In this document: one piece after another, positions 1 to 45,794 of the stretch
Numbering within the stretch: the stretch's first letter is position 1
Layout of the letters: each line of letters opens with the position of its first letter
Virus record (IMG/VR): IMGVR_UViG_3300020379_000013
Coordinates: 1-45,794 of that record
Origin: a virus
Lineage: Duplodnaviria > Caudoviricetes
Length of the DNA stretch: 45,794 nt
Direction: 5' to 3' (one strand)
The notes under the pieces: model-generated
What the model was told of the DNA's origin: nothing
The model's database searches: none
Seen by the model: the letters and a program-made list of their open reading frames with translations, nothing else
Position numbers and translations under genes: made by a program

Positions 1-3000
1 GTCGAACTGTGCAACTGTAGCACCCTGTGAGTTCTGTTTTAAGCCAGGTCTAGGAACGTTAGGTGTAGCAACCTTAGCACCGTCAATCTCACAACCAGAA
101 CCACCAAGGAATGATATAAGAGATGAGTTCTGAATATATGGAGATGCTTCAATAATTGGAAGATCTAAGAATGTTTGAACAAGTGGGAATGAATACTTGC
201 CTTGATCTTGTTCTGTAATCAGAGGATCAGGATTTGTAACTGTTCCACCATATGCATTACCACTAGACAATACGTTGTCTAAGATACCCCAGTTTGTAGT
301 CAGTGCGGATACAACGTTAGCACACTCAGGTGCAGATGAATCTACCGTAATAGAACCATTTGATCTAGGTGTGATTTGTGAGAATTGACCACTCTCTAAA
401 TTATTTCTTATTGCGTCTATTGATAGTTCTTTTGCTGCAGCAAATATTGCACGAGTGTAAGTAACCTCAGTTGCAACGTGTTGAACACCACTAGCACCAG
501 AGATGTATAAGTTTGCTGCCTCAACAATTTTAGAGTTACCACCATAACGTAAGTCATACTGGAATGCTCTCGTAATCTTCATTACGTCATCAATACATTG
601 CTGATCGCCAGGTGCAACTGTTCTTGTAACTGATGCTACAGAACCTGGTGTAGTTCCGCTTCCTATTGCTGTTGTAACGATGTCAAAGAAGGTTGTAATT
701 GATGAGATAACGTTTGCACAAGAAGGGTTAGTTGCAACCGTTCTAGTGGCATGTGACATGTTATCGTTGGCAATTGCAGTATCAACGATTGTGAAGAAGT
801 CATCAATCAATCCTTGCTCTACAGTTGTTCCTTTATTATTGTTATCAAGAACCTGAGTGAATCCATGATTGCCTTCTATAGTTCCGATAGAGTCACTAAT
901 AGCAACTGTTCTAGCAAGTGTTTTTGCTATTGCAAACACTGCACGTGATTCTGTCTCTTCACCGTCTAGGAATGTAGATGATGTGTATAACGCAGCAGCA
1001 TCATAAACTTGCTCGTTACCACCATATGCTAGGTTGTATACGATAGTTCTTAGTAGATCTAATACGTCATCAATACAGTTTTGATTTCCGCCAGGCACAT
1101 TGTGTGATGGGTTATCAATGTTGTATCTTTGAACTGCCTCAAATGCAATTAGGTTTAGGTTCTTTTGTATAAGAGTTGCAGCGTCACGACGAACTGTTCC
1201 TGCACCTACATCTAAAGTTGCATTATGATAATACTGTAGTTTTGTAGCATGAGGATTTCTGTATAGAGGTAAATTTCTTCCTGCTAAAATACAAGCATCT
1301 TTCGCATATCCGAATACTTCTGCATAACGATCTCTTGTTAATGAGAAGCCAGGATCAATATAGAATTTTGCTTGATCGAATACTCTATCATTACCACCCC
1401 ATTTAAGGTTATGTGCTACACATTTTTGAATGAAGTCTCTAACGTCATCGTAGCATGCTGTGTTACCTGTAGGAATTGTGTAACCACTATTAGCAGCAAG
1501 CATTTTATTGACTGCATAATCTGCAATCATATCTGCGTTACCAAATAGTAACTCAGAAACATCACCGTATTTGTTATCTACTGGTTTGCTGTTTGGAGTT
1601 CTAAATGGTTTTTGTAAATCTGTAAACTCACCTACGGATCCACTCTGTCCATTCTGTGAGTTGTCTGGTAAATCTAGAACAAATTCTCTGTCATCATAAA
1701 TGTCCTTAATACCATAAGTTCCATTGATGTTTGCATTACCAGAGTTTGTAATAGTTACGGTTGTTAATGCTTTCTTAACTGAGTTAGTTCCTGCACTTAC
1801 AAATGCATGTGTTGAAGTGTCAGATGATACACCAACATTAACAGTAAATGTATTTGTTGTCTTTGCAGTAATCCTTAACCACTTATCAAATGCAGGGTCA
1901 CCGCCTCTAGGATATGGATGGTTTGTTGCATTACTATCTGTGGCACAAGTCATTACGATTGCACCCGCATCAAATTTAATTAAATCACCAACACTAAATC
2001 CATGACCATTGACAGTTACTACAAAGTTACCGTTGCTAGGTGTGTAAGATGCGTTAGTAGGAGTATGCTGACTGAAGTTAGGATATAAGTTATGTCCTTT
2101 CTGAACACGAACTGTTAATGCATCACCACTTGCAGACCAAGAAGTAAGACCTCTTGTTACTGTGTCTGCGGTTTGTCCAAAGTTTGTTCCACCAATAGTA
2201 AGTGCAGAACTACGAGTAGCGGATGATTCATAATAATATTTGACATATGCTGTTGCCTCCTCTGCAATAAATTCTTGGTTGTTTCTGATATTCTCAGCAC
2301 CATCTCTGAATCTATCACTTTGATTGATAGGAGTAAATCCGTAAGGAGAGTTACGTAGAGATGCTAGAACATAGTTGTTAGAACCAACAACAGACTGGTC
2401 ACCAGTTGGGTTGAGACTAGCACTAATTTGTGATAGGTTTGCTCTTACAACAAACTGTAGTGAGAAACCATCAGCACGTTCTATACGATGTGTAATATAT
2501 TTTCTACCGTTAAGATCTTCTAAGTTATCAAGAATAGAAACGCCAGTTCCAGATGATGATGTAACATCACTAGCAGTTTCAATATTTGCTTGCTTTAATA
2601 CAAATGTAACTGTAGTGTTAGAACTATTATAACGACCATAACCTAGACCTAAATCAGAGTTTGATGGAAGTGTAGGAGTTCCAGCTCCTAGATCAAATTG
2701 TCCAATATGATATGTCTTACTAAATCTTGCATCAGCGTTAGGGAAGTTAAATGTAATACCAGCTTGACCTAATGATATTAGATTAGCAAATAAAGCACTT
2801 GTTAATGTATTGTCTACACCTGTGACTGTAACAGTAATTAAACCACCACTAATAGTGTAACTTGTGTTTGGTGATGCACCAAATCCTAATGCAGTATTCT
2901 GGAAACCATAGATGTTAACTTCTTGTCCAACTTCATAATCGTGGAAGTCAGATGATGCAGCAGAAGTCGCTAGATTGAATATAGGACCGTTGTAGGTTGA

Positions 3001-5130
3001 TATAGTGCTTAGAGATGAATCAATTGTTGTAATTGATAATACCTTAGTCTGTAATTCAAATCTTTGGAAACCTAATCCTGCAGATGTTAGAGGTAGTGTT
3101 ATTGGATTATCAGCACCCGATGCATCCTTCTGTGTTGCGTTAGCAGCAGATGCAGCAAGTCTAAACCAGTTAGGACTTTCTACATAAACAAAATATGCAG
3201 TGCCATCAACAAGACCACCGATACCGCCCATCTTACCTTGACGATATACAACACCATCTCCAGTTGTAAATTGATGATTTGTAACATAAATGTGATTGTC
3301 TTCAAACATCACATTACCAGTTGTTAACTGATGGAACTTATCATCAGGAGATACACCTGTAATATCTTTTCTACCCTGAGTTATCGTTGTGTTAGCAATT
3401 GCATTTGCTTCAAGGTCATATAATTCGATAGTATTATCATCTACCTTTCTTACCCAATAACGTGTGCCATCAATTAAACCTGGCAATGGGTTTGTATTCT
3501 CATCTTTTTCATACAATACGTTATCACCAGTTACAAAACCGTGTCCAGTAATTGTAATTCTATCAGTGGTAGTATTGATAAAGTTAGTGCTTCCTCTAAA
3601 TGCTACTGTTTCTCTCTCAGTATCAATAGTATGCTGATAAATTTGGTTAGAGATTGTCTCTAATTCTGGTCTTAATGACTCAGCATCTACAACGTCAAAT
3701 CTATCTGATACACTTGGGTTATTAATATCAGTAATAATATTAGCAAGTGCTGTTGCATCATAAAATACTTTTTCAGCGTCTTGGAATACGTCGGTAATGC
3801 CTGACGTAATCAATACTGTTACAGTTCCAGTAGAGTATGGTGATGCTACAGGACCTGTGAAGTTAATAGCTTGAACTACACCCTGTGTTCCTGATGATCC
3901 ACCTTGTAGGAAATAACCAACTTGTAAAGTTACATTGTCACCTGTATGGTTGTTAAATGTAATACTGAAGATGTTATCACCACGGAATTTATCGCCAGGT
4001 ATTGCAGGAATCTGTTCTACTTCTGGTTCGTAGTATAATCTTTGTTTGTCATCAAATACAAACGCAAATTTCCATGTATGGATTACTGTGCTTTGTGGAT
4101 CTGATGCGTTCTGTAATGCGTCTCTGAATACAACACCAAAGATGTATGTTTCGTTAGACGCCTTGATCATATGACGATCTTGGTTAGCTGGTCTAAGAAT
4201 TACTCGTCTTAAGTTGTCACCAACAAGTGAACAGTTTCTAGGTAGTGATATTGGGTTATCTTCTAGATACTCACCACCAGATACAATAATTGTTACGTAT
4301 TCATCACTTGCATCGGGTGTTGCTTTCTGCAAACCATAAGCAATTTGTGCTGCTTTCTTAACAGTTTGGACTGGTCTAGCAGCTGAACGACCATCGTTTA
4401 GATCACTACCAATGGTTTGTGATACGTATACACGACCACCAGTGTCATTAGTAGCAACTTTATATACAAAGTCAGTGGTAGCAACCCTTCTGGACTGATC
4501 ACTTAGAGGAGGTGTGTCAGCAGTTGGGAAGAATGTTGTGCCAAAAGTAGGACTTGTAACGTCTGTATCTTCAAAGTTAACTAAGTTTGGAGCACGAAGA
4601 TTCAACGCAGGGTTGATGATAGTGTCAATATCAAGGTTTGTAACCTGTGCAGTATCAGAAATGATAGAACGAGTCGTTCTAATCTGTCCCTCAACGTCTA
4701 GCTCAAACTGAGGATCGTTAGTATTGATACCAACCCTAACGTTTTCCTGTGCATTTTTGTCAATATATATTGCATCTTTCTCTAGAGCACCAGTTCCTAC
4801 TGAGATTTCTAGTGACTCATCTCCTTGAATACTTAATGAACGAACTCTTTTATATGCTAGAGTCGCACCCGCTGTAATTACACTATTTGCTGAACCTACA
4901 AAACTTAAATTATCGTCATCTACCTTAGTTACTATAAACTCTCCATCTACCTCACCACCACTTGTGAAGTCAATGTATAATTTTTCTGTCCCTATGATAC
5001 CGTGTGCAACAGTAACTATATTACCAACACCCGCAGAAGTTCGACTGTAGGTGGCGTTGACCCAATTCCCCGTCGCTTTAGACCCAGATGCTTCAATCCT
5101 TTGTTGGTCGGTATTAATCTGAAAACTCAT
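1..5130 (-). CDS. Giant virion structural/fibre protein (partial, >=1710 aa, 3' end beyond window) with split beta-helix-like domain and three phycobiliprotein-like helical modules
   Basis: Absent from the ORF track because no stop is reached. ATG at 5130 with AGGA SD. Hand translation of 5130-4020 and 2340-1 is open: MSFQINTDQQRIEASG...GRVYVSQTIGSDLNDGRSAARPVQTVKKA...GEYLEDNPISLPRNCSLVGDNLRRVILRP...GATVAQFD. The YVS..GSD.NDG/GEY.E/GDNLR motifs parallel those of the neighbouring 2415-aa protein. Confidence 0.9.
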   Translation of the reverse strand, partial: MSFQINTDQQRIEASGSKATGNWVNATYSRTSAGVGNIVTVAHGIIGTEKLYIDFTSGGEVDGEFIVTKVDDDNLSFVGSANSVITAGATLAYKRVRSLSIQGDESLEISVGTGALEKDAIYIDKNAQENVRVGINTNDPQFELDVEGQIRTTRSIISDTAQVTNLDIDTIINPALNLRAPNLVNFEDTDVTSPTFGTTFFPTADTPPLSDQSRRVATTDFVYKVATNDTGGRVYVSQTIGSDLNDGRSAARPVQTVKKAAQIAYGLQKATPDASDEYVTIIVSGGEYLEDNPISLPRNCSLVGDNLRRVILRPANQDRHMIKASNETYIFGVVFRDALQNASDPQSTVIHTWKFAFVFDDKQRLYYEPEVEQIPAIPGDKFRGDNIFSITFNNHTGDNVTLQVGYFLQGGSSGTQGVVQAINFTGPVASPYSTGTVTVLITSGITDVFQDAEKVFYDATALANIITDINNPSVSDRFDVVDAESLRPELETISNQIYQHTIDTERETVAFRGSTNFINTTTDRITITGHGFVTGDNVLYEKDENTNPLPGLIDGTRYWVRKVDDNTIELYDLEANAIANTTITQGRKDITGVSPDDKFHQLTTGNVMFEDNHIYVTNHQFTTGDGVVYRQGKMGGIGGLVDGTAYFVYVESPNWFRLAASAANATQKDASGADNPITLPLTSAGLGFQRFELQTKVLSITTIDSSLSTISTYNGPIFNLATSAASSDFHDYEVGQEVNIYGFQNTALGFGASPNTSYTISGGLITVTVTGVDNTLTSALFANLISLGQAGITFNFPNADARFSKTYHIGQFDLGAGTPTLPSNSDLGLGYGRYNSSNTTVTFVLKQANIETASDVTSSSGTGVSILDNLEDLNGRKYITHRIERADGFSLQFVVRANLSQISASLNPTGDQSVVGSNNYVLASLRNSPYGFTPINQSDRFRDGAENIRNNQEFIAEEATAYVKYYYESSATRSSALTIGGTNFGQTADTVTRGLTSWSASGDALTVRVQKGHNLYPNFSQHTPTNASYTPSNGNFVVTVNGHGFSVGDLIKFDAGAIVMTCATDSNATNHPYPRGGDPAFDKWLRITAKTTNTFTVNVGVSSDTSTHAFVSAGTNSVKKALTTVTITNSGNANINGTYGIKDIYDDREFVLDLPDNSQNGQSGSVGEFTDLQKPFRTPNSKPVDNKYGDVSELLFGNADMIADYAVNKMLAANSGYTIPTGNTACYDDVRDFIQKCVAHNLKWGGNDRVFDQAKFYIDPGFSLTRDRYAEVFGYAKDACILAGRNLPLYRNPHATKLQYYHNATLDVGAGTVRRDAATLIQKNLNLIAFEAVQRYNIDNPSHNVPGGNQNCIDDVLDLLRTIVYNLAYGGNEQVYDAAALYTSSTFLDGEETESRAVFAIAKTLARTVAISDSIGTIEGNHGFTQVLDNNNKGTTVEQGLIDDFFTIVDTAIANDNMSHATRTVATNPSCANVISSITTFFDIVTTAIGSGTTPGSVASVTRTVAPGDQQCIDDVMKITRAFQYDLRYGGNSKIVEAANLYISGASGVQHVATEVTYTRAIFAAAKELSIDAIRNNLESGQFSQITPRSNGSITVDSSAPECANVVSALTTNWGILDNVLSSGNAYGGTVTNPDPLITEQDQGKYSFPLVQTFLDLPIIEASPYIQNSSLISFLGGSGCEIDGAKVATPNVPRPGLKQNSQGATVAQFD

Positions 5131-5145
5131 TTCGTTCCTATAAGG

Positions 5146-5679
5146 TTATGATACGACTGTTAATTCTAAGTTTCCTATCCACAAAACAGTGGATGAGGTT
5201 GTCACACTTGAGACTTGGAATGTAAAGAATGGTGCTGCCCCAATTTGTGTGGCAAATGGCACTACATTCCATGTTTCCTGACCTGGTGGATTGTTTCTAA
5301 CGATGATCTTCCTTTCAGAAGCAACGGTAGGAATACCTCCAGCTGTCGTAGTAATTACAAGGTCAAATTTTGCTGCATAAACATATATATTTGTCGTCGT
5401 CTCTTGTCCAAAAACTGTAGCACTAGCAAAGGCAACAGAGTCGTTTGCTAATGGTGGTGTGTTTCCTGCAAGAGGTGTGGTTCCATCTAATGATAGTTGC
5501 TGTGTGTTATTAGCAGCATCTGTTTGTCTTTTAAGAATGAATATATCTTTGTTTGCATCAGTAAAGTGATTGCTCACCATGTGCATTGCTGATATGTTTT
5601 TCAGAGCTTTAGAAGTGTCTAATACTTCAGTAGCATCTACTGCGTATCCTCCTATAGATGAAAAATTCTTTACGGGCAT
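5146..5679 (-). CDS. Putative virion structural protein (177 aa)
   Basis: Beta-rich ORF between two giant structural genes, preceded by a TATAAATA late promoter. Confidence 0.75.
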   Translation of the reverse strand: MPVKNFSSIGGYAVDATEVLDTSKALKNISAMHMVSNHFTDANKDIFILKRQTDAANNTQQLSLDGTTPLAGNTPPLANDSVAFASATVFGQETTTNIYVYAAKFDLVITTTAGGIPTVASERKIIVRNNPPGQETWNVVPFATQIGAAPFFTFQVSSVTTSSTVLWIGNLELTVVS

Positions 5680-5700
5680 TGTCTTAGATTACCTAGAGGT

Positions 5701-5708
5701 TATTTATA
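5701..5708 (-). promoter_or_regulatory. T4-type (gp55 sigma) late promoter TATAAATA
   Basis: Exact TATAAATA on the minus strand about 22 nt upstream of the 177-aa gene, overlapping the TAA stop of the upstream gene. Confidence 0.8.
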
Positions 5709-8700
5709 CCTTCACCTTTGTAGTTGTGAACCTACCAGTGAAGTTTGATGATGATGTCGCAGCACTAGATTTGTTTAGTGAGATAGTAACGTTACTACCA
5801 ACAACACTAATACTTGCATCCACCAAATTATTGTCAGAAGTTACTGAGTTAGTAACTGTTGCATGTGCAGTTGTCCCTGCTGCAGCACAGACGACTGTAA
5901 CCTCAAGCATGTGGACTTTACCGTCATCACTCTCAATAGTTACAAGTGTTTTTGCACCTTTAAATGCAGTCTTATCAAATGCAACTATACTTGCAGATGA
6001 TGGGAATGATGATAATTGACCACCTTCCACACGACAGTCATCTAATTCCACAAATGTTGCTGTAGAATCAAATATAGTCAAGTAGTCTGTTGTTCCTCCG
6101 TTCCAACCACGGTTGATTTTAAATCCTGCTTCAGAACCATTTGCATCAAGGTCAAGGAATGGTTTTGAATCTAATTGTGTAACATAGTCTTGTTGCAAGA
6201 CATCCATACGAGCAAGAGCAGGAGTTGTGCTACTCAATGATGCAACCTTGAATGAAACGTCATTTGCAGGAGATGTTCCACCGAGATCACCACCGTTAAT
6301 GATTATTGTCTCATCAACTTCGTAGTTTGTGCCTCCGTTCGCAATAGAAATACTAGACACATTGCCAGATCCATCTATGACAACATCAAATGTTGCTCCA
6401 GTTCCTTCAATTGTTGATGTAGATGATGTTCCACTATAAGTTTGTGATGCTGTATATGCTCCACTACTTGATGTGATAGTTCCAATACTTGCAATTGTTC
6501 CTCTAACACCTACATTTCTTAGTCTAAGACCGCCTGTAATTTCTAAATCTTTTTGTGATCTAACTTTTGCAATAGATGCATCAGATGCTTTAAAGTCAAC
6601 AGTATCTTGTCCAATGATTGTTCCATTGATATTCAATACCCCGTTAACATCAATTATTCTAGTTGTCTTAAGAGTAAATCTGTCTTTGTCTATTGATAAG
6701 GAATTAAATCCTGCATTATAGAATTCAAATGTATCTTCATCAGCTGCAGGAGCAGACTCAGTTAATATGTAAGTATCTTGGTCAACGTCACGAACACCAC
6801 CAAGAGAAACAAAGTCATTTCCGTTGAAACCTTCAAACTGCAACTGTGTAGAGTTGAATCTGATAGCACCTGTAACACGGTCTAATACATTAGGACGTTG
6901 GTTTGTAGTTCCAGATGGAATTACAAGAGATCCAGTAGAGTCAACTAAGACACTAGATCCTGTTGATGGTTTCAATACTACACCTTGACCATCAATATCT
7001 GATATGGTGATTGATCTACCACTACCACCACCTACTGCAGCAACTGTGACAGTATCACCGACTGCGTAGTTTTGACCTTTATCAACAATAGTTGCAGCAG
7101 AGAAGTCTCCTCCAGATACTGTAATTGTTAATGTAAGTCCAGTTCCACCACCAGTTGATGATGTTGCTGTTGCTGTATAAGTTCCGTTTGTATATCCTGA
7201 TCCACTTCCTGTGATTGTTACTGCAACAACTTCACCAAATGCTCTAACTGCACCTGTGCTATTGTTTTGTATTACATTTTGTCTAATACGTAATTTACCC
7301 GCATCTAAGTTTCCACTGAATAATGCAGTTCCTGTAGCAGTGTCAACTGATACAACATTAGATGTGCCATCAGTAATGTTAAATGCTTTATCAGTTCCAC
7401 CTTTAAATACAAAATCTCCACCACCCTTAGTTTCAAAGTTTAGTGGGATATCAATATTTGATCCTAGAGATTTTAATGTATTTGTATTGTCTAAAGATAA
7501 TTGATTTGTTGCAGGACCTATTACTACACTATTTGCTGATGGGTCAACCTTAAAGAATGGGTCTGTATTTCCTACAGTGCCATCTACTTGTAATGTTGGT
7601 GTATCAAATCCATTTGCATCTAATCTAAATTTCTCAACTCCTGCTACTGATATTCCGATGGAGTCAGCTCCTTGTCTGAATAAACCAGTTTGAGTTGAGT
7701 TATCAAATGCTAATGTAGGTGCAGCTGCAGTTCCATCTGCAAGTTTTGCAGTTGTCTGAACTAATGTTGTTGCTCCTACAGTTGTAAGACCACCATTGAA
7801 TGTTGCTAATCCAGTAAATCCAGATGTAGATTGAGCAGAAAATACTCCAGTAAATGTTGCAACGGTTCCTTGAACACCAGTAAATGTTGCGTTACCAGAT
7901 GATGCTATTGTATAAGAAGCAGCACCGATACCACCATCAGGATTTAATATTAATTGACTTTGACCAGCTTGACCTAATGTTAGAATACCTTCTTGGTTCA
8001 TTTCTAACTGTTTGACGCTAGAAATAGATCCAATCGTTACGGTTAAACCAGATCCTTGTGCTACACCCGCACCACCAACATCACCTAATATTAGTGTGTC
8101 AGATGCCTCAAAAGCAGATCCTCCAGATGTTACAGTAACTGCTGTGCAGAAACCTACCTTAGTGATTGTGTATTGGAAACCAGATCCACCTCCACCACCA
8201 ACTGTTGAATCATCAACACTAAGAACATCACCGACATTATATCCAGATCCTGTTAATGATATGTTATTTACCGCAGTGATACCAGTGGTATTTGCATTAA
8301 GAGTGTATTGGAATCCAGATCCACCACTACTTACTCCAAGATCATCTGCGTCTATTAATAATACATCACCTAGTGCATAGTTTGTTCCTTGTGTCACGAC
8401 TGTGACTGAAGTTACTGAACCACCAGAGATGACTATGGTTCCAGTCATCTGATCACCCGCATCACCTAATGCACCAGCTGCAATGGTAATTGTAGAGTCC
8501 TCGGACATCTGTATACCATGAACAGAGCAAGTATATGTTGTTGATGTTGAGTTTGATGATGCAGATCCAACAACTACCTCGAAGTAAGATCCTGCAGTTC
8601 CTGCTGTTCTATATTGTCTTGTTGCTATACCAACAACAGGTGTAATTACTAGTGGGTGGTTAGCGTTTGAAGCATCACTAGTATCAAAACGATATGTATT

Positions 8701-11700
8701 GTTATCTAATAATGTGAATGATGGTGCTTCTTCTGCAGATCCACTTGTGTCTATTACATATCTGTTAACGCCACCTTGTAAAGTATCTAATACTGCTGAC
8801 GCACCAGCTCCATTTGTTACAGTATCTGTTTGAGCATCTTGGAATGTTCCAGATACGCCACTAAGATATAAGAAACTATTGTCACTTGCAACGTATGTTA
8901 TGGTTCCAGTTGCACCAGAAACAGAACCAGTTACAGTGTTTCCTACAGCAAATGTTCCAGTAACACTAGAGATTGATAATCTATCTCTCTGAACAACTGT
9001 TACTGTGTAAGTTGCAGTTGGTGTGTTTCTAAAACTGAGTGTGTAAGTTCCGTTTGTATATCCAGATCCACCGCTTGTTATAGTTCCAGTAAAACCAGGA
9101 ATTACGAAATCAGCAGTAGCAGTAACTGATGGACTTCCTCCAGTAAATGCAATGTTGTTATATGTCCCTGCTGTATATCCTGATCCAGAGGCAGTTATGT
9201 TTCCAGTAAGTGATTGGATGTCAGCTTGTAATGTTCCACCGATTCCACCACCACCTGTAAATGTAAGAGTTGGTGCAGATGTATATCCTAATCCAACGTC
9301 TGTAACAGAAAGAGATGATATTCTACCTTCTTGCTCATTTAAGACTGCAACAAATTGTGCATCTTGTGTAGCATCTCCTGTTGATGGAACGACTGATGGT
9401 AAGTTTCTATATCCTAAACCTTGACCAGTTAAGGTTACTGTGTCTATTGAGAATCCAATAGTTGCATTAGCAGCAGCATTTTGTCCTGTGGTATCTCCCT
9501 GCACATTTGTTAATGTTACACTTGGGTTAGATGTGTATTCTCCACCGCCACCAACTACAATTGAATCTACAGAGAATGATAAGTCAGTTGCTACGACACA
9601 ACCAGTTCCTGCTCCTGAGTCTGTAATAGTGATAATTGGAGAGTTTTGATAACCAGATCCTGCATCAGTGATTGTAAATCCATCAACAACACCACCTGTT
9701 TGTGAGACGTTGACTGTTGCAGTTCTACCTTGGAAGAACATTTGTCCAGATCCAACGGCAGATAATCCCTGAGCAGTTCCGTTATTAGCATTCGATAAAC
9801 TTGTTGCAACTTTTAGCAAATCTTTGTCTACACGAATTGCATAGTATGTTGTTGCAGTTGTAAGACCAGTAGGTGCGACTGCAGCTGCATCTAACGTTGT
9901 AGCGTCAAATGTCATCTCCATACCAGTTTCAAAACTATGGTTTGGAATGTAGATTGTATTATTTGCTGTAGATACTACGGGTTGAGAAACGCTATTTGCA
10001 TCTGTGTAAGATGCATCTGCTTGGAACTGGTTTTGTTGAGGAGCAGCTACAGTTCCTGTAGGTCCTGCATATCCTGATCCACCCGCTTGTATAGTAATTG
10101 ATTGTAGAACACCCGCTTGTCCTAGTGTTGCGGTTGCTGTTCCTGCAGAAACCTCACCACCACCAGTAAATGATACAGTAGGTGCAATTGTATATAAATT
10201 TCCTCTATTTGATAATGTAATTTCTTTCAATGCACCTGTTGTTGTCAGTGTGCAAGTTGCTGTAGCAATTTGGAATGGGTTGGTTGTTACCTCTACTGGT
10301 TGTGCACCACCTGTATATCCAGATCCTTCTCCTGTTAAGTTTACAGTTCCTAAACCGTTCTTAAGAACAACGAATGATCTAGTAGAGAAGTTAGCAGCTT
10401 CTGATGATCCAAATACTGTAGATCCACCAAATCCTGCAATTTTTAGAGCACCTTGAACATTACTACCAAATGATATTGATTTGTTAACGTCAAAGTAAAC
10501 TGCCTCTTTAACGATTGTTTCAGCGTTAACAACAAAGTCTTCTTCACCAGAGGGGTCAACGATTACCTGACCTGTAGTAGATGTAATACTGTTACCCGCA
10601 ATTCTTAAATTACCAGTCTCAATAAACGCAGGGAATATGTTAGTTGTTCCAGTTGAGTCACTTAATGTGATGTTTGCAGCAGACTGAGCTGTTGATGTAG
10701 CAGCAAATGATACATTACCTGTCTCTTGGTCTACCGAGAATGCATCTCCAACACGGAAGTCACCGTCTTGGTCTGTTGATGAATATAATACTCTACCACT
10801 ATTAAGTTCTTCTACCTCATTATTCTGAATTGCAAGTGATGGGTCATTTGTAAAGTCTTGTCCAGAACCAACATAACCAAAGTTATGTGCTGTCAATATA
10901 AGTTTTACACCAGAACCATCCGCTTGAACACCCTTCTGTCCGTATACACATGCAGATGCAACTGAACGCATCTCAGCACCGAACTGAGAATAGTCAGCAG
11001 TGATAACAGATGTAGCAGTATCACCACCATTAGATCTAATATCAGATGTTCCACCAGAGACGTCTGTAAAGGTCGTAGAGGCGTCTGTTCCATTAGCATG
11101 GAGTAATAGCACTGTATTGATATCTGAACCATATTCGGTTGTAGTCGGAGTAAATCCTGCAGTAAAACGAGCAGATGCTTTACTTACTCTTACTTCATCA
11201 ATATGTCCGTTAAATGCTTGTGTAGGAGATGCTTGATAATCAGAACCTATAATTAATGGTTTTGTTGATCCGTAGTCATTAGCATCTGTATATGTGCCTA
11301 ACTCAGTTCCATCTAAAAATAGTTTTGTTGTGCCACCACTTCTTGCTACTGCAACATGATAGAATGTGTTTGTTGCTAATGTTCCACCATTAATTTGTGA
11401 TGTATTTCCTACTGCATAATGTAATGTAGTTCCATCAAGATACATTGTAGGTGCTGTATCTGTAGCAGAATTATCTCTAAGGTCAAATATTCTTTGTGTT
11501 CCTGTTACACTGCCAGGTCTTATGAATGCTTCTAGGCAGAAGTTTGCAGAACCAAATCCAAAGTCTTCATCAGTAGCAACTTTTACGTTATCTTCCGTTC
11601 CGTCTAATAATATAGATGCTGTTCCAAATTTCTTTTGTGCTGTATCTAACTGTGAGTCACCAAATCTACTTGTTACTTTAGCTGATTTGTTTACAGTTAC

Positions 11701-12951
11701 AAATTCTCCAGTTCCCTTTCCAGTAATGAATACATATGTGCCATCGTTACTCGCAACTACACCACGTGCAACTGCTTTCTTATAAGTGACGTTACCAGAT
11801 GTTGTGCCAGATGCAGAACTATCTGTATATGTAAAACTATTATTATCTACCTTTGTAATCTGATAGAAGTTATCAGTTCCTGCACCACTAATATGATCTG
11901 CATAGATGTAGTCATTAGTTGATAAACCATGTGCAGTTCTTGTCAGTGTGATTGTAGCACTAGATCTTGCATAAGTTCCTGACTGAAAACTATTCTCTAA
12001 CTGGTATGTGACCTCTGATGTAGAGAATGTTCCTGATGTTCCACCTAATTTTAATCTTGTTTGACCTGTGCCAGATCTACCAGTAGCACCTTGGATACCT
12101 TGTATACCGATAGATGCAAAATAGTTGAAGCAATTCAACCACTCTACACGCATACCATTAGTGACCTTTACACCAACCTGATTAGGTGTAATGAATGTGC
12201 ACTCATTAAACAACACAGAACCGTGTTGTGATGCAGATGCTAAGTTTGCACCATCTAATTTAGCACCACGTCCTGCATCTCCTTGTGCATATCCATAAGG
12301 ATCAGATCCAGATACTACACTACCTTTTGTTAATACTGTTATTCTTTCTAGATATGGACTTTGTGTAGAGTCCATGTTTGATACTACAACAAATGCATAT
12401 CCTTCATCAGCACCACTGTTGTAGAAAAAATCTTTGATTGTTAAGTCGGAAACATGACAGTCTCCAGATAATATAAATGCGTTATTATCGTTAGTTCCGC
12501 TTGTTGGTTTTACAGATGTTGATCTTAAATTAGTTCCACGCAATGTTACACCGTCACCAACGGTCATTGGGAATGCCTCTTGGTATTCGCCAGGTGCAAC
12601 GATGACTGTATCACCAGATGTAGCAACTGATAATGCCTTTGTTATAGTAAGGAATGGTGTGTCTGGGTGTTTACCATTACCACCACCATTGGCAAGATTA
12701 TCATTATTAGAACCTACTGTAGCAACATAGAAAGTATTCCCCTGACCATTCGTTATGTCAGTGGAAAGCATGGTAGTAACCACCTCACCCGTATTGGGTT
12801 TCTGGTTTGCCACCTCTATTATATTCGATCCGTTTCTAGCGTATAATTTTTTATCCGCTATATTAAGAGCGACCTCACCATCTTCTAGGTTAGAAGTCGT
12901 CGGGACTGCTGCTGCTGTCGTCGATCTCTTTAGCTTGATTCTCGTTGCCAT
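5704..12951 (-). CDS. Large tail fibre/virion structural protein (2415 aa): Mtd-N-like head, beta-helix-like region, LamG/ConA-like lectin domain, Gly-rich GSGY repeats, cupredoxin-like motif
   Basis: N-terminus MATRIKLKRS..P...L.DGE.A.N..D.KLY is typical of fibre attachment domains. FYVAT.GS...G...PFLTI.KAL and VAPGEYQE are beta-helix entry motifs. FCLEAFIRP...HVAVARSGGTTKLFLDG...GHIDEVRVSK is LamG-like. Confidence 0.85.
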   Translation of the reverse strand: MATRIKLKRSTTAAAVPTTSNLEDGEVALNIADKKLYARNGSNIIEVANQKPNTGEVVTTMLSTDITNGQGNTFYVATVGSNNDNLANGGGNGKHPDTPFLTITKALSVATSGDTVIVAPGEYQEAFPMTVGDGVTLRGTNLRSTSVKPTSGTNDNNAFILSGDCHVSDLTIKDFFYNSGADEGYAFVVVSNMDSTQSPYLERITVLTKGSVVSGSDPYGYAQGDAGRGAKLDGANLASASQHGSVLFNECTFITPNQVGVKVTNGMRVEWLNCFNYFASIGIQGIQGATGRSGTGQTRLKLGGTSGTFSTSEVTYQLENSFQSGTYARSSATITLTRTAHGLSTNDYIYADHISGAGTDNFYQITKVDNNSFTYTDSSASGTTSGNVTYKKAVARGVVASNDGTYVFITGKGTGEFVTVNKSAKVTSRFGDSQLDTAQKKFGTASILLDGTEDNVKVATDEDFGFGSANFCLEAFIRPGSVTGTQRIFDLRDNSATDTAPTMYLDGTTLHYAVGNTSQINGGTLATNTFYHVAVARSGGTTKLFLDGTELGTYTDANDYGSTKPLIIGSDYQASPTQAFNGHIDEVRVSKASARFTAGFTPTTTEYGSDINTVLLLHANGTDASTTFTDVSGGTSDIRSNGGDTATSVITADYSQFGAEMRSVASACVYGQKGVQADGSGVKLILTAHNFGYVGSGQDFTNDPSLAIQNNEVEELNSGRVLYSSTDQDGDFRVGDAFSVDQETGNVSFAATSTAQSAANITLSDSTGTTNIFPAFIETGNLRIAGNSITSTTGQVIVDPSGEEDFVVNAETIVKEAVYFDVNKSISFGSNVQGALKIAGFGGSTVFGSSEAANFSTRSFVVLKNGLGTVNLTGEGSGYTGGAQPVEVTTNPFQIATATCTLTTTGALKEITLSNRGNLYTIAPTVSFTGGGEVSAGTATATLGQAGVLQSITIQAGGSGYAGPTGTVAAPQQNQFQADASYTDANSVSQPVVSTANNTIYIPNHSFETGMEMTFDATTLDAAAVAPTGLTTATTYYAIRVDKDLLKVATSLSNANNGTAQGLSAVGSGQMFFQGRTATVNVSQTGGVVDGFTITDAGSGYQNSPIITITDSGAGTGCVVATDLSFSVDSIVVGGGGEYTSNPSVTLTNVQGDTTGQNAAANATIGFSIDTVTLTGQGLGYRNLPSVVPSTGDATQDAQFVAVLNEQEGRISSLSVTDVGLGYTSAPTLTFTGGGGIGGTLQADIQSLTGNITASGSGYTAGTYNNIAFTGGSPSVTATADFVIPGFTGTITSGGSGYTNGTYTLSFRNTPTATYTVTVVQRDRLSISSVTGTFAVGNTVTGSVSGATGTITYVASDNSFLYLSGVSGTFQDAQTDTVTNGAGASAVLDTLQGGVNRYVIDTSGSAEEAPSFTLLDNNTYRFDTSDASNANHPLVITPVVGIATRQYRTAGTAGSYFEVVVGSASSNSTSTTYTCSVHGIQMSEDSTITIAAGALGDAGDQMTGTIVISGGSVTSVTVVTQGTNYALGDVLLIDADDLGVSSGGSGFQYTLNANTTGITAVNNISLTGSGYNVGDVLSVDDSTVGGGGGSGFQYTITKVGFCTAVTVTSGGSAFEASDTLILGDVGGAGVAQGSGLTVTIGSISSVKQLEMNQEGILTLGQAGQSQLILNPDGGIGAASYTIASSGNATFTGVQGTVATFTGVFSAQSTSGFTGLATFNGGLTTVGATTLVQTTAKLADGTAAAPTLAFDNSTQTGLFRQGADSIGISVAGVEKFRLDANGFDTPTLQVDGTVGNTDPFFKVDPSANSVVIGPATNQLSLDNTNTLKSLGSNIDIPLNFETKGGGDFVFKGGTDKAFNITDGTSNVVSVDTATGTALFSGNLDAGKLRIRQNVIQNNSTGAVRAFGEVVAVTITGSGSGYTNGTYTATATSSTGGGTGLTLTITVSGGDFSAATIVDKGQNYAVGDTVTVAAVGGGSGRSITISDIDGQGVVLKPSTGSSVLVDSTGSLVIPSGTTNQRPNVLDRVTGAIRFNSTQLQFEGFNGNDFVSLGGVRDVDQDTYILTESAPAADEDTFEFYNAGFNSLSIDKDRFTLKTTRIIDVNGVLNINGTIIGQDTVDFKASDASIAKVRSQKDLEITGGLRLRNVGVRGTIASIGTITSSSGAYTASQTYSGTSSTSTIEGTGATFDVVIDGSGNVSSISIANGGTNYEVDETIIINGGDLGGTSPANDVSFKVASLSSTTPALARMDVLQQDYVTQLDSKPFLDLDANGSEAGFKINRGWNGGTTDYLTIFDSTATFVELDDCRVEGGQLSSFPSSASIVAFDKTAFKGAKTLVTIESDDGKVHMLEVTVVCAAAGTTAHATVTNSVTSDNNLVDASISVVGSNVTISLNKSSAATSSSNFTGRFTTTKVKV

Positions 12952-13096
12952 CTAGAGCATTCTCAGATTGTTGGTCAGTATTCATACTATTTAACTGAGT
13001 TTGTAAATCTTGGATTTGTGCCTCCATCATTACATTTATCAGTGTCAATTCAGAAATTTTCTTTTGTAGTATAGAAATAACAATTTTTGCGTCCAT
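12890..13096 (-). CDS. Small coiled-coil protein (68 aa), possible fibre chaperone
   Basis: Heptad pattern LQKKISELTLINVMMEAQIQDLQTQL; lies between two fibre genes; its C-terminus overlaps the start of the 2415-aa gene. Confidence 0.6.
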   Translation of the reverse strand: MDAKIVISILQKKISELTLINVMMEAQIQDLQTQLNSMNTDQQSENALDGNENQAKEIDDSSSSPDDF

Positions 13097-13110
13097 AATT
13101 CAAATAAGTT

Positions 13111-14796
13111 TTAGAACGTTCCCCCGTCGATAGTGTCAGTCCATACAGGAACGCCTCCTGCAGTTACCGTCAATACTTGGAAAGATGTTGTTGCATCAGA
13201 TCCTGTGCCAGGTGATGCCATGTTTGCCTCTGCAGTTACCTGTAAAGGACTTGTTCCTGCACCATAGACAATACCATTTGAGGTAAATGTCCCTACTCCA
13301 GTTCCACCATACTGAACCTCAAGGTCAGTATCAAGTTCTAAATCACCTAGTAATACGGTTCCACGGTTACCTGTGACACCGAATACAGTGTTTGTATCTG
13401 TTGCATCTTCAATGAATGTCCATGCACCTAATCCATCAGCACCACCTGTGCGGTCATAACCGAAGAATCCAAACTTGTTAGTTCCAGAAGCATTGTAGTG
13501 AACCTTAACACCACGATCTAATTGATCATCAGCACCACTCACAGTAACAAGAACAGAGTCATCTGCCATTGTTTGTGAAAGGTTATTACTTAAAGTAAGT
13601 GTTTTTGTTCCTACGTTAATAGCAGAAATTGTTGTGTTACTAGGAATACCAGTTACTGAGGAGGTAACTGTGTCACCAACTTGTAATTGATCTACAACAT
13701 CCACAACAACTTGGTTTTGTCCACCAGCTGCAGATGCAGTCAGTGTGACAGGAGTTGTTGGATCTCCTAATTCAATTGTAGGATCGTTAACTGACATTGA
13801 AGCAGAGTTCACTGTAGTTGTGGTTCCATCAATCTGGAGGTCACCTTTAATAATAACAAGACCACCCGCATCAGTTGTAGGGTCAGGGTCAAGTATTAAT
13901 TCTGTAACAGAGTTGATAGTTGTAATTGAGTTACCATCTAATTTAAGATTGTCAATCTCAATAGAACCAGTCTGTTGTGTATTACCAGAAATGTTTGTTT
14001 GACCATTAAAGGTTACACCATTCTGGAATGTGGTTGTTGAGTTAACTGTAAGTGAGTCACCAGCTGCAGTTCCGATTGTTGCATTGTCGTCAACTTGTAG
14101 ATCTTTGATCCATGCTGTTGCTGCAACACCGATACCACCTGCAAATGTAACACCCGCAGTTGCTACGTTAGAAGCATCTGTGGTATTTGCAAAGTTTACC
14201 TTACTTGTTGATGTGGTTCCGACTTCAATGTCTGCACCATCAATCTTTAGTTTATCACTTGTTGTCTCGTCATATACTATAGAAGCATCTTTGTTATTAC
14301 CAAAGATTAGTTTCATATCGTCAGCGATACGCAAGTCGGGAGTTCCCGCGACACGCTTGACGTCTAAAACTGCATCTGAGTCATTAAATGAGAGTTCTAT
14401 GTCTCCTGTAGTTCCAAACTCTACTTCCTGTCCATCTTCAACTACAATCTTACCTGTGCCATTTGCACGAAGAATAAGATCAGCGTCTGTTGTAGAAGTT
14501 GTGATTACGTTAGCATTTAACTCAATGTCATCTACTAACCATTGGTCTATCTTCGAGTTACTATCTACAATAACTGAAGAACTACCTGTAAGTGTGCCAT
14601 GCACATGATCCAGTAGATCTGTAAAGTATCTACCACCTACAATCTGTGCAGCACCATTGTTATCTCCAACAAATAGTCTGTCACCCGCATTTGCTTGCGT
14701 TCCATTTGCACCAGTAGTAACGGCTAACTCACCGAACGTAATAGTGCCAGGTGCTGTAGAACCTGTGCTCCTTTTTATCAGGATATTCGATGCCAT
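13111..14796 (-). CDS. Tail fibre-like virion structural protein (561 aa)
   Basis: N-terminus MASNILIKRSTGSTAP...FGELA is related to that of the 2415-aa protein; beta-spiral-like IxGDLxIxGTTT segments; C-terminal IDGGTF. Confidence 0.8.
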   Translation of the reverse strand: MASNILIKRSTGSTAPGTITFGELAVTTGANGTQANAGDRLFVGDNNGAAQIVGGRYFTDLLDHVHGTLTGSSSVIVDSNSKIDQWLVDDIELNANVITTSTTDADLILRANGTGKIVVEDGQEVEFGTTGDIELSFNDSDAVLDVKRVAGTPDLRIADDMKLIFGNNKDASIVYDETTSDKLKIDGADIEVGTTSTSKVNFANTTDASNVATAGVTFAGGIGVAATAWIKDLQVDDNATIGTAAGDSLTVNSTTTFQNGVTFNGQTNISGNTQQTGSIEIDNLKLDGNSITTINSVTELILDPDPTTDAGGLVIIKGDLQIDGTTTTVNSASMSVNDPTIELGDPTTPVTLTASAAGGQNQVVVDVVDQLQVGDTVTSSVTGIPSNTTISAINVGTKTLTLSNNLSQTMADDSVLVTVSGADDQLDRGVKVHYNASGTNKFGFFGYDRTGGADGLGAWTFIEDATDTNTVFGVTGNRGTVLLGDLELDTDLEVQYGGTGVGTFTSNGIVYGAGTSPLQVTAEANMASPGTGSDATTSFQVLTVTAGGVPVWTDTIDGGTF

Positions 14797-15017
14797 TAGA
14801 AGCTACCCCCATTAATTGTTATGTCGTTTAATACGTTTGTAGCGATGAATCTTGTGCTTGTCGCGTCATACACGAGCACTGATCCGTTTGCTAGTCCACC
14901 TTGTGATGTGTCTGTCAAATCTACGTCTGACATTCCGCCAATCGTGCCACCGCCACCACCTGTAGCGACACGTGTGACTCTTGGAACTGATTGGTCTCCA
15001 AATCTTAGTCTTGCCAT
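14796..15017 (-). CDS. Small structural/hypothetical protein (73 aa)
   Basis: Stop/start overlap (TAATG) with the next gene; DVD...NGSVLVYD..T.RF repeat-like motif; ends INGGSF, like the neighbour's IDGGTF. Confidence 0.7.
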   Translation of the reverse strand: MARLRFGDQSVPRVTRVATGGGGGTIGGMSDVDLTDTSQGGLANGSVLVYDATSTRFIATNVLNDITINGGSF

Positions 15018-15356
15018 TTAAAGTGTTACTCCCTCAAGAACGCTTACCGATCCTTCTAACACTCTGGACTTAATGCCAGATCCAGAAGTTATTACAACGT
15101 CGTATACAAACCGTCCACTCTTCATAGCAGCGGTCTGTGAATTAGTCAAAGATAGTTGAACTCTTCCGCTTGTAGCAGGAGATAAAACTGCAGCAGTTAC
15201 TGTTTGTGAAGTGCTACTTGTGTAGTGCTTTTTAATCAAACACGCTGCCGAATATCCAGTCAGGTCAAAATCCGTTCCGTTATCATTTTCGACTGTAAAG
15301 TCAATGATAAAGTCAGAACCCTGATATATTATTAAGTTGGATACAGCACTTGCCAT
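15018..15356 (-). CDS. Conserved phage Ig/BppU-N-like baseplate-associated protein (112 aa)
   Basis: I.QG.DF...DLTGY...G.V.LSLT..QT.....GR.VYDV.......RVLEG pattern, common in T4-like cyanophage structural regions. Confidence 0.7.
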   Translation of the reverse strand: MASAVSNLIIYQGSDFIIDFTVENDNGTDFDLTGYSAACLIKKHYTSSTSQTVTAAVLSPATSGRVQLSLTNSQTAAMKSGRFVYDVVITSGSGIKSRVLEGSVSVLEGVTL

Positions 15357-15378
15357 TCTTTAAAGAATTCCCATATAA

Positions 15379-15400
15379 TATTTAGCTTAACTTTATTTAT
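15379..15400 (-). promoter_or_regulatory. Late promoter variants ATAAATA (15394-15400) and CTAAATA (15379-15385)
   Basis: TAAATA cores immediately upstream of the 112-aa gene. Confidence 0.55.
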
Positions 15401-15614
15401 CCTTCTTCTCCACTAGGGTTGTCAGAAGTGCCTTAACCTCATCTAGTTCTTTTCTGAGGTCTTCTAATGTTTTATCTTTTTTCTTTGCAAGTTCTCTCGC
15501 CTTGATATATGCATCATACTGCGAAGTGTCAGTATTAAGTATTGCATTAGACGTAGGATCCCTGCCAAGAGTCGTATGACCCTCAACAGGGAGTAGTTCA
15601 ATTGGTTCTTCCAT
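15393..15614 (-). CDS. Hypothetical protein (73 aa) with C-terminal coiled coil
   Basis: Coupled to the upstream gene (TAATG); PVEGH..L.RD..S.AILN motif; helical C-terminus. Confidence 0.7.
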   Translation of the reverse strand: MEEPIELLPVEGHTTLGRDPTSNAILNTDTSQYDAYIKARELAKKKDKTLEDLRKELDEVKALLTTLVEKKDK

Positions 15615-18600
15615 TATGCTAGAGCGATTCCTCTGAAATCTTTGACTCTTGGTATATATGGTTGTGCATGATTGAGTAAACTTATCTTGATCTGGAAACC
15701 TTCAAATGCCTCTACATCCTCAACTGTGTATTCATAGTCTGTAAATGTCTCTAGGTCATTGTTAGGAACTAATTCACCTGAGTCTGGAATACCTGTTGTG
15801 TTAAAGAACTCAAATGGTAATTCATCTAGGTTGTCACTATAACCAGCTGGTATCAATTTATACATCACTCTAATCTTAGAGTCACTCCAAACGTTTGCTG
15901 CGAGCATTACTTTCAATCCAGAAGCACTCTTCTCTAGTCGTGCAACCTTAGTAATGTAGTTAGCAGCACATTCTCCACCGACATTTACTGATGGTTCTAT
16001 GTTGTTAATTACGTTTCCTGTTGTAATAGCGTCACATCTAGTCAAGTCAATGACAGGAGATAGGTGTGATACTTCAGAATCAAGATTTAATTCAAGTGTC
16101 AATGACTTAACACTATTCATTCTGTTGATCTCATTGATCTGGTTTGCAACTATCTTTGTAGCAGGGAAGTAATTCTCCTCACCGAGAGATATTTCTTGGA
16201 AGTCACTGTCCTTAATAAATGATGTCTCTGCTGTAACGTTAGCAGGGAAAGGTCCGCAAGATGTTCCACTGGTTCCTTGAACTCTAGCAATGATGCTAGT
16301 GCGAGGTTCTACCTGACTCTGTATCTGTGGAGATAAGACATCCCATGGAACGTTTTGTGATGCAACGATGTTTGCTCCACCACCTTGTATACCAGTTCCT
16401 GCATTTACACCAGATATTTGTAAGTTGTAACTGTGAGGACTATTGATAGAAGTAATACCACTACTATGTGTCTTATTGATCTTAGTAAGAGGTATACCGT
16501 CAAAGTTATAGCATTCTACAATAGCACCAGCTGCATGTATCTTACCAGTTGATGATCCTGATGTTCCAGTATGGTTTCTACCATTTGTTATAAAGTTGAC
16601 AACTTTGTTATTTGTGCCACTAAGTCCAGAGTATGCGATAATCTCATCACCACTACCGTCTTCTTCAGTTCCTAGTATTCTAATGAAACCAGGATTTGAT
16701 GAACTTACTGAACTACCACCTATAGTAGTATGGAAACCATTGTTTTCTGCAATCTCAATAGATGTTCCTGTGCTACTTAACTGTGCTGCAGTTGTGCTGT
16801 TTGCCACCTCAGAGATAACGCCACTCATCTTCAAGTAGTTCAATCCAGATTGCATACCATGATTACTATGGAATACTCTGATTAAGTCACTACCAGATGT
16901 TGTCTTAAGTGCATTTCTTCTTAGATTCAAGAATCCACCATTGCTTTCACCTAACTCACCGTTCTCTAGGATAAGTTTAGATGGTGCTGCTGTTGTCGGT
17001 AATGTAAATTCTGCTCTGTAAATCTTGAACATCAAGTCTTCATACTGAGAAGGAGTCCAAGTAGACGCATTCTGAGACTTGAATAAGACACCGATATATG
17101 GTTGTTCAGATATTTTCTCTCCAACGTGTGCAGCGTCAATAGCATCTTCACCTAGAAGTGAGATGAATACTTTGTATTGGTTGGAATCTGATGTCAATAC
17201 CATTGCACATTCTTTTAGAAGTGGAATGTAGACAGGTGCTTTGAACTCAAATGTGGTTGGTTTAGATGCATCAGCTGATGTAAATACATCTTCTGCATCT
17301 TTAACTACCTTAGAGAATGGTAATACTGTTTGTGTTGGGTTACCGTTTTCTACAGTTCTGATATCTAATGCTACAGGGATTTCTGGATCCTTAGTAAAGA
17401 AGAATATATCAATCTTAGTTAAGAATACACCACCCTCAAGGGTTGAGTCGTCAATCAAGAATGTTTGTGCTAGTGGGTCACACCATCTAGTCTCATCTCT
17501 TGATTCAGATGTAACATTAACTAATGTTCTAGCGTCAAACTGATCCTCAGATGTAACTCTTGCATTTCTTACAGATATAATAGTCTCTTGTGTAGTCTGT
17601 AAGATACCTGATGAACTAAATTCTGCTTCACCACTAGAGTCAGATACACCAACAACTCTACTGTCATTAGATGTATCACTAAGTCTGAACAGTTTTGTTC
17701 CAGTCTTAAACTTAACGTTGCCTTCTACATTAGGTGCATCAATAAAGAATGAACCTCTAAGATTACCTTTCTTGTCTGTAATCAAATCTTTGTTTGATAC
17801 TTTTGCAACTGCACCACTAGTCTCACCAACTAAGTAATCATTGATCTTAGGTGATCCGTAGTAGTTACCTTTGACTTGATCTGCAAGTGACTTAGTATCA
17901 ATATTGATAAAGGTCAAGTTAGAGGTGTAGTCAGTTGTTGTGCTTATGTCAGTGCCATCAATAGGATTGATTGCAATATTTTCGTTAGGAGCTGATACTC
18001 TTGCCTTAAATCTGAATTTACCGTTTCCTTTTTTAACATGAACTGTCTCACCGATTTGGAATGGAATGTTGTTTGTTTGTGCATCAGTGCTTGGATCTTT
18101 TATCACACCCATAATCTTAGGTGTAATTAACTTCTTAGGAACTGCAATGCTGTCAAAGAACGCAAAGAACTTGGTTCTTGGTTTTAGTTTTTGACATGTA
18201 AATGATATATTCCTAGAACGCATAAACTGAATATGCTCTACTGATACAACTTTACTACCCAATGATTGCTGTTCAATCACAGGAGTAACTCTATATCTAA
18301 TACCTGTTCTGCTCTGTTTTGTGGTTGTTGTAGTTGTTGTAGTAATAGTTCTACGACGTTGTGTTCTACCTTTACCACCGCCACCACGCCATGATCCTAC
18401 TGATCTCTGAACATCAGTTCCTGTCCATGTTGTTTTCCATGAGTTCCAATGTATAGGAGAGAAACCATTCTGGTCTGCATTGTATTCTCTGACTGTTGTT
18501 AAGAAGTTACCTTCTACAACAGGACCTTGAATAGGATTGAGTGACTTAGTATCTACCCAGTTATCTGACTCTGGATATAATTCAACGTCACCAGTAAATG

Positions 18601-21600
18601 TAAAGACGTTAAATGGGTTGACATTCTCAACAGCTGATGCATATGGTTGATCTACAAGAACGCTAGATGTATATGGAAGCGTAATTATATCCTCATCATT
18701 TTGTTTTACATTCTGTGATGCTGTGCTGTATTGTAGAGGAACCTGTGTTGTATAGTGTGCAGGACGCATTTGTCCTCTTTCAAAATCTGTAGATACCCTA
18801 TAATCAGGATGTAATGTATCTGCAGTAGAAAGACTTGCAAAGTTATCAACTATGAAACCATTTTTAAATCTGCTAAGACCACTAGCATCTCTAATCTCCA
18901 TATTTGCAGTCTCACTCTCTAGTAGTGACAACTGTGTATAGAATTCAAGTGTCTTAATTCTATCTTCTAATACCTGTATATCTCTGAAGGTATATCTCTT
19001 AAAGTTTGTTTCTACAATACTGATATCTTCTTCAACGTTAAAGACATATGGGACATATGTTATCGTTGCAAGTAACATTGCATCCTCTAGATCTTCTGGA
19101 GGTTGTGGTCTAGTGCTAGGTGCACCTTTCACAATAGAGATAATGCTATTACTGTCTAAGAATAGTTTGTCAACACGAGGTAAGTAATACTGTAAACTTA
19201 AAGTAGTTGTATCACTGATGCCAGGCAATCCTGTCTCGTTATTTGTAAATGCTCTAGATGCTTGGTTAAAGTATCCTGTTGCACTTAGAGTAAACGGTGA
19301 TGCTTGAGATCCACTACCTGATAGTGCCTGTGGAACTATTGGACGGAAATCAATAACATCTCTAAGTTGAGTTCCTTCGTATGATGGAATAATTTTGTAA
19401 TCTGATGCTGCATATGAGTCAACAGTATATGGATTAACACCATTAGATGTAAAGAATCTATCGAATATAATCAATAGTTTATGTGTTGGTGCTGCAACTC
19501 CAGCTTTCCTTACTAATCTAGAATAATCATAGAACTGATCTCTTTGACCATTATCAAGATCAAAGTTATCTGTAACATTTGCAGAACCTAAGTCAATACC
19601 ATTTGATTGAATTTTAAGTGTAGCATTTGGTGCTGTAATAGTCTCACCATCTGTAAACTTATCATCTTCTATTGGAATAAAGTATATCTCATTTCCTGTA
19701 GTAGATACAATTCTTGCTCTTGAACCAGAAGCATCTCCTTGTATAACGTCATCTATTGCTAGTGTTCCTAGTAAGTTTGTATACTGGAAGTGTGGAATGA
19801 CAGGATCACTTGCATTTGTAGATTCAAATACTGCCTTAATTTTAAATACGTCAGCACAACCAAGAGATATAAGATCATCCTCTACTCTAGTTCCATGACC
19901 ATCATTAACTTGTGATAATCCATTTGAACTACCTGTAGAACCAGCTACCTTAAGAACCTTCATTCTCTCTGTAGTTTTTGCCTTACCAGATCTATCTGCA
20001 CTAGAAACTGTTCCAATAACATCAATTGATGTTGCATTGGACATGCCTGTTAGTGATAAAGCATCTACGTTTGCACTAGAACCGTTAAGAGTAAATCCAT
20101 TACCAGATGAGTAAATCTTACCCGCATCTGATCCTGCAGTTACGATTGCAATAAAGTCATCATTGTCTGACCCATTGATCCACTTTAGTCCTGCTCCTGC
20201 AGTAGCAGTTGCATTACCCGCACTAACACTTATACCAGATACAGTTGTTCTAAAACGTCCTGATGGGTTGACTGTGTTGTTATTATTTGTATTTTTTACT
20301 GCTGCATATCCAAGAGGTGTAAGAAGTTGCTTCTTCTCTGCATCTTTTATCTCTGGACGTGTCCTTATAATACCACTAGTCAATGCACCATTAGCTAATG
20401 TAGTAGATCCTAGACGAGTTACATTGAAATTAAAGTTATCAGTAACAGCGGTAACTCTTGCTCTATGAGATGCACCGTTATTTGAGAACTCTACAATGTC
20501 TCCTATTATCAATTGAGACGCAAAGTTAGACAACGTAGAAGTAATAGTTGCAGATCCTGCAGAGTGACCTGATAAAATAGGACCTGAGCCAGGTAATATA
20601 ACCTTAACATCTAATACTGAATCAGCAGTTCCACCACCAGTATTGAAAGAATACTGTTTGACGTCTGCCATGTTGTATCTTTTGATACTAGATATAGTTC
20701 CTATAGTAGCTCCAACTGCATCCTTGACAACCTCGCCAGCTACGAATGTTCCATTTACACCATTGACAAGCAAATCATTACCACTATCTGACACTTCATA
20801 TGCTACTGCACCACTGGTTTGACCTATCATACGGTCACCTGTAGCAGGAGATCCACTAACACTACCTGTCATGGTAAGTTTTTGTATGAAATCTACGTCA
20901 ATAAGATTTGCACGATATACTGTAGATGCATTGCCAGGTGTTAAAGATCCTTCAACATAAGAAAAGTTAGCAACTCTTGCAGTTGCAATTGCATCACCCG
21001 CTGCTGAGCCAGGTGTTGCTGTTGCTTGATCTCTAAATGTAATAGTTTCATATAAACGAGGTGCCTCGTAAATATTTGTCATTAAAACAGAGTTACCAAA
21101 GTCAGAGGTGACTGTTTTGTTCATCTCTGTGTCAAATGATCTTGGTTTCTCTATATCTTTGTATGTTGATGATAACCTTTCTGTTCTATAACCCTGAACA
21201 TAAGCACATCCTGAAGATAATTGTATCGCTACCTTGTCTTCTGATGGTGTGTTACCATCTTGTGTCGTTTCTGTAGATTGATATACACCACCGTTGAATC
21301 CATCATCTAAGTTTTCTTTCGCATCTACCTTGAATTTTTTAACATAGTAGTTACCAGATTCTTCTTTTGTTCTAGTTGCTAATACATCATTGATAAAACC
21401 TAGATCACTACGTTCTACCTTTTTCTCAATCTTACCAGTATTAGTTCTAAGTAACTCTATAAAGTCAGCAGAGTTAGGTGCTGTTAATAACTTCTTAACT
21501 AATGTTAGTGTAATTTTAAACCTATCTGCACCAGGTGCTGAGAAGTTTGTGCTTCCTATAGCATTGTCATATAAACTTGCGTCCTCATCAGCAGTTACGA

Positions 21601-22273
21601 TTCTTTCTTCTACTTTTAATCCTACCTTATATGATGGATCAATCCCATACTGATCTAATATAATTGTTTGTTCTGCAACATTAACGAAATAACCTCTAGA
21701 GAAGAATATTCCTGCACCAATACTAGCAGTAGATCCAGTAGATGTAGCAGATGAGTTAAGTAACTGTGCTAATGGCGTTCCAGCTGCAATAGTAGTAGAT
21801 GCATATGTTATATCGCTTTCGCAAGTAAATGTTTCTCCAGCTGTAAATGTATTAGTTGTATTGTCTTCTGCTTTTTGTAAGTAATTAAGATAGAATGTTA
21901 TGTTACTTCTTGTAGAAGTTGTCGCACTGACAGAAAATAGAATACGTGCACGAACACCAGATGTAGATCCTTTAATAATCTGTCCATCTAATGATGTTCT
22001 ATAATTTTCTACGTCTAGGTTGAGGTAATTATTTTGAATTAAGATACATGGCACACTCTTATTCAACGTAATACCACCAGGCACCACCATAGAACCTTCT
22101 TTGTATACGCCTTGACCAAACGTGTCTATCTGATCTTGCAACAAAGTTTGCAACGTTGTAAGTTCTCTTGCTTGGACTGGGAAGCCAGGCTTAAAGAGAA
22201 CCTTTAAAAACCCCTTGCTTTTGTCGAAATCATCGAAGTAAGGAGCTATGTTTAGGTTTGTATTCTGTGCCAT
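15614..22273 (-). CDS. VrlC-like / DUF4815-domain virion structural protein (2219 aa)
   Basis: N-terminus PYFDDFD...KVLFKPG.PVQARELT.LQ; APGADRFKI; LE.RIK.LE.YT.LSLLE; RFKNGFIVDNF; DPLAQTF; directly downstream of gp8. Confidence 0.85.
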   Translation of the reverse strand: MAQNTNLNIAPYFDDFDKSKGFLKVLFKPGFPVQARELTTLQTLLQDQIDTFGQGVYKEGSMVVPGGITLNKSVPCILIQNNYLNLDVENYRTSLDGQIIKGSTSGVRARILFSVSATTSTRSNITFYLNYLQKAEDNTTNTFTAGETFTCESDITYASTTIAAGTPLAQLLNSSATSTGSTASIGAGIFFSRGYFVNVAEQTIILDQYGIDPSYKVGLKVEERIVTADEDASLYDNAIGSTNFSAPGADRFKITLTLVKKLLTAPNSADFIELLRTNTGKIEKKVERSDLGFINDVLATRTKEESGNYYVKKFKVDAKENLDDGFNGGVYQSTETTQDGNTPSEDKVAIQLSSGCAYVQGYRTERLSSTYKDIEKPRSFDTEMNKTVTSDFGNSVLMTNIYEAPRLYETITFRDQATATPGSAAGDAIATARVANFSYVEGSLTPGNASTVYRANLIDVDFIQKLTMTGSVSGSPATGDRMIGQTSGAVAYEVSDSGNDLLVNGVNGTFVAGEVVKDAVGATIGTISSIKRYNMADVKQYSFNTGGGTADSVLDVKVILPGSGPILSGHSAGSATITSTLSNFASQLIIGDIVEFSNNGASHRARVTAVTDNFNFNVTRLGSTTLANGALTSGIIRTRPEIKDAEKKQLLTPLGYAAVKNTNNNNTVNPSGRFRTTVSGISVSAGNATATAGAGLKWINGSDNDDFIAIVTAGSDAGKIYSSGNGFTLNGSSANVDALSLTGMSNATSIDVIGTVSSADRSGKAKTTERMKVLKVAGSTGSSNGLSQVNDGHGTRVEDDLISLGCADVFKIKAVFESTNASDPVIPHFQYTNLLGTLAIDDVIQGDASGSRARIVSTTGNEIYFIPIEDDKFTDGETITAPNATLKIQSNGIDLGSANVTDNFDLDNGQRDQFYDYSRLVRKAGVAAPTHKLLIIFDRFFTSNGVNPYTVDSYAASDYKIIPSYEGTQLRDVIDFRPIVPQALSGSGSQASPFTLSATGYFNQASRAFTNNETGLPGISDTTTLSLQYYLPRVDKLFLDSNSIISIVKGAPSTRPQPPEDLEDAMLLATITYVPYVFNVEEDISIVETNFKRYTFRDIQVLEDRIKTLEFYTQLSLLESETANMEIRDASGLSRFKNGFIVDNFASLSTADTLHPDYRVSTDFERGQMRPAHYTTQVPLQYSTASQNVKQNDEDIITLPYTSSVLVDQPYASAVENVNPFNVFTFTGDVELYPESDNWVDTKSLNPIQGPVVEGNFLTTVREYNADQNGFSPIHWNSWKTTWTGTDVQRSVGSWRGGGGKGRTQRRRTITTTTTTTTKQSRTGIRYRVTPVIEQQSLGSKVVSVEHIQFMRSRNISFTCQKLKPRTKFFAFFDSIAVPKKLITPKIMGVIKDPSTDAQTNNIPFQIGETVHVKKGNGKFRFKARVSAPNENIAINPIDGTDISTTTDYTSNLTFINIDTKSLADQVKGNYYGSPKINDYLVGETSGAVAKVSNKDLITDKKGNLRGSFFIDAPNVEGNVKFKTGTKLFRLSDTSNDSRVVGVSDSSGEAEFSSSGILQTTQETIISVRNARVTSEDQFDARTLVNVTSESRDETRWCDPLAQTFLIDDSTLEGGVFLTKIDIFFFTKDPEIPVALDIRTVENGNPTQTVLPFSKVVKDAEDVFTSADASKPTTFEFKAPVYIPLLKECAMVLTSDSNQYKVFISLLGEDAIDAAHVGEKISEQPYIGVLFKSQNASTWTPSQYEDLMFKIYRAEFTLPTTAAPSKLILENGELGESNGGFLNLRRNALKTTSGSDLIRVFHSNHGMQSGLNYLKMSGVISEVANSTTAAQLSSTGTSIEIAENNGFHTTIGGSSVSSSNPGFIRILGTEEDGSGDEIIAYSGLSGTNNKVVNFITNGRNHTGTSGSSTGKIHAAGAIVECYNFDGIPLTKINKTHSSGITSINSPHSYNLQISGVNAGTGIQGGGANIVASQNVPWDVLSPQIQSQVEPRTSIIARVQGTSGTSCGPFPANVTAETSFIKDSDFQEISLGEENYFPATKIVANQINEINRMNSVKSLTLELNLDSEVSHLSPVIDLTRCDAITTGNVINNIEPSVNVGGECAANYITKVARLEKSASGLKVMLAANVWSDSKIRVMYKLIPAGYSDNLDELPFEFFNTTGIPDSGELVPNNDLETFTDYEYTVEDVEAFEGFQIKISLLNHAQPYIPRVKDFRGIALA

Positions 22274-23788
22274 TTAGAATTCAATTACTACTTTTAGCTC
22301 TTCGTTTTGGTCTACCGAACGAGTGATCGGGATCCTATTATCTAGGTATAATATTTCACCTGAGTTTAATTCAATTTCTTCGTTGGCATAACCTCCAACA
22401 AATGATAAACCTAACTCAAAAACAGATACACCAATTGTTATCTGTGTTAGAGGAACAGAAGATGTTCCAAAGGTTGAATCTGGAGTTGCAGTATAAGAAC
22501 TTGCAGATCCTGTAATTTGATTAGAACCAGAGAAAGCAACTACGTCACCATTTACAGTTCCATCTGTTTGATCTTGATAATACTTCAAGACTTTTGTTGA
22601 TGTATCATATGATACAACCAATCCTTTTGCATTTGTAGATGCTTGAGTGATAGTCTCACCAGCTACGAATGTTCCACTAGGTGTTCCTGCACCTGACTGT
22701 GGGAATATCAATGCTTTAACAGCAGATCTAGTATTTTGACTACAAACTGTTGTAGTGTTGTAATCAGTAGGATTCAATACAAGACCAACTCTTCTATATG
22801 TTAAATCATTTGGGAAATCAATGAACGCACTAGTAGTTTCTAGTTTACTAGCAAACATAAGACGATAAGCACCTAGTTCTCTTACAGAGTCATTTCCATG
22901 ACCACCGTTAGGAGGTAATACAACATCAAGACTAGCATTTTGTCCACTACCAATATTAGGAATAAGACTTACATCAATAGATGCAAAACTATATCCAGAT
23001 CCTGCTTGTGTAATTGTCACGGAAGATACAGAACCAGATACCACAATGACTGTGCATAATGCTTGGGTTCCACCATTAATATTGTAATCACCACGAATAG
23101 GGACATTAGTAAATGTTCCGTTGTTATAACCAGATCCTGCATTCTCAATAACAACACTATCCACAGATCCTGCATTTGCTGCAGATTTTACAAGTGAGTT
23201 TGATAAAACAGGAATAAATTCTGAGGTAACAAACTTTAGAATGTTGTCAGCGTCAATAGTGTAAAGATACTTCCAACGATAAGAGTATACGCCAGGTGAA
23301 TCTGATGTTTCAATAATAGTTGTTGAAGTTCCTGTTGGTTCTACCAATGAGGGGCGTCCTCTTGGGAAGTCAGGACTTTCACCATTATAAAGACACTTGT
23401 AGACATTGAAGTCTGAGTTCATAACATAGAAGTTACTGTCATACAGTCTAGAAGAACCGTTTGCAGTAGTTTTTGTCGGTGCATAATCAGGTTTATACAT
23501 CGAATATGTTCTTCCTACGCCACCAGTGGTTTTTGTAGGATCTATCCAATCAACTCTAGGTATTACCAGAGCAGTATCGGATATGTCAACACGCTTAAAA
23601 GCAACAGAGTCACCGTAAGAAGTTCTCGCATACTCGAAACTATCAAGAGGTTCCCCTGTAGGTGGCACATCTGTGCTACCCCAAGTCTTTGCTCTACCTA
23701 CAAACATATAAACCTTATTTGAGGTCTGCAAGGTATCTCTAAAGCTTTCCGCAGCGTATATTCTAAAATTGTCTGTAACTAATGCCAT
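22274..23788 (-). CDS. gp8: Baseplate wedge subunit gp8
   Basis: YMFVGR...W, VIPRVDW, FYVMNSDFNVYKCLYN, YRWKYLYTI, SGEILYLDNR.PI.R...Q.EELK.VIEF; gp6-gp7-gp8 synteny. Confidence 0.9.
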   Translation of the reverse strand: MALVTDNFRIYAAESFRDTLQTSNKVYMFVGRAKTWGSTDVPPTGEPLDSFEYARTSYGDSVAFKRVDISDTALVIPRVDWIDPTKTTGGVGRTYSMYKPDYAPTKTTANGSSRLYDSNFYVMNSDFNVYKCLYNGESPDFPRGRPSLVEPTGTSTTIIETSDSPGVYSYRWKYLYTIDADNILKFVTSEFIPVLSNSLVKSAANAGSVDSVVIENAGSGYNNGTFTNVPIRGDYNINGGTQALCTVIVVSGSVSSVTITQAGSGYSFASIDVSLIPNIGSGQNASLDVVLPPNGGHGNDSVRELGAYRLMFASKLETTSAFIDFPNDLTYRRVGLVLNPTDYNTTTVCSQNTRSAVKALIFPQSGAGTPSGTFVAGETITQASTNAKGLVVSYDTSTKVLKYYQDQTDGTVNGDVVAFSGSNQITGSASSYTATPDSTFGTSSVPLTQITIGVSVFELGLSFVGGYANEEIELNSGEILYLDNRIPITRSVDQNEELKVVIEF

Positions 23789-23809
23789 CGCAATATAAGC
23801 TTTATTGGT

Positions 23810-23817
23810 TATTTATA
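23810..23817 (-). promoter_or_regulatory. T4-type late promoter TATAAATA
   Basis: Exact match upstream of gp8, overlapping the gp7 stop codon. Confidence 0.8.
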
Positions 23818-26800
23818 ATGATCTTAGACGAACTTCTGGGAGGAGACTAACGTTTCCACTTGTTGTTCGTGAGAATGGGAATTCAACTGTAAATGTTGTT
23901 GCTCCTGTTACGGTAACAATATATGTTCCGTCAAATCCAGTGCCACTAGTAAATTCTAGATAGAATCTTTGACCAGTAACTAAATTATGATTACTAGAGG
24001 TAGTGACTGTGCATGAAAGTCCGCTAGAAGTATAAGTTCCTGTAAGGACTGGATGCTCTGCAGCAGTTGTTCCTTCGGCACCTCTACCACCTGTTGCAAC
24101 TGTTAGTGTATTACCACTTACATCCTTAGAACCATACAATATTCTTTCACATGTCCATACTGGTGGAGTAACAGATGTATTGTAGAATGGTATCAATACT
24201 TCACCTTCGTCAGGGAAACCATTCTTCTCAGAAGAATTAAAGTATACATTCTTCAAGTTAATAGTAGTTCCCGCTTGTGATAATGTAGATGATAGGTAAG
24301 ATGTTCCTAATGACAATGAATTAGATATGATTCTATTTCTTTGTTTTCTTTCTAGATCTAGAGGATGAACAACTAATACAGTAGGAGCACTAGTATATCC
24401 TGCACCACCCTTTAGATTTATGACTGATAAAACTCTACCACTTCCAGTCTCAATTGTAGTCTCAGCAGACGCACCTTCTCCACCACCACCTTGGAATATT
24501 AGAATAGGTGGAACCTCATAGTTAGAACCCTGATTAGTAATATTGACTTGTGTTACCTGTCCTCCAGTTACAGTTGCAGAAAACTCAGCAACAGTTGGTT
24601 TCAAACCTGTATATTCGTAACTATCAATAGTAGTCGAACTTGAGACAGCTGCGACAAGACGATCAGAACCTTCACTAGAAATCTTAACTCTGTCTTCTGG
24701 ATCAATAGCGTTGTATGTGTTACTTACTAGAATATCTGCTGCACTACCTGTATAGATGAATAGGATACAATCAGATCCTGCTCTAGGTGCCTCACTAAAC
24801 TCTATGATAGATCCTGTTAGGTTATATGCTACGCCAGGTTCCTGATATACACCATTGAGGAATATAATCAAGTTATTTTGTGCTTGAACTGCAGCGTTGT
24901 CACTTTCTAGAGAGAATGGTTCAGTATTCTCTTTCATAGTAAATGTTTTCTTCTTACTATCAAAGAATGGTTCGATAGGATCTAATTGAGTCAATTTACC
25001 AAAGTAGAATCCAAAGAAGTCCATACCAGCTAGAGGTGGTTCTGTAAATGTAAGTGTGCTACCTGTATATGTGTATGCATCAGTTGTTCCTTTGATTTGT
25101 AATGTGCTATTCAAGAATATCAAGAAGTTATCACTTGGTGGTAATATCTGTGTAGATCCACCAGACAATGTAGTAAATACTGCATCTTGTCCATCAAAGG
25201 TTACGCTACCGACATCAACTTGGAAGAATGGTTGTGTTGATGCTGTTCTAGTAATACCGTTCAAGTTTCCACTACCACCCGCTGTAGTTCCTACTGCCTG
25301 AGTTACAATCGCCCACAATGTAGATATTGTTGATGCAGTATCAACACAGCATGCCTCGGAGTATGATGTGCTACCAGAATCATTACTAATAGTATTATCT
25401 TTTATTTGTGTGCCAACAGTATCACCATTTGTAGTAACTGTTAGGTTACGCATGACCTGACGACAAATATCTCTAGCATGATTGAATACTTCTACAGACT
25501 CATCTTCTTCTCCACCTAGATGAACTGTTCCAACATAGAAGTTAGCAGCATCGTATGTTGCATCGTTTCCACCAAACTCTACGTTGTCTGCTACTGCATC
25601 TATTAGTAAGTTTGTATCACGAACACATTTGGTTTTGTAGACAGCAGAGAAAGATGGGTTTGCTGCTTGCATTCTACCGTATGCAGTTGTAGCAATAAAG
25701 TTTTGATTAAGTCTAAGTAAGTTTCCTGCGTCTGCAACTTTGCTGTATTTGTAAACACCGTAACTGACAACTGCCCTTGTGACAGCTGTAGAAGTGGCAC
25801 TCACAAATGTATGAGTTGATGTATCAGATGATACACCTACGTTGACAGTAAATGTATTTGCAGTTACAGCGTCAATAGTATGCCATGCACCTTCTGATGG
25901 ATCTCCAACTCTAGGATATGTGTGCTGTGTTTGGTTATTATCTAAACCACATGTAAATGTTAGTGAATTATTAGCAAAGAATATTCTGTCACCTTTAATT
26001 AATGGATGACCATTCAATGTAAGAACCATCTCACCTGTAGATGGTGTGTAAGCAATATCTGTTGGTTGGAACTGGTATGCTGAGAGTCCTACCCATGTAT
26101 GTGCGTCAGTGTTTGTAGGTGCTGTTCCATTCAATGCGTTAACAGTAATTGTTGTGGTTGCCACTGCTTCAACAGGAACATCTTTCATCTTGCCTTGAGT
26201 TCCAATAGGATCTGTAGGACGTGGATATGATGCAGTTCCACCGCCACCATAGTTACAACTGAACTGTAATGACTCGTTAGCAATCCTTACTGTAGATACT
26301 GCCTTCTTAACGCTGTTTGTTACCGCAGATACGAATGTATGTGGATCAGTGTTTGTAGAAGGAATAGTATCAAGAACTTGAACTGTAAATGTATTTGTAG
26401 TGCAATCAAATGCTTCTAACCATCTGTCTGATGCATAATCTGTAGAACGAGGATAATCGTCATTACCACCACCAGAATATGTGCAACTAAATTTAATCGC
26501 ACCATCTGCAAACTTAACAAAGTCTCCATTTACAAATCCATGATCGTTAATAGTTACCACCATCAGACCTGTATTAGGATCGTATGTCGCACCTGTAGGT
26601 GTATGTGTGCTAGGTGCTGATAAACCATGTCCAGAACCTATGGTCAATACCATTTCACCAGATGCAGGAGCATATGTTGCGGTTGATGGAATGAAGTGTT
26701 TGACTAATTGTTCTCCAACACGAGGATCAGATATTGCTAATACATCATTGTCTGTATAACCATTACCAGCTGCATTGAGAACGACACCACTTACTTTACC

Positions 26801-29800
26801 ACCAGTAACTGTAATATCAGCAGTTGCACCAACACCAGAACCTAATCTATTCTTAAGTGGCACTGCAGTGTATACGCCATCGCTATACCCACTACCACCT
26901 GTGATTGCACCAAATGTTTTTATCTCATCTCCAATCTGATCTAATACAAATGAACTAGTGTAATCAGAACGATCAAAATACATTGCGAGGACTTTACTGC
27001 CTGATAATGGTGGAGTAACAAATGTTACAACGTTATTTGCAAATGTGTAAGTAGCAGGGTTTGCAATCAATCCATTTATCGCTAATAATAATTGTGATGT
27101 TGCTGCAGTCTTACCGATCTTAGTTCCTATGTCAATACCATCAACTCTTACTGCAAATGAGTCATTGATACCGTCTATAAAGCATCTTAGTGTATGTCCT
27201 ACACCTGATCCTTGTGATGTTAGATCTATTGAGGTTGCACCGTCTGTTAATGCTAATTCTATTGTATTTGCATCTACAACTTTAACAAAATACTTACTAG
27301 CATTTGTAAGTCCACCAATAGGTGTGCCAGCTCTGTTGTTTGGATAATTCCCTGCATTGATAGTAGGTAGTGCAGCAGTAGGATCTGCGATAGCACCTGT
27401 AACTATTCCTGCAAAGATTGTGATAGCACTCTTGACATCAGCACAACCACCAGAATCATTAGTAATACTTAGATCTGTTTGTGGAACTATGTCTGTGTAT
27501 GTTCCTACTGGAAGATCGTTAGTTACTGCTAATAAACATAAGTCTCTTGCTTTATTAAATGCATATATTGTTTCTGCCTCTTCACCAGCTACGTGTTGAA
27601 TACCTGTCCCGTCAGTATATTGTTGTGCAGCATCCACACTAAAGTAGTTACCACCATACTTAAGATCATTTGTCCATGCTGCGATTACAAGTCTAGTATC
27701 TCTAGCACATTTTGCTTGATCGTATGTTAGTGATGGATATAGAGCATTTAAGAAACCAATTGTCTCTTCTACAATATAATCAATGTTATTGACGATTAAA
27801 TCTCTAGCATCTAAGAATCTATCTCCACCAGAGAAGTAAGTTACTTGTTGTCCTGTTAGAAGACCATGATTAGTAATTGTAATTCTATCATTGATACTAT
27901 CTACAATAGTAGTGCTAGATCCGTCAAATGTTAATGTCCTGTCGCTAATATCATCAATCTTATATGAGATACAAGATAAGATCTTCTGAACGTCTAATAA
28001 CTGTTTTCCGTAGATAGAAACCTCTGTAGGAACTAATGCAGTGTAATCTGGTTTGGATAATGCAAAGTTACTAATCTTAGATAATTTACCAGTATTCTTA
28101 GCAGATGGTTTTGGTGTTATGAAGGTTGTTCCATTAAATGTTGTGCCAAGAGTATTTGTATTTGGTGACCACCAATCAAATTGACTACTTGGGTTGAGAT
28201 TAGAAGTTGATCTTGGTCTAAACTCTTTCTTGACACTTGATAGTAATACTTGTGTTCCAACTACCTTAAATCCTGCAGGGTGTGCTGCAAACTTAAGTGG
28301 ATTCTTCCAACTATTAATATTAATTGAAGATGATATGTTATATGAGAATTCTTGGAATCTATTACTGTCATATACACGTTGTTCGTTAAGATCTAAGAAT
28401 CCAGTTGTCTTCTCCCAGTTTGCAGATGATGTGCTAATTGGTGATACGATAAATTCAGCATCTGCTCTATCAAATGCATGTATCTGACCAAACGCACCAG
28501 ACTCTTCACCAAATACAGGTTCGCCAACTACAAAGTCACCTTCTATAAGTTCAACACTAACAACACGACCTGATGCATCCCAATTCTTAATAAATCCAAA
28601 TGCAGTAAATGATGTATTAGATGCACCCTGATATATTCTCTCTCCAATAGAGAAAGTAGCTGGTTTCATGTATGCAATGATATTGTCACCTAAATCTGTA
28701 GTTTCAAGAAGGAAATAAGTTTGACCTGTAAGTGGATCGCCTAAAGGTGGACTTGTAAATGAAATTGTAGTCTCAGTGTTTGCATTAGCAAGAGATGTTG
28801 CTAATTTGATCTGATTAGTTGCTAATCCATTTGCAGTAGTTGCTGCTACAGCAAAATATGTTGTTCCTGCTACTAATGGTTCTGGAAGAGTTCCAGATGA
28901 CTCTACTAGAGTAACTTTGGTTCCTGATGGAATCTTAGCGTTATATGGGAAGTTTATTGTGCTACTTGAGTTAAGTGCTACAAATGTATGACTGACTTTT
29001 GCCTTAACTGTAGGTGCAGATGTAAATCCTCTACCAGAATTGTTAACCTCTACTGCCTGTATAATCTCGTTCTGTATTATTGGTTCTAACTCAAATAATG
29101 AACCTTGACCACCATCAAGTATGATTTCTGGTTGTGATACAAAATTAGCACCACCATTTACAACTTCAAGATAATCAATAACTTGAGTTCTGACTAATTG
29201 TAAATTATAGGTTGTATTTAACTTTGGTTTTAGTGTTCTATCGTGACTGTAGTTAAATGTAATGTTCTCACCACCAATCTTCAATATCTCACCCATATCT
29301 GATGACTTAAGAAGTATTGATGCACCAGTTCCAGATTTCTGCTCAATATTGATTATTGGAGGACTTTGATATTGTTGTCCACCAGCTTCAATATTAATAA
29401 GAGATACACCTTGATTTGATATCAATGCATTTAATGAAGAGTTGATTCCATTACCACCTTGTGCACTGATAGTAGGTGCAGATAGATAACCAGATCCAGA
29501 GTTCGTTACAGTTATAGTGTCTATTGCTGCATCTAGTAATGTCTTAGTTTGGACGACATCATTGAATGTCATTGTAACTGGTTCTATGACTAAATCATCA
29601 GCACCATCACTTCCACCTAAGTCTGCTCCAGATATTGTAATATCGTCTGCTATGTTATATGCAGTTCCACCATTTGTTACAGTTACTGTCTCAACAGTTC
29701 CTGCACCGTTCGTGGCCACCGTAAATTCAGCACCAGTCGCACTGGTTCCTGCTATAGACTTTTGTTGTATACCTGTGTATGTTTGACTTGCTCCATAGTT

Positions 29801-32800
29801 CGTTGCAGATTGAGTCTTAATTGAGACAGTTGCGATTATACCGTAATATGGATCGTCAAATAATACTGTTGGTGCATTTCTATAATTTGTTCCTGCCTGT
29901 GTAACTGTTACTGATGATACTTGACCCGCACCAGAAACCGCTGCAGCAACTGTAGATTGCGTTCCTGATATTGTATTAATAATTGCTACTGAGTTACCAC
30001 CTGTATAAACTCTTGAGAGAATCTTAAACTCCTGTGTGCCAGTTCCAGAATTGGTTACAGTGATCGCAGTGCCTACTTCTGCTAGCTGTGGTGTCTCTGC
30101 TAACTTCACACGATCTGAATCACCTATGTTGATAATGTAGTATGTTTGTCCTACTGTAAGATTACTAACTGGGTTAGTCTGTGCTGAGACATATTTGACT
30201 GGATCTCCAGTTTTTGCATCATGTGCTCCAAAGAAGAATTGATCTGCATATCCTACTGCGTCAATCTGTGATGGATTGATACTATATGATTTACCCGCAT
30301 TGAACATGATATATCCTTTCTGTCCTGCACCAACTCTTGTATTACGTAGAGGTTGTATTCTTAATACTGATGTAATTGGGTTCCATGATATAACCTTTCC
30401 TCTAGCAGTGCTATTATCTTGAACTTCTTTTCCAATAATGATTTCATCTTTAATAAAGTTGCCTAATATATTTTCTAGCGTCAAATCTACAAAATCAGGC
30501 ATTGTTACAACACAAGTAGGCAAATCAGCTTGATTATAACCAGATCCGTTATTTGATATTGATACATTTGATAATCCACCAGAAATAGTCGCTACAGCAG
30601 TAGCACCTGACCCAGATCTAGAAGAACCACTTAATTTAGGTAATGATTGATAATTTCTACCACTATCTCCAATTGTTATAGTTGCAACACCGCCTGTTGG
30701 GTATATTGAACTTGTATCATATGATACACCTACTCCATAACCAGCTTCGGGTGCAACTGCCATACTGTAGGAGAACTCAGTGGTGCCACTTACTGCGATA
30801 ACTGTCTGATCGCCTAATATCGGGTCATTGATTATTGAGAAATACCTACTATTAGAAACATCACTCTTAATAGAGATTACGTTACCCATATAAGCATGGT
30901 TTTGACAAACGTAGTGTAAATTGTTTGGAGAATCTACTGTAGGGGTAATTTCTACACTTCTAGAAACTGCAGTTCCGAAGTTAGCGTTATAATCGTCCCA
31001 AGAAACTACATCACCGTTAATTCTATAAACAACTCCTTTCTCATATCTGTTTGTGCCACCATATGCATCCTCACTCTCTGAGAAGTAGATAGCATGTGTA
31101 GTATTTGATGAATCGTTCTGTAAGAATGTATATGTTACACCACGAGACATAGTAAGTGATGGTGACTGAGCAAGACTTCCATATTTGTCACCAGTCATCC
31201 AATATCCTTTACCAGATCCTTGACCAAACAGAGGATGATCAGCTGTTTTGTTCTGAACTACAACTGTAAAGGTATTTGGTGCTGTAATTGTATGTTTAAT
31301 GTCATGGTAATAGAAAATGCCAGGCAAATCTACTATTTTGACTGTTAGAGAGTTCTGTTCGTTGGTGATTGGATCTCTAGACTCTTCAATAATGTTTTTG
31401 TAAGTAAAGATGTCTGTATTTGCAGGATCAAGTGTAAATGATAGAACTTGTCCACTATTACTTGCATCAGATGTATCAAAGATGTATGAGTGTCCATTTA
31501 TAACTGATAAGTTTGGTTCTTTGACGTAAATGTCTGCAGGATTACCACTATTACCTGTTGTAACATTTGCTGCACTTGTTGCTGCAAAGTTTCTCTTGAC
31601 TGTAAACTTCCTAGCAGTCTCTGATCTCACTACAACATAGTTTGTCTTATTGTAAGACGTAGGTGAGACACCTGAGATATTAACAATGTCTCCTGCACTA
31701 AGTTGATGTGAGTTAATACCACTAACGTGACACTGAACTTCTCGTTGCACTTGAGTTAGTGTGATAGTAAACCCAGATCCACCACCATTACCAATATTAA
31801 TATCATCTGCAGATATTGTATCACCGATATCATAACCATATCCAAATTCTGTAATTGTAACTGCTTGAACAGCACCACTACCAACAACTATAGTTGCCTT
31901 TCCTAATAATCCATCACCATTGGTTGTTATAGGGACATTGATGTATGTTCCGTTAGTATAACCAGAACCACCAGTAATAGATGACCAACCATCTTGGAAT
32001 AAGTTACCATCTGTTCTTACTCTAAGGTAAGTCCAATCTAAAACTCCGTCTCCTGCAGTTCCAGTAGTATGTGTAGGTGAAGATGCTCCAGAAGTTCCAG
32101 TGCTAGCTGCAACGTATACTCTATTTGCTACATGAACTAAATCTCCTTCAACATATGCAGTAGTTCCCGCCCAAGCATCAAGTAATTTCATACTTTGTAA
32201 ATCAAAGTATTTGAAATGATAATTGCTATTAATAACCTTACTTGTTAATGTTCTTGTAGCAGCGTTGTCAGTTACCTTTATATCGACTCTATCACCAACT
32301 TGTAGTAGATGACTATTTGCAGTGGTTACTATAGCAACAAACTGATCATTGTAAGTTCCAACAAAACGTGCTACTGAATTAACAGTAGTTCCTTCAATTT
32401 GAGATACGATTGCACTTACACCATCTCCACCAGTTCCAGTATTATCAAACTGTAACCTATCGTTGACCTTATATTCTTTACCACCACCTTCTACAAGATA
32501 TTGATTTACACCAGCTGATGAAAACTTATTAGTAGAAGATACAATTAGAGAATCCGCAGATCCACCTCTAACGAAAGGATAGTAACTAAAGTATCCGATA
32601 CCATCTTCAATATATGTTAATGTCTCACCAGTCTCCATGACTATGAGAGTAGTGCTATCTTCCATTGCAAGGAAGAAGTCAATCTTATCGTCTAATTGCT
32701 TTCTCTTTGCTGTAATATTATCAACACCTACAAATGGTGCTCTGTAACGTATTGCGTCTTCATTAAAGTTTCTCTGCAATCCATTACCATTCCAGTTTAC

Positions 32801-35800
32801 TTCATCCGCTTCACCGTAAAACTCTGATCCTACAAAGTATGGGAATGCGGGATAACCAGTGGTTCCTGTAATAGTTGTAAAGTAAGCATACACTCCATTT
32901 GGATATTCTGGAGTTACGCAGTATCTGCCATTGTAACGGTCTAAATCACCAAGACCTTCCACATATTCATAATCCTCAAGATATGTGCCTAGAGGGTCAC
33001 TGAGACCGCTTAGAATAGACGCTCTTGATGTCTTTACTCTGTAACTACTTCTAATACGTTTATATGAGTTGAAAGGTGCGGTATTCTCAGGATCTTCATA
33101 TCCGTAAGGTCCGTAGATAGGATGTCCGTCATACGCCCAACCAATAATAGGTGAGTGCACTGTAGGAGGTAATTCCTGCAGAGCTCCGTTATTATCTAAA
33201 CCAATACTATCCTTAAGTAAGAATCTTAGTTGCTTAGGATTATAGAGGTAACCATATTCGCCATTGAAGATTAGATAGTTCTCACCTTGGAATGTAGCAC
33301 CACCGTATACGTCTGTAGTCTTGGGTGATACAAATGTATTACTGCCTAGTTCATTACCTGTTGCTGCTTCATTGACAGATAGTTCTGTAAGTCTAGTCTG
33401 GAAACGTGCACCTGAGCCAGGATATACAATATCAATCCTAGTAGAACCCGCTGTATAACCAACACCCTTACTTGATACAGTAATACCAGTAACAATATTA
33501 GAAGATAGATCTACAGTAGCAAATGCAGTCGCACCAACTCCGTCTCCTGTAATAATAACGTCTGGAGGACCGAAGTATCCACTACCACCGAATGTAACAA
33601 TTATACTCTCTATCTTACCGTTTAGTATTGATGGATAAGCAACAGCTCCGCTTCCACTTATCAGATTGATAGTTGGTTCGTATGTATACTGCGATCCTGC
33701 ATTATCAATAGTAATAGTATCTACAGGACCTCGACAAACTGCACTAGCAGTTGCACCACTTCCGCCTCCTCCTGATATGGATACCGTAGGAACGCTCGTA
33801 TATCCCGCACCACCATTCACAATAGTAATACCAGTTACGGAACCTTCCGTAATTTGTGCGGTAGCAAACGCTTGGTTTCCGCTAGTTGCACCACCACCGA
33901 CGATTGATACGATAGGTTGCGTAGTATATCCGCTTCCTCCACTCGTTACGTTGATAGAGGTTACGGAACCTGTAATAATTACGGATGCTTCTGCACTTGC
34001 TCCCTCATACTCCCAATCAATAGTTCCTACTGTTACTACTCCTAATGTGTGGATAGGATAGACTGTAGGTGATGATTTGCCAGGATTGAGTGATCTGTAT
34101 CTGTTTCCGTTATATGTTACTCTAAGACCAGATGCATACGTTGTATCTAACTTATACTCAGGTTCAAATTCTACAGTAGGTGGGTTTGTGATGTCATATC
34201 CAGATCCACCAATTATTTTCTCAATACTTTTTACACCACCAAACTTTTTCGTATTATTAGACTTAAATGAGAATAGTGGGACACCATTTGCACCAATACC
34301 AACTTGACCTACAGGAGTTGATGTTTTTTGTGATTTTATGCTTGGTTTAAGAGGAATACGTTTTAGATATCTCTGATTGCCAGGATCTAGGTCATTTGCA
34401 GCAAAAGGTCCTATCTTATGTGTAGGAATTCCTGTGCTTGCTACTATTGCATTAGAATCTGACTGATATGTGTTTTGAACGTCACCTGTAGTATCTTTGA
34501 TCGCTATATTGATAGATGTGTCATCACTCTTACCAAATGCAAATTCTCTAGCAATAAAGAACTCAATACCAGATATACCTTGTGCAGGAGATGATGAGAA
34601 GATAAACTCGAATGTAAAGTCGTCAACAATACCTACAACAGTGTGACTATTGTTGTAAATGTCTTCTGGAGCATTTAAGATTCTAACAGAGTCATCTCTG
34701 ACCAATCTATGCTTCTCTTTCGTCACTACCGTGCATCTTACCGATCCATTCGCTAATGGCGTTCCTAGGGTCGCTGAGACGCCTCTGAGAGCACGTCTTA
34801 CGTTGTATACAAAACTATCCCATATAGGATCAATGCTATCAAAGCCAGGTGCAAGGGGAGTAGTGACTTTTGAGTCTGGTAAGTAGTATCTACCACCAGT
34901 ATTCAGTATTACACCTCTAGTGCCACCAAATATCTTTAATTGTATCTCAGAACTGTCTACATTGGAAGAACCGTAGATTTTAAACGCAGCAATAACGTCT
35001 TGACCCGCATCATGTGCAATATTGACTGTATTGTCTCTAGCACGACTACATCCAAGGAATTGTGTAACTGTTTTATCGGTATAACTGATTATTTCGTCTT
35101 TTATCCTAAACTTACCATTTGTTTCAGGCCACCCTAGTGTAGAATCGACTGTAACAGTAGTATCTGTTAAATTAGCACCTAAATCCTCCGCTAACATCGT
35201 TTTATACGGAGTTACGAAGGTTCCTACTGAATTATTGGTATCTACGTCAATTTCATAGATTGTTCCAGTAGAAGTAAACACTTCTACGACGCCTTTTACG
35301 TAAATTCTTGCAAATCCGATATTTGGGTCGTTTGGATCTGCATCTTGATATAATACTTCGCCTACAAGTTCTATTGGGTTGCCTTTTAACGGAACTGCAC
35401 GAATAATTTCTCTAGAAGTGTAAAATGCATCACTAGGTTTGAATATTCTCTCTCTAGGGTATGATACTTCTGAGTCTACGCCAAATAATGCTCTTAATAC
35501 AAACTGGAATGATCTACTTGTTCCTTTTGACGAGTAGAAGTCCTTAATACGTTTTATTACAGTGCTTTCTGTTACGTTAGGTGCAAAATTCTTTGGAAAT
35601 GTGTTTAGGAACTGTTCCTTAAACTTCCCAAGCATGTAAATTGGGAAAATGTTGTTTAAGTTGACAACTTCTGTGCCTTGAGTGTGTGTTGCAGCTGTTG
35701 TAAACTCAAATCTGTAGTCTGCCTTCAATCCAACTGCCTTTACAGCGTTAAATCCACGCCCACAGTCTTGAAATAGTGTTGAACCCTTGCTTTGGTAGTA

Positions 35801-36184
35801 AATTATCTCATCATCTATCAATAAAAGTCCTTCTGACGGAAAATCACGTGTAGATTCAACGTCAATCGTTGTAGAATCTGCAGAAGTTGCAGAAATCAAC
35901 TTTGTAGTCGTAACTAGATCGCCATAATTGTCAATATTATAATAATCTGACCAGTTTTGAATTATATCAATGCAATATCCTTTTAATTCTTGCGATTTAT
36001 AGTATTCCTTGACAAAATCAATGAACGTAGGATACTCTTCCCGTATAAACGACGGAAATTGTCCTCTTATATGTGTTGATATTTTGGATCTAGATTCGGG
36101 ACTGACTTCCGATGGCACAGGCGGTTGTGTAACCGTTGTGGTAGGTGTCGTCCACGACCCAACTCTCCAAGAACTATTTGTCAT
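23813..36184 (-). CDS. gp7: Baseplate wedge initiator gp7-like, massively expanded (4123 aa) with inserted accessory modules
   Basis: Q.P.FIREEYP.F..F.KEYY N-terminus; IK.IKDFY.SKGT..SF.F..RALF; QEFSY.I.S......WK......HPAGFK; position between gp6 and gp8. Confidence 0.85.
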   Translation of the reverse strand: MTNSSWRVGSWTTPTTTVTQPPVPSEVSPESRSKISTHIRGQFPSFIREEYPTFIDFVKEYYKSQELKGYCIDIIQNWSDYYNIDNYGDLVTTTKLISATSADSTTIDVESTRDFPSEGLLLIDDEIIYYQSKGSTLFQDCGRGFNAVKAVGLKADYRFEFTTAATHTQGTEVVNLNNIFPIYMLGKFKEQFLNTFPKNFAPNVTESTVIKRIKDFYSSKGTSRSFQFVLRALFGVDSEVSYPRERIFKPSDAFYTSREIIRAVPLKGNPIELVGEVLYQDADPNDPNIGFARIYVKGVVEVFTSTGTIYEIDVDTNNSVGTFVTPYKTMLAEDLGANLTDTTVTVDSTLGWPETNGKFRIKDEIISYTDKTVTQFLGCSRARDNTVNIAHDAGQDVIAAFKIYGSSNVDSSEIQLKIFGGTRGVILNTGGRYYLPDSKVTTPLAPGFDSIDPIWDSFVYNVRRALRGVSATLGTPLANGSVRCTVVTKEKHRLVRDDSVRILNAPEDIYNNSHTVVGIVDDFTFEFIFSSSPAQGISGIEFFIAREFAFGKSDDTSINIAIKDTTGDVQNTYQSDSNAIVASTGIPTHKIGPFAANDLDPGNQRYLKRIPLKPSIKSQKTSTPVGQVGIGANGVPLFSFKSNNTKKFGGVKSIEKIIGGSGYDITNPPTVEFEPEYKLDTTYASGLRVTYNGNRYRSLNPGKSSPTVYPIHTLGVVTVGTIDWEYEGASAEASVIITGSVTSINVTSGGSGYTTQPIVSIVGGGATSGNQAFATAQITEGSVTGITIVNGGAGYTSVPTVSISGGGGSGATASAVCRGPVDTITIDNAGSQYTYEPTINLISGSGAVAYPSILNGKIESIIVTFGGSGYFGPPDVIITGDGVGATAFATVDLSSNIVTGITVSSKGVGYTAGSTRIDIVYPGSGARFQTRLTELSVNEAATGNELGSNTFVSPKTTDVYGGATFQGENYLIFNGEYGYLYNPKQLRFLLKDSIGLDNNGALQELPPTVHSPIIGWAYDGHPIYGPYGYEDPENTAPFNSYKRIRSSYRVKTSRASILSGLSDPLGTYLEDYEYVEGLGDLDRYNGRYCVTPEYPNGVYAYFTTITGTTGYPAFPYFVGSEFYGEADEVNWNGNGLQRNFNEDAIRYRAPFVGVDNITAKRKQLDDKIDFFLAMEDSTTLIVMETGETLTYIEDGIGYFSYYPFVRGGSADSLIVSSTNKFSSAGVNQYLVEGGGKEYKVNDRLQFDNTGTGGDGVSAIVSQIEGTTVNSVARFVGTYNDQFVAIVTTANSHLLQVGDRVDIKVTDNAATRTLTSKVINSNYHFKYFDLQSMKLLDAWAGTTAYVEGDLVHVANRVYVAASTGTSGASSPTHTTGTAGDGVLDWTYLRVRTDGNLFQDGWSSITGGSGYTNGTYINVPITTNGDGLLGKATIVVGSGAVQAVTITEFGYGYDIGDTISADDINIGNGGGSGFTITLTQVQREVQCHVSGINSHQLSAGDIVNISGVSPTSYNKTNYVVVRSETARKFTVKRNFAATSAANVTTGNSGNPADIYVKEPNLSVINGHSYIFDTSDASNSGQVLSFTLDPANTDIFTYKNIIEESRDPITNEQNSLTVKIVDLPGIFYYHDIKHTITAPNTFTVVVQNKTADHPLFGQGSGKGYWMTGDKYGSLAQSPSLTMSRGVTYTFLQNDSSNTTHAIYFSESEDAYGGTNRYEKGVVYRINGDVVSWDDYNANFGTAVSRSVEITPTVDSPNNLHYVCQNHAYMGNVISIKSDVSNSRYFSIINDPILGDQTVIAVSGTTEFSYSMAVAPEAGYGVGVSYDTSSIYPTGGVATITIGDSGRNYQSLPKLSGSSRSGSGATAVATISGGLSNVSISNNGSGYNQADLPTCVVTMPDFVDLTLENILGNFIKDEIIIGKEVQDNSTARGKVISWNPITSVLRIQPLRNTRVGAGQKGYIMFNAGKSYSINPSQIDAVGYADQFFFGAHDAKTGDPVKYVSAQTNPVSNLTVGQTYYIINIGDSDRVKLAETPQLAEVGTAITVTNSGTGTQEFKILSRVYTGGNSVAIINTISGTQSTVAAAVSGAGQVSSVTVTQAGTNYRNAPTVLFDDPYYGIIATVSIKTQSATNYGASQTYTGIQQKSIAGTSATGAEFTVATNGAGTVETVTVTNGGTAYNIADDITISGADLGGSDGADDLVIEPVTMTFNDVVQTKTLLDAAIDTITVTNSGSGYLSAPTISAQGGNGINSSLNALISNQGVSLINIEAGGQQYQSPPIINIEQKSGTGASILLKSSDMGEILKIGGENITFNYSHDRTLKPKLNTTYNLQLVRTQVIDYLEVVNGGANFVSQPEIILDGGQGSLFELEPIIQNEIIQAVEVNNSGRGFTSAPTVKAKVSHTFVALNSSSTINFPYNAKIPSGTKVTLVESSGTLPEPLVAGTTYFAVAATTANGLATNQIKLATSLANANTETTISFTSPPLGDPLTGQTYFLLETTDLGDNIIAYMKPATFSIGERIYQGASNTSFTAFGFIKNWDASGRVVSVELIEGDFVVGEPVFGEESGAFGQIHAFDRADAEFIVSPISTSSANWEKTTGFLDLNEQRVYDSNRFQEFSYNISSSININSWKNPLKFAAHPAGFKVVGTQVLLSSVKKEFRPRSTSNLNPSSQFDWWSPNTNTLGTTFNGTTFITPKPSAKNTGKLSKISNFALSKPDYTALVPTEVSIYGKQLLDVQKILSCISYKIDDISDRTLTFDGSSTTIVDSINDRITITNHGLLTGQQVTYFSGGDRFLDARDLIVNNIDYIVEETIGFLNALYPSLTYDQAKCARDTRLVIAAWTNDLKYGGNYFSVDAAQQYTDGTGIQHVAGEEAETIYAFNKARDLCLLAVTNDLPVGTYTDIVPQTDLSITNDSGGCADVKSAITIFAGIVTGAIADPTAALPTINAGNYPNNRAGTPIGGLTNASKYFVKVVDANTIELALTDGATSIDLTSQGSGVGHTLRCFIDGINDSFAVRVDGIDIGTKIGKTAATSQLLLAINGLIANPATYTFANNVVTFVTPPLSGSKVLAMYFDRSDYTSSFVLDQIGDEIKTFGAITGGSGYSDGVYTAVPLKNRLGSGVGATADITVTGGKVSGVVLNAAGNGYTDNDVLAISDPRVGEQLVKHFIPSTATYAPASGEMVLTIGSGHGLSAPSTHTPTGATYDPNTGLMVVTINDHGFVNGDFVKFADGAIKFSCTYSGGGNDDYPRSTDYASDRWLEAFDCTTNTFTVQVLDTIPSTNTDPHTFVSAVTNSVKKAVSTVRIANESLQFSCNYGGGGTASYPRPTDPIGTQGKMKDVPVEAVATTTITVNALNGTAPTNTDAHTWVGLSAYQFQPTDIAYTPSTGEMVLTLNGHPLIKGDRIFFANNSLTFTCGLDNNQTQHTYPRVGDPSEGAWHTIDAVTANTFTVNVGVSSDTSTHTFVSATSTAVTRAVVSYGVYKYSKVADAGNLLRLNQNFIATTAYGRMQAANPSFSAVYKTKCVRDTNLLIDAVADNVEFGGNDATYDAANFYVGTVHLGGEEDESVEVFNHARDICRQVMRNLTVTTNGDTVGTQIKDNTISNDSGSTSYSEACCVDTASTISTLWAIVTQAVGTTAGGSGNLNGITRTASTQPFFQVDVGSVTFDGQDAVFTTLSGGSTQILPPSDNFLIFLNSTLQIKGTTDAYTYTGSTLTFTEPPLAGMDFFGFYFGKLTQLDPIEPFFDSKKKTFTMKENTEPFSLESDNAAVQAQNNLIIFLNGVYQEPGVAYNLTGSIIEFSEAPRAGSDCILFIYTGSAADILVSNTYNAIDPEDRVKISSEGSDRLVAAVSSSTTIDSYEYTGLKPTVAEFSATVTGGQVTQVNITNQGSNYEVPPILIFQGGGGEGASAETTIETGSGRVLSVINLKGGAGYTSAPTVLVVHPLDLERKQRNRIISNSLSLGTSYLSSTLSQAGTTINLKNVYFNSSEKNGFPDEGEVLIPFYNTSVTPPVWTCERILYGSKDVSGNTLTVATGGRGAEGTTAAEHPVLTGTYTSSGLSCTVTTSSNHNLVTGQRFYLEFTSGTGFDGTYIVTVTGATTFTVEFPFSRTTSGNVSLLPEVRLRSL

Positions 36185-36190
36185 ATTAGA

Positions 36191-38041
36191 TTAATAGCTA
36201 GACTCTGGAATTACTCCTGTTCCAGATAAGTTTGAACCACTACTGATAGTATCTTCTACTACAGTAACTACTGAGTTATCTATACCCATAGTAATATAAG
36301 TTTCTCGGAGAGAAACCAAGTCATTTGACTTAGGTGTAGCTTTAATTTGTAATGTATTATTTGTTACACTAGTAGATTGTATTATCAAGTCATTAATTAC
36401 AATCTCTCCCATATCATAATCTACGGATCCCCATAATCCATCAATATACTCAAACTCACCAGTTCCTTTAACGTAGTAAAGTCTTAATGACCCTGCACCA
36501 TCGTCATTTAGGAAGTAAGTATTGATGTCATCACCCACAATCTTGAATCCACTCGATAATATAGTTGGATTTGTAGATGTTTGTTGGTTAATTCTGTTAC
36601 CGTAGCAAATACTGTAGTTTACACGAGTGTTTAGATCTACTGTAACGTTCTTTCTCATAGTAATACGAGTGATGTTAGAGGTAATTGACCTTTCTGCATC
36701 ATCAATAATGTTCTGAACCTTAGAATATTTGAATTTACCACCAAATTTATTAAATTCACCACTAGCATTCAGTGCATTTAGTGTAATTATGATAAGATTC
36801 TTTATTTCTGCAGGAGTTCTGCGTGTATTATTGGGATTGTAATACACAAAACTGTTCAAATCTACGTAAAGAACCGATGGATCAATGATTGTAGGTTGAA
36901 TTGCAGCAACAGAGAAGTCTCTGAGCTTCTTCAATACAGAATTTTTCTCAGAAAGTGATAATTTATCAGCATTTCTTGGTTTGATTGCCAAAAATACCTT
37001 ACCAAATTGGGGAGGTTCCGCTTCTTCTCCACCGTAACATGCAATTGACGCAACGTTTGGGTATATTTGCGGTATAATTGCCTCATAATCTTGAGTAGAA
37101 ACTGCTCTACCGAACGCAGAATAGAATTTTGGTGCGGAAAACTTGATAGATTCCGTAGATTCTGGTTCTGCTCCTCCATCTGGGAACGTAACTGTGCTAA
37201 TTGTAATGCCAGAAGTTATAGCATTGTTCAAATTATCTCTAAAAGTTCCGATATTTTCAAAAACTTTCAGTCCATTAGCACCAGCTCCTGCAGAAGTTGT
37301 ATATTTTACGGTTACAACGTCTCCATTCTCCAGTGCTTTTCCTATTACACCGTCTCCAAATAGTATTTCTGGTATCTGATACTCACTTTCTTCCAAGTAG
37401 AATACTTTAGATGTAGATGTAATCTTAGTAATGTCTGATACTTGTAGGTATTTCTCTGTAATTGTTCCAGAAGTTACCTCTACAATCATGCTTGTAGTAT
37501 CGACTCTATTGTTTGTTAGTATAAATCTCTGTCTCTGTGTCTCATTTTTTACAAAAGTATCTTGTAAGTATAGTCCTTCCGTTAATTCTAGGTTGTTGAA
37601 CGATGCAATTCCTGTTAAACTGTCTACAGATTGTGAAACATCTGTTGGAATAGAGAATACAAAGTTGTTATTATCGAGTCCTGTGAAGTTTAGAACCAAT
37701 CCTGCAGCAATTGTGACTGACTTAGGGTAAGGAAATGCAGTTTGAACTGCAATATTGACTGTAGTTCTTGCTGACTTTGCAGAATTTGGTGTGTAACCAA
37801 TCATTCTAGCAAGTTTTACAACGTTTTCTCGTAAAACTGCAGTCTCTAGGAACCCTTCATTGACCGCAAGGTTGGCATTTACTGCTGTGTAGTATGTGTT
37901 ATACGCTAATGTATCAATTAATACAGTAAGAGACGATCCTTCAAAGTCATAATCGCTAAATTGTGACTGCGATTTCAAATATTCTTTGATTTGTGCCTTG
38001 ATTTGGTTAAATTCAAGAGCATTGACTTGATTAAATGCCAT
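36191..38041 (-). CDS. gp6: Baseplate wedge subunit gp6
   Basis: F.DYDFEGS.L.VLID.LAYNTYY, LRENVV.LAR.IGYTP.S, FGDGVIGK, RAV..QDYE, P.FGKVF.AIKP. Confidence 0.93.
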   Translation of the reverse strand: MAFNQVNALEFNQIKAQIKEYLKSQSQFSDYDFEGSSLTVLIDTLAYNTYYTAVNANLAVNEGFLETAVLRENVVKLARMIGYTPNSAKSARTTVNIAVQTAFPYPKSVTIAAGLVLNFTGLDNNNFVFSIPTDVSQSVDSLTGIASFNNLELTEGLYLQDTFVKNETQRQRFILTNNRVDTTSMIVEVTSGTITEKYLQVSDITKITSTSKVFYLEESEYQIPEILFGDGVIGKALENGDVVTVKYTTSAGAGANGLKVFENIGTFRDNLNNAITSGITISTVTFPDGGAEPESTESIKFSAPKFYSAFGRAVSTQDYEAIIPQIYPNVASIACYGGEEAEPPQFGKVFLAIKPRNADKLSLSEKNSVLKKLRDFSVAAIQPTIIDPSVLYVDLNSFVYYNPNNTRRTPAEIKNLIIITLNALNASGEFNKFGGKFKYSKVQNIIDDAERSITSNITRITMRKNVTVDLNTRVNYSICYGNRINQQTSTNPTILSSGFKIVGDDINTYFLNDDGAGSLRLYYVKGTGEFEYIDGLWGSVDYDMGEIVINDLIIQSTSVTNNTLQIKATPKSNDLVSLRETYITMGIDNSVVTVVEDTISSGSNLSGTGVIPESSY

Positions 38042-38430
38042 TATGGTTTAAATGCTACTGTAATATCATCAAATTTAGGTTGTATGCCTAATATCAAGTA
38101 ATTTATGGATACATTGAACTCGTTACGATCCTCTTCAAACACTGTATTTACACTAACAGCGGTAACTCTAGGTTCATATACCTCTATTGCTTCTTCTAAA
38201 CGGTATTTAATCTCTAAATCCATTGTTGGTGTAAAATTCTCGAACAATAGACCAACTATGTTACCACCGAAGAACGGGTCAAAAGGTTTCTCAAAAAAAT
38301 TGTAGAGAACAATGTTCTTTACTGACTGTTTAATTGCAGCTTCGTTCTTCAATGACAACACATCGTTTGTCACAGCATTCTTTTCAAATGTTAGTGAAAA
38401 GTCCCTAAAGGACTTTGAAGTCAAAGCCAT
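38041..38430 (-). CDS. gp25: Baseplate wedge subunit gp25 (GPW/gp25 family)
   Basis: AIKQSVKNIV.....EKPFDP.FG.....LLFE and YEPRV motifs; directly upstream of gp6. Confidence 0.9.
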   Translation of the reverse strand: MALTSKSFRDFSLTFEKNAVTNDVLSLKNEAAIKQSVKNIVLYNFFEKPFDPFFGGNIVGLLFENFTPTMDLEIKYRLEEAIEVYEPRVTAVSVNTVFEEDRNEFNVSINYLILGIQPKFDDITVAFKP

Positions 38431-38457
38431 TGAAAACGCAATATACCTTCATCAATG

Positions 38458-38465
38458 TATTTATA
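38458..38465 (-). promoter_or_regulatory. T4-type late promoter TATAAATA
   Basis: Exact match upstream of gp25, overlapping the stop of the preceding ORF. Confidence 0.8.
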
Positions 38466-38628
38466 CTCGTTTCTCGAAAGGTTTACGTTTTCGCTCTAGT
38501 CTATCACTACGAGGATCAGTAATAAGGTATCTACAATACTCATTTCCTTCATCATAGAACTTATCTGACATATCTACAGGAACATTTGCATTCCTTTTAC
38601 CATCTATAATTCTTTTTGCCTTTCCCAT
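38461..38628 (-). CDS. Small hypothetical protein (55 aa, MGKAKRIIDG...)
   Basis: Start reassigned from 38691 to the ATG at 38628, which follows the PAAR stop and has a strong GGAGG SD. Confidence 0.7.
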   Translation of the reverse strand: MGKAKRIIDGKRNANVPVDMSDKFYDEGNEYCRYLITDPRSDRLERKRKPFEKRV

Positions 38629-38629
38629 T

Positions 38630-38920
38630 CTATCCTCCTGCAAATACGTCTTCTGAACCTTCAGCAACTGATGTGCATCCACTGATGCCATCTCCTACTC
38701 TACCACATCCTTTACCATTGACAAATACACTTGTGCTACCTGTTGCTATAGGAGCAGAGTGGCCAGGACAAGGTGAACCTGGCAATAGGTGTCCAGTATT
38801 ATTATCTCCCTGACGAGAGACTCCTATACCGTTTACGAATACATTAGTGCTTGCCCCTTGTCTGGTCATACCAGAACAATGAGTGACATCTGCATCTCCT
38901 TTACGTGTGACTGCGGGCAT
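38630..38920 (-). CDS. PAAR-repeat spike tip protein (T4 gp5.4-like)
   Basis: MPAVTRKGD, GSTSVFVNGK...RVGD...C.....GS.DVF, with His/Cys metal ligands. Confidence 0.92.
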   Translation of the reverse strand: MPAVTRKGDADVTHCSGMTRQGASTNVFVNGIGVSRQGDNNTGHLLPGSPCPGHSAPIATGSTSVFVNGKGCGRVGDGISGCTSVAEGSEDVFAGG

Positions 38921-39126
38921 TACTTCCTCTCTCTTGATACTAGTTCCTGTAAGTATTGTGTATACTTGCTCATCTCGTTATGTTCCTCCTCAGTATGAGG
39001 CGGTTCTGGCGATACAGGAGCAAACTTAATCAAATGGTCAAACTCATCTGGTAGGTCTCCACATCTATCAAACGTAAGGATTTCTCCCCCTTCTTTGATA
39101 ATGAACTCTCCTTGCAAATTCTCCAT
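38920..39126 (-). CDS. Hypothetical protein (68 aa), PAAR-adjacent
   Basis: Coupled to PAAR (TAATG); P..FDH.IKF.P..P..PHTEEEH motif. Confidence 0.7.
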   Translation of the reverse strand: MENLQGEFIIKEGGEILTFDRCGDLPDEFDHLIKFAPVSPEPPHTEEEHNEMSKYTQYLQELVSRERK

Positions 39127-39141
39127 GATAATCTTTTTAAT

Positions 39142-39148
39142 TATTTAG
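39142..39148 (-). promoter_or_regulatory. Late promoter variant CTAAATA
   Basis: TAAATA core about 16 nt upstream of the 68-aa/PAAR operon. Confidence 0.55.
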
Positions 39149-39167
39149 AGATATACGACGCGATTTT

Positions 39168-39290
39168 TTACCCAAAGGTTCCAACAGTATGTGCCTTACG
39201 CATCGGTGGATACTTATACTTCAAGCGAACTGGAACTGGTTTCTTAGTTACCTGTAAGTATATTCGTAGTAGTGTCTCAGTATCTACCAA
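39168..39290 (-). CDS. Small basic hypothetical protein (40 aa, TTG start; (M)VDTETLLRIYLQVTKKPVPVRLKYKYPPMRKAHTVGTFG)
   Basis: Hand-translated; fills the gap between co-directional genes; start overlaps the upstream stop and has a GGTGA SD-like site. Below the ORF-track cutoff. Confidence 0.55.
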   Translation of the reverse strand: MVDTETLLRIYLQVTKKPVPVRLKYKYPPMRKAHTVGTFG

Positions 39291-39550
39291 TTGACATCAC
39301 CATCGCTAGTCCTTTCTATAAGTTGGGTAATGCATTTATCGTGGTCACAAACAACATCAACAAGTTTCTCATACTTGTGATCATCAGATCTCTTCATATA
39401 AAGATTATAGTTGGACAGTTTAGATTCTAACTCTCCTACTTTTTCTGTCAGCTTGTCTATTGCTTTCCACGCTGCAGAGTGCCTCAAAAGTAACTCTTCA
39501 TACCTATCTCTGACATCTCTATCAACATGTGTGAAGTAGTCGCCTGACAT
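39284..39550 (-). CDS. Hypothetical coiled-coil protein (88 aa)
   Basis: GGAGG SD; coupled to the upstream ORF (TAATG). Confidence 0.7.
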   Translation of the reverse strand: MSGDYFTHVDRDVRDRYEELLLRHSAAWKAIDKLTEKVGELESKLSNYNLYMKRSDDHKYEKLVDVVCDHDKCITQLIERTSDGDVNW

Positions 39551-39747
39551 TAAATTTCCTCCTTGAATACTAATTGTTCATTATTATCATAGTTCAATCT
39601 CCAATCATCCGTGATGACATAGTAACCAATGATACTAGAACCATCACACCTATACCCATACGCTCTTACTTTTTGTCTTACATTGTCTATAAGAAATGTT
39701 TTGGTTCCATTTAGGTAAGTGGAGAACCGTTCGTCGAGGCGGATCAT
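39550..39747 (-). CDS. Hypothetical protein (65 aa)
   Basis: Directly downstream of a consensus promoter; co-directional with neighbours. Confidence 0.65.
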   Translation of the reverse strand: MIRLDERFSTYLNGTKTFLIDNVRQKVRAYGYRCDGSSIIGYYVITDDWRLNYDNNEQLVFKEEI

Positions 39748-39776
39748 AGGTCGGTGAAGAAGAGGTCAACTTGTGA

Positions 39777-39811
39777 TATTTATTATATCACCAATTCCTA
39801 ACATTTGTCAA
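39777..39811 (-). promoter_or_regulatory. Sigma70-type promoter TTGACA-N18-TATAAT with overlapping late-type ATAAATA
   Basis: Minus strand reads TTGACA AATGTTAGGAATTGGTGA TATAAT AAATA, including a TGn extended -10. Confidence 0.75.
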
Positions 39812-39820
39812 CGTTCACAG

Positions 39821-40312
39821 TTATTGATAAAGGTATCCCATAGTGTTGGGAGGTAAGTTCATTAACTGTGTAAACCTGTCAGTATACTTCTCTATACGTC
39901 TTCCACCACCTTTTGTTGGTGTATACATTAACTCTCTCATGTTCTCTGCTATCTTTCCTTTCTTATGCTTAGTGAATGCTTCTTTCCTAGTCCAGAGATC
40001 GTAGAAGATATCCTTGTCATCAGTGTGTTCCCACTCGTGGAAGTATCTCTTGGAGATCTTCTCATAGGGACGTTCTTTCATATATTCGATATCAATACCG
40101 ACTTGCTTTGTAGAGACAGCAACGACGCTAAAGATATGACTGTCCGATTTATTCCAATGCATCGTTATAGGTTCCTTACAGTCTAATACCCGACTACTCA
40201 GAAATTCTCTCATGGCACATCTTATCATGCCACCAGAGGGATGGTTAGGTTCATCTATATTACTGAACAGATATACATGTGTGTCATCGTTGTGAAAAAT
40301 CAAAGGGGGCAT
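39821..40312 (-). CDS. Sfp-type 4'-phosphopantetheinyl transferase (ACPS family), 163 aa
   Basis: VGIDIE and FYDLWTRKEAFTK match the two PPTase catalytic motifs; HWNKSDS occupies the FNxSHS position; ISKRYF..WE segment; GAGG SD. Confidence 0.82.
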   Translation of the reverse strand: MPPLIFHNDDTHVYLFSNIDEPNHPSGGMIRCAMREFLSSRVLDCKEPITMHWNKSDSHIFSVVAVSTKQVGIDIEYMKERPYEKISKRYFHEWEHTDDKDIFYDLWTRKEAFTKHKKGKIAENMRELMYTPTKGGGRRIEKYTDRFTQLMNLPPNTMGYLYQ

Positions 40313-40585
40313 TTTTACCTCAGAAAATATTTTGAAAAAATTTTATATTTTATATCTCGCTCGCGGATGCAAGACTTTATAGATTAGCTCTATGGGACTC
40401 CTTTAAAACGCCCCCCCGCCCGCGAACTGGGTTAGGGACTGGATCGCTGCTTAAGTTCGACTTAAAGAGCAGTGCATCGCTCACCTTGAAAGTCTTATGC
40501 GATCCAGTTCATGTGGTCTTACATTTAGACGAGGGATTACTATCACTCTGTTTCAGTGCTACCTACATCAGGTTTGCCACGCTGC
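40313..40585 (-). ncRNA. Candidate structured non-coding RNA or cis element at the early/late boundary
   Basis: No credible ORF. 10-bp inverted repeat (40438-40447/40499-40508), 8-bp inverted repeat (40371-40378/40489-40496), several local hairpins, C7 run (40411-40417). Strand inferred from flanking genes. Confidence 0.45.
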
Positions 40586-40798
40586 CTAGAATGGGCAGTC
40601 GTCAGGAACTACAAACTGTGGTTTCTCTCCTGCCATCCATGCTGACCTCTGCTCATCCTGCCACTCCATGTGTGCCACACGCTTGAGCATCTCATCAACA
40701 TGAACTTTGCTCATCATCTCGTCATATGTTAGGTCATGCTCTAGCATATACTCAGTATATACTATATCCCTATATAACCCCGTGGTTAGAGTATCCAT
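40586..40798 (-). CDS. Hypothetical early protein (70 aa, MDTLTTGLY...DDCPF)
   Basis: Start reassigned to the ATG at 40798, which overlaps the upstream TAA (TAATG). Confidence 0.65.
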   Translation of the reverse strand: MDTLTTGLYRDIVYTEYMLEHDLTYDEMMSKVHVDEMLKRVAHMEWQDEQRSAWMAGEKPQFVVPDDCPF

Positions 40799-40992
40799 TA
40801 TATAACCCCCACTGCACCGAGGTCGCCATAGCAACCCTCGACTACTCGCTTTCCGTTGAGAGCATACCATACAACCTCTGCATAACCATAATCTTCTGAG
40901 ATGCTAAGGCATAGTTCATCTGCGAACTGGTGAGAGAGAACTGGTTCTTGAATGTTTGTATTTGGAACTTCGATAAATCTTTGAATTTGCAT
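40798..40992 (-). CDS. Hypothetical early protein (64 aa)
   Basis: Follows a TATAAT promoter cassette and an A/C-rich leader. Confidence 0.7.
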   Translation of the reverse strand: MQIQRFIEVPNTNIQEPVLSHQFADELCLSISEDYGYAEVVWYALNGKRVVEGCYGDLGAVGVI

Positions 40993-41026
40993 AATCTAAA
41001 ATGTGATGTAATTGCTTGTTATCCTT

Positions 41027-41051
41027 ATTATAACCCCTATATGGGTAGGGG
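41027..41051 (-). promoter_or_regulatory. Early promoter: TATAAT with adjacent hairpin CCCCTA/TAGGGG
   Basis: -10 at 41027-41032; stem arms 41034-41039/41046-41051. Confidence 0.6.
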
Positions 41052-41081
41052 GAGGATAAACCCCCCATACTGTAACAATCG

Positions 41082-41351
41082 TTAATATTGTCTTTCTATC
41101 TCTTGAATTAACTCGCTTAACTCGTCATAGTCTGCCATTGTCCATGCTGCACCGTCTGGAGTTTTTAGCATGTTGTATTCTTGCATTTCTATGATGAAGT
41201 CGAATGCGTCCTCGCATCTGCTTGCTATATGGTAAAGTGTCTCATCGTTGTTAATCCATAAGGCACAGTTCCAAGTAGTCCAGTCTGCCCAACCGTTGTA
41301 ATCGGTCTTTGGATCTTCTGTGTTTAGTTCTTGCTGAAGAGTTAAAGTCAT
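41082..41351 (-). CDS. Conserved phage early protein (YNGW.(N/D)W.TWN.ALW motif), 89 aa
   Basis: [22 protein letters not shown] and KTPDG motifs; has its own promoter. Confidence 0.75.
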
Positions 41352-41378
41352 GTTTGCTTTAATTGTTTTGTTACTACT

Positions 41379-41437
41379 ATTATAATCCCTAGCACGGTTA
41401 ATGCTAGGGTTGTTGTGCCACTAATTGAACTGTCTGC
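41379..41437 (-). promoter_or_regulatory. Early promoter: upstream GACAGTT..AGTGGCAC dyad, 8-bp hairpin, TATAAT
   Basis: -10 at 41379-41384; CCCTAGCA/TGCTAGGG at 41387-41394/41402-41409; dyad at 41415-41437. Confidence 0.7.
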
Positions 41438-42023
41438 TCGGGCTGAAAACGGTCTCTCTTATAAGTCGTTTTGTATATGGTATGTCAGCATTCATTAGTT
41501 CGCTTATCTTAACTGAACATTGAACACGTCTCTGGTTCTTACTGTCTACCTTTGGGTGGATCTTAACTAATGCGTCATTGTCTGAGATGCAGTTCTTTAA
41601 GACCATTCTTTCTGTTTTAGTTTCCTGCTGTGCTTGCTTTCCTGCGGGTATGTTCTTAATATAGGTTACATACTCTGCAAGTTGGTTGTAATTCATCTTT
41701 CCCCATAGTTTGCGTTCATGCTCTGGTCTGATGTAGAAAGTATACTCAGTATGGAATACCTTATTATCCCCGCACTGCTCATATACACCAACAACTAGGT
41801 TATAGTCGAATTCCTGCCTACGACGTAGCACGTCGCCACAGTCTACCCTATTACCCTTAGCAGTCTTAATGCTGTAGTCAGATATAGAAAGAAGTCCTTT
41901 CATAATATCCATGCCTGACGTATAACCATTTTCTTTTAATGCGTCATAGTCTACCTTAGACAATCCAGTGATCTGTCTAGTCTTAAGATCTTCGTAGTAG
42001 TTACCGTGTGCTTGAACTTCCAT
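41421..42023 (-). CDS. Putative PD-(D/E)XK restriction-endonuclease-like nuclease (200 aa)
   Basis: Q.HG..YE helix, then D...SIKT, a catalytic-like E..D..(S)xK arrangement; C-terminal PKVDSKNQRRVQCS. Confidence 0.5.
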   Translation of the reverse strand: MEVQAHGNYYEDLKTRQITGLSKVDYDALKENGYTSGMDIMKGLLSISDYSIKTAKGNRVDCGDVLRRRQEFDYNLVVGVYEQCGDNKVFHTEYTFYIRPEHERKLWGKMNYNQLAEYVTYIKNIPAGKQAQQETKTERMVLKNCISDNDALVKIHPKVDSKNQRRVQCSVKISELMNADIPYTKRLIRETVFSPSRQFN

Positions 42024-42049
42024 GTTTGGGTGTTTCGTTGTATGTTTAT

Positions 42050-42103
42050 ATTATAGCGTGGACTTATAGTAATTGGCAATACGCGAGATACACGCCACGC
42101 TAT
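42050..42103 (-). promoter_or_regulatory. Early promoter TTGCCA-N18-TATAAT bracketed by a 9-bp inverted repeat
   Basis: -10 at 42050-42055; -35 at 42074-42079; ATAGCGTGG/CCACGCTAT at 42053-42061/42095-42103. Confidence 0.65.
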
Positions 42104-42109
42104 CAAATG

Positions 42110-42337
42110 TTACGCTTCGTAGAAGTAGGGGTGATCTACTTCAAACGGTTCGGGTTCGTATGTAGTCGAAGCATCTATGTTCTGTTTGAGATTAGGATCA
42201 TATAACCTTATTGATAGTTCGGCATCATCTGCAGTGCCTACCCATCCCTTACGGTCTAGAGCATCATCTATGATGTTCCAGACCTTATGAACTTCTTCAT
42301 CATTTAAGAATGAGCAAATGTTCCAGTAACGATCCAT
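42110..42337 (-). CDS. Hypothetical acidic early protein (75 aa)
   Basis: GGAGG SD and TAATG coupling to the upstream gene. Confidence 0.7.
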   Translation of the reverse strand: MDRYWNICSFLNDEEVHKVWNIIDDALDRKGWVGTADDAELSIRLYDPNLKQNIDASTTYEPEPFEVDHPYFYEA

Positions 42338-42525
42338 TACTTAACCTCCATCCACTTGAACTCGGATACTGTGCCGACTTTCCATATTGTGATAGGTCTC
42401 TCAAGCAATTCTGCCTGTCTCTCTGCATGGCGTTTAGCATCTGCAAAGTGTGATCCGTCAAATACGTCTGCCCAGATCTTGACTTCGTTTCCGTAGTCTG
42501 AAGGTTGGATTGCCCAAGTAGTCAT
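42337..42525 (-). CDS. Hypothetical early protein (62 aa, MTTWAIQPS...)
   Basis: Start reassigned to 42525 because the longer 42621 version runs through the promoter cassette. Confidence 0.7.
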   Translation of the reverse strand: MTTWAIQPSDYGNEVKIWADVFDGSHFADAKRHAERQAELLERPITIWKVGTVSEFKWMEVK

Positions 42526-42559
42526 GTTGCTCTGTGGTGTGAATTGTTTGTATATACTT

Positions 42560-42591
42560 ATTATAACCTCATCAAGTGCGTTTATGAGGTT
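42560..42591 (-). promoter_or_regulatory. Early promoter: TATAAT with abutting 8-bp hairpin
   Basis: -10 at 42560-42565; AACCTCAT/ATGAGGTT at 42565-42572/42584-42591. Confidence 0.65.
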
Positions 42592-42626
42592 GGAAGTGTG
42601 TATGTTAATAAAGTGTAACATATGGA

Positions 42627-42794
42627 TTAGTGCCTATCGCTAATCCATAGAGTGCCACCAGTCGGGTGCTCAAGTGGTTCAAAGTCTCGCTTTGCCATAT
42701 CGTGCAATACTGCCATAAGCACGGGATCTTTCATAGCGGACTCATTCATTAGAACGCGACCATCGAACATTGGTGTTAAATCTTTGTTGAACAT
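42627..42794 (-). CDS. Hypothetical early protein (55 aa, MFNKDL...WISDRH; alternative leaderless start 42818)
   Basis: The 42818 ATG lies at the expected transcription start, so 42794 is preferred. Confidence 0.65.
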   Translation of the reverse strand: MFNKDLTPMFDGRVLMNESAMKDPVLMAVLHDMAKRDFEPLEHPTGGTLWISDRH

Positions 42795-42820
42795 AGAACT
42801 CGTAGTGGTTTGTTTCATGT

Positions 42821-42866
42821 CTCTATTATAGAGGATTACACGTATACGTAAAGGATCAAATGATAC
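42821..42866 (-). promoter_or_regulatory. Early promoter with near-consensus NtcA site: GTA-N8-TCC-N22-TATAAT
   Basis: -10 at 42825-42830; site at 42853-42866 (one mismatch to GTA-N8-TAC); palindrome ACGTATACGT at 42840-42849. Confidence 0.55.
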
Positions 42867-42916
42867 AACTTAACGTTTATTGATCATGACTAGTCAGCTG
42901 CTTCGCAGCGGGAAGA

Positions 42917-42997
42917 CTACGCTCGGATGTCAAATAGTGTAGTGAAGAATAGGGCAACAAGGCGGATGATTTCCTTAATTGAGATGTTGTCTGTCAT
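42917..42997 (-). CDS. Putative 26-aa hydrophobic micropeptide MTDNISIKEIIRLVALFFTTLFDIRA
   Basis: ATGA overlap with the stop of the upstream gene; followed by a GCTGC-GAA-GCAGC hairpin. Confidence 0.45.
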   Translation of the reverse strand: MTDNISIKEIIRLVALFFTTLFDIRA

Positions 42998-43296
42998 GTG
43001 AATTGTAGTATAGGGACAGCGGTGACACTATACATTATAGCATCCTGATTAAATGCTTTCTTGTATGCATCACCCACTTCTAGAAGTGCATCCACTGCAG
43101 CGGTGTCATCCGTGGTAACTGAAATTGTTTTGCTTTTCTCTAGGGTGCCTTTGTATATGCCGATTGAGTCGGTGATAGTTGCATAGTCTAGAGCAGCAAG
43201 GACCTTACTGTTTAAGAAGTCGATCCACATTTGGTTGGTGACTTTACCCGCATTAGGGATATTCATTCCTAGGGTGATTGAATGAGTTTGCATCAT
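42994..43296 (-). CDS. Putative SAM lyase (T3 SAMase-like / DUF3574-like, PII/ferredoxin-like fold), 100 aa
   Basis: GIYKGTLEKS and YKKAFNQDAIM resemble the G.Y(K/R)...E and F.Q(D/E)AI motifs of phage SAM lyases; first gene of the leftward early arm. Confidence 0.6.
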   Translation of the reverse strand: MMQTHSITLGMNIPNAGKVTNQMWIDFLNSKVLAALDYATITDSIGIYKGTLEKSKTISVTTDDTAAVDALLEVGDAYKKAFNQDAIMYSVTAVPILQFT

Positions 43297-43355
43297 AGTG
43301 AGAACTTCGTATATACACTATCATACATCGGCAGCGGGTGATATCTATCCTGTGT

Positions 43356-43412
43356 GTGACACTTTTATTAGTGTCCACTATCACCCCATATGTCGTTCAT
43401 AGGCAGTATAAT
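43356..43412 (+). promoter_or_regulatory. Early promoter at the divergence point: dyad GTGACACT-N6-AGTGTCCAC plus TATAAT
   Basis: Dyad at 43356-43378; -10 at 43407-43412; near-copy of the cassette at 45235-45291. Confidence 0.72.
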
Positions 43413-43441
43413 ATTAATATAACAAACAAGGAGAACCAAAC

Positions 43442-43618
43442 ATGAGTTGCCTACAAAACGAACTACTACTAGAGCAATGCTTCGATGAAGCGGTAGAGGA
43501 TTTCTGCACAGCAAACAAACTTACTGCTGAGATGTTCGCTACTATAGAGAATCACTTAGGTGTTCAAATAGCATTAGACAGACTAGCAAGAGATAAGTTC
43601 GAGGGCATGATCCAATGA
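43442..43618 (+). CDS. Hypothetical early protein (58 aa, MSCLQNELLLEQCFDEA...KFEGMIQ)
   Basis: Hand-translated; AAGGAG SD; ATGA overlap with the next gene. Below the ORF-track cutoff. Confidence 0.75.
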   Translation: MSCLQNELLLEQCFDEAVEDFCTANKLTAEMFATIENHLGVQIALDRLARDKFEGMIQ

Positions 43619-43797
43619 CCCTTGACACTAAGAAATTAAGAGTATTCAAACTCACAGATAACCAAATCGACATGCTCATTGAGTCTGTTATGCTTGCCTA
43701 TGAAATGGACATAGAAGAGAGAAACGACTACGACAGAGACGAGTTCGACCAGATGGTAAACGAGGTAGTAGGATCGTATAGAACGAACTACCTCTAG
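43615..43797 (+). CDS. Hypothetical acidic early protein (60 aa)
   Basis: ATGA coupling to the upstream ORF. Confidence 0.7.
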   Translation: MTLDTKKLRVFKLTDNQIDMLIESVMLAYEMDIEERNDYDRDEFDQMVNEVVGSYRTNYL

Positions 43798-43818
43798 TAT
43801 CATTTGCACTATCATTCC

Positions 43819-43838
43819 TAGCGATTCTTCGCTATACT
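43819..43838 (+). promoter_or_regulatory. Early promoter: hairpin TAGCGA/TCGCTA overlapping TATACT
   Basis: Stem arms 43819-43824/43829-43834; -10 at 43833-43838. Confidence 0.55.
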
Positions 43839-43861
43839 TAAATTAATTCAATACAGCATTT

Positions 43862-44317
43862 ATGCCAAATCACTGCCACAATCGAGTCACCTTCTACTCA
43901 GAAGATACTACACTCATTACCAAATTACATAACATATTCAGAATTGCACTTGACCCAAATGATGAAAGGTCAGTCTTTGGTCAGTTCATACCCGAACCAG
44001 ATTGGAAAACTACACCAAACGACAAAGGCGAACTACCTATCCAACCTGATAAGGATAGCATGTATCCTCCACAGTTTCCAGATGGTGTTACTGATGATAG
44101 ATGGTATTCATGGAGACTTGCCAACTGGGGAACTAAGTGGGATTGCTATGCAGTAGAGATTGACGACAGCGACATGCACAACGGATTCGAGGTCACGTTC
44201 GATACTGCGTGGTCACCTCCCGAAGAAATCTGTTATGCTATCAAAGATCAGTTTGACGACCTTAGCGTATCATGGTTTTTTGATGAACCAGGTATGGAAG
44301 TTGCGGGGTATCTATAA
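43862..44317 (+). CDS. DUF1281/YubB-like ferredoxin-fold protein (151 aa)
   Basis: MPN.C.N, WY.WR..NWGTKWD, F.TAWSPP and EPG motifs. Confidence 0.8.
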   Translation: MPNHCHNRVTFYSEDTTLITKLHNIFRIALDPNDERSVFGQFIPEPDWKTTPNDKGELPIQPDKDSMYPPQFPDGVTDDRWYSWRLANWGTKWDCYAVEIDDSDMHNGFEVTFDTAWSPPEEICYAIKDQFDDLSVSWFFDEPGMEVAGYL

Positions 44318-44566
44318 ATGGATAAGTCTAAATTTACACCCGAACTCATAAGCGAACTCAAAGGGTTCTATGTTGAAAGGGTTGTTGATAATATGGACAC
44401 TAAGGACTTAGTGAACTATGTTATGGACGACCTCGACAGATACTATGAGAAGAGATCCGACATGGATTTCCTCGAAGATGCCTATAATTATTGGGAAGAT
44501 CACTTTGACGATGTAGTAGAAGAGATCGAGGACTACATGAAATGTAAGTTCAAGAAGGAACGTTAA
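44318..44566 (+). CDS. Hypothetical acidic early protein (82 aa)
   Basis: Abuts the upstream stop; YVER.VD.MDTKDL motif. Confidence 0.72.
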   Translation: MDKSKFTPELISELKGFYVERVVDNMDTKDLVNYVMDDLDRYYEKRSDMDFLEDAYNYWEDHFDDVVEEIEDYMKCKFKKER

Positions 44567-44569
44567 GTT

Positions 44570-44611
44570 GTAAAGAATGATACAGCAGGTCAGCTTGATC
44601 TGCTGTATACT
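44570..44611 (+). promoter_or_regulatory. Canonical NtcA-activated promoter GTA-N8-TAC-N22-TATACT
   Basis: tGTA AAGAATGA TACa at 44569-44584; exactly 22 nt from TAC to the TAN3T box at 44606-44611; 13-bp hairpin at 44580-44608. Confidence 0.7.
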
Positions 44612-44617
44612 AGTAAT

Positions 44618-44690
44618 ATACAGAGTTGGGTCGCTCTTTAAATCTTCGACACTCAAGCAGCTGAATTTTCTTAGTAAACATTTGAGTGTG
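44618..44690 (+). ncRNA. Candidate ~70-nt small RNA
   Basis: Lies between two promoters with no ORF of its own; AGAG/CTCT and ACACTCAA/TTGAGTGT stems; core shared with 40446-40470 (minus strand). Ends are approximate. Confidence 0.45.
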
Positions 44691-44747
44691 ATATATGATA
44701 CCATGTATAATATGATACTAGCGTTCTTGCTGCCTAGCGACTATAAT
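44688..44747 (+). promoter_or_regulatory. Second NtcA-type promoter GTA-N8-TAC-N23-TATAAT with upstream GTG-N8-TAC site
   Basis: GTA TAATATGA TAC at 44705-44718; -10 at 44742-44747; GTG ATATATGA TAC at 44688-44701. Confidence 0.65.
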
Positions 44748-44779
44748 AGAAGAGTAAACCAAACATAGGTGTAAACTTT

Positions 44780-45235
44780 ATGTCAACTAACGCTAGAATA
44801 GGTTATGTATTACCCGACGATTCCATTGTTTCTGTTTATCATCATTGGGACGGATATCCTGAGTGGTTGGGTGTAACTCTCAAGCAGCAATACAACACAG
44901 ATGAGAAAGTTCGCGAACTCATCGACGGTGGCAACATGTCTAGTTGCTACTCAGATAATGAATTTGACTACGATAAGCAAGAGTTCGTTAAACAAGATCC
45001 AAAACCCTCTTACTATGGCGGTGACGATGAAGCACCAAAACTATTCAAGACTCTCACCGATTTATCACGGGTCAATGACGGATCAGAGTTTCTATACCTA
45101 TTCCTTAAGGGTAGGTGGGAATGTTACTCAATAGATCAAAAATATGATGACGATTGGAATCTAGTTTCAACTACTATTCAAAATTTAGAGATTCCAGATG
45201 ACTATCCAAACTATGCCGAACCAGCTGCCGCATAG
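44780..45235 (+). CDS. Conserved phage protein with Y.H.DGYP motif (151 aa), function unknown
   Basis: MST.ARIG, SVYHHWDGYP..LG..L, LIDGG.MS and E(F/Y).YLF motifs. Confidence 0.78.
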   Translation: MSTNARIGYVLPDDSIVSVYHHWDGYPEWLGVTLKQQYNTDEKVRELIDGGNMSSCYSDNEFDYDKQEFVKQDPKPSYYGGDDEAPKLFKTLTDLSRVNDGSEFLYLFLKGRWECYSIDQKYDDDWNLVSTTIQNLEIPDDYPNYAEPAAA

Positions 45236-45291
45236 TGCCAATTGGCAAACTGTCCACTAAGTGCCTATATGTCGCAAATAGGCACTATAAT
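45235..45291 (+). promoter_or_regulatory. Early promoter: dyad GTGCCAATT..AACTGTCCAC, 9-bp hairpin, TATAAT
   Basis: Dyad at 45235-45257; AGTGCCTAT/ATAGGCACT at 45260-45268/45278-45286; -10 at 45286-45291. Confidence 0.72.
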
Positions 45292-45319
45292 ATAAACATA
45301 CCAAACAAATAAGACTAAA

Positions 45320-45568
45320 ATGATCTTAAGACAAATCGGTTCAAACCAAACAGAATTATCTCTCAGCAACGGGAACTCAATTCTATTCTCATATGAGACA
45401 CCCGTAGCAGGTTTTGACAGGGAAGACGGATTCTTCAAAACTATGACTTACTACAGTAAGACTACATCAAGACACATCAACGCATATTTCAAGCATGTGC
45501 CATCTGAAGACATCAAAGAAGTGCCTGACCAGTATATTGTAGACCTTGTAAACTTTGACGTTAAGTAA
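45320..45568 (+). CDS. Conserved phage early protein (FSY.TPVA / YS.TTSRHIN motifs), 82 aa
   Basis: Motifs recurrent in cyanophage early regions; has its own promoter. Confidence 0.78.
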   Translation: MILRQIGSNQTELSLSNGNSILFSYETPVAGFDREDGFFKTMTYYSKTTSRHINAYFKHVPSEDIKEVPDQYIVDLVNFDVK

Positions 45569-45570
45569 TT

Positions 45571-45794
45571 ATGACAAATTTCAACGAATTCATTAACTAC
45601 TGTCTTGACTTCTATGGTCAAGGCGGTATCTATCCACAAAACCGCACCCGTGAGCAAGTTGCATACGCTACAACAGTTTTACTAGATGCTTGCTCATACT
45701 ATGAGTCAATTGGTCAAGACAGTTTCACATGGGGTGGCGGGGACTCATTAGACCGTGAGCGTGTCCGTGACCTTATGAACGATTTTTACGGGGA
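45571..45794 (+). CDS. Hypothetical early protein (partial; MTNFNEFINYCLDFYG...GGGDSLDRERVRD...)
   Basis: Hand-translated; open to the window end; starts 2 nt after the upstream stop. Confidence 0.72.
   Translation, partial: MTNFNEFINYCLDFYGQGGIYPQNRTREQVAYATTVLLDACSYYESIGQDSFTWGGGDSLDRERVRDLMNDFYG

Follow-up and report, generated by a model that had tools for sequence, protein, structure and literature searches.

Phycobiliprotein-like modules, most likely nested within one another, in the giant tail fibre of a T4-like cyanophage

Results

Tail-fibre gene and its three modules

The giant tail fibre of a T4-like cyanophage contains three modules, here termed X, Y and Z, that belong to the phycobiliprotein superfamily yet are not light-harvesting subunits, as they lack the N-terminal X/Y helices and carry a CxDD motif. 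Z is most likely nested in Y and Y in X, an arrangement that is well supported by sequence comparison and in which the separated halves of X and Y would pack against each other. Judging from predicted attachment sites in two of the three copies, the phage particle may carry pigment.

The window, by which we mean the whole stretch of 45,794 nucleotides that was analysed, is a 45.8-kb contig encoding gp25, gp6, a gp7-like protein, gp8 and other giant virion proteins on the minus strand. The 5' half of the tail-fibre gene (1..5130, minus strand; 1,710 aa), an ortholog of PHM2_096/PHM1_097, is open at the contig end. A database protein of 3,440 aa (P0001) shows a single mismatch over the 1,710 aa of this ORF and therefore stands for the full-length fibre gene of about 3,440 aa; it has three modules only, so that the count beyond the window suggested in the first-pass annotation yields no further copies. 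The closest cultured matches are the tail-fibre genes of the Prochlorococcus phages P-HM2, P-HM1 and MED4-213, with 61-75% identity in the module region and the same neighbouring genes. Elsewhere in the contig, a gene of the 4'-phosphopantetheinyl transferase (ACPS) family (39821-40312, minus strand; Pfam E 4e-8) adjoins the baseplate genes, and two ORF pairs on the plus strand (43862-44566 and 44780-45568), each of 151 aa plus 82 aa with equal spacing, lie at the contig end; their 151-aa proteins appear unrelated by eye.

Module X begins with helices A-B (aa 939-968; 2227..2316, minus strand), which include Asp943 (nt 2302-2304), the beta-39 equivalent, and which form helices at residues 7-20 and 22-38 of the structural model described below, in a block with pLDDT 85-93. 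The B-E loop of X holds, in series, a beta-rich region (aa ~975-1180; 1591..2208, minus strand), defined by alignment and by strands in the model, and then module Y with Z inside it. Module Y comprises helices A-B-E-F-G (aa 1187-1290; 1261..1572, minus strand), with Asp1190 and Cys1226 (nt 1453-1455, CxDD), and a last helix, H (661..729, minus strand), with Cys1471 (nt 718-720), the beta-153/155 equivalent. Module Z (aa 1311-1455; 766..1200, minus strand) is contiguous, with helices A-B-E-F-G-H, and is placed inside the G-H loop of Y by orthologs without Z; its E-helix cysteine, Cys1352 (nt 1075-1077), lies in CxDD, and a last-helix cysteine is missing in this lineage. Two H helices are adjacent in the fibre, the first being Z's own last helix. 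Module X then resumes with helices E-F-G-H (aa 1506-1623; 262..615, minus strand), which carry Cys1512 (nt 595-597, CxDD) and Cys1603 (nt 322-324).

The beta-rich region of the X loop is itself nested, with an inner beta repeat of ~100 aa (nt ~1768-2070) that is missing in one relative (L023) and longer in P-HM1 and P-HM2, whose fibres have about 215 extra residues of beta repeat in this loop relative to the contig's fibre. A ~100-aa beta repeat with one cysteine and a Y/H-P-R motif is common to 1591-2208 (minus strand) and the gp7-like ORF at ~25800-26900 (minus strand), and its nesting depth varies among relatives (L015, L016, L052 and P0022).

Two further, contiguous module copies occur in the gp7-like baseplate protein, copy 1 at 27374..27832 (minus strand; cysteine codons 27707-27709 and 27443-27445) and copy 2 at 25277..25750 (minus strand; cysteine codon 25625-25627 and a Cys-Cys pair at 25346-25351), both with CxRD. 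The five copies of the contig share 29-39% mutual identity. In three orthologs (P0072, P0075 and P0088), gp7 copy 1 is interrupted between helices F and G by one entire module.

Much of this layout had been read from the translation in the first-pass annotation. All nine motifs that it quoted are present in the fibre ORF, at aa 939-959 (nt 2316-2254) for the start of X and aa 1507-1614 (nt 612-289) for its remainder, at aa 1187-1247 and 1468-1485 (nt 1572-1390 and 729-676) for Y, and at aa 1314-1453 (nt 1191-772) for Z. It had placed the five cysteine codons of the fibre modules exactly, and was right about the absence of a last-helix cysteine from Z, in this lineage, and about the E-helix motif, which is CxDD in X, Y and Z and CxRD in both gp7 copies.

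Kinship with phycobiliprotein beta chains

Pfam family PF00502 matched aa 1311-1373 with 23.1 bits, the curated cut-off being 22.2, and matched 22 of 36 contiguous modules at E<=1. A module profile built from the 36 contiguous modules and searched against PDB sequences found 65 at E<=1, with a best E of 7.6e-6; the best 60 of these 65 matches were all phycobiliproteins, and the first 31 were phycocyanin or phycoerythrin beta chains. The alignments begin at about beta residue 34 and place the E-helix cysteine on the beta-82/84 cysteine and the last-helix cysteine on the beta-153/155 chromophore cysteine, this second stretch being weak alone.

We modelled aa 931-1628 as a single chain with AlphaFold2, using an alignment of 44 rows. 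The model has a mean pLDDT of 84.7 and a pTM of 0.83, with every expected helix present. All 50 structural matches listed for it were phycobiliprotein entries, nearly all phycoerythrin or phycocyanin beta chains, and were centred on Z, which in this predicted model has a globin-type A-B-E-F-G-H fold (best Z score 16.8, rmsd 2.0 Å, 135 residues aligned); model residues 381-524, corresponding to Z, superpose on beta-chain residues 34-172/177. The halves of X and of Y, read together, scored 88 and 110 bits against the module profile, structural matches being reported for Z only. Between model residues 355 and 381, before Z, none of the N-terminal X/Y helices that mediate alpha-beta pairing was predicted. 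Because the alignments begin at beta ~34 and the fold matches beta chains, we describe the module as a beta-chain core without these helices. The relationship to PF00502 and the phycobiliproteins claimed in the first-pass annotation is upheld by Pfam, by the PDB profile and by the fold of Z, for which the predicted globin-like character is also borne out. Its likeness to allophycocyanin did not hold, as phycocyanin and phycoerythrin beta chains occupy the top ranks in both sequence and structure.

Probable nesting by loop insertion

Four segment profiles, one each for A-B, E-F, G and H, were built from the five contig copies and iterated. They gave the order AB - AB EF G AB EF G H H EF G H in ORF 1..5130, and had 0 matches in reversed decoys. 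When these 12 segments were shuffled, 1 in 20,000 orders parsed as brackets. We then scanned 271 proteins, of which 38 contained each of the four segments the same number of times (at least 2), proteins with missed segments and those of the tandem lineage being set aside; all 38 count-balanced proteins passed a strict bracket parse. They represent 8 different orders, each valid in <=0.23% of shuffles, and 19 of the 38 have the order of the contig.

Natural orthologs point the same way. Four of them (P0080, P0081, P0087 and P0090) are without Z; in these Y is contiguous, and the next helix best matches the contig's H at aa 1470. The two that were aligned in full, P0080 and P0087, are 73-77% identical outside the module region. 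Since Y joins an H-like helix directly in the Z-less orthologs, Z appears to have been inserted in the G-H loop of Y. In P0024 and L052, a beta insert of ~750-950 aa occupies the B-E loop of Z, the same loop that is opened in X, and among orthologs whole balanced modules are gained or lost at three different loops. The beta-39 Asp and last-helix cysteine of X lie 660 aa apart and are conserved together, which fits a nested fold. A complex prediction of the two halves of X (aa 933-974 with 1502-1628) had a score of 0.08 (mark 0.32) and is counted neither way.

The first-pass annotation had proposed nested domains that arose by repeated loop insertion and built a stalk. The ortholog polymorphisms and the bracket parses sustain the nesting and its origin; the single stalk gives way to a forked shape, predicted because the loop of X holds the beta region and Y, with Z, side by side.

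Predicted ligand sites

In all 44 ortholog rows, X, Y and Z have the E-helix cysteine and the Asp three residues downstream, without exception in the form CxDD; the beta-39-equivalent Asp and beta-155-type cysteine are likewise invariant in X and Y (44/44 rows). In Z, Asp1316 aligns with beta Asp39, which we take to be the counter-ion of the beta-155 bilin. Among 36 distinct variants of Z, the last-helix cysteine is present in 17 and missing in the others, including the contig's Z; the beta-39 Asp is kept in all 17 Cys-bearing variants and changed in 7 of the 19 Cys-less ones, changes that reflect perhaps two events only. Family-wide, parsed modules kept the Asp in 67/67 cases with the last-helix cysteine and lost it in 3/10 without (2 unanchored). 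The overall frequency of Cys is 0.7%, yet the last-helix cysteine is found in 350 of the 363 distinct H segments.

Among the 588 copies in H-containing proteins, the E-helix motif is CxDD in 331 and CxRD in 231; the tandem lineage has CxRD in 1,260 of its 1,311 copies. Biliproteins usually carry CXRD (PMC10151467, in the part available to us). With CxDD, and with a loop preceding the E-helix cysteine that is 7 residues shorter than in beta-phycoerythrin, the beta-84-type site is probably altered and may bind bilin less well than, or differently from, the CxRD copies of gp7; the difference in motif suggests, as had been surmised in the first-pass annotation, that the ligand properties of the fibre modules differ from those of the gp7 copies. 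The beta-155-type site looks intact in X and Y and lost in the Z of this lineage. An obligate C82-C155 disulfide was considered and rejected: the E-helix cysteine of Z is present in 44/44 rows, including those in which the last-helix cysteine has been lost, a pattern that speaks against a simple disulfide joining these cysteines.

CpeT and bilin-synthesis genes

In beta chains, Cys-155 receives its bilin from T-type lyases (PMC2327270, in part). The portion of PMC3037559 that we consulted treats the role of cpeT and of bilin-synthesis genes in phages as unresolved. Using a phage-CpeT profile on 22 complete or near-complete genomes, we found CpeT in 8 of 12 with modules and in 0 of 10 without (Fisher p 0.0017), in a sample whose first 14 genomes were partly picked knowing a published cpeT table, whose relatives are not independent and in which four of the eight positives had helped to build the profile. 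The second genome batch alone gave 1/4 module-bearing against 0/4 module-free genomes (p = 1). The profile found no gene in the module-bearing S-SKS1, B3, DSL-LC03 and S-T4.

The distance between cpeT and the gene with the modules differs among phages: it is ~1 kb in Syn1 and S-PM2, where cpeT is upstream, but large in P-HM2, whose fibre occupies 78-89 kb and whose bilin genes are found at ~4, ~20 and ~171 kb. Heme oxygenase, bilin reductase and CpeT are all encoded by P-HM1, P-HM2 and MED4-213; the contig analysed here, at 45.8 kb, does not extend far enough to reveal such genes. Bilin reductases as such do not track the modules: of 14 genomes, 6 encode one, including three in which no module was matched, namely those of P-SSM2, S-SSM7 and Pelagibacter phage Mosig. 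The Mosig genome (L183) gave no module match despite its cassette of heme oxygenase and pcyA-like genes, which lie directly upstream of neck-protein genes. As a separate observation, the S-PM2 record NC_006820.1 (168000-171000; L195) places 15 same-strand tRNAs within the 11-kb fibre gene that bears the modules; LN828717.1 lists no tRNA within this gene, and the coordinates in NC_006820.1 therefore look mis-mapped.

Distribution of the family

The fibre module region matches 358 of 50,697 cultured-phage records, comprising 351 named cyanophages and 7 entries labelled 'Marine virus'. With the module profile we found 1,160 clusters at 50% identity (E<=0.001; 1.84 billion representatives), and some fibres of the family carry up to 34 tandem copies. 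The comparison of cyanophages with other phages suggested in the first-pass annotation showed that the family is not confined to cyanophages. A 270-kb T4-like phage without psbA (G001; loci L147, L154, L160 and L165-L178) has 12 module matches, with tandem CxRD copies in its fibre, together with adjacent heme oxygenase and bilin reductase genes, CpeT and GroEL/ES. Its CpeT has a signal-peptide-like N-terminus and is present though the tandem lineage of G001 shows no last-helix segment. A Bacteroidota host is suggested by a G001 protein with a type IX secretion sorting domain. The purpose of bilin cassettes in phages of non-cyanobacterial hosts has been called enigmatic (PMC11480375, in part).

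The tandem-module fibre of G001 (G001:C1 ~52.1-59.5 kb) appears as a pair of successive ORFs separated by 14 bases (L167:12114-12971 and 12985-19998, minus strand), the second of which holds one more module; this could reflect a split gene, read-through or an error in the sequence.

Discussion

We give about an even chance to the reading that the nested fibre domains carry covalent bilin, loaded at the beta-155-type cysteines of X and Y by the phage CpeT. The fibre would contain three beta-chain-core domains folded in nested fashion, with Z in the G-H loop of Y, and with Y and the beta region in the B-E loop of X. The split halves of X and Y would pack into forked, out-and-back arms, and the phage's own CpeT would attach bilin at the beta-155-type cysteine of each, the bilin coming from phage Ho1/PebS-type enzymes or from the host. 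For the phage, the pigment might serve light-gated attachment or photoprotection. Against bilin stand the CxDD motif in place of CXRD, the shorter loop, the absence of N-terminal X/Y helices and a link with CpeT that runs one way.

Alternatively, the domains may be nested but pigment-free, acting as structural spacers, with cysteines that serve inter-domain or inter-subunit disulfides or folding and with CpeT present through shared ancestry. Such spacers, which we consider rather unlikely, would accommodate a motif that has lost its Arg, the missing N-terminal X/Y helices, the 4 of 12 module-bearing genomes without CpeT, the recurring cysteines in the beta repeats of the same fibre, and a copy number and nesting that vary freely among relatives, as in length-tuning repeats. 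They sit poorly with several features of the putative sites: the E-helix cysteine of Z persists in every row, including rows without a last-helix cysteine, so that there is no obligate pair; the Asp beside both sites is kept, and the beta-39 Asp changes only once the cysteine has gone; and the tandem lineage holds to CxRD almost throughout. Protein mimicry or adhesion, in which the domains would bind a host surface component or a host biliprotein as partner with no pigment of their own, is in our estimate very unlikely. Their location in tail-fibre and baseplate proteins would suit this role, as would the cultured matches, all named cyanophages apart from the 7 'Marine virus' records; yet Prochlorococcus hosts are without intact phycobilisomes (PMC3037559, in part). 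The helices for alpha/beta pairing are also missing, the family extends to a phage without psbA, and the invariant Cys/Asp pairs of the buried sites would be left unexplained.

Tail fibres are usually oligomers. Rather than being nested, the segments might be swapped between the subunits of such an oligomer to complete one another, or might be circularly permuted units; the model covers a single chain, and the fold search matched only the contiguous Z. We regard this as highly improbable, because indels add or remove whole balanced modules at three different loops, all 38 balanced proteins parse as brackets and the single-chain model is confident overall (pTM 0.83).

Returning to covalent bilin on nested domains, one possible use can be set against adsorption data. 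According to the part of PMC6628666 available to us, adsorption of P-HM1 and P-HM2 fails in the dark, whereas P-SSM2 still adsorbs, though less well than in light; that source attributes the light dependence of P-HM1 and P-HM2 to changes of an unknown kind in receptors or fibres. P-HM2 has the modules and CpeT, and P-SSM2 has neither. Particles of the P-HM type could thus be pigmented, with a CpeT-loaded pocket that would form only when Asp943 meets Cys1603, and light could move the forked arm and gate attachment. We hold this to be unlikely, as the evidence from dark adsorption is a single contrast that changes on the host side explain equally. If true, it would explain both the phage cpeT gene and the failure of P-HM1 and P-HM2, compared with P-SSM2, to adsorb in the dark.

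The analysis names exact cysteines, as candidate pigment sites, in the fibre of the cultured P-HM1/P-HM2 group, and hence the role of cpeT and light-dependent adsorption both become directly testable. Even without pigment, the modules represent a widespread family whose globin-type fold has repeatedly received copies of itself in its loops; such self-insertion is a rare route of protein building, and the natural orthologs allow it to be traced step by step. Our literature searches, which covered main texts and mostly papers outside subscription, yielded no earlier account of phage virion proteins that contain phycobiliprotein-like domains, and such domains are not mentioned in the part of an AlphaFold3 cyanophage preprint that we had.

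Comparison with known systems

The fibre gene itself is orthologous to the giant tail fibre of T4-like cyanophages filed as phrog_5342 or T4-GC 513 (PHM2_096, 'YapH protein'), with the same neighbours, in records labelled only as tail fibre, YapH or hypothetical protein. Phycocyanin and phycoerythrin beta chains (CpcB, CpeB and cryptophyte beta; PF00502) are the closest structural relatives: Z superposes on them with Z scores of 15-17 and an rmsd of ~2 Å, the beta-82/84 Cys with its Asp and the beta-39 Asp are shared, and so is the beta-153/155 Cys in X and Y. The fibre modules differ from these chains in having no N-terminal X/Y helices, CxDD in place of CxRD and a B-E loop shorter by 7 residues; at 14-22% identity to them, they are embedded in, and split by insertions within, a 3,440-aa virion protein, and their bilin is only predicted.

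Bilin biosynthesis-associated globins, or BBAGs (Rockwell et al. 2023, PMC10151467), are bilin-binding globins with the variant motifs CXRD, CXQD and RGMC, as far as the consulted part of that paper describes them. Like BBAGs, the fibre modules are phycobiliprotein-related globins that do not belong to phycobilisomes, and both occur in genomes that also encode heme oxygenase and bilin reductase. In the part of PMC10151467 that we had, BBAGs are described as stand-alone proteins of the cell, from clusters with V4R, Fe-S or B12-binding genes, whereas the modules are virion domains among baseplate genes and have a beta-155-type Cys. No BBAG-type gene cluster (pre-PcyA/HO/V4R/Fe-S or B12) surrounds the fibre, whose neighbours are fibre and baseplate genes.

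In architecture, the nearest parallel is the Si3 insertion of the cyanobacterial RNA polymerase subunit RpoC2, a six-level recursive insertion (PMC13114784, in part). Both follow an A1-B1-C-B2-A2 pattern in which like domains are inserted recursively to give an out-and-back arm, and in the fibre this order comes with inner units that are removable, as seen in the Z-less orthologs and the bracket parses. Si3 is made of beta hybrid motifs within an enzyme, from the same partial source. The fibre, by contrast, uses an all-alpha globin-type domain that is opened at three loops, with a depth that varies among relatives and reaches three helical levels here.

Follow-up and report, generated by a model that had tools for sequence, protein, structure and literature searches.

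Phycobiliprotein-type modules in the baseplate and fibre-like proteins of T4-like cyanophages as possible carriers of virion-borne bilins

The locus described here bears on the question of what phage-made bilins and the lyase-type protein CpeT are for, notably in Prochlorococcus, a genus without standard phycobilisomes, and likewise in phages of non-photosynthetic hosts. It also bears on the strictly light-dependent adsorption of some cyanomyoviruses, which persists when photosynthesis of the host is inhibited; both questions can be tested directly with cultured phages. The relevant sections of three reports assign phage bilin genes to host light harvesting, or leave their purpose open, and name no virion acceptor for the pigment (PMC2984593, PMC10452541, PMC11480375). 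A literature search based mostly on titles and abstracts listed no paper on phycobiliprotein-type domains in phage tail proteins. To our knowledge, a pigmented virion would be unprecedented. The original prediction for this DNA was that of a light- and redox-sensing virion displaying bilin-type and blue-copper-type modules together on baseplate and fibres.

The window, by which the whole 45,794-base contig is meant, covers from its sequence the baseplate genes of a phage closely related to Prochlorococcus phage P-HM2. Their arrangement (gp25-gp6-gp7-gp8-VrlC-like-small genes-2415-aa protein-fibre-like ORF1) matches that of P-HM2, with gp7 placed between gp6 and gp8 in both, and one of the gp7 modules (module D, table 1) is 89% identical to its P-HM2 counterpart. 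ORF1 is truncated by the contig end, with 1710 residues present, and corresponds to P-HM2_096, which spans 78395-89428 in P-HM2. By taking into account PHROG and Pfam matches and the synteny with P-HM2, ORF1, the 2415-aa protein and gp7 are probably virion proteins. No bilin genes were found within the 45,794 bases, as had been stated at the outset. On the basis of position and of the P-HM2 annotation, a PAAR-like gene (38630-38920) and a probable 4'-phosphopantetheinyl transferase gene (39821-40312) are found immediately upstream of gp25; in P-HM2 an annotated acyl carrier protein is located two genes before cpeT.

Table 1. Coordinates of the genes and modules recognized in the window.
Feature	Residues	Nucleotides	Strand	Remarks and basis
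ORF1, putative fibre-like virion protein, three apparently nested phycobiliprotein-type modules		1..5130	minus	PHROG 5342 tail fiber; Pfam PF00502
Module C, body	ORF1 1504-1641	241..618	minus	CIDD, Cys1512 at 595-597; second Cys1603 at 322-324
Module A, last helix, probably detached	ORF1 1466-1504	619-735	minus	Cys1471; putative assignment
Module B, probably inside module A	ORF1 1314-1468	727..1191	minus	CIDD, Cys1352 at 1075-1077
Module A	ORF1 1186-1304	1204..1575	minus	CYDD, Cys1226 at 1453-1455; profile search
Module C, helices 1-2	ORF1 938-970	2215..2319	minus	matches profile positions 1-33
Baseplate-associated protein, 2415 aa, Laminin_G_3 domain, without bilin-type module		5704..12951	minus	Pfam, PHROG, profile search
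Copper-type (cupredoxin-like) module, 2415-aa protein		8482..8790	minus	H1432/C1475/H1478/M1482, x3 before Met; 55 bits to profile A3
gp8 baseplate wedge		22274..23788	minus	Pfam, PHROG
gp7-like baseplate wedge initiator, 4123 aa, both module types and YHYH domain		23813..36184	minus	Pfam, PHROG
Module E	gp7 3482-3650	25280..25747	minus	CVRD, Cys3520 at 25625-25627; Cys3612-3613
Module D	gp7 2788-2950	27365..27829	minus	CARD, Cys2826 at 27707-27709; second Cys2914 at 27443-27445
Copper-type (cupredoxin-like) module, gp7		30860..31222	minus	H1697/C1760/H1763/M1766, x2 before Met; profile
gp6 and gp25 baseplate wedge genes		36191..38430	minus	Pfam, PHROG

An iterated profile search located five helical modules, of which ORF1 has three and gp7 two, confirming the number of globin/phycobiliprotein-like modules predicted from the sequence. 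The modules had been assigned to three virion proteins, which holds for the two types taken together, but the bilin-type modules are found in two of them and the third carries the copper-type module only; the presence of both types in gp7 was borne out. All five copies keep a Cys-x-(R/D)-Asp motif, as CxRD in gp7 and as CxDD in ORF1, to be compared with 0.34 such motifs expected and with none of 2000 shuffles yielding at least five. In ORF1 (241-2319) the modules are apparently nested like Russian dolls, with C holding A and A holding B, and helices 1-2 of module C lie about 530 residues away from its body. The nesting suggests repeated self-insertion of the module into its own loops; the pattern recurs in S-PM2, where three separated N-terminal segments precede three bodies.

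Membership of the phycobiliprotein family emerged from profiles, a single-module query giving no match among PDB sequences. Module B passes the Pfam PF00502 cut-off (23.1 bits versus 22.2), profile A2 matches phycoerythrin alpha with an E-value of 6.2e-6, and the predicted fold is a globin-type helical core closest to phycobiliproteins (11-19% structural identity among the best matches listed). The attachment Cys of helix E and the Asp at position i+3, each found in 109 of 111 cases, align with the phycobiliprotein site. The Arg of CxRD is present in 2/5 modules of the window, 33/56 cyanophage-type and 283/292 jumbo-type modules, the CxDD and CxQD variants among the cyanophage modules having lost it. 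The modules are, as judged from sequence and predicted fold, distant phycobiliprotein-family domains; the fold and the attachment residues support the bilin-type reading proposed for them, with bilin binding as a prediction. They differ from the light-harvesting members of the family (PF00502; phycoerythrin, phycocyanin alpha/beta, allophycocyanin and ApcE) in that they sit, in tandem or nested, within tail proteins of 1,700-6,400 residues; the domains start near subunit residue 30-35, the alignments begin at residue 30-50 of the solved chains, and the N-terminal helix hairpin that serves the alpha-beta dimer and ring assembly is absent. Furthermore, the Arg is frequently replaced in the cyanophage modules, where the chromophore is a predicted one. 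No GAF/PAS or output domain was detected by Pfam in these tail proteins.

Another parallel may be provided by BBAG-1/3, the bilin biosynthesis-associated globins, which, in the sections of the report considered here, share the CXRD attachment motif with phycobiliproteins and bind bilins without lyases, yielding holoproteins described as photoinactive or photoinert and weakly fluorescent (PMC10151467). By that description they resemble the phage modules in being CXRD globins outside phycobilisomes, and are tied to heme oxygenase and bilin reductase genes; they differ from them as bacterial globins adjoining pre-PcyA genes, with no mention of virion proteins in those sections (PMC10151467).

In the explanation that is favoured here, the modules of baseplate and fibre-like proteins would hold covalently bound bilins in the finished particle. 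Late in infection, phycoerythrobilin (PEB) or PCB, supplied by the host or, in phages that have them, by ho1/pebS/pcyA, would join the helix-E Cys through self-ligation or the action of a host lyase. The second Cys, where the last helix begins, would be filled by phage CpeT, this being the T-type lyase position of phycocyanin beta. In cyanomyoviruses the pigment would then tune host attachment to light, with fibres or baseplate unready in the dark, this being the least certain step. The copper-type domains would not be needed, and would represent an independent, mobile addition to the tails of marine phages. Taken as a whole, the explanation is given a little less than an even chance. A covalently bound bilin on the particle is judged slightly more probable than not from the sequences, and that phage CpeT loads the second site is a tentative proposal. 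It is unlikely that the pigment gates adsorption to light, and equally doubtful that T4-like cyanophage particles are photoreceptors in which CpeT loads the gp7 and fibre domains and absorbed light unlocks adsorption. If correct, this photoreceptor reading would account together for the carriage of cpeT by cyanomyoviruses and for the light-only attachment of P-HM2 and S-PM2, and the fibres of jumbo phages with hemO-pcyX would be pigmented for use on hosts that lack phycobilisomes. A self-loading monomeric bilin domain could also serve as a fluorescent tag.

The alternative that survives best regards the modules as domains that descend from a bilin-binding globin but hold no pigment and act as structural spacers or in adhesion, with Cys and Asp kept for folding, for inter-chain disulfides or for another small ligand. 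It is considered somewhat unlikely, by weighing the insertion of the modules among many interchangeable fibre domains and within each other, which fits a spacer, against the conservation pattern of the family. The profile search returned 1,647 clusters at 50% identity, the best 150 of which are very long fibre-like proteins, the largest arrays reaching about 34 copies. In these 150, most other positions vary between highly diverged copies, but the exact CxRD is found in 1,439 of 1,557 copies, which counts against a spacer; the second Cys is present in only 134 of 919. The arrays of the jumbo phages have one Cys per module and hence no intra-module partner, so that an intra-module disulfide is an unlikely reason for its conservation. 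On the other side, the Arg-less CxDD/CxQD variants of cyanophages agree with a spacer, and the occurrence of CxDD in three of the five modules of the window counts against bilin attachment as proposed.

With module D as a query, the 353 matches in sequenced phage records were all to entries named Synechococcus, Prochlorococcus or Cyanophage, plus one marine virus; the longest arrays are those of T4-like jumbo phages. In two of these, G015 (complete, 7 modules) and G017 (92% complete, 18 modules), heme oxygenase and reductase genes are adjacent, as they also are in G007, and the G015 reductase is PcyX-like (E 1.7e-46 to 5owg). In G002 (93% complete, 21 modules) no heme oxygenase or reductase was found, which favours the spacer and counts against the bilin-bearing modules. 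The detection of a module in only 5 of 27 pcyX contigs also counts against bilin-bearing modules, a weakly informative figure given that these are partial (12-88% complete). Among jumbo phages psbA was found in none of five and hli in none of four, and searches of the near-complete genomes gave no cpeT. The jumbo-phage ClpX is 48-55% identical to proteins of many phyla, and no cyanobacterial title was present among the 80 matches listed in the one of 64 database parts scanned. HemO-pcyA/X cassettes have been reported, in the part of the study considered, in phages proposed to infect non-photosynthetic bacteria (PMC11480375). The range of the module extends beyond phages with photosynthesis genes, and, in the aligned sequences, the Cys is best conserved precisely in the jumbo phages that lack such genes, which is the opposite of decay. 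Modules of non-phototroph phages with an unconserved Cys, the outcome that would have spoken against the original prediction, are not what is seen: the module is abundant in jumbo phages that have neither psbA nor hli, and its Cys is conserved. G015 also encodes ClpP/ClpX/ClpS-like genes, SOD, a ferritin-like protein and UvdE, and carries (L158-L174) two DUF1800/DUF1501 pairs and an Acb3-like anti-CBASS gene.

The strongest association found between the module and a bilin gene is that with cpeT, a bilin lyase gene whose company would be unexpected for an apo-domain. A panel of 22 cyanophage myoviruses (19 named records and the genomes G024-G026) was scored for module, cpeT and reductase; it is non-random, nine genomes having been chosen for the reductase and two for the module, and six reductase negatives rest on absence from tblastn match lists. 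cpeT was found in 11 of 13 module-bearing and in 0 of 9 module-free genomes (Fisher p 2e-4), a value that overstates the association because kin share labels, about three independent changes being found on the tree. All 11 genomes with several modules have cpeT (P-HM2, S-PM2, P-SSM4, P-RSM4, P-SSM7, P-RSM6, S-SCSM1, S-SSM4, G024, G025 and G026), S-SSM4 being detected solely with the P-HM2 protein (E 1e-4). The nine genomes with neither are P-SSM2, S-SSM7, S-PRM1, S-8S55, S-TIM5, Bellamy, Sf-FS3, S-SM2 and S-CRM01; for P-SSM2 the absence of both was established by searching its complete record locally without a filter. S-SKS1 and S-BM3, with one module each, both Cys kept and no cpeT, count against the favoured explanation, though a host lyase could act as the loader there. 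On a portal-protein tree of 24 rows (S-TIM5 excluded, three non-cyanophages included) the joint module/cpeT state requires three changes, all forced by well-supported branches; the small number of changes limits the weight of the association, and S-SCSM1 is the most informative case, with module and cpeT inside the clade of P-SSM2, S-SM2 and S-SSM7. In P-HM2 and P-SSM7 cpeT is located among the baseplate and fibre genes. A study of P-HM1 CpeT reportedly found that it binds phycoerythrobilin, and did not establish its natural acceptor.

The second Cys, which lies where the last helix begins and corresponds to the T-lyase-type site, was found in 42/56 cyanophage-type and 0/292 jumbo-phage modules, a split that agrees with the cpeT link. 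T-type lyases are described, in the portion of the report considered, as serving the Cys-153-equivalent site of phycocyanin beta (PMC10452541). The alignment of the second Cys with the phycoerythrin beta site is worth only about 1 bit, which weakens the case for CpeT loading, and the position in the helix agrees with the predicted model. Phage CpeT, as a T-type lyase, together with PebS, PcyA and HemO-PcyX, would supply the ligase and the bilin that the module requires.

Bilin reductases do not track the module: they are found in 9 of 13 module-bearing versus 5 of 9 module-free genomes (p 0.66, in a panel enriched for reductase carriers), which is in line with a spacer and against a bilin-bearing module. 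Of the co-occurrence with bilin genes that the original prediction had asked for, the part concerning cpeT was thus found and that concerning pebS/pcyA was not. The reductase path also occurs without the module, P-SSM2 having pebS and Pelagibacter phage Mosig heme oxygenase and pcyX; these module-free phages count against the favoured explanation, and imply that phage bilin synthesis has other uses too. In Mosig (L330, 2349-5252) heme oxygenase and pcyX run straight into the neck genes and no bilin-type module is detectable, for which another structural acceptor or simple late-operon placement are both possible. In a phage with eight module matches, a pcyX-like match (L341, G058:C1:42781-43521) contains one TGA and one TAG stop.

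With respect to light, adsorption of P-HM2 and S-PM2 is light-dependent and P-SSM2 adsorbs in the dark, light still enhancing it, according to the sections considered (PMC6628666). The module matches number 6, 13 and 0 in P-HM2, S-PM2 and P-SSM2, respectively, so that, in a sample of only three lineages, module presence agrees with the known adsorption phenotypes, and P-HM2 and S-PM2 versus P-SSM2 provide a ready positive/negative pair. The sister of P-HM2 on the portal tree, G024, also has modules. The enhancement by light in the module-free P-SSM2 counts against the favoured explanation, and this residual effect needs another cause.

A second alternative, which overlaps with the favoured explanation up to the last step, is that the bilins are present as passive light screens or antioxidants shielding the tail machinery in sunlit water, and not as sensors. 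It would be consistent with the presence of modules in phages without photosynthesis genes, with the UvdE, SOD and ferritin-like proteins of G015, and with the length of the arrays (up to about 34 copies per protein), those of 20-34 copies looking more like bulk pigment than a switch. However, bilins absorbing visible light are poor UV screens, the modules sit on baseplate and fibres and would thus be distant from the head DNA, and the fit with the dark-adsorption phenotypes counts against a screen. The photoinert, weakly fluorescent BBAG holoproteins (PMC10151467, in the sections considered) favour a screen and speak against a light switch. By taking both sides into account, passive screening is rated as rather unlikely.

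For the copper-type module, the two predicted His...Cys-x2-His-x2/3-Met motifs were confirmed, one in gp7 and one in the 2415-aa protein, versus 0.006 sets expected by chance. The gp7 copy gives a mostly-beta model (pLDDT 88.8). In an aligned set of 33 rows His, Cys and His are invariant and Met is found in at least 90%, the first His being the only independent check since the rows were chosen by the C-terminal motif; the full ligand pattern is kept in 151 of 247 profile-found domains. Seventeen of 22 weak matches of profile A3 in the PDB are plastocyanin, amicyanin, azurin, pseudoazurin or copper nitrite reductase (best E 0.003), and 7 of the 33 members match Pfam PF25489 (At5g54830-like domain). 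The order of the ligands is that of type-1 blue copper proteins (plastocyanin, amicyanin and the cupredoxin domains of nitrite reductase), from which the phage module differs in being embedded in tail proteins, with weak matches and a predicted copper site.

The copper-type module is distributed independently of the bilin-type one. It occurs in 171 phage records, including four Methylophilales phages, one Pelagibacter phage and small cyanophages, and matches were found in 14 of 17 phage genomes tested. No bilin-type module accompanies it in the Pelagibacter and Methylophilales phages; Melnitz, Mosig, P-SSM2 (four copper-type and no bilin-type modules) and S-TIM5 likewise have it alone, and S-PM2, with its 13 bilin-type matches, has a single partial copper-type match (E 5e-4). 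Among 120 copper-module proteins a bilin-type module is found in just 1, and among 150 array proteins a copper-type one in just 7; in gp7 about 1,000 residues separate the two types. The co-display in the window is best read as that of two popular mobile domains in one giant scaffold. That bilin and type-1 copper form one light/redox sensor, for example with an electron passing from the excited bilin to copper and triggering fibres or baseplate, is very unlikely in view of this distribution, even though both types occur in gp7 and its close relatives, the aligned set keeps all four copper ligands and the copper-type match is widespread; the joint device of the original prediction is left unsupported by the small overlap and by copper-type modules in phages of non-phototrophs. 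Just before the intact copper-type module of gp7, residues 1553-1588 (approx. 31421-31528) give a weak partial match to the copper profile, perhaps a decayed copy. Residues 975-1106 of gp7 (32867-33262) form a histidine-rich YHYH domain (PF14240, E 7e-28), a possible metal site, and PF14240 also occurs in the majority of the 120 listed proteins with a copper-type module, so that this pairing is far tighter than that of copper-type with bilin-type modules.

Follow-up and report, generated by a model that had tools for sequence, protein, structure and literature searches.

Phycobiliprotein beta subunits (CpcB, PecB and CpeB; PF00502) are the closest described relatives of the domains that we report here from the baseplate protein gp7 and a tail-fibre-like protein of a cyanophage. 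In beta chains the two bilin cysteines lie far apart, and Asp39 is the counter-ion of the beta-155 bilin. The phage modules share with these subunits the globin core, which runs from about residue 33 to the C-terminus; Asp39, the Cys82/84-x-Arg-Asp motif and the last-helix Cys153/155/158 align, giving the two-site pattern of CpcB and PecB. At 15-19% identity, however, the modules lack helices X and Y and the Cys50/61 site, have a shorter loop before helix E, a GGN motif, an invariant Tyr and a remodelled helix F, and are embedded, repeated and nested in tail proteins of 1000-7000 amino acids. Phycocyanin and phycoerythrin (PE) alpha chains have the same helix-E motif, K-C-x-R-D-x-G-Y, but lack the Asp39/Cys155 site, which both gp7 modules, A and B, retain.

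The bilin domain of ApcE (LCM) is likewise a phycobiliprotein domain within a large multidomain protein, although its match to the modules (Z 14.0-14.8) is lower than that of PE beta. ApcE carries a single copy, acts as a thylakoid anchor and has its Cys at a different position. Bilin biosynthesis-associated globins (BBAGs) are described as CXRD globins that self-assemble with bilins without lyases (PMC10151467), and the ApcE domain is described as self-ligating (PMC2327270). Compared here by description only, BBAGs resemble the phage domain as non-antenna globins with a CXRD motif and a link to heme oxygenase and reductase genes, but they are bacterial proteins, and photoinert in the account given there (PMC10151467). 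The gene cluster of BBAG-1 and BBAG-3 includes pre-PcyA, V4R and Fe-S proteins.

The window, that is, the whole 45,794-nucleotide stretch of DNA analysed, belongs to a P-HM1-like Prochlorococcus myovirus (Table 1). Its gp7 ORF is placed between gp6 and gp8 and contains modules A and B in its reading frame, with the residues quoted in the first-pass annotation at the positions given there. In the tail-fibre-like ORF, the last helix of module C is probably formed by amino acids 1468-1492 (nucleotides 655-729, C1471), displaced by module D. The first helices of module E are probably amino acids 939-971 (nucleotides 2218-2316, D943), which would nest modules C and D and beta repeats inside E. Sequence upstream of the modules is a Gly/Thr-rich tail repeat. 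An apparent duplication at 43862-45568 turned out to be no repeat.

Table 1. Baseplate and tail-fibre genes of the window and the phycobiliprotein-like modules that they carry
Feature	Position	Strand	Residues and remarks
gp6 + gp25 baseplate genes	36191..38430	-	Upstream of gp7 (context); gp6 itself 36191-38041
gp7 baseplate wedge protein	23813..36184	-	4123 aa; contains modules A and B; PF23786 (weak), YHYH, CBM5/12, phrog_2885; P-HM1 gp7 annotation under match
Module A (gp7)	27386..27823	-	aa 2788-2933; globin core of phycobiliprotein type, helices X/Y absent; D2792 (Asp39 equivalent, read from sequence), C2826 (27707-27709)/R2828/D2829 (Cys84 site), Y2856, C2883, C2914 (27443-27445; Cys155 equivalent)
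Module B (gp7)	25289..25744	-	aa 3481-3632; second copy; D3485, C3520 (25625-25627)/R3522/D3523, Y3550, C3574, C3612, C3613 (Cys155 equivalent; C3612/C3613 25346-25351)
gp8 baseplate gene	22274..23788	-	Downstream of gp7 (context)
Tail-fibre-like ORF	1..5130	-	Runs off the window; three further copies (C, D, E); PF00502 23.1 bits (cut-off 22.2), phrog_5342
Module C (tail fibre)	1216..1575	-	aa 1186-1305; D1190, C1226, D1229
Module D (tail fibre)	766..1197	-	aa 1312-1455; D1316, C1352, D1355; has a last helix of its own, which lacks Cys
Module E core (tail fibre)	259..618	-	aa 1505-1624; C1512, D1515, C1603

The first-pass annotation had proposed two phycobiliprotein-like globin domains in gp7. 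Three kinds of comparison, namely searches with profiles, alignment of profile to profile and structure search, bear out their homology and fold. The two modules are also homologs of one another (phmmer E 4e-18). As single sequences neither matched Pfam PF00502, nor, by phmmer, a PDB phycobiliprotein, and their homology emerges only with profiles and folds. The ORF carrying module D passes the Pfam cut-off. With a profile of the five window copies, 40 of 41 PDB matches at E<=10 were phycobiliproteins or a phycobiliprotein-like chain; a 91-row profile matched phycocyanin beta at E 5.9e-7, and 47 of 95 single copies matched PF00502 at E<=0.1. Alignment to PE beta by hhalign (E 1e-7 to 2e-7) places Asp39, Cys82, Arg84, Asp85 and the last-helix Cys on module residues. 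The marine profile aligned with PE alpha (hhalign E 3e-7), and phycocyanin alpha was the best match of the jumbo-phage profile (E 1.2e-3).

AF2 models of modules A and B (pLDDT 94.6 and 95.8, respectively) have a predicted globin-type helical core, as anticipated. They cover residues 33-184 of PE beta (5aqd_M), with VIA Z 17.4 (2.0 A, 140 residues) for A and 16.6 (2.1 A, 140 residues) for B. In a Foldseek search of the PDB, phycobiliprotein beta chains filled the top rows for module B (best E 1.3e-3), with none of the matches at E 0.001 or better; the ESM Atlas gave no usable match. The alignments begin at residue 33-36, beyond the N-terminal helices X and Y of alpha/beta oligomerisation, so that an alpha/beta dimer or trimer is not expected. 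Unlike the free-standing phycobilisome subunit of 160-185 amino acids, the modules are internal domains of gp7 and of the fibre.

Both modules keep two sites, the equivalents of Cys84/Arg86/Asp87 and of Asp39/Cys155; the intact C-x-R-D motif recorded earlier is thus joined by a retained second-site Asp. All three Cys, the Arg, Asp and Tyr of module A, including C2826 and C2914, are invariant in 17/17 orthologs, as are D3485, C3520, R3522, D3523 and C3613 of module B in 32/32. The pair of last-helix cysteines singled out in module B fared unequally: C3613 is conserved throughout, but C3612 is Cys in 17 orthologs and Asp in 15. Each module has an additional helix-G Cys (C2883 in A, C3574 in B); hhalign gave no support to its being the second site of PE alpha. 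In gp7 we count two occurrences of C-x-R-D-x(12-16)-GGN, whereas 1/20,000 shuffles has one or more; this control is a rough one, since the pattern was picked after viewing the sequence. About eight residues before helix E are deleted, including the RR/RK pair of beta subunits, and the helix-F region comes out as a loop in both AF2 models, which suggests a pocket different from that of phycobiliproteins.

The domain family comprises 1120 clusters, with up to 34 matched stretches per protein. Among copies from the best 150 of the 1120 representatives (1539 copies in all), the central site has Cys in 1449/1500, Asp in 1487/1498 and Arg in 1387/1498, and the central Cys is the sole Cys in 391/588 near-full copies. 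Syn9 is among the phages that retain the central Cys. A different repeat in these tail proteins likewise keeps one Cys per unit. The distant Asp39 equivalent is present in 76/76 last-helix-Cys rows of the 91-row alignment. Because 2197/5000 within-protein shuffles reach this coupling, it may reflect subfamily ancestry, and we discarded it as independent evidence. Isolate matches were cyanophage-named records and one marine virus (273, 321 and 91 records). A plasmid collection was without a match, and seven motif matches in GTDB genomes (6 contigs, 4 assemblies) yield no host assignment.

Presence of the domain agrees with that of cpeT in 16 of 17 hand-picked cyanophage isolates (9 with both, 7 with neither, and S-SKS1 with the domain alone; Fisher p 4e-4), a pattern with few independent events: about four changes on the gp23 tree, of which starred branches force just one. 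The isolates were our own choice, and five of the nine positive for both contributed to the cpeT profile. In P-HM1 and S-PM2, cpeT sits among baseplate-hub and tail-fibre genes. T-type lyases are described as acting on Cys155 (PMC2327270), and the last-helix Cys occurs in 29/56 domain windows from cpeT-bearing cyanophages versus 0/75 from jumbo phages without detected cpeT, many of the latter windows being unaligned there. Phage G023 has cpeT, yet a last-helix Cys in 0/14 windows.

By contrast, a reductase-domain association was absent among cyanophages (4/10 versus 3/7, p 1.0), and we rejected the bilin reductase as an indicator of the domain there; P-SSM2, S-SSM7 and Sf-FS3 encode a reductase without the domain. 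Jumbo phages G017, G049, G050 and G051 encode heme oxygenase and bilin reductase and have 7-11 domain matches each, and several jumbo phages with these genes and the domain are without cpeT. Pelagiphage Mosig has heme oxygenase and reductase, and two profiles found no domain in it, which rules out that hemO-pcyX always serves the phage domain. The domain occurs in 8/18 long reductase-bearing contigs, comprising 6/6 over 100 kb and 2/12 shorter ones (16-27% complete). A major-capsid scan for complete jumbo controls returned mostly fragments; the five longest (22-60% complete) had the domain in three and a reductase in none, an uninformative set.

Modules A and B are phycobiliprotein globin-core homologs inserted in gp7, and from conserved residues and predicted models we think it reasonably probable that they covalently bind bilin, which would make the assembled tail pigmented. 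Homology to light-harvesting pigment proteins of the host, with the bilin-site residues kept, makes it likely that the virus particle carries a bile pigment, and the phage's unexplained pigment-attaching gene would thereby gain a target. Conserved residues, the predominance of single-Cys copies and the tendency of the domain to occur together with cpeT strengthen this view; Cys-losing lineages, the shortened loop before helix E and the remodelled helix-F region weaken it.

These last features also suit an apo scaffold, in which the captured fold would be a mere structural spacer in tail proteins, its Cys, Arg and Asp kept for folding or packing. Copies without the central Cys persist in P-SSM4 (Cys in 0/3 copies, although cpeT and pcyA are kept) and in G049 (Cys in 1/8), copies are nested in one another or arrayed in tandem like generic building blocks, the pocket loops are altered, and a pigmented cyanophage was not reported in the literature searched. 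However, the bilin-ligating Cys and the counter-ion Asp are the most invariant positions, above most of the hydrophobic core, the second site retains both of its distant residues, and the occurrence of the domain follows that of a bilin lyase gene. We regard a scaffold role as unlikely. Less likely still is a mimic, an apo or non-covalently loaded domain that binds, within the cell, host phycobiliproteins, linkers, lyases or free bilin, or else some component of the host surface. The fold does belong to a host protein and the isolate matches are nearly all cyanophage-named, but helices X and Y, which build the alpha/beta contacts, are missing, in the LRY interface motif Asp mostly takes the place of Arg, and the domain is located in virion proteins and reaches its greatest expansion in jumbo phages that lack psbA (G017). 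About as improbable are disulfides or a metal site stabilising the extracellular virion: module A has three Cys and module B four, and C3574, which ends helix G, may be near C3612/C3613, which open helix H, but most near-full copies have a single Cys, all 13 Cys of a 2418-aa G023 stretch occupy the C-x-R-D position, the helix-G column is usually hydrophobic across the family and substituted in 3/32 orthologs, and the bilin cysteines of beta chains are far apart, although inter-domain or inter-chain bonds could still form.

If, as we favour, the virion carries a covalent bilin, a reading to which we give moderate confidence, late infection would supply phycoerythrobilin from phage Ho1 and PebS in P-HM1-like phages, and host bilin in others. 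The phage T-type lyase CpeT would ligate it at the Cys155-type site, and host CpeS or self-assembly at the Cys84-type site, before the protein enters baseplate and fibre.

Our literature search found no description of phycobiliprotein domains in phage tails or of a pigment-bearing virus particle. The targets of phage CpeT, PebS and Ho1 in Prochlorococcus, which is without standard phycobilisomes, have been called unclear (PMC2984593), and hemO-pcyA/X in phages predicted to infect proteobacteria is termed enigmatic in one account (PMC11480375). The domain makes both questions, and that of light-dependent adsorption, testable with cultured phages. Should bilin binding hold true, a phycobiliprotein core as small as this, and monomeric, could serve as a fluorescent tag as well.

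Least certain of all is what the bilin is for. If binding is assumed, we tentatively rank first a passive light-absorbing or oxidant-quenching pigment; light control of adsorption and a fold-stabilising cofactor are each somewhat more doubtful. In its full form, in which phage bilin attached by CpeT to gp7 and fibre domains makes the tail a light sensor that arms adsorption of the free virion only in light, the idea seems unlikely. If true, the hemO-pcyX cassette found in jumbo phages would likewise have its target on the virion. Light-dependent adsorption is known for P-HM1, P-HM2 and S-PM2 and has been suggested to involve receptors or tail fibres (PMC6628666). The domain is present in these three phages and absent from P-SSM2, P-SSP7 and P-GSP1, which adsorb in the dark, a split that a light-sensing tail would explain.

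Modules A and B of gp7, read as phycobiliprotein-like globin domains in the first-pass annotation, are real features, and both modules and every cysteine quoted for them lie where they had been placed. Searched singly against Pfam and the PDB, they gave no phycobiliprotein match; they are homologous to one another (E 4e-18). A profile of five copies gave 41 PDB matches at E<=10, of which 40 were phycobiliproteins or a phycobiliprotein-like chain, and for a 91-copy profile (best E 5.9e-7) all 60 listed of 137 matches were phycobiliproteins or phycobiliprotein-like. The proposed globin fold was borne out by AlphaFold models (pLDDT 95.8 for module B, 94.6 for module A): compared with 48,161 chains, both matched phycoerythrin beta best, over 140 residues (target 33-184; module B, Z 16.6, 2.1 A; module A, Z 17.4, 2.0 A). 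Phycobiliproteins filled the top eight rows, with heme and sensor globins only from Z 11.6 downward. When module profiles were aligned with profiles of phycoerythrin chains (10 alpha and 7 beta, drawn from 10 metagenome loci), D3485, C3520, R3522, D3523 and C3613 of module B fell on beta-chain Asp39, Cys82, Arg84, Asp85 and the last-helix Cys, and the equivalent residues of module A on the same sites. Unlike phycobiliprotein beta chains, the modules lack helices X/Y, about 8 residues ahead of helix E and the Cys50/61 site, and their helix-F region is a loop in the models. We regard phycobiliprotein homology as practically certain; the modules are phycobiliprotein-derived domains, not phycobilisome subunits. 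No phycobiliprotein-like domain in phages is described in the literature searched; subscription papers or supplementary annotation tables may mention one. Viral structure-database matches carry generic names only.

The window belongs to a T4-like cyanophage; its module B and the gp7 of Prochlorococcus phage P-HM1 share 89.5% identity. Since the 45.8-kb record is about 25% complete, genes beyond it were taken from G001, a genome with gp23 equal to that of P-HM1. The fibre ORF holds three further copies; owing to one of them it scores 23.1 bits against PF00502, above the Pfam cut-off of 22.2. Judged from sequence, these copies appear to be nested, the first helices of one lying about 530 residues ahead of its own core, and nesting is likely three levels deep. 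In relatives it is seen directly, a whole copy interrupting module A in its middle loop (loci L018-L020, L032 and L036).

Locations of the domain copies and of other features in the window and in compared records
Feature	Location	Strand
gp7 (4123 aa)	window 23813-36184	-
gp25, gp6, gp8, further giant virion proteins	window	-
Module A	window 27386-27823	-
Module B	window 25289-25744	-
Fibre ORF	window 1-5130	-
Apparently nested copies, fibre	window 259-2316	
Copy-in-copy insertions, relatives	L018:394-1341; L032:1342-2286	
Beta-rich second repeat	window about 25770-26600; fibre aa 1025-1103	
YHYH domain, gp7	window 32867-33262 (aa 975-1106)	
CBM5/12-like chitin-binding repeats, gp7	window 34094-34156 (aa 677-697)	
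Two giant virion proteins (LamG domain; DUF4815), globin copy absent	window 5704-12951; 15614-22273	
Genes adjoining oxygenase-reductase pair, jumbo phage G017	L345:4547-13264	
Ferrochelatase, oxygenase and reductase adjoining neck genes, Mosig (SAR11 phage)	L522:354-4681	
Tandem repeats, G023	L582 (G023:4800-13500)	
Bilin reductase gene flanked by two cpeT genes	G011 (L347:4236-6209); G030 (35454-37381)	
16 tRNAs listed within short-tail-fibre coding sequence, S-PM2 NC_006820	L608:13557-18384	
Domain, gp23 and psbA matches with stops and frame breaks, G018	85743-86628; 113720-114924; 171043-171916	

A profile search returned 1120 representatives at 50% clustering, and the best 150 of these had up to 34 matched stretches per protein. 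Among the 1539 copies from these 150, the central Cys is kept in 1449/1500 aligned copies, the Asp in 1487/1498 and the Arg in 1387/1498; that one column holds 1449 of all 3110 cysteines in these proteins. A second Cys is absent from 391/588 near-full copies, which counts against an internal disulfide. The site residues are invariant in close orthologs (17/17 for module A, 32/32 for module B); this adds little, because 85/146 and 63/152 of all positions are likewise invariant. The Asp39 equivalent accompanies the last-helix Cys in 89/91 copies in one count and 76/76 in another, a pairing for which shared ancestry can account, since a within-protein shuffle equalled it in 2197/5000 trials. The conservation argument for a bilin site is also tempered by the neighbouring beta repeat, which likewise holds one Cys per unit.

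Three queries of isolate genomes gave 273, 321 and 91 records, all cyanophage-named except one marine virus. Among 17 cyanophage isolates of our choosing, ten carry the domain, nine of them with cpeT (P-HM1, P-SSM4, P-RSM4, P-SSM7, S-SSM5, Syn9, ACG-2014f, S-PM2 and S-CAM7) and one, S-SKS1, without; P-SSM2, S-SSM7, S-SM2, S-CRM01, P-TIM68, S-CAM9 and Sf-FS3 have neither. The association (Fisher p 4e-4) is among related genomes, and the cpeT profile included five of the domain-positive isolates. Bilin reductase genes showed no association with the domain in these isolates (4/10 with it, 3/7 without). On a gp23 tree of 23 rows the domain needs 4 changes, only one of them forced by well-supported branches; cpeT shifts with it at the main split, at ACG-2014f/S-CAM7 and in G004, the sister of P-SSM2; in S-SKS1 it does not. 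The cpeT genes of P-HM1 and S-PM2 are flanked by hub and fibre genes; that of S-PM2 stands three small genes ahead of the domain-rich fibre gene. P-HM1 CpeT, according to what Gasper is said to have found in 2017, bound phycoerythrobilin and did not transfer it to a host subunit. T-type lyases serve Cys155 (PMC2327270; PMC10452541).

Jumbo phage G017 (364 kb, 100% complete) lacks psbA and cpeT; its heme oxygenase and bilin reductase genes adjoin each other, and it gave 11 matches to the domain. In three further jumbo phages found through its reductase (G049, G050, G051), the oxygenase again adjoins the reductase, there are 7-10 domain matches among the matches listed, and cpeT was not detected. 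The last-helix Cys occurs in 0/75 domain windows from nine jumbo records versus 29/56 from cpeT-bearing cyanophages, counts in which many jumbo windows are unaligned at that site and nested copies conceal some cyanophage sites; the contrast fits a lyase-specific second site. Counting against this reading or bilin binding are pelagiphage Mosig, where genes for ferrochelatase, heme oxygenase and a bilin reductase are present and the domain was not detected; G049, with the central Cys in 1/8 windows; P-SSM4, with it in 0/3 and cpeT, pcyA and one last-helix-type Cys retained; and G023, with cpeT and without the second site.

Bilin binding by the domains is likely. With somewhat better than even confidence, we favour as most likely that the domains would receive a bilin chromophore inside the infected cell and would then travel, chromophorylated, on the tail. 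The double bond isomerised in phytochromes is missing from phycoerythrobilin. Bilins can attach to CXRD globins by self-assembly, and BBAGs proved photoinert (PMC10151467); such self-assembly would account for the single-site jumbo copies. A bulk role would suit arrays that run to dozens of copies. On the missing bond, the photoinert BBAGs and these arrays, we rank a passive pigment slightly ahead of a light sensor, itself an unlikely role. Bearing on light, PMC6628666 and 10.1101/167650 record no dark adsorption for P-HM1 and P-HM2, a requirement for light and not photosynthesis in S-PM2, and dark adsorption in P-SSM2, P-SSP7 and P-GSP1, light still raising that of P-SSM2. The first three phages carry the domain and the last three do not, a comparison in which P-HM1 and P-HM2 are one lineage and two of the three negatives are podoviruses.

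The beta-rich second repeat borders globin copies. Its unit carries a single conserved Cys together with a His and the motif Y-P-R, recurs some ten times in P-SSM4 and P-SSM7, and may be a metal site. The neighbours of the G017 oxygenase-reductase pair are genes that we take, by eye, to resemble curli assembly, curlin, ClpS, Hsp20 and DnaK. G023 (71% of a genome, no psbA or gp23 match) has tandem repeats of about 110 aa, below full domain length, with 13/13 Cys at the C-x-R-D position. In G011 the cpeT-reductase-cpeT cassette lies one gene ahead of a large fibre-like gene that matches, at its start, the S-PM2 fibre rich in the domain. The S-PM2 tRNA coordinates are probably misplaced, and the stops and frame breaks in G018 suggest sequencing errors.
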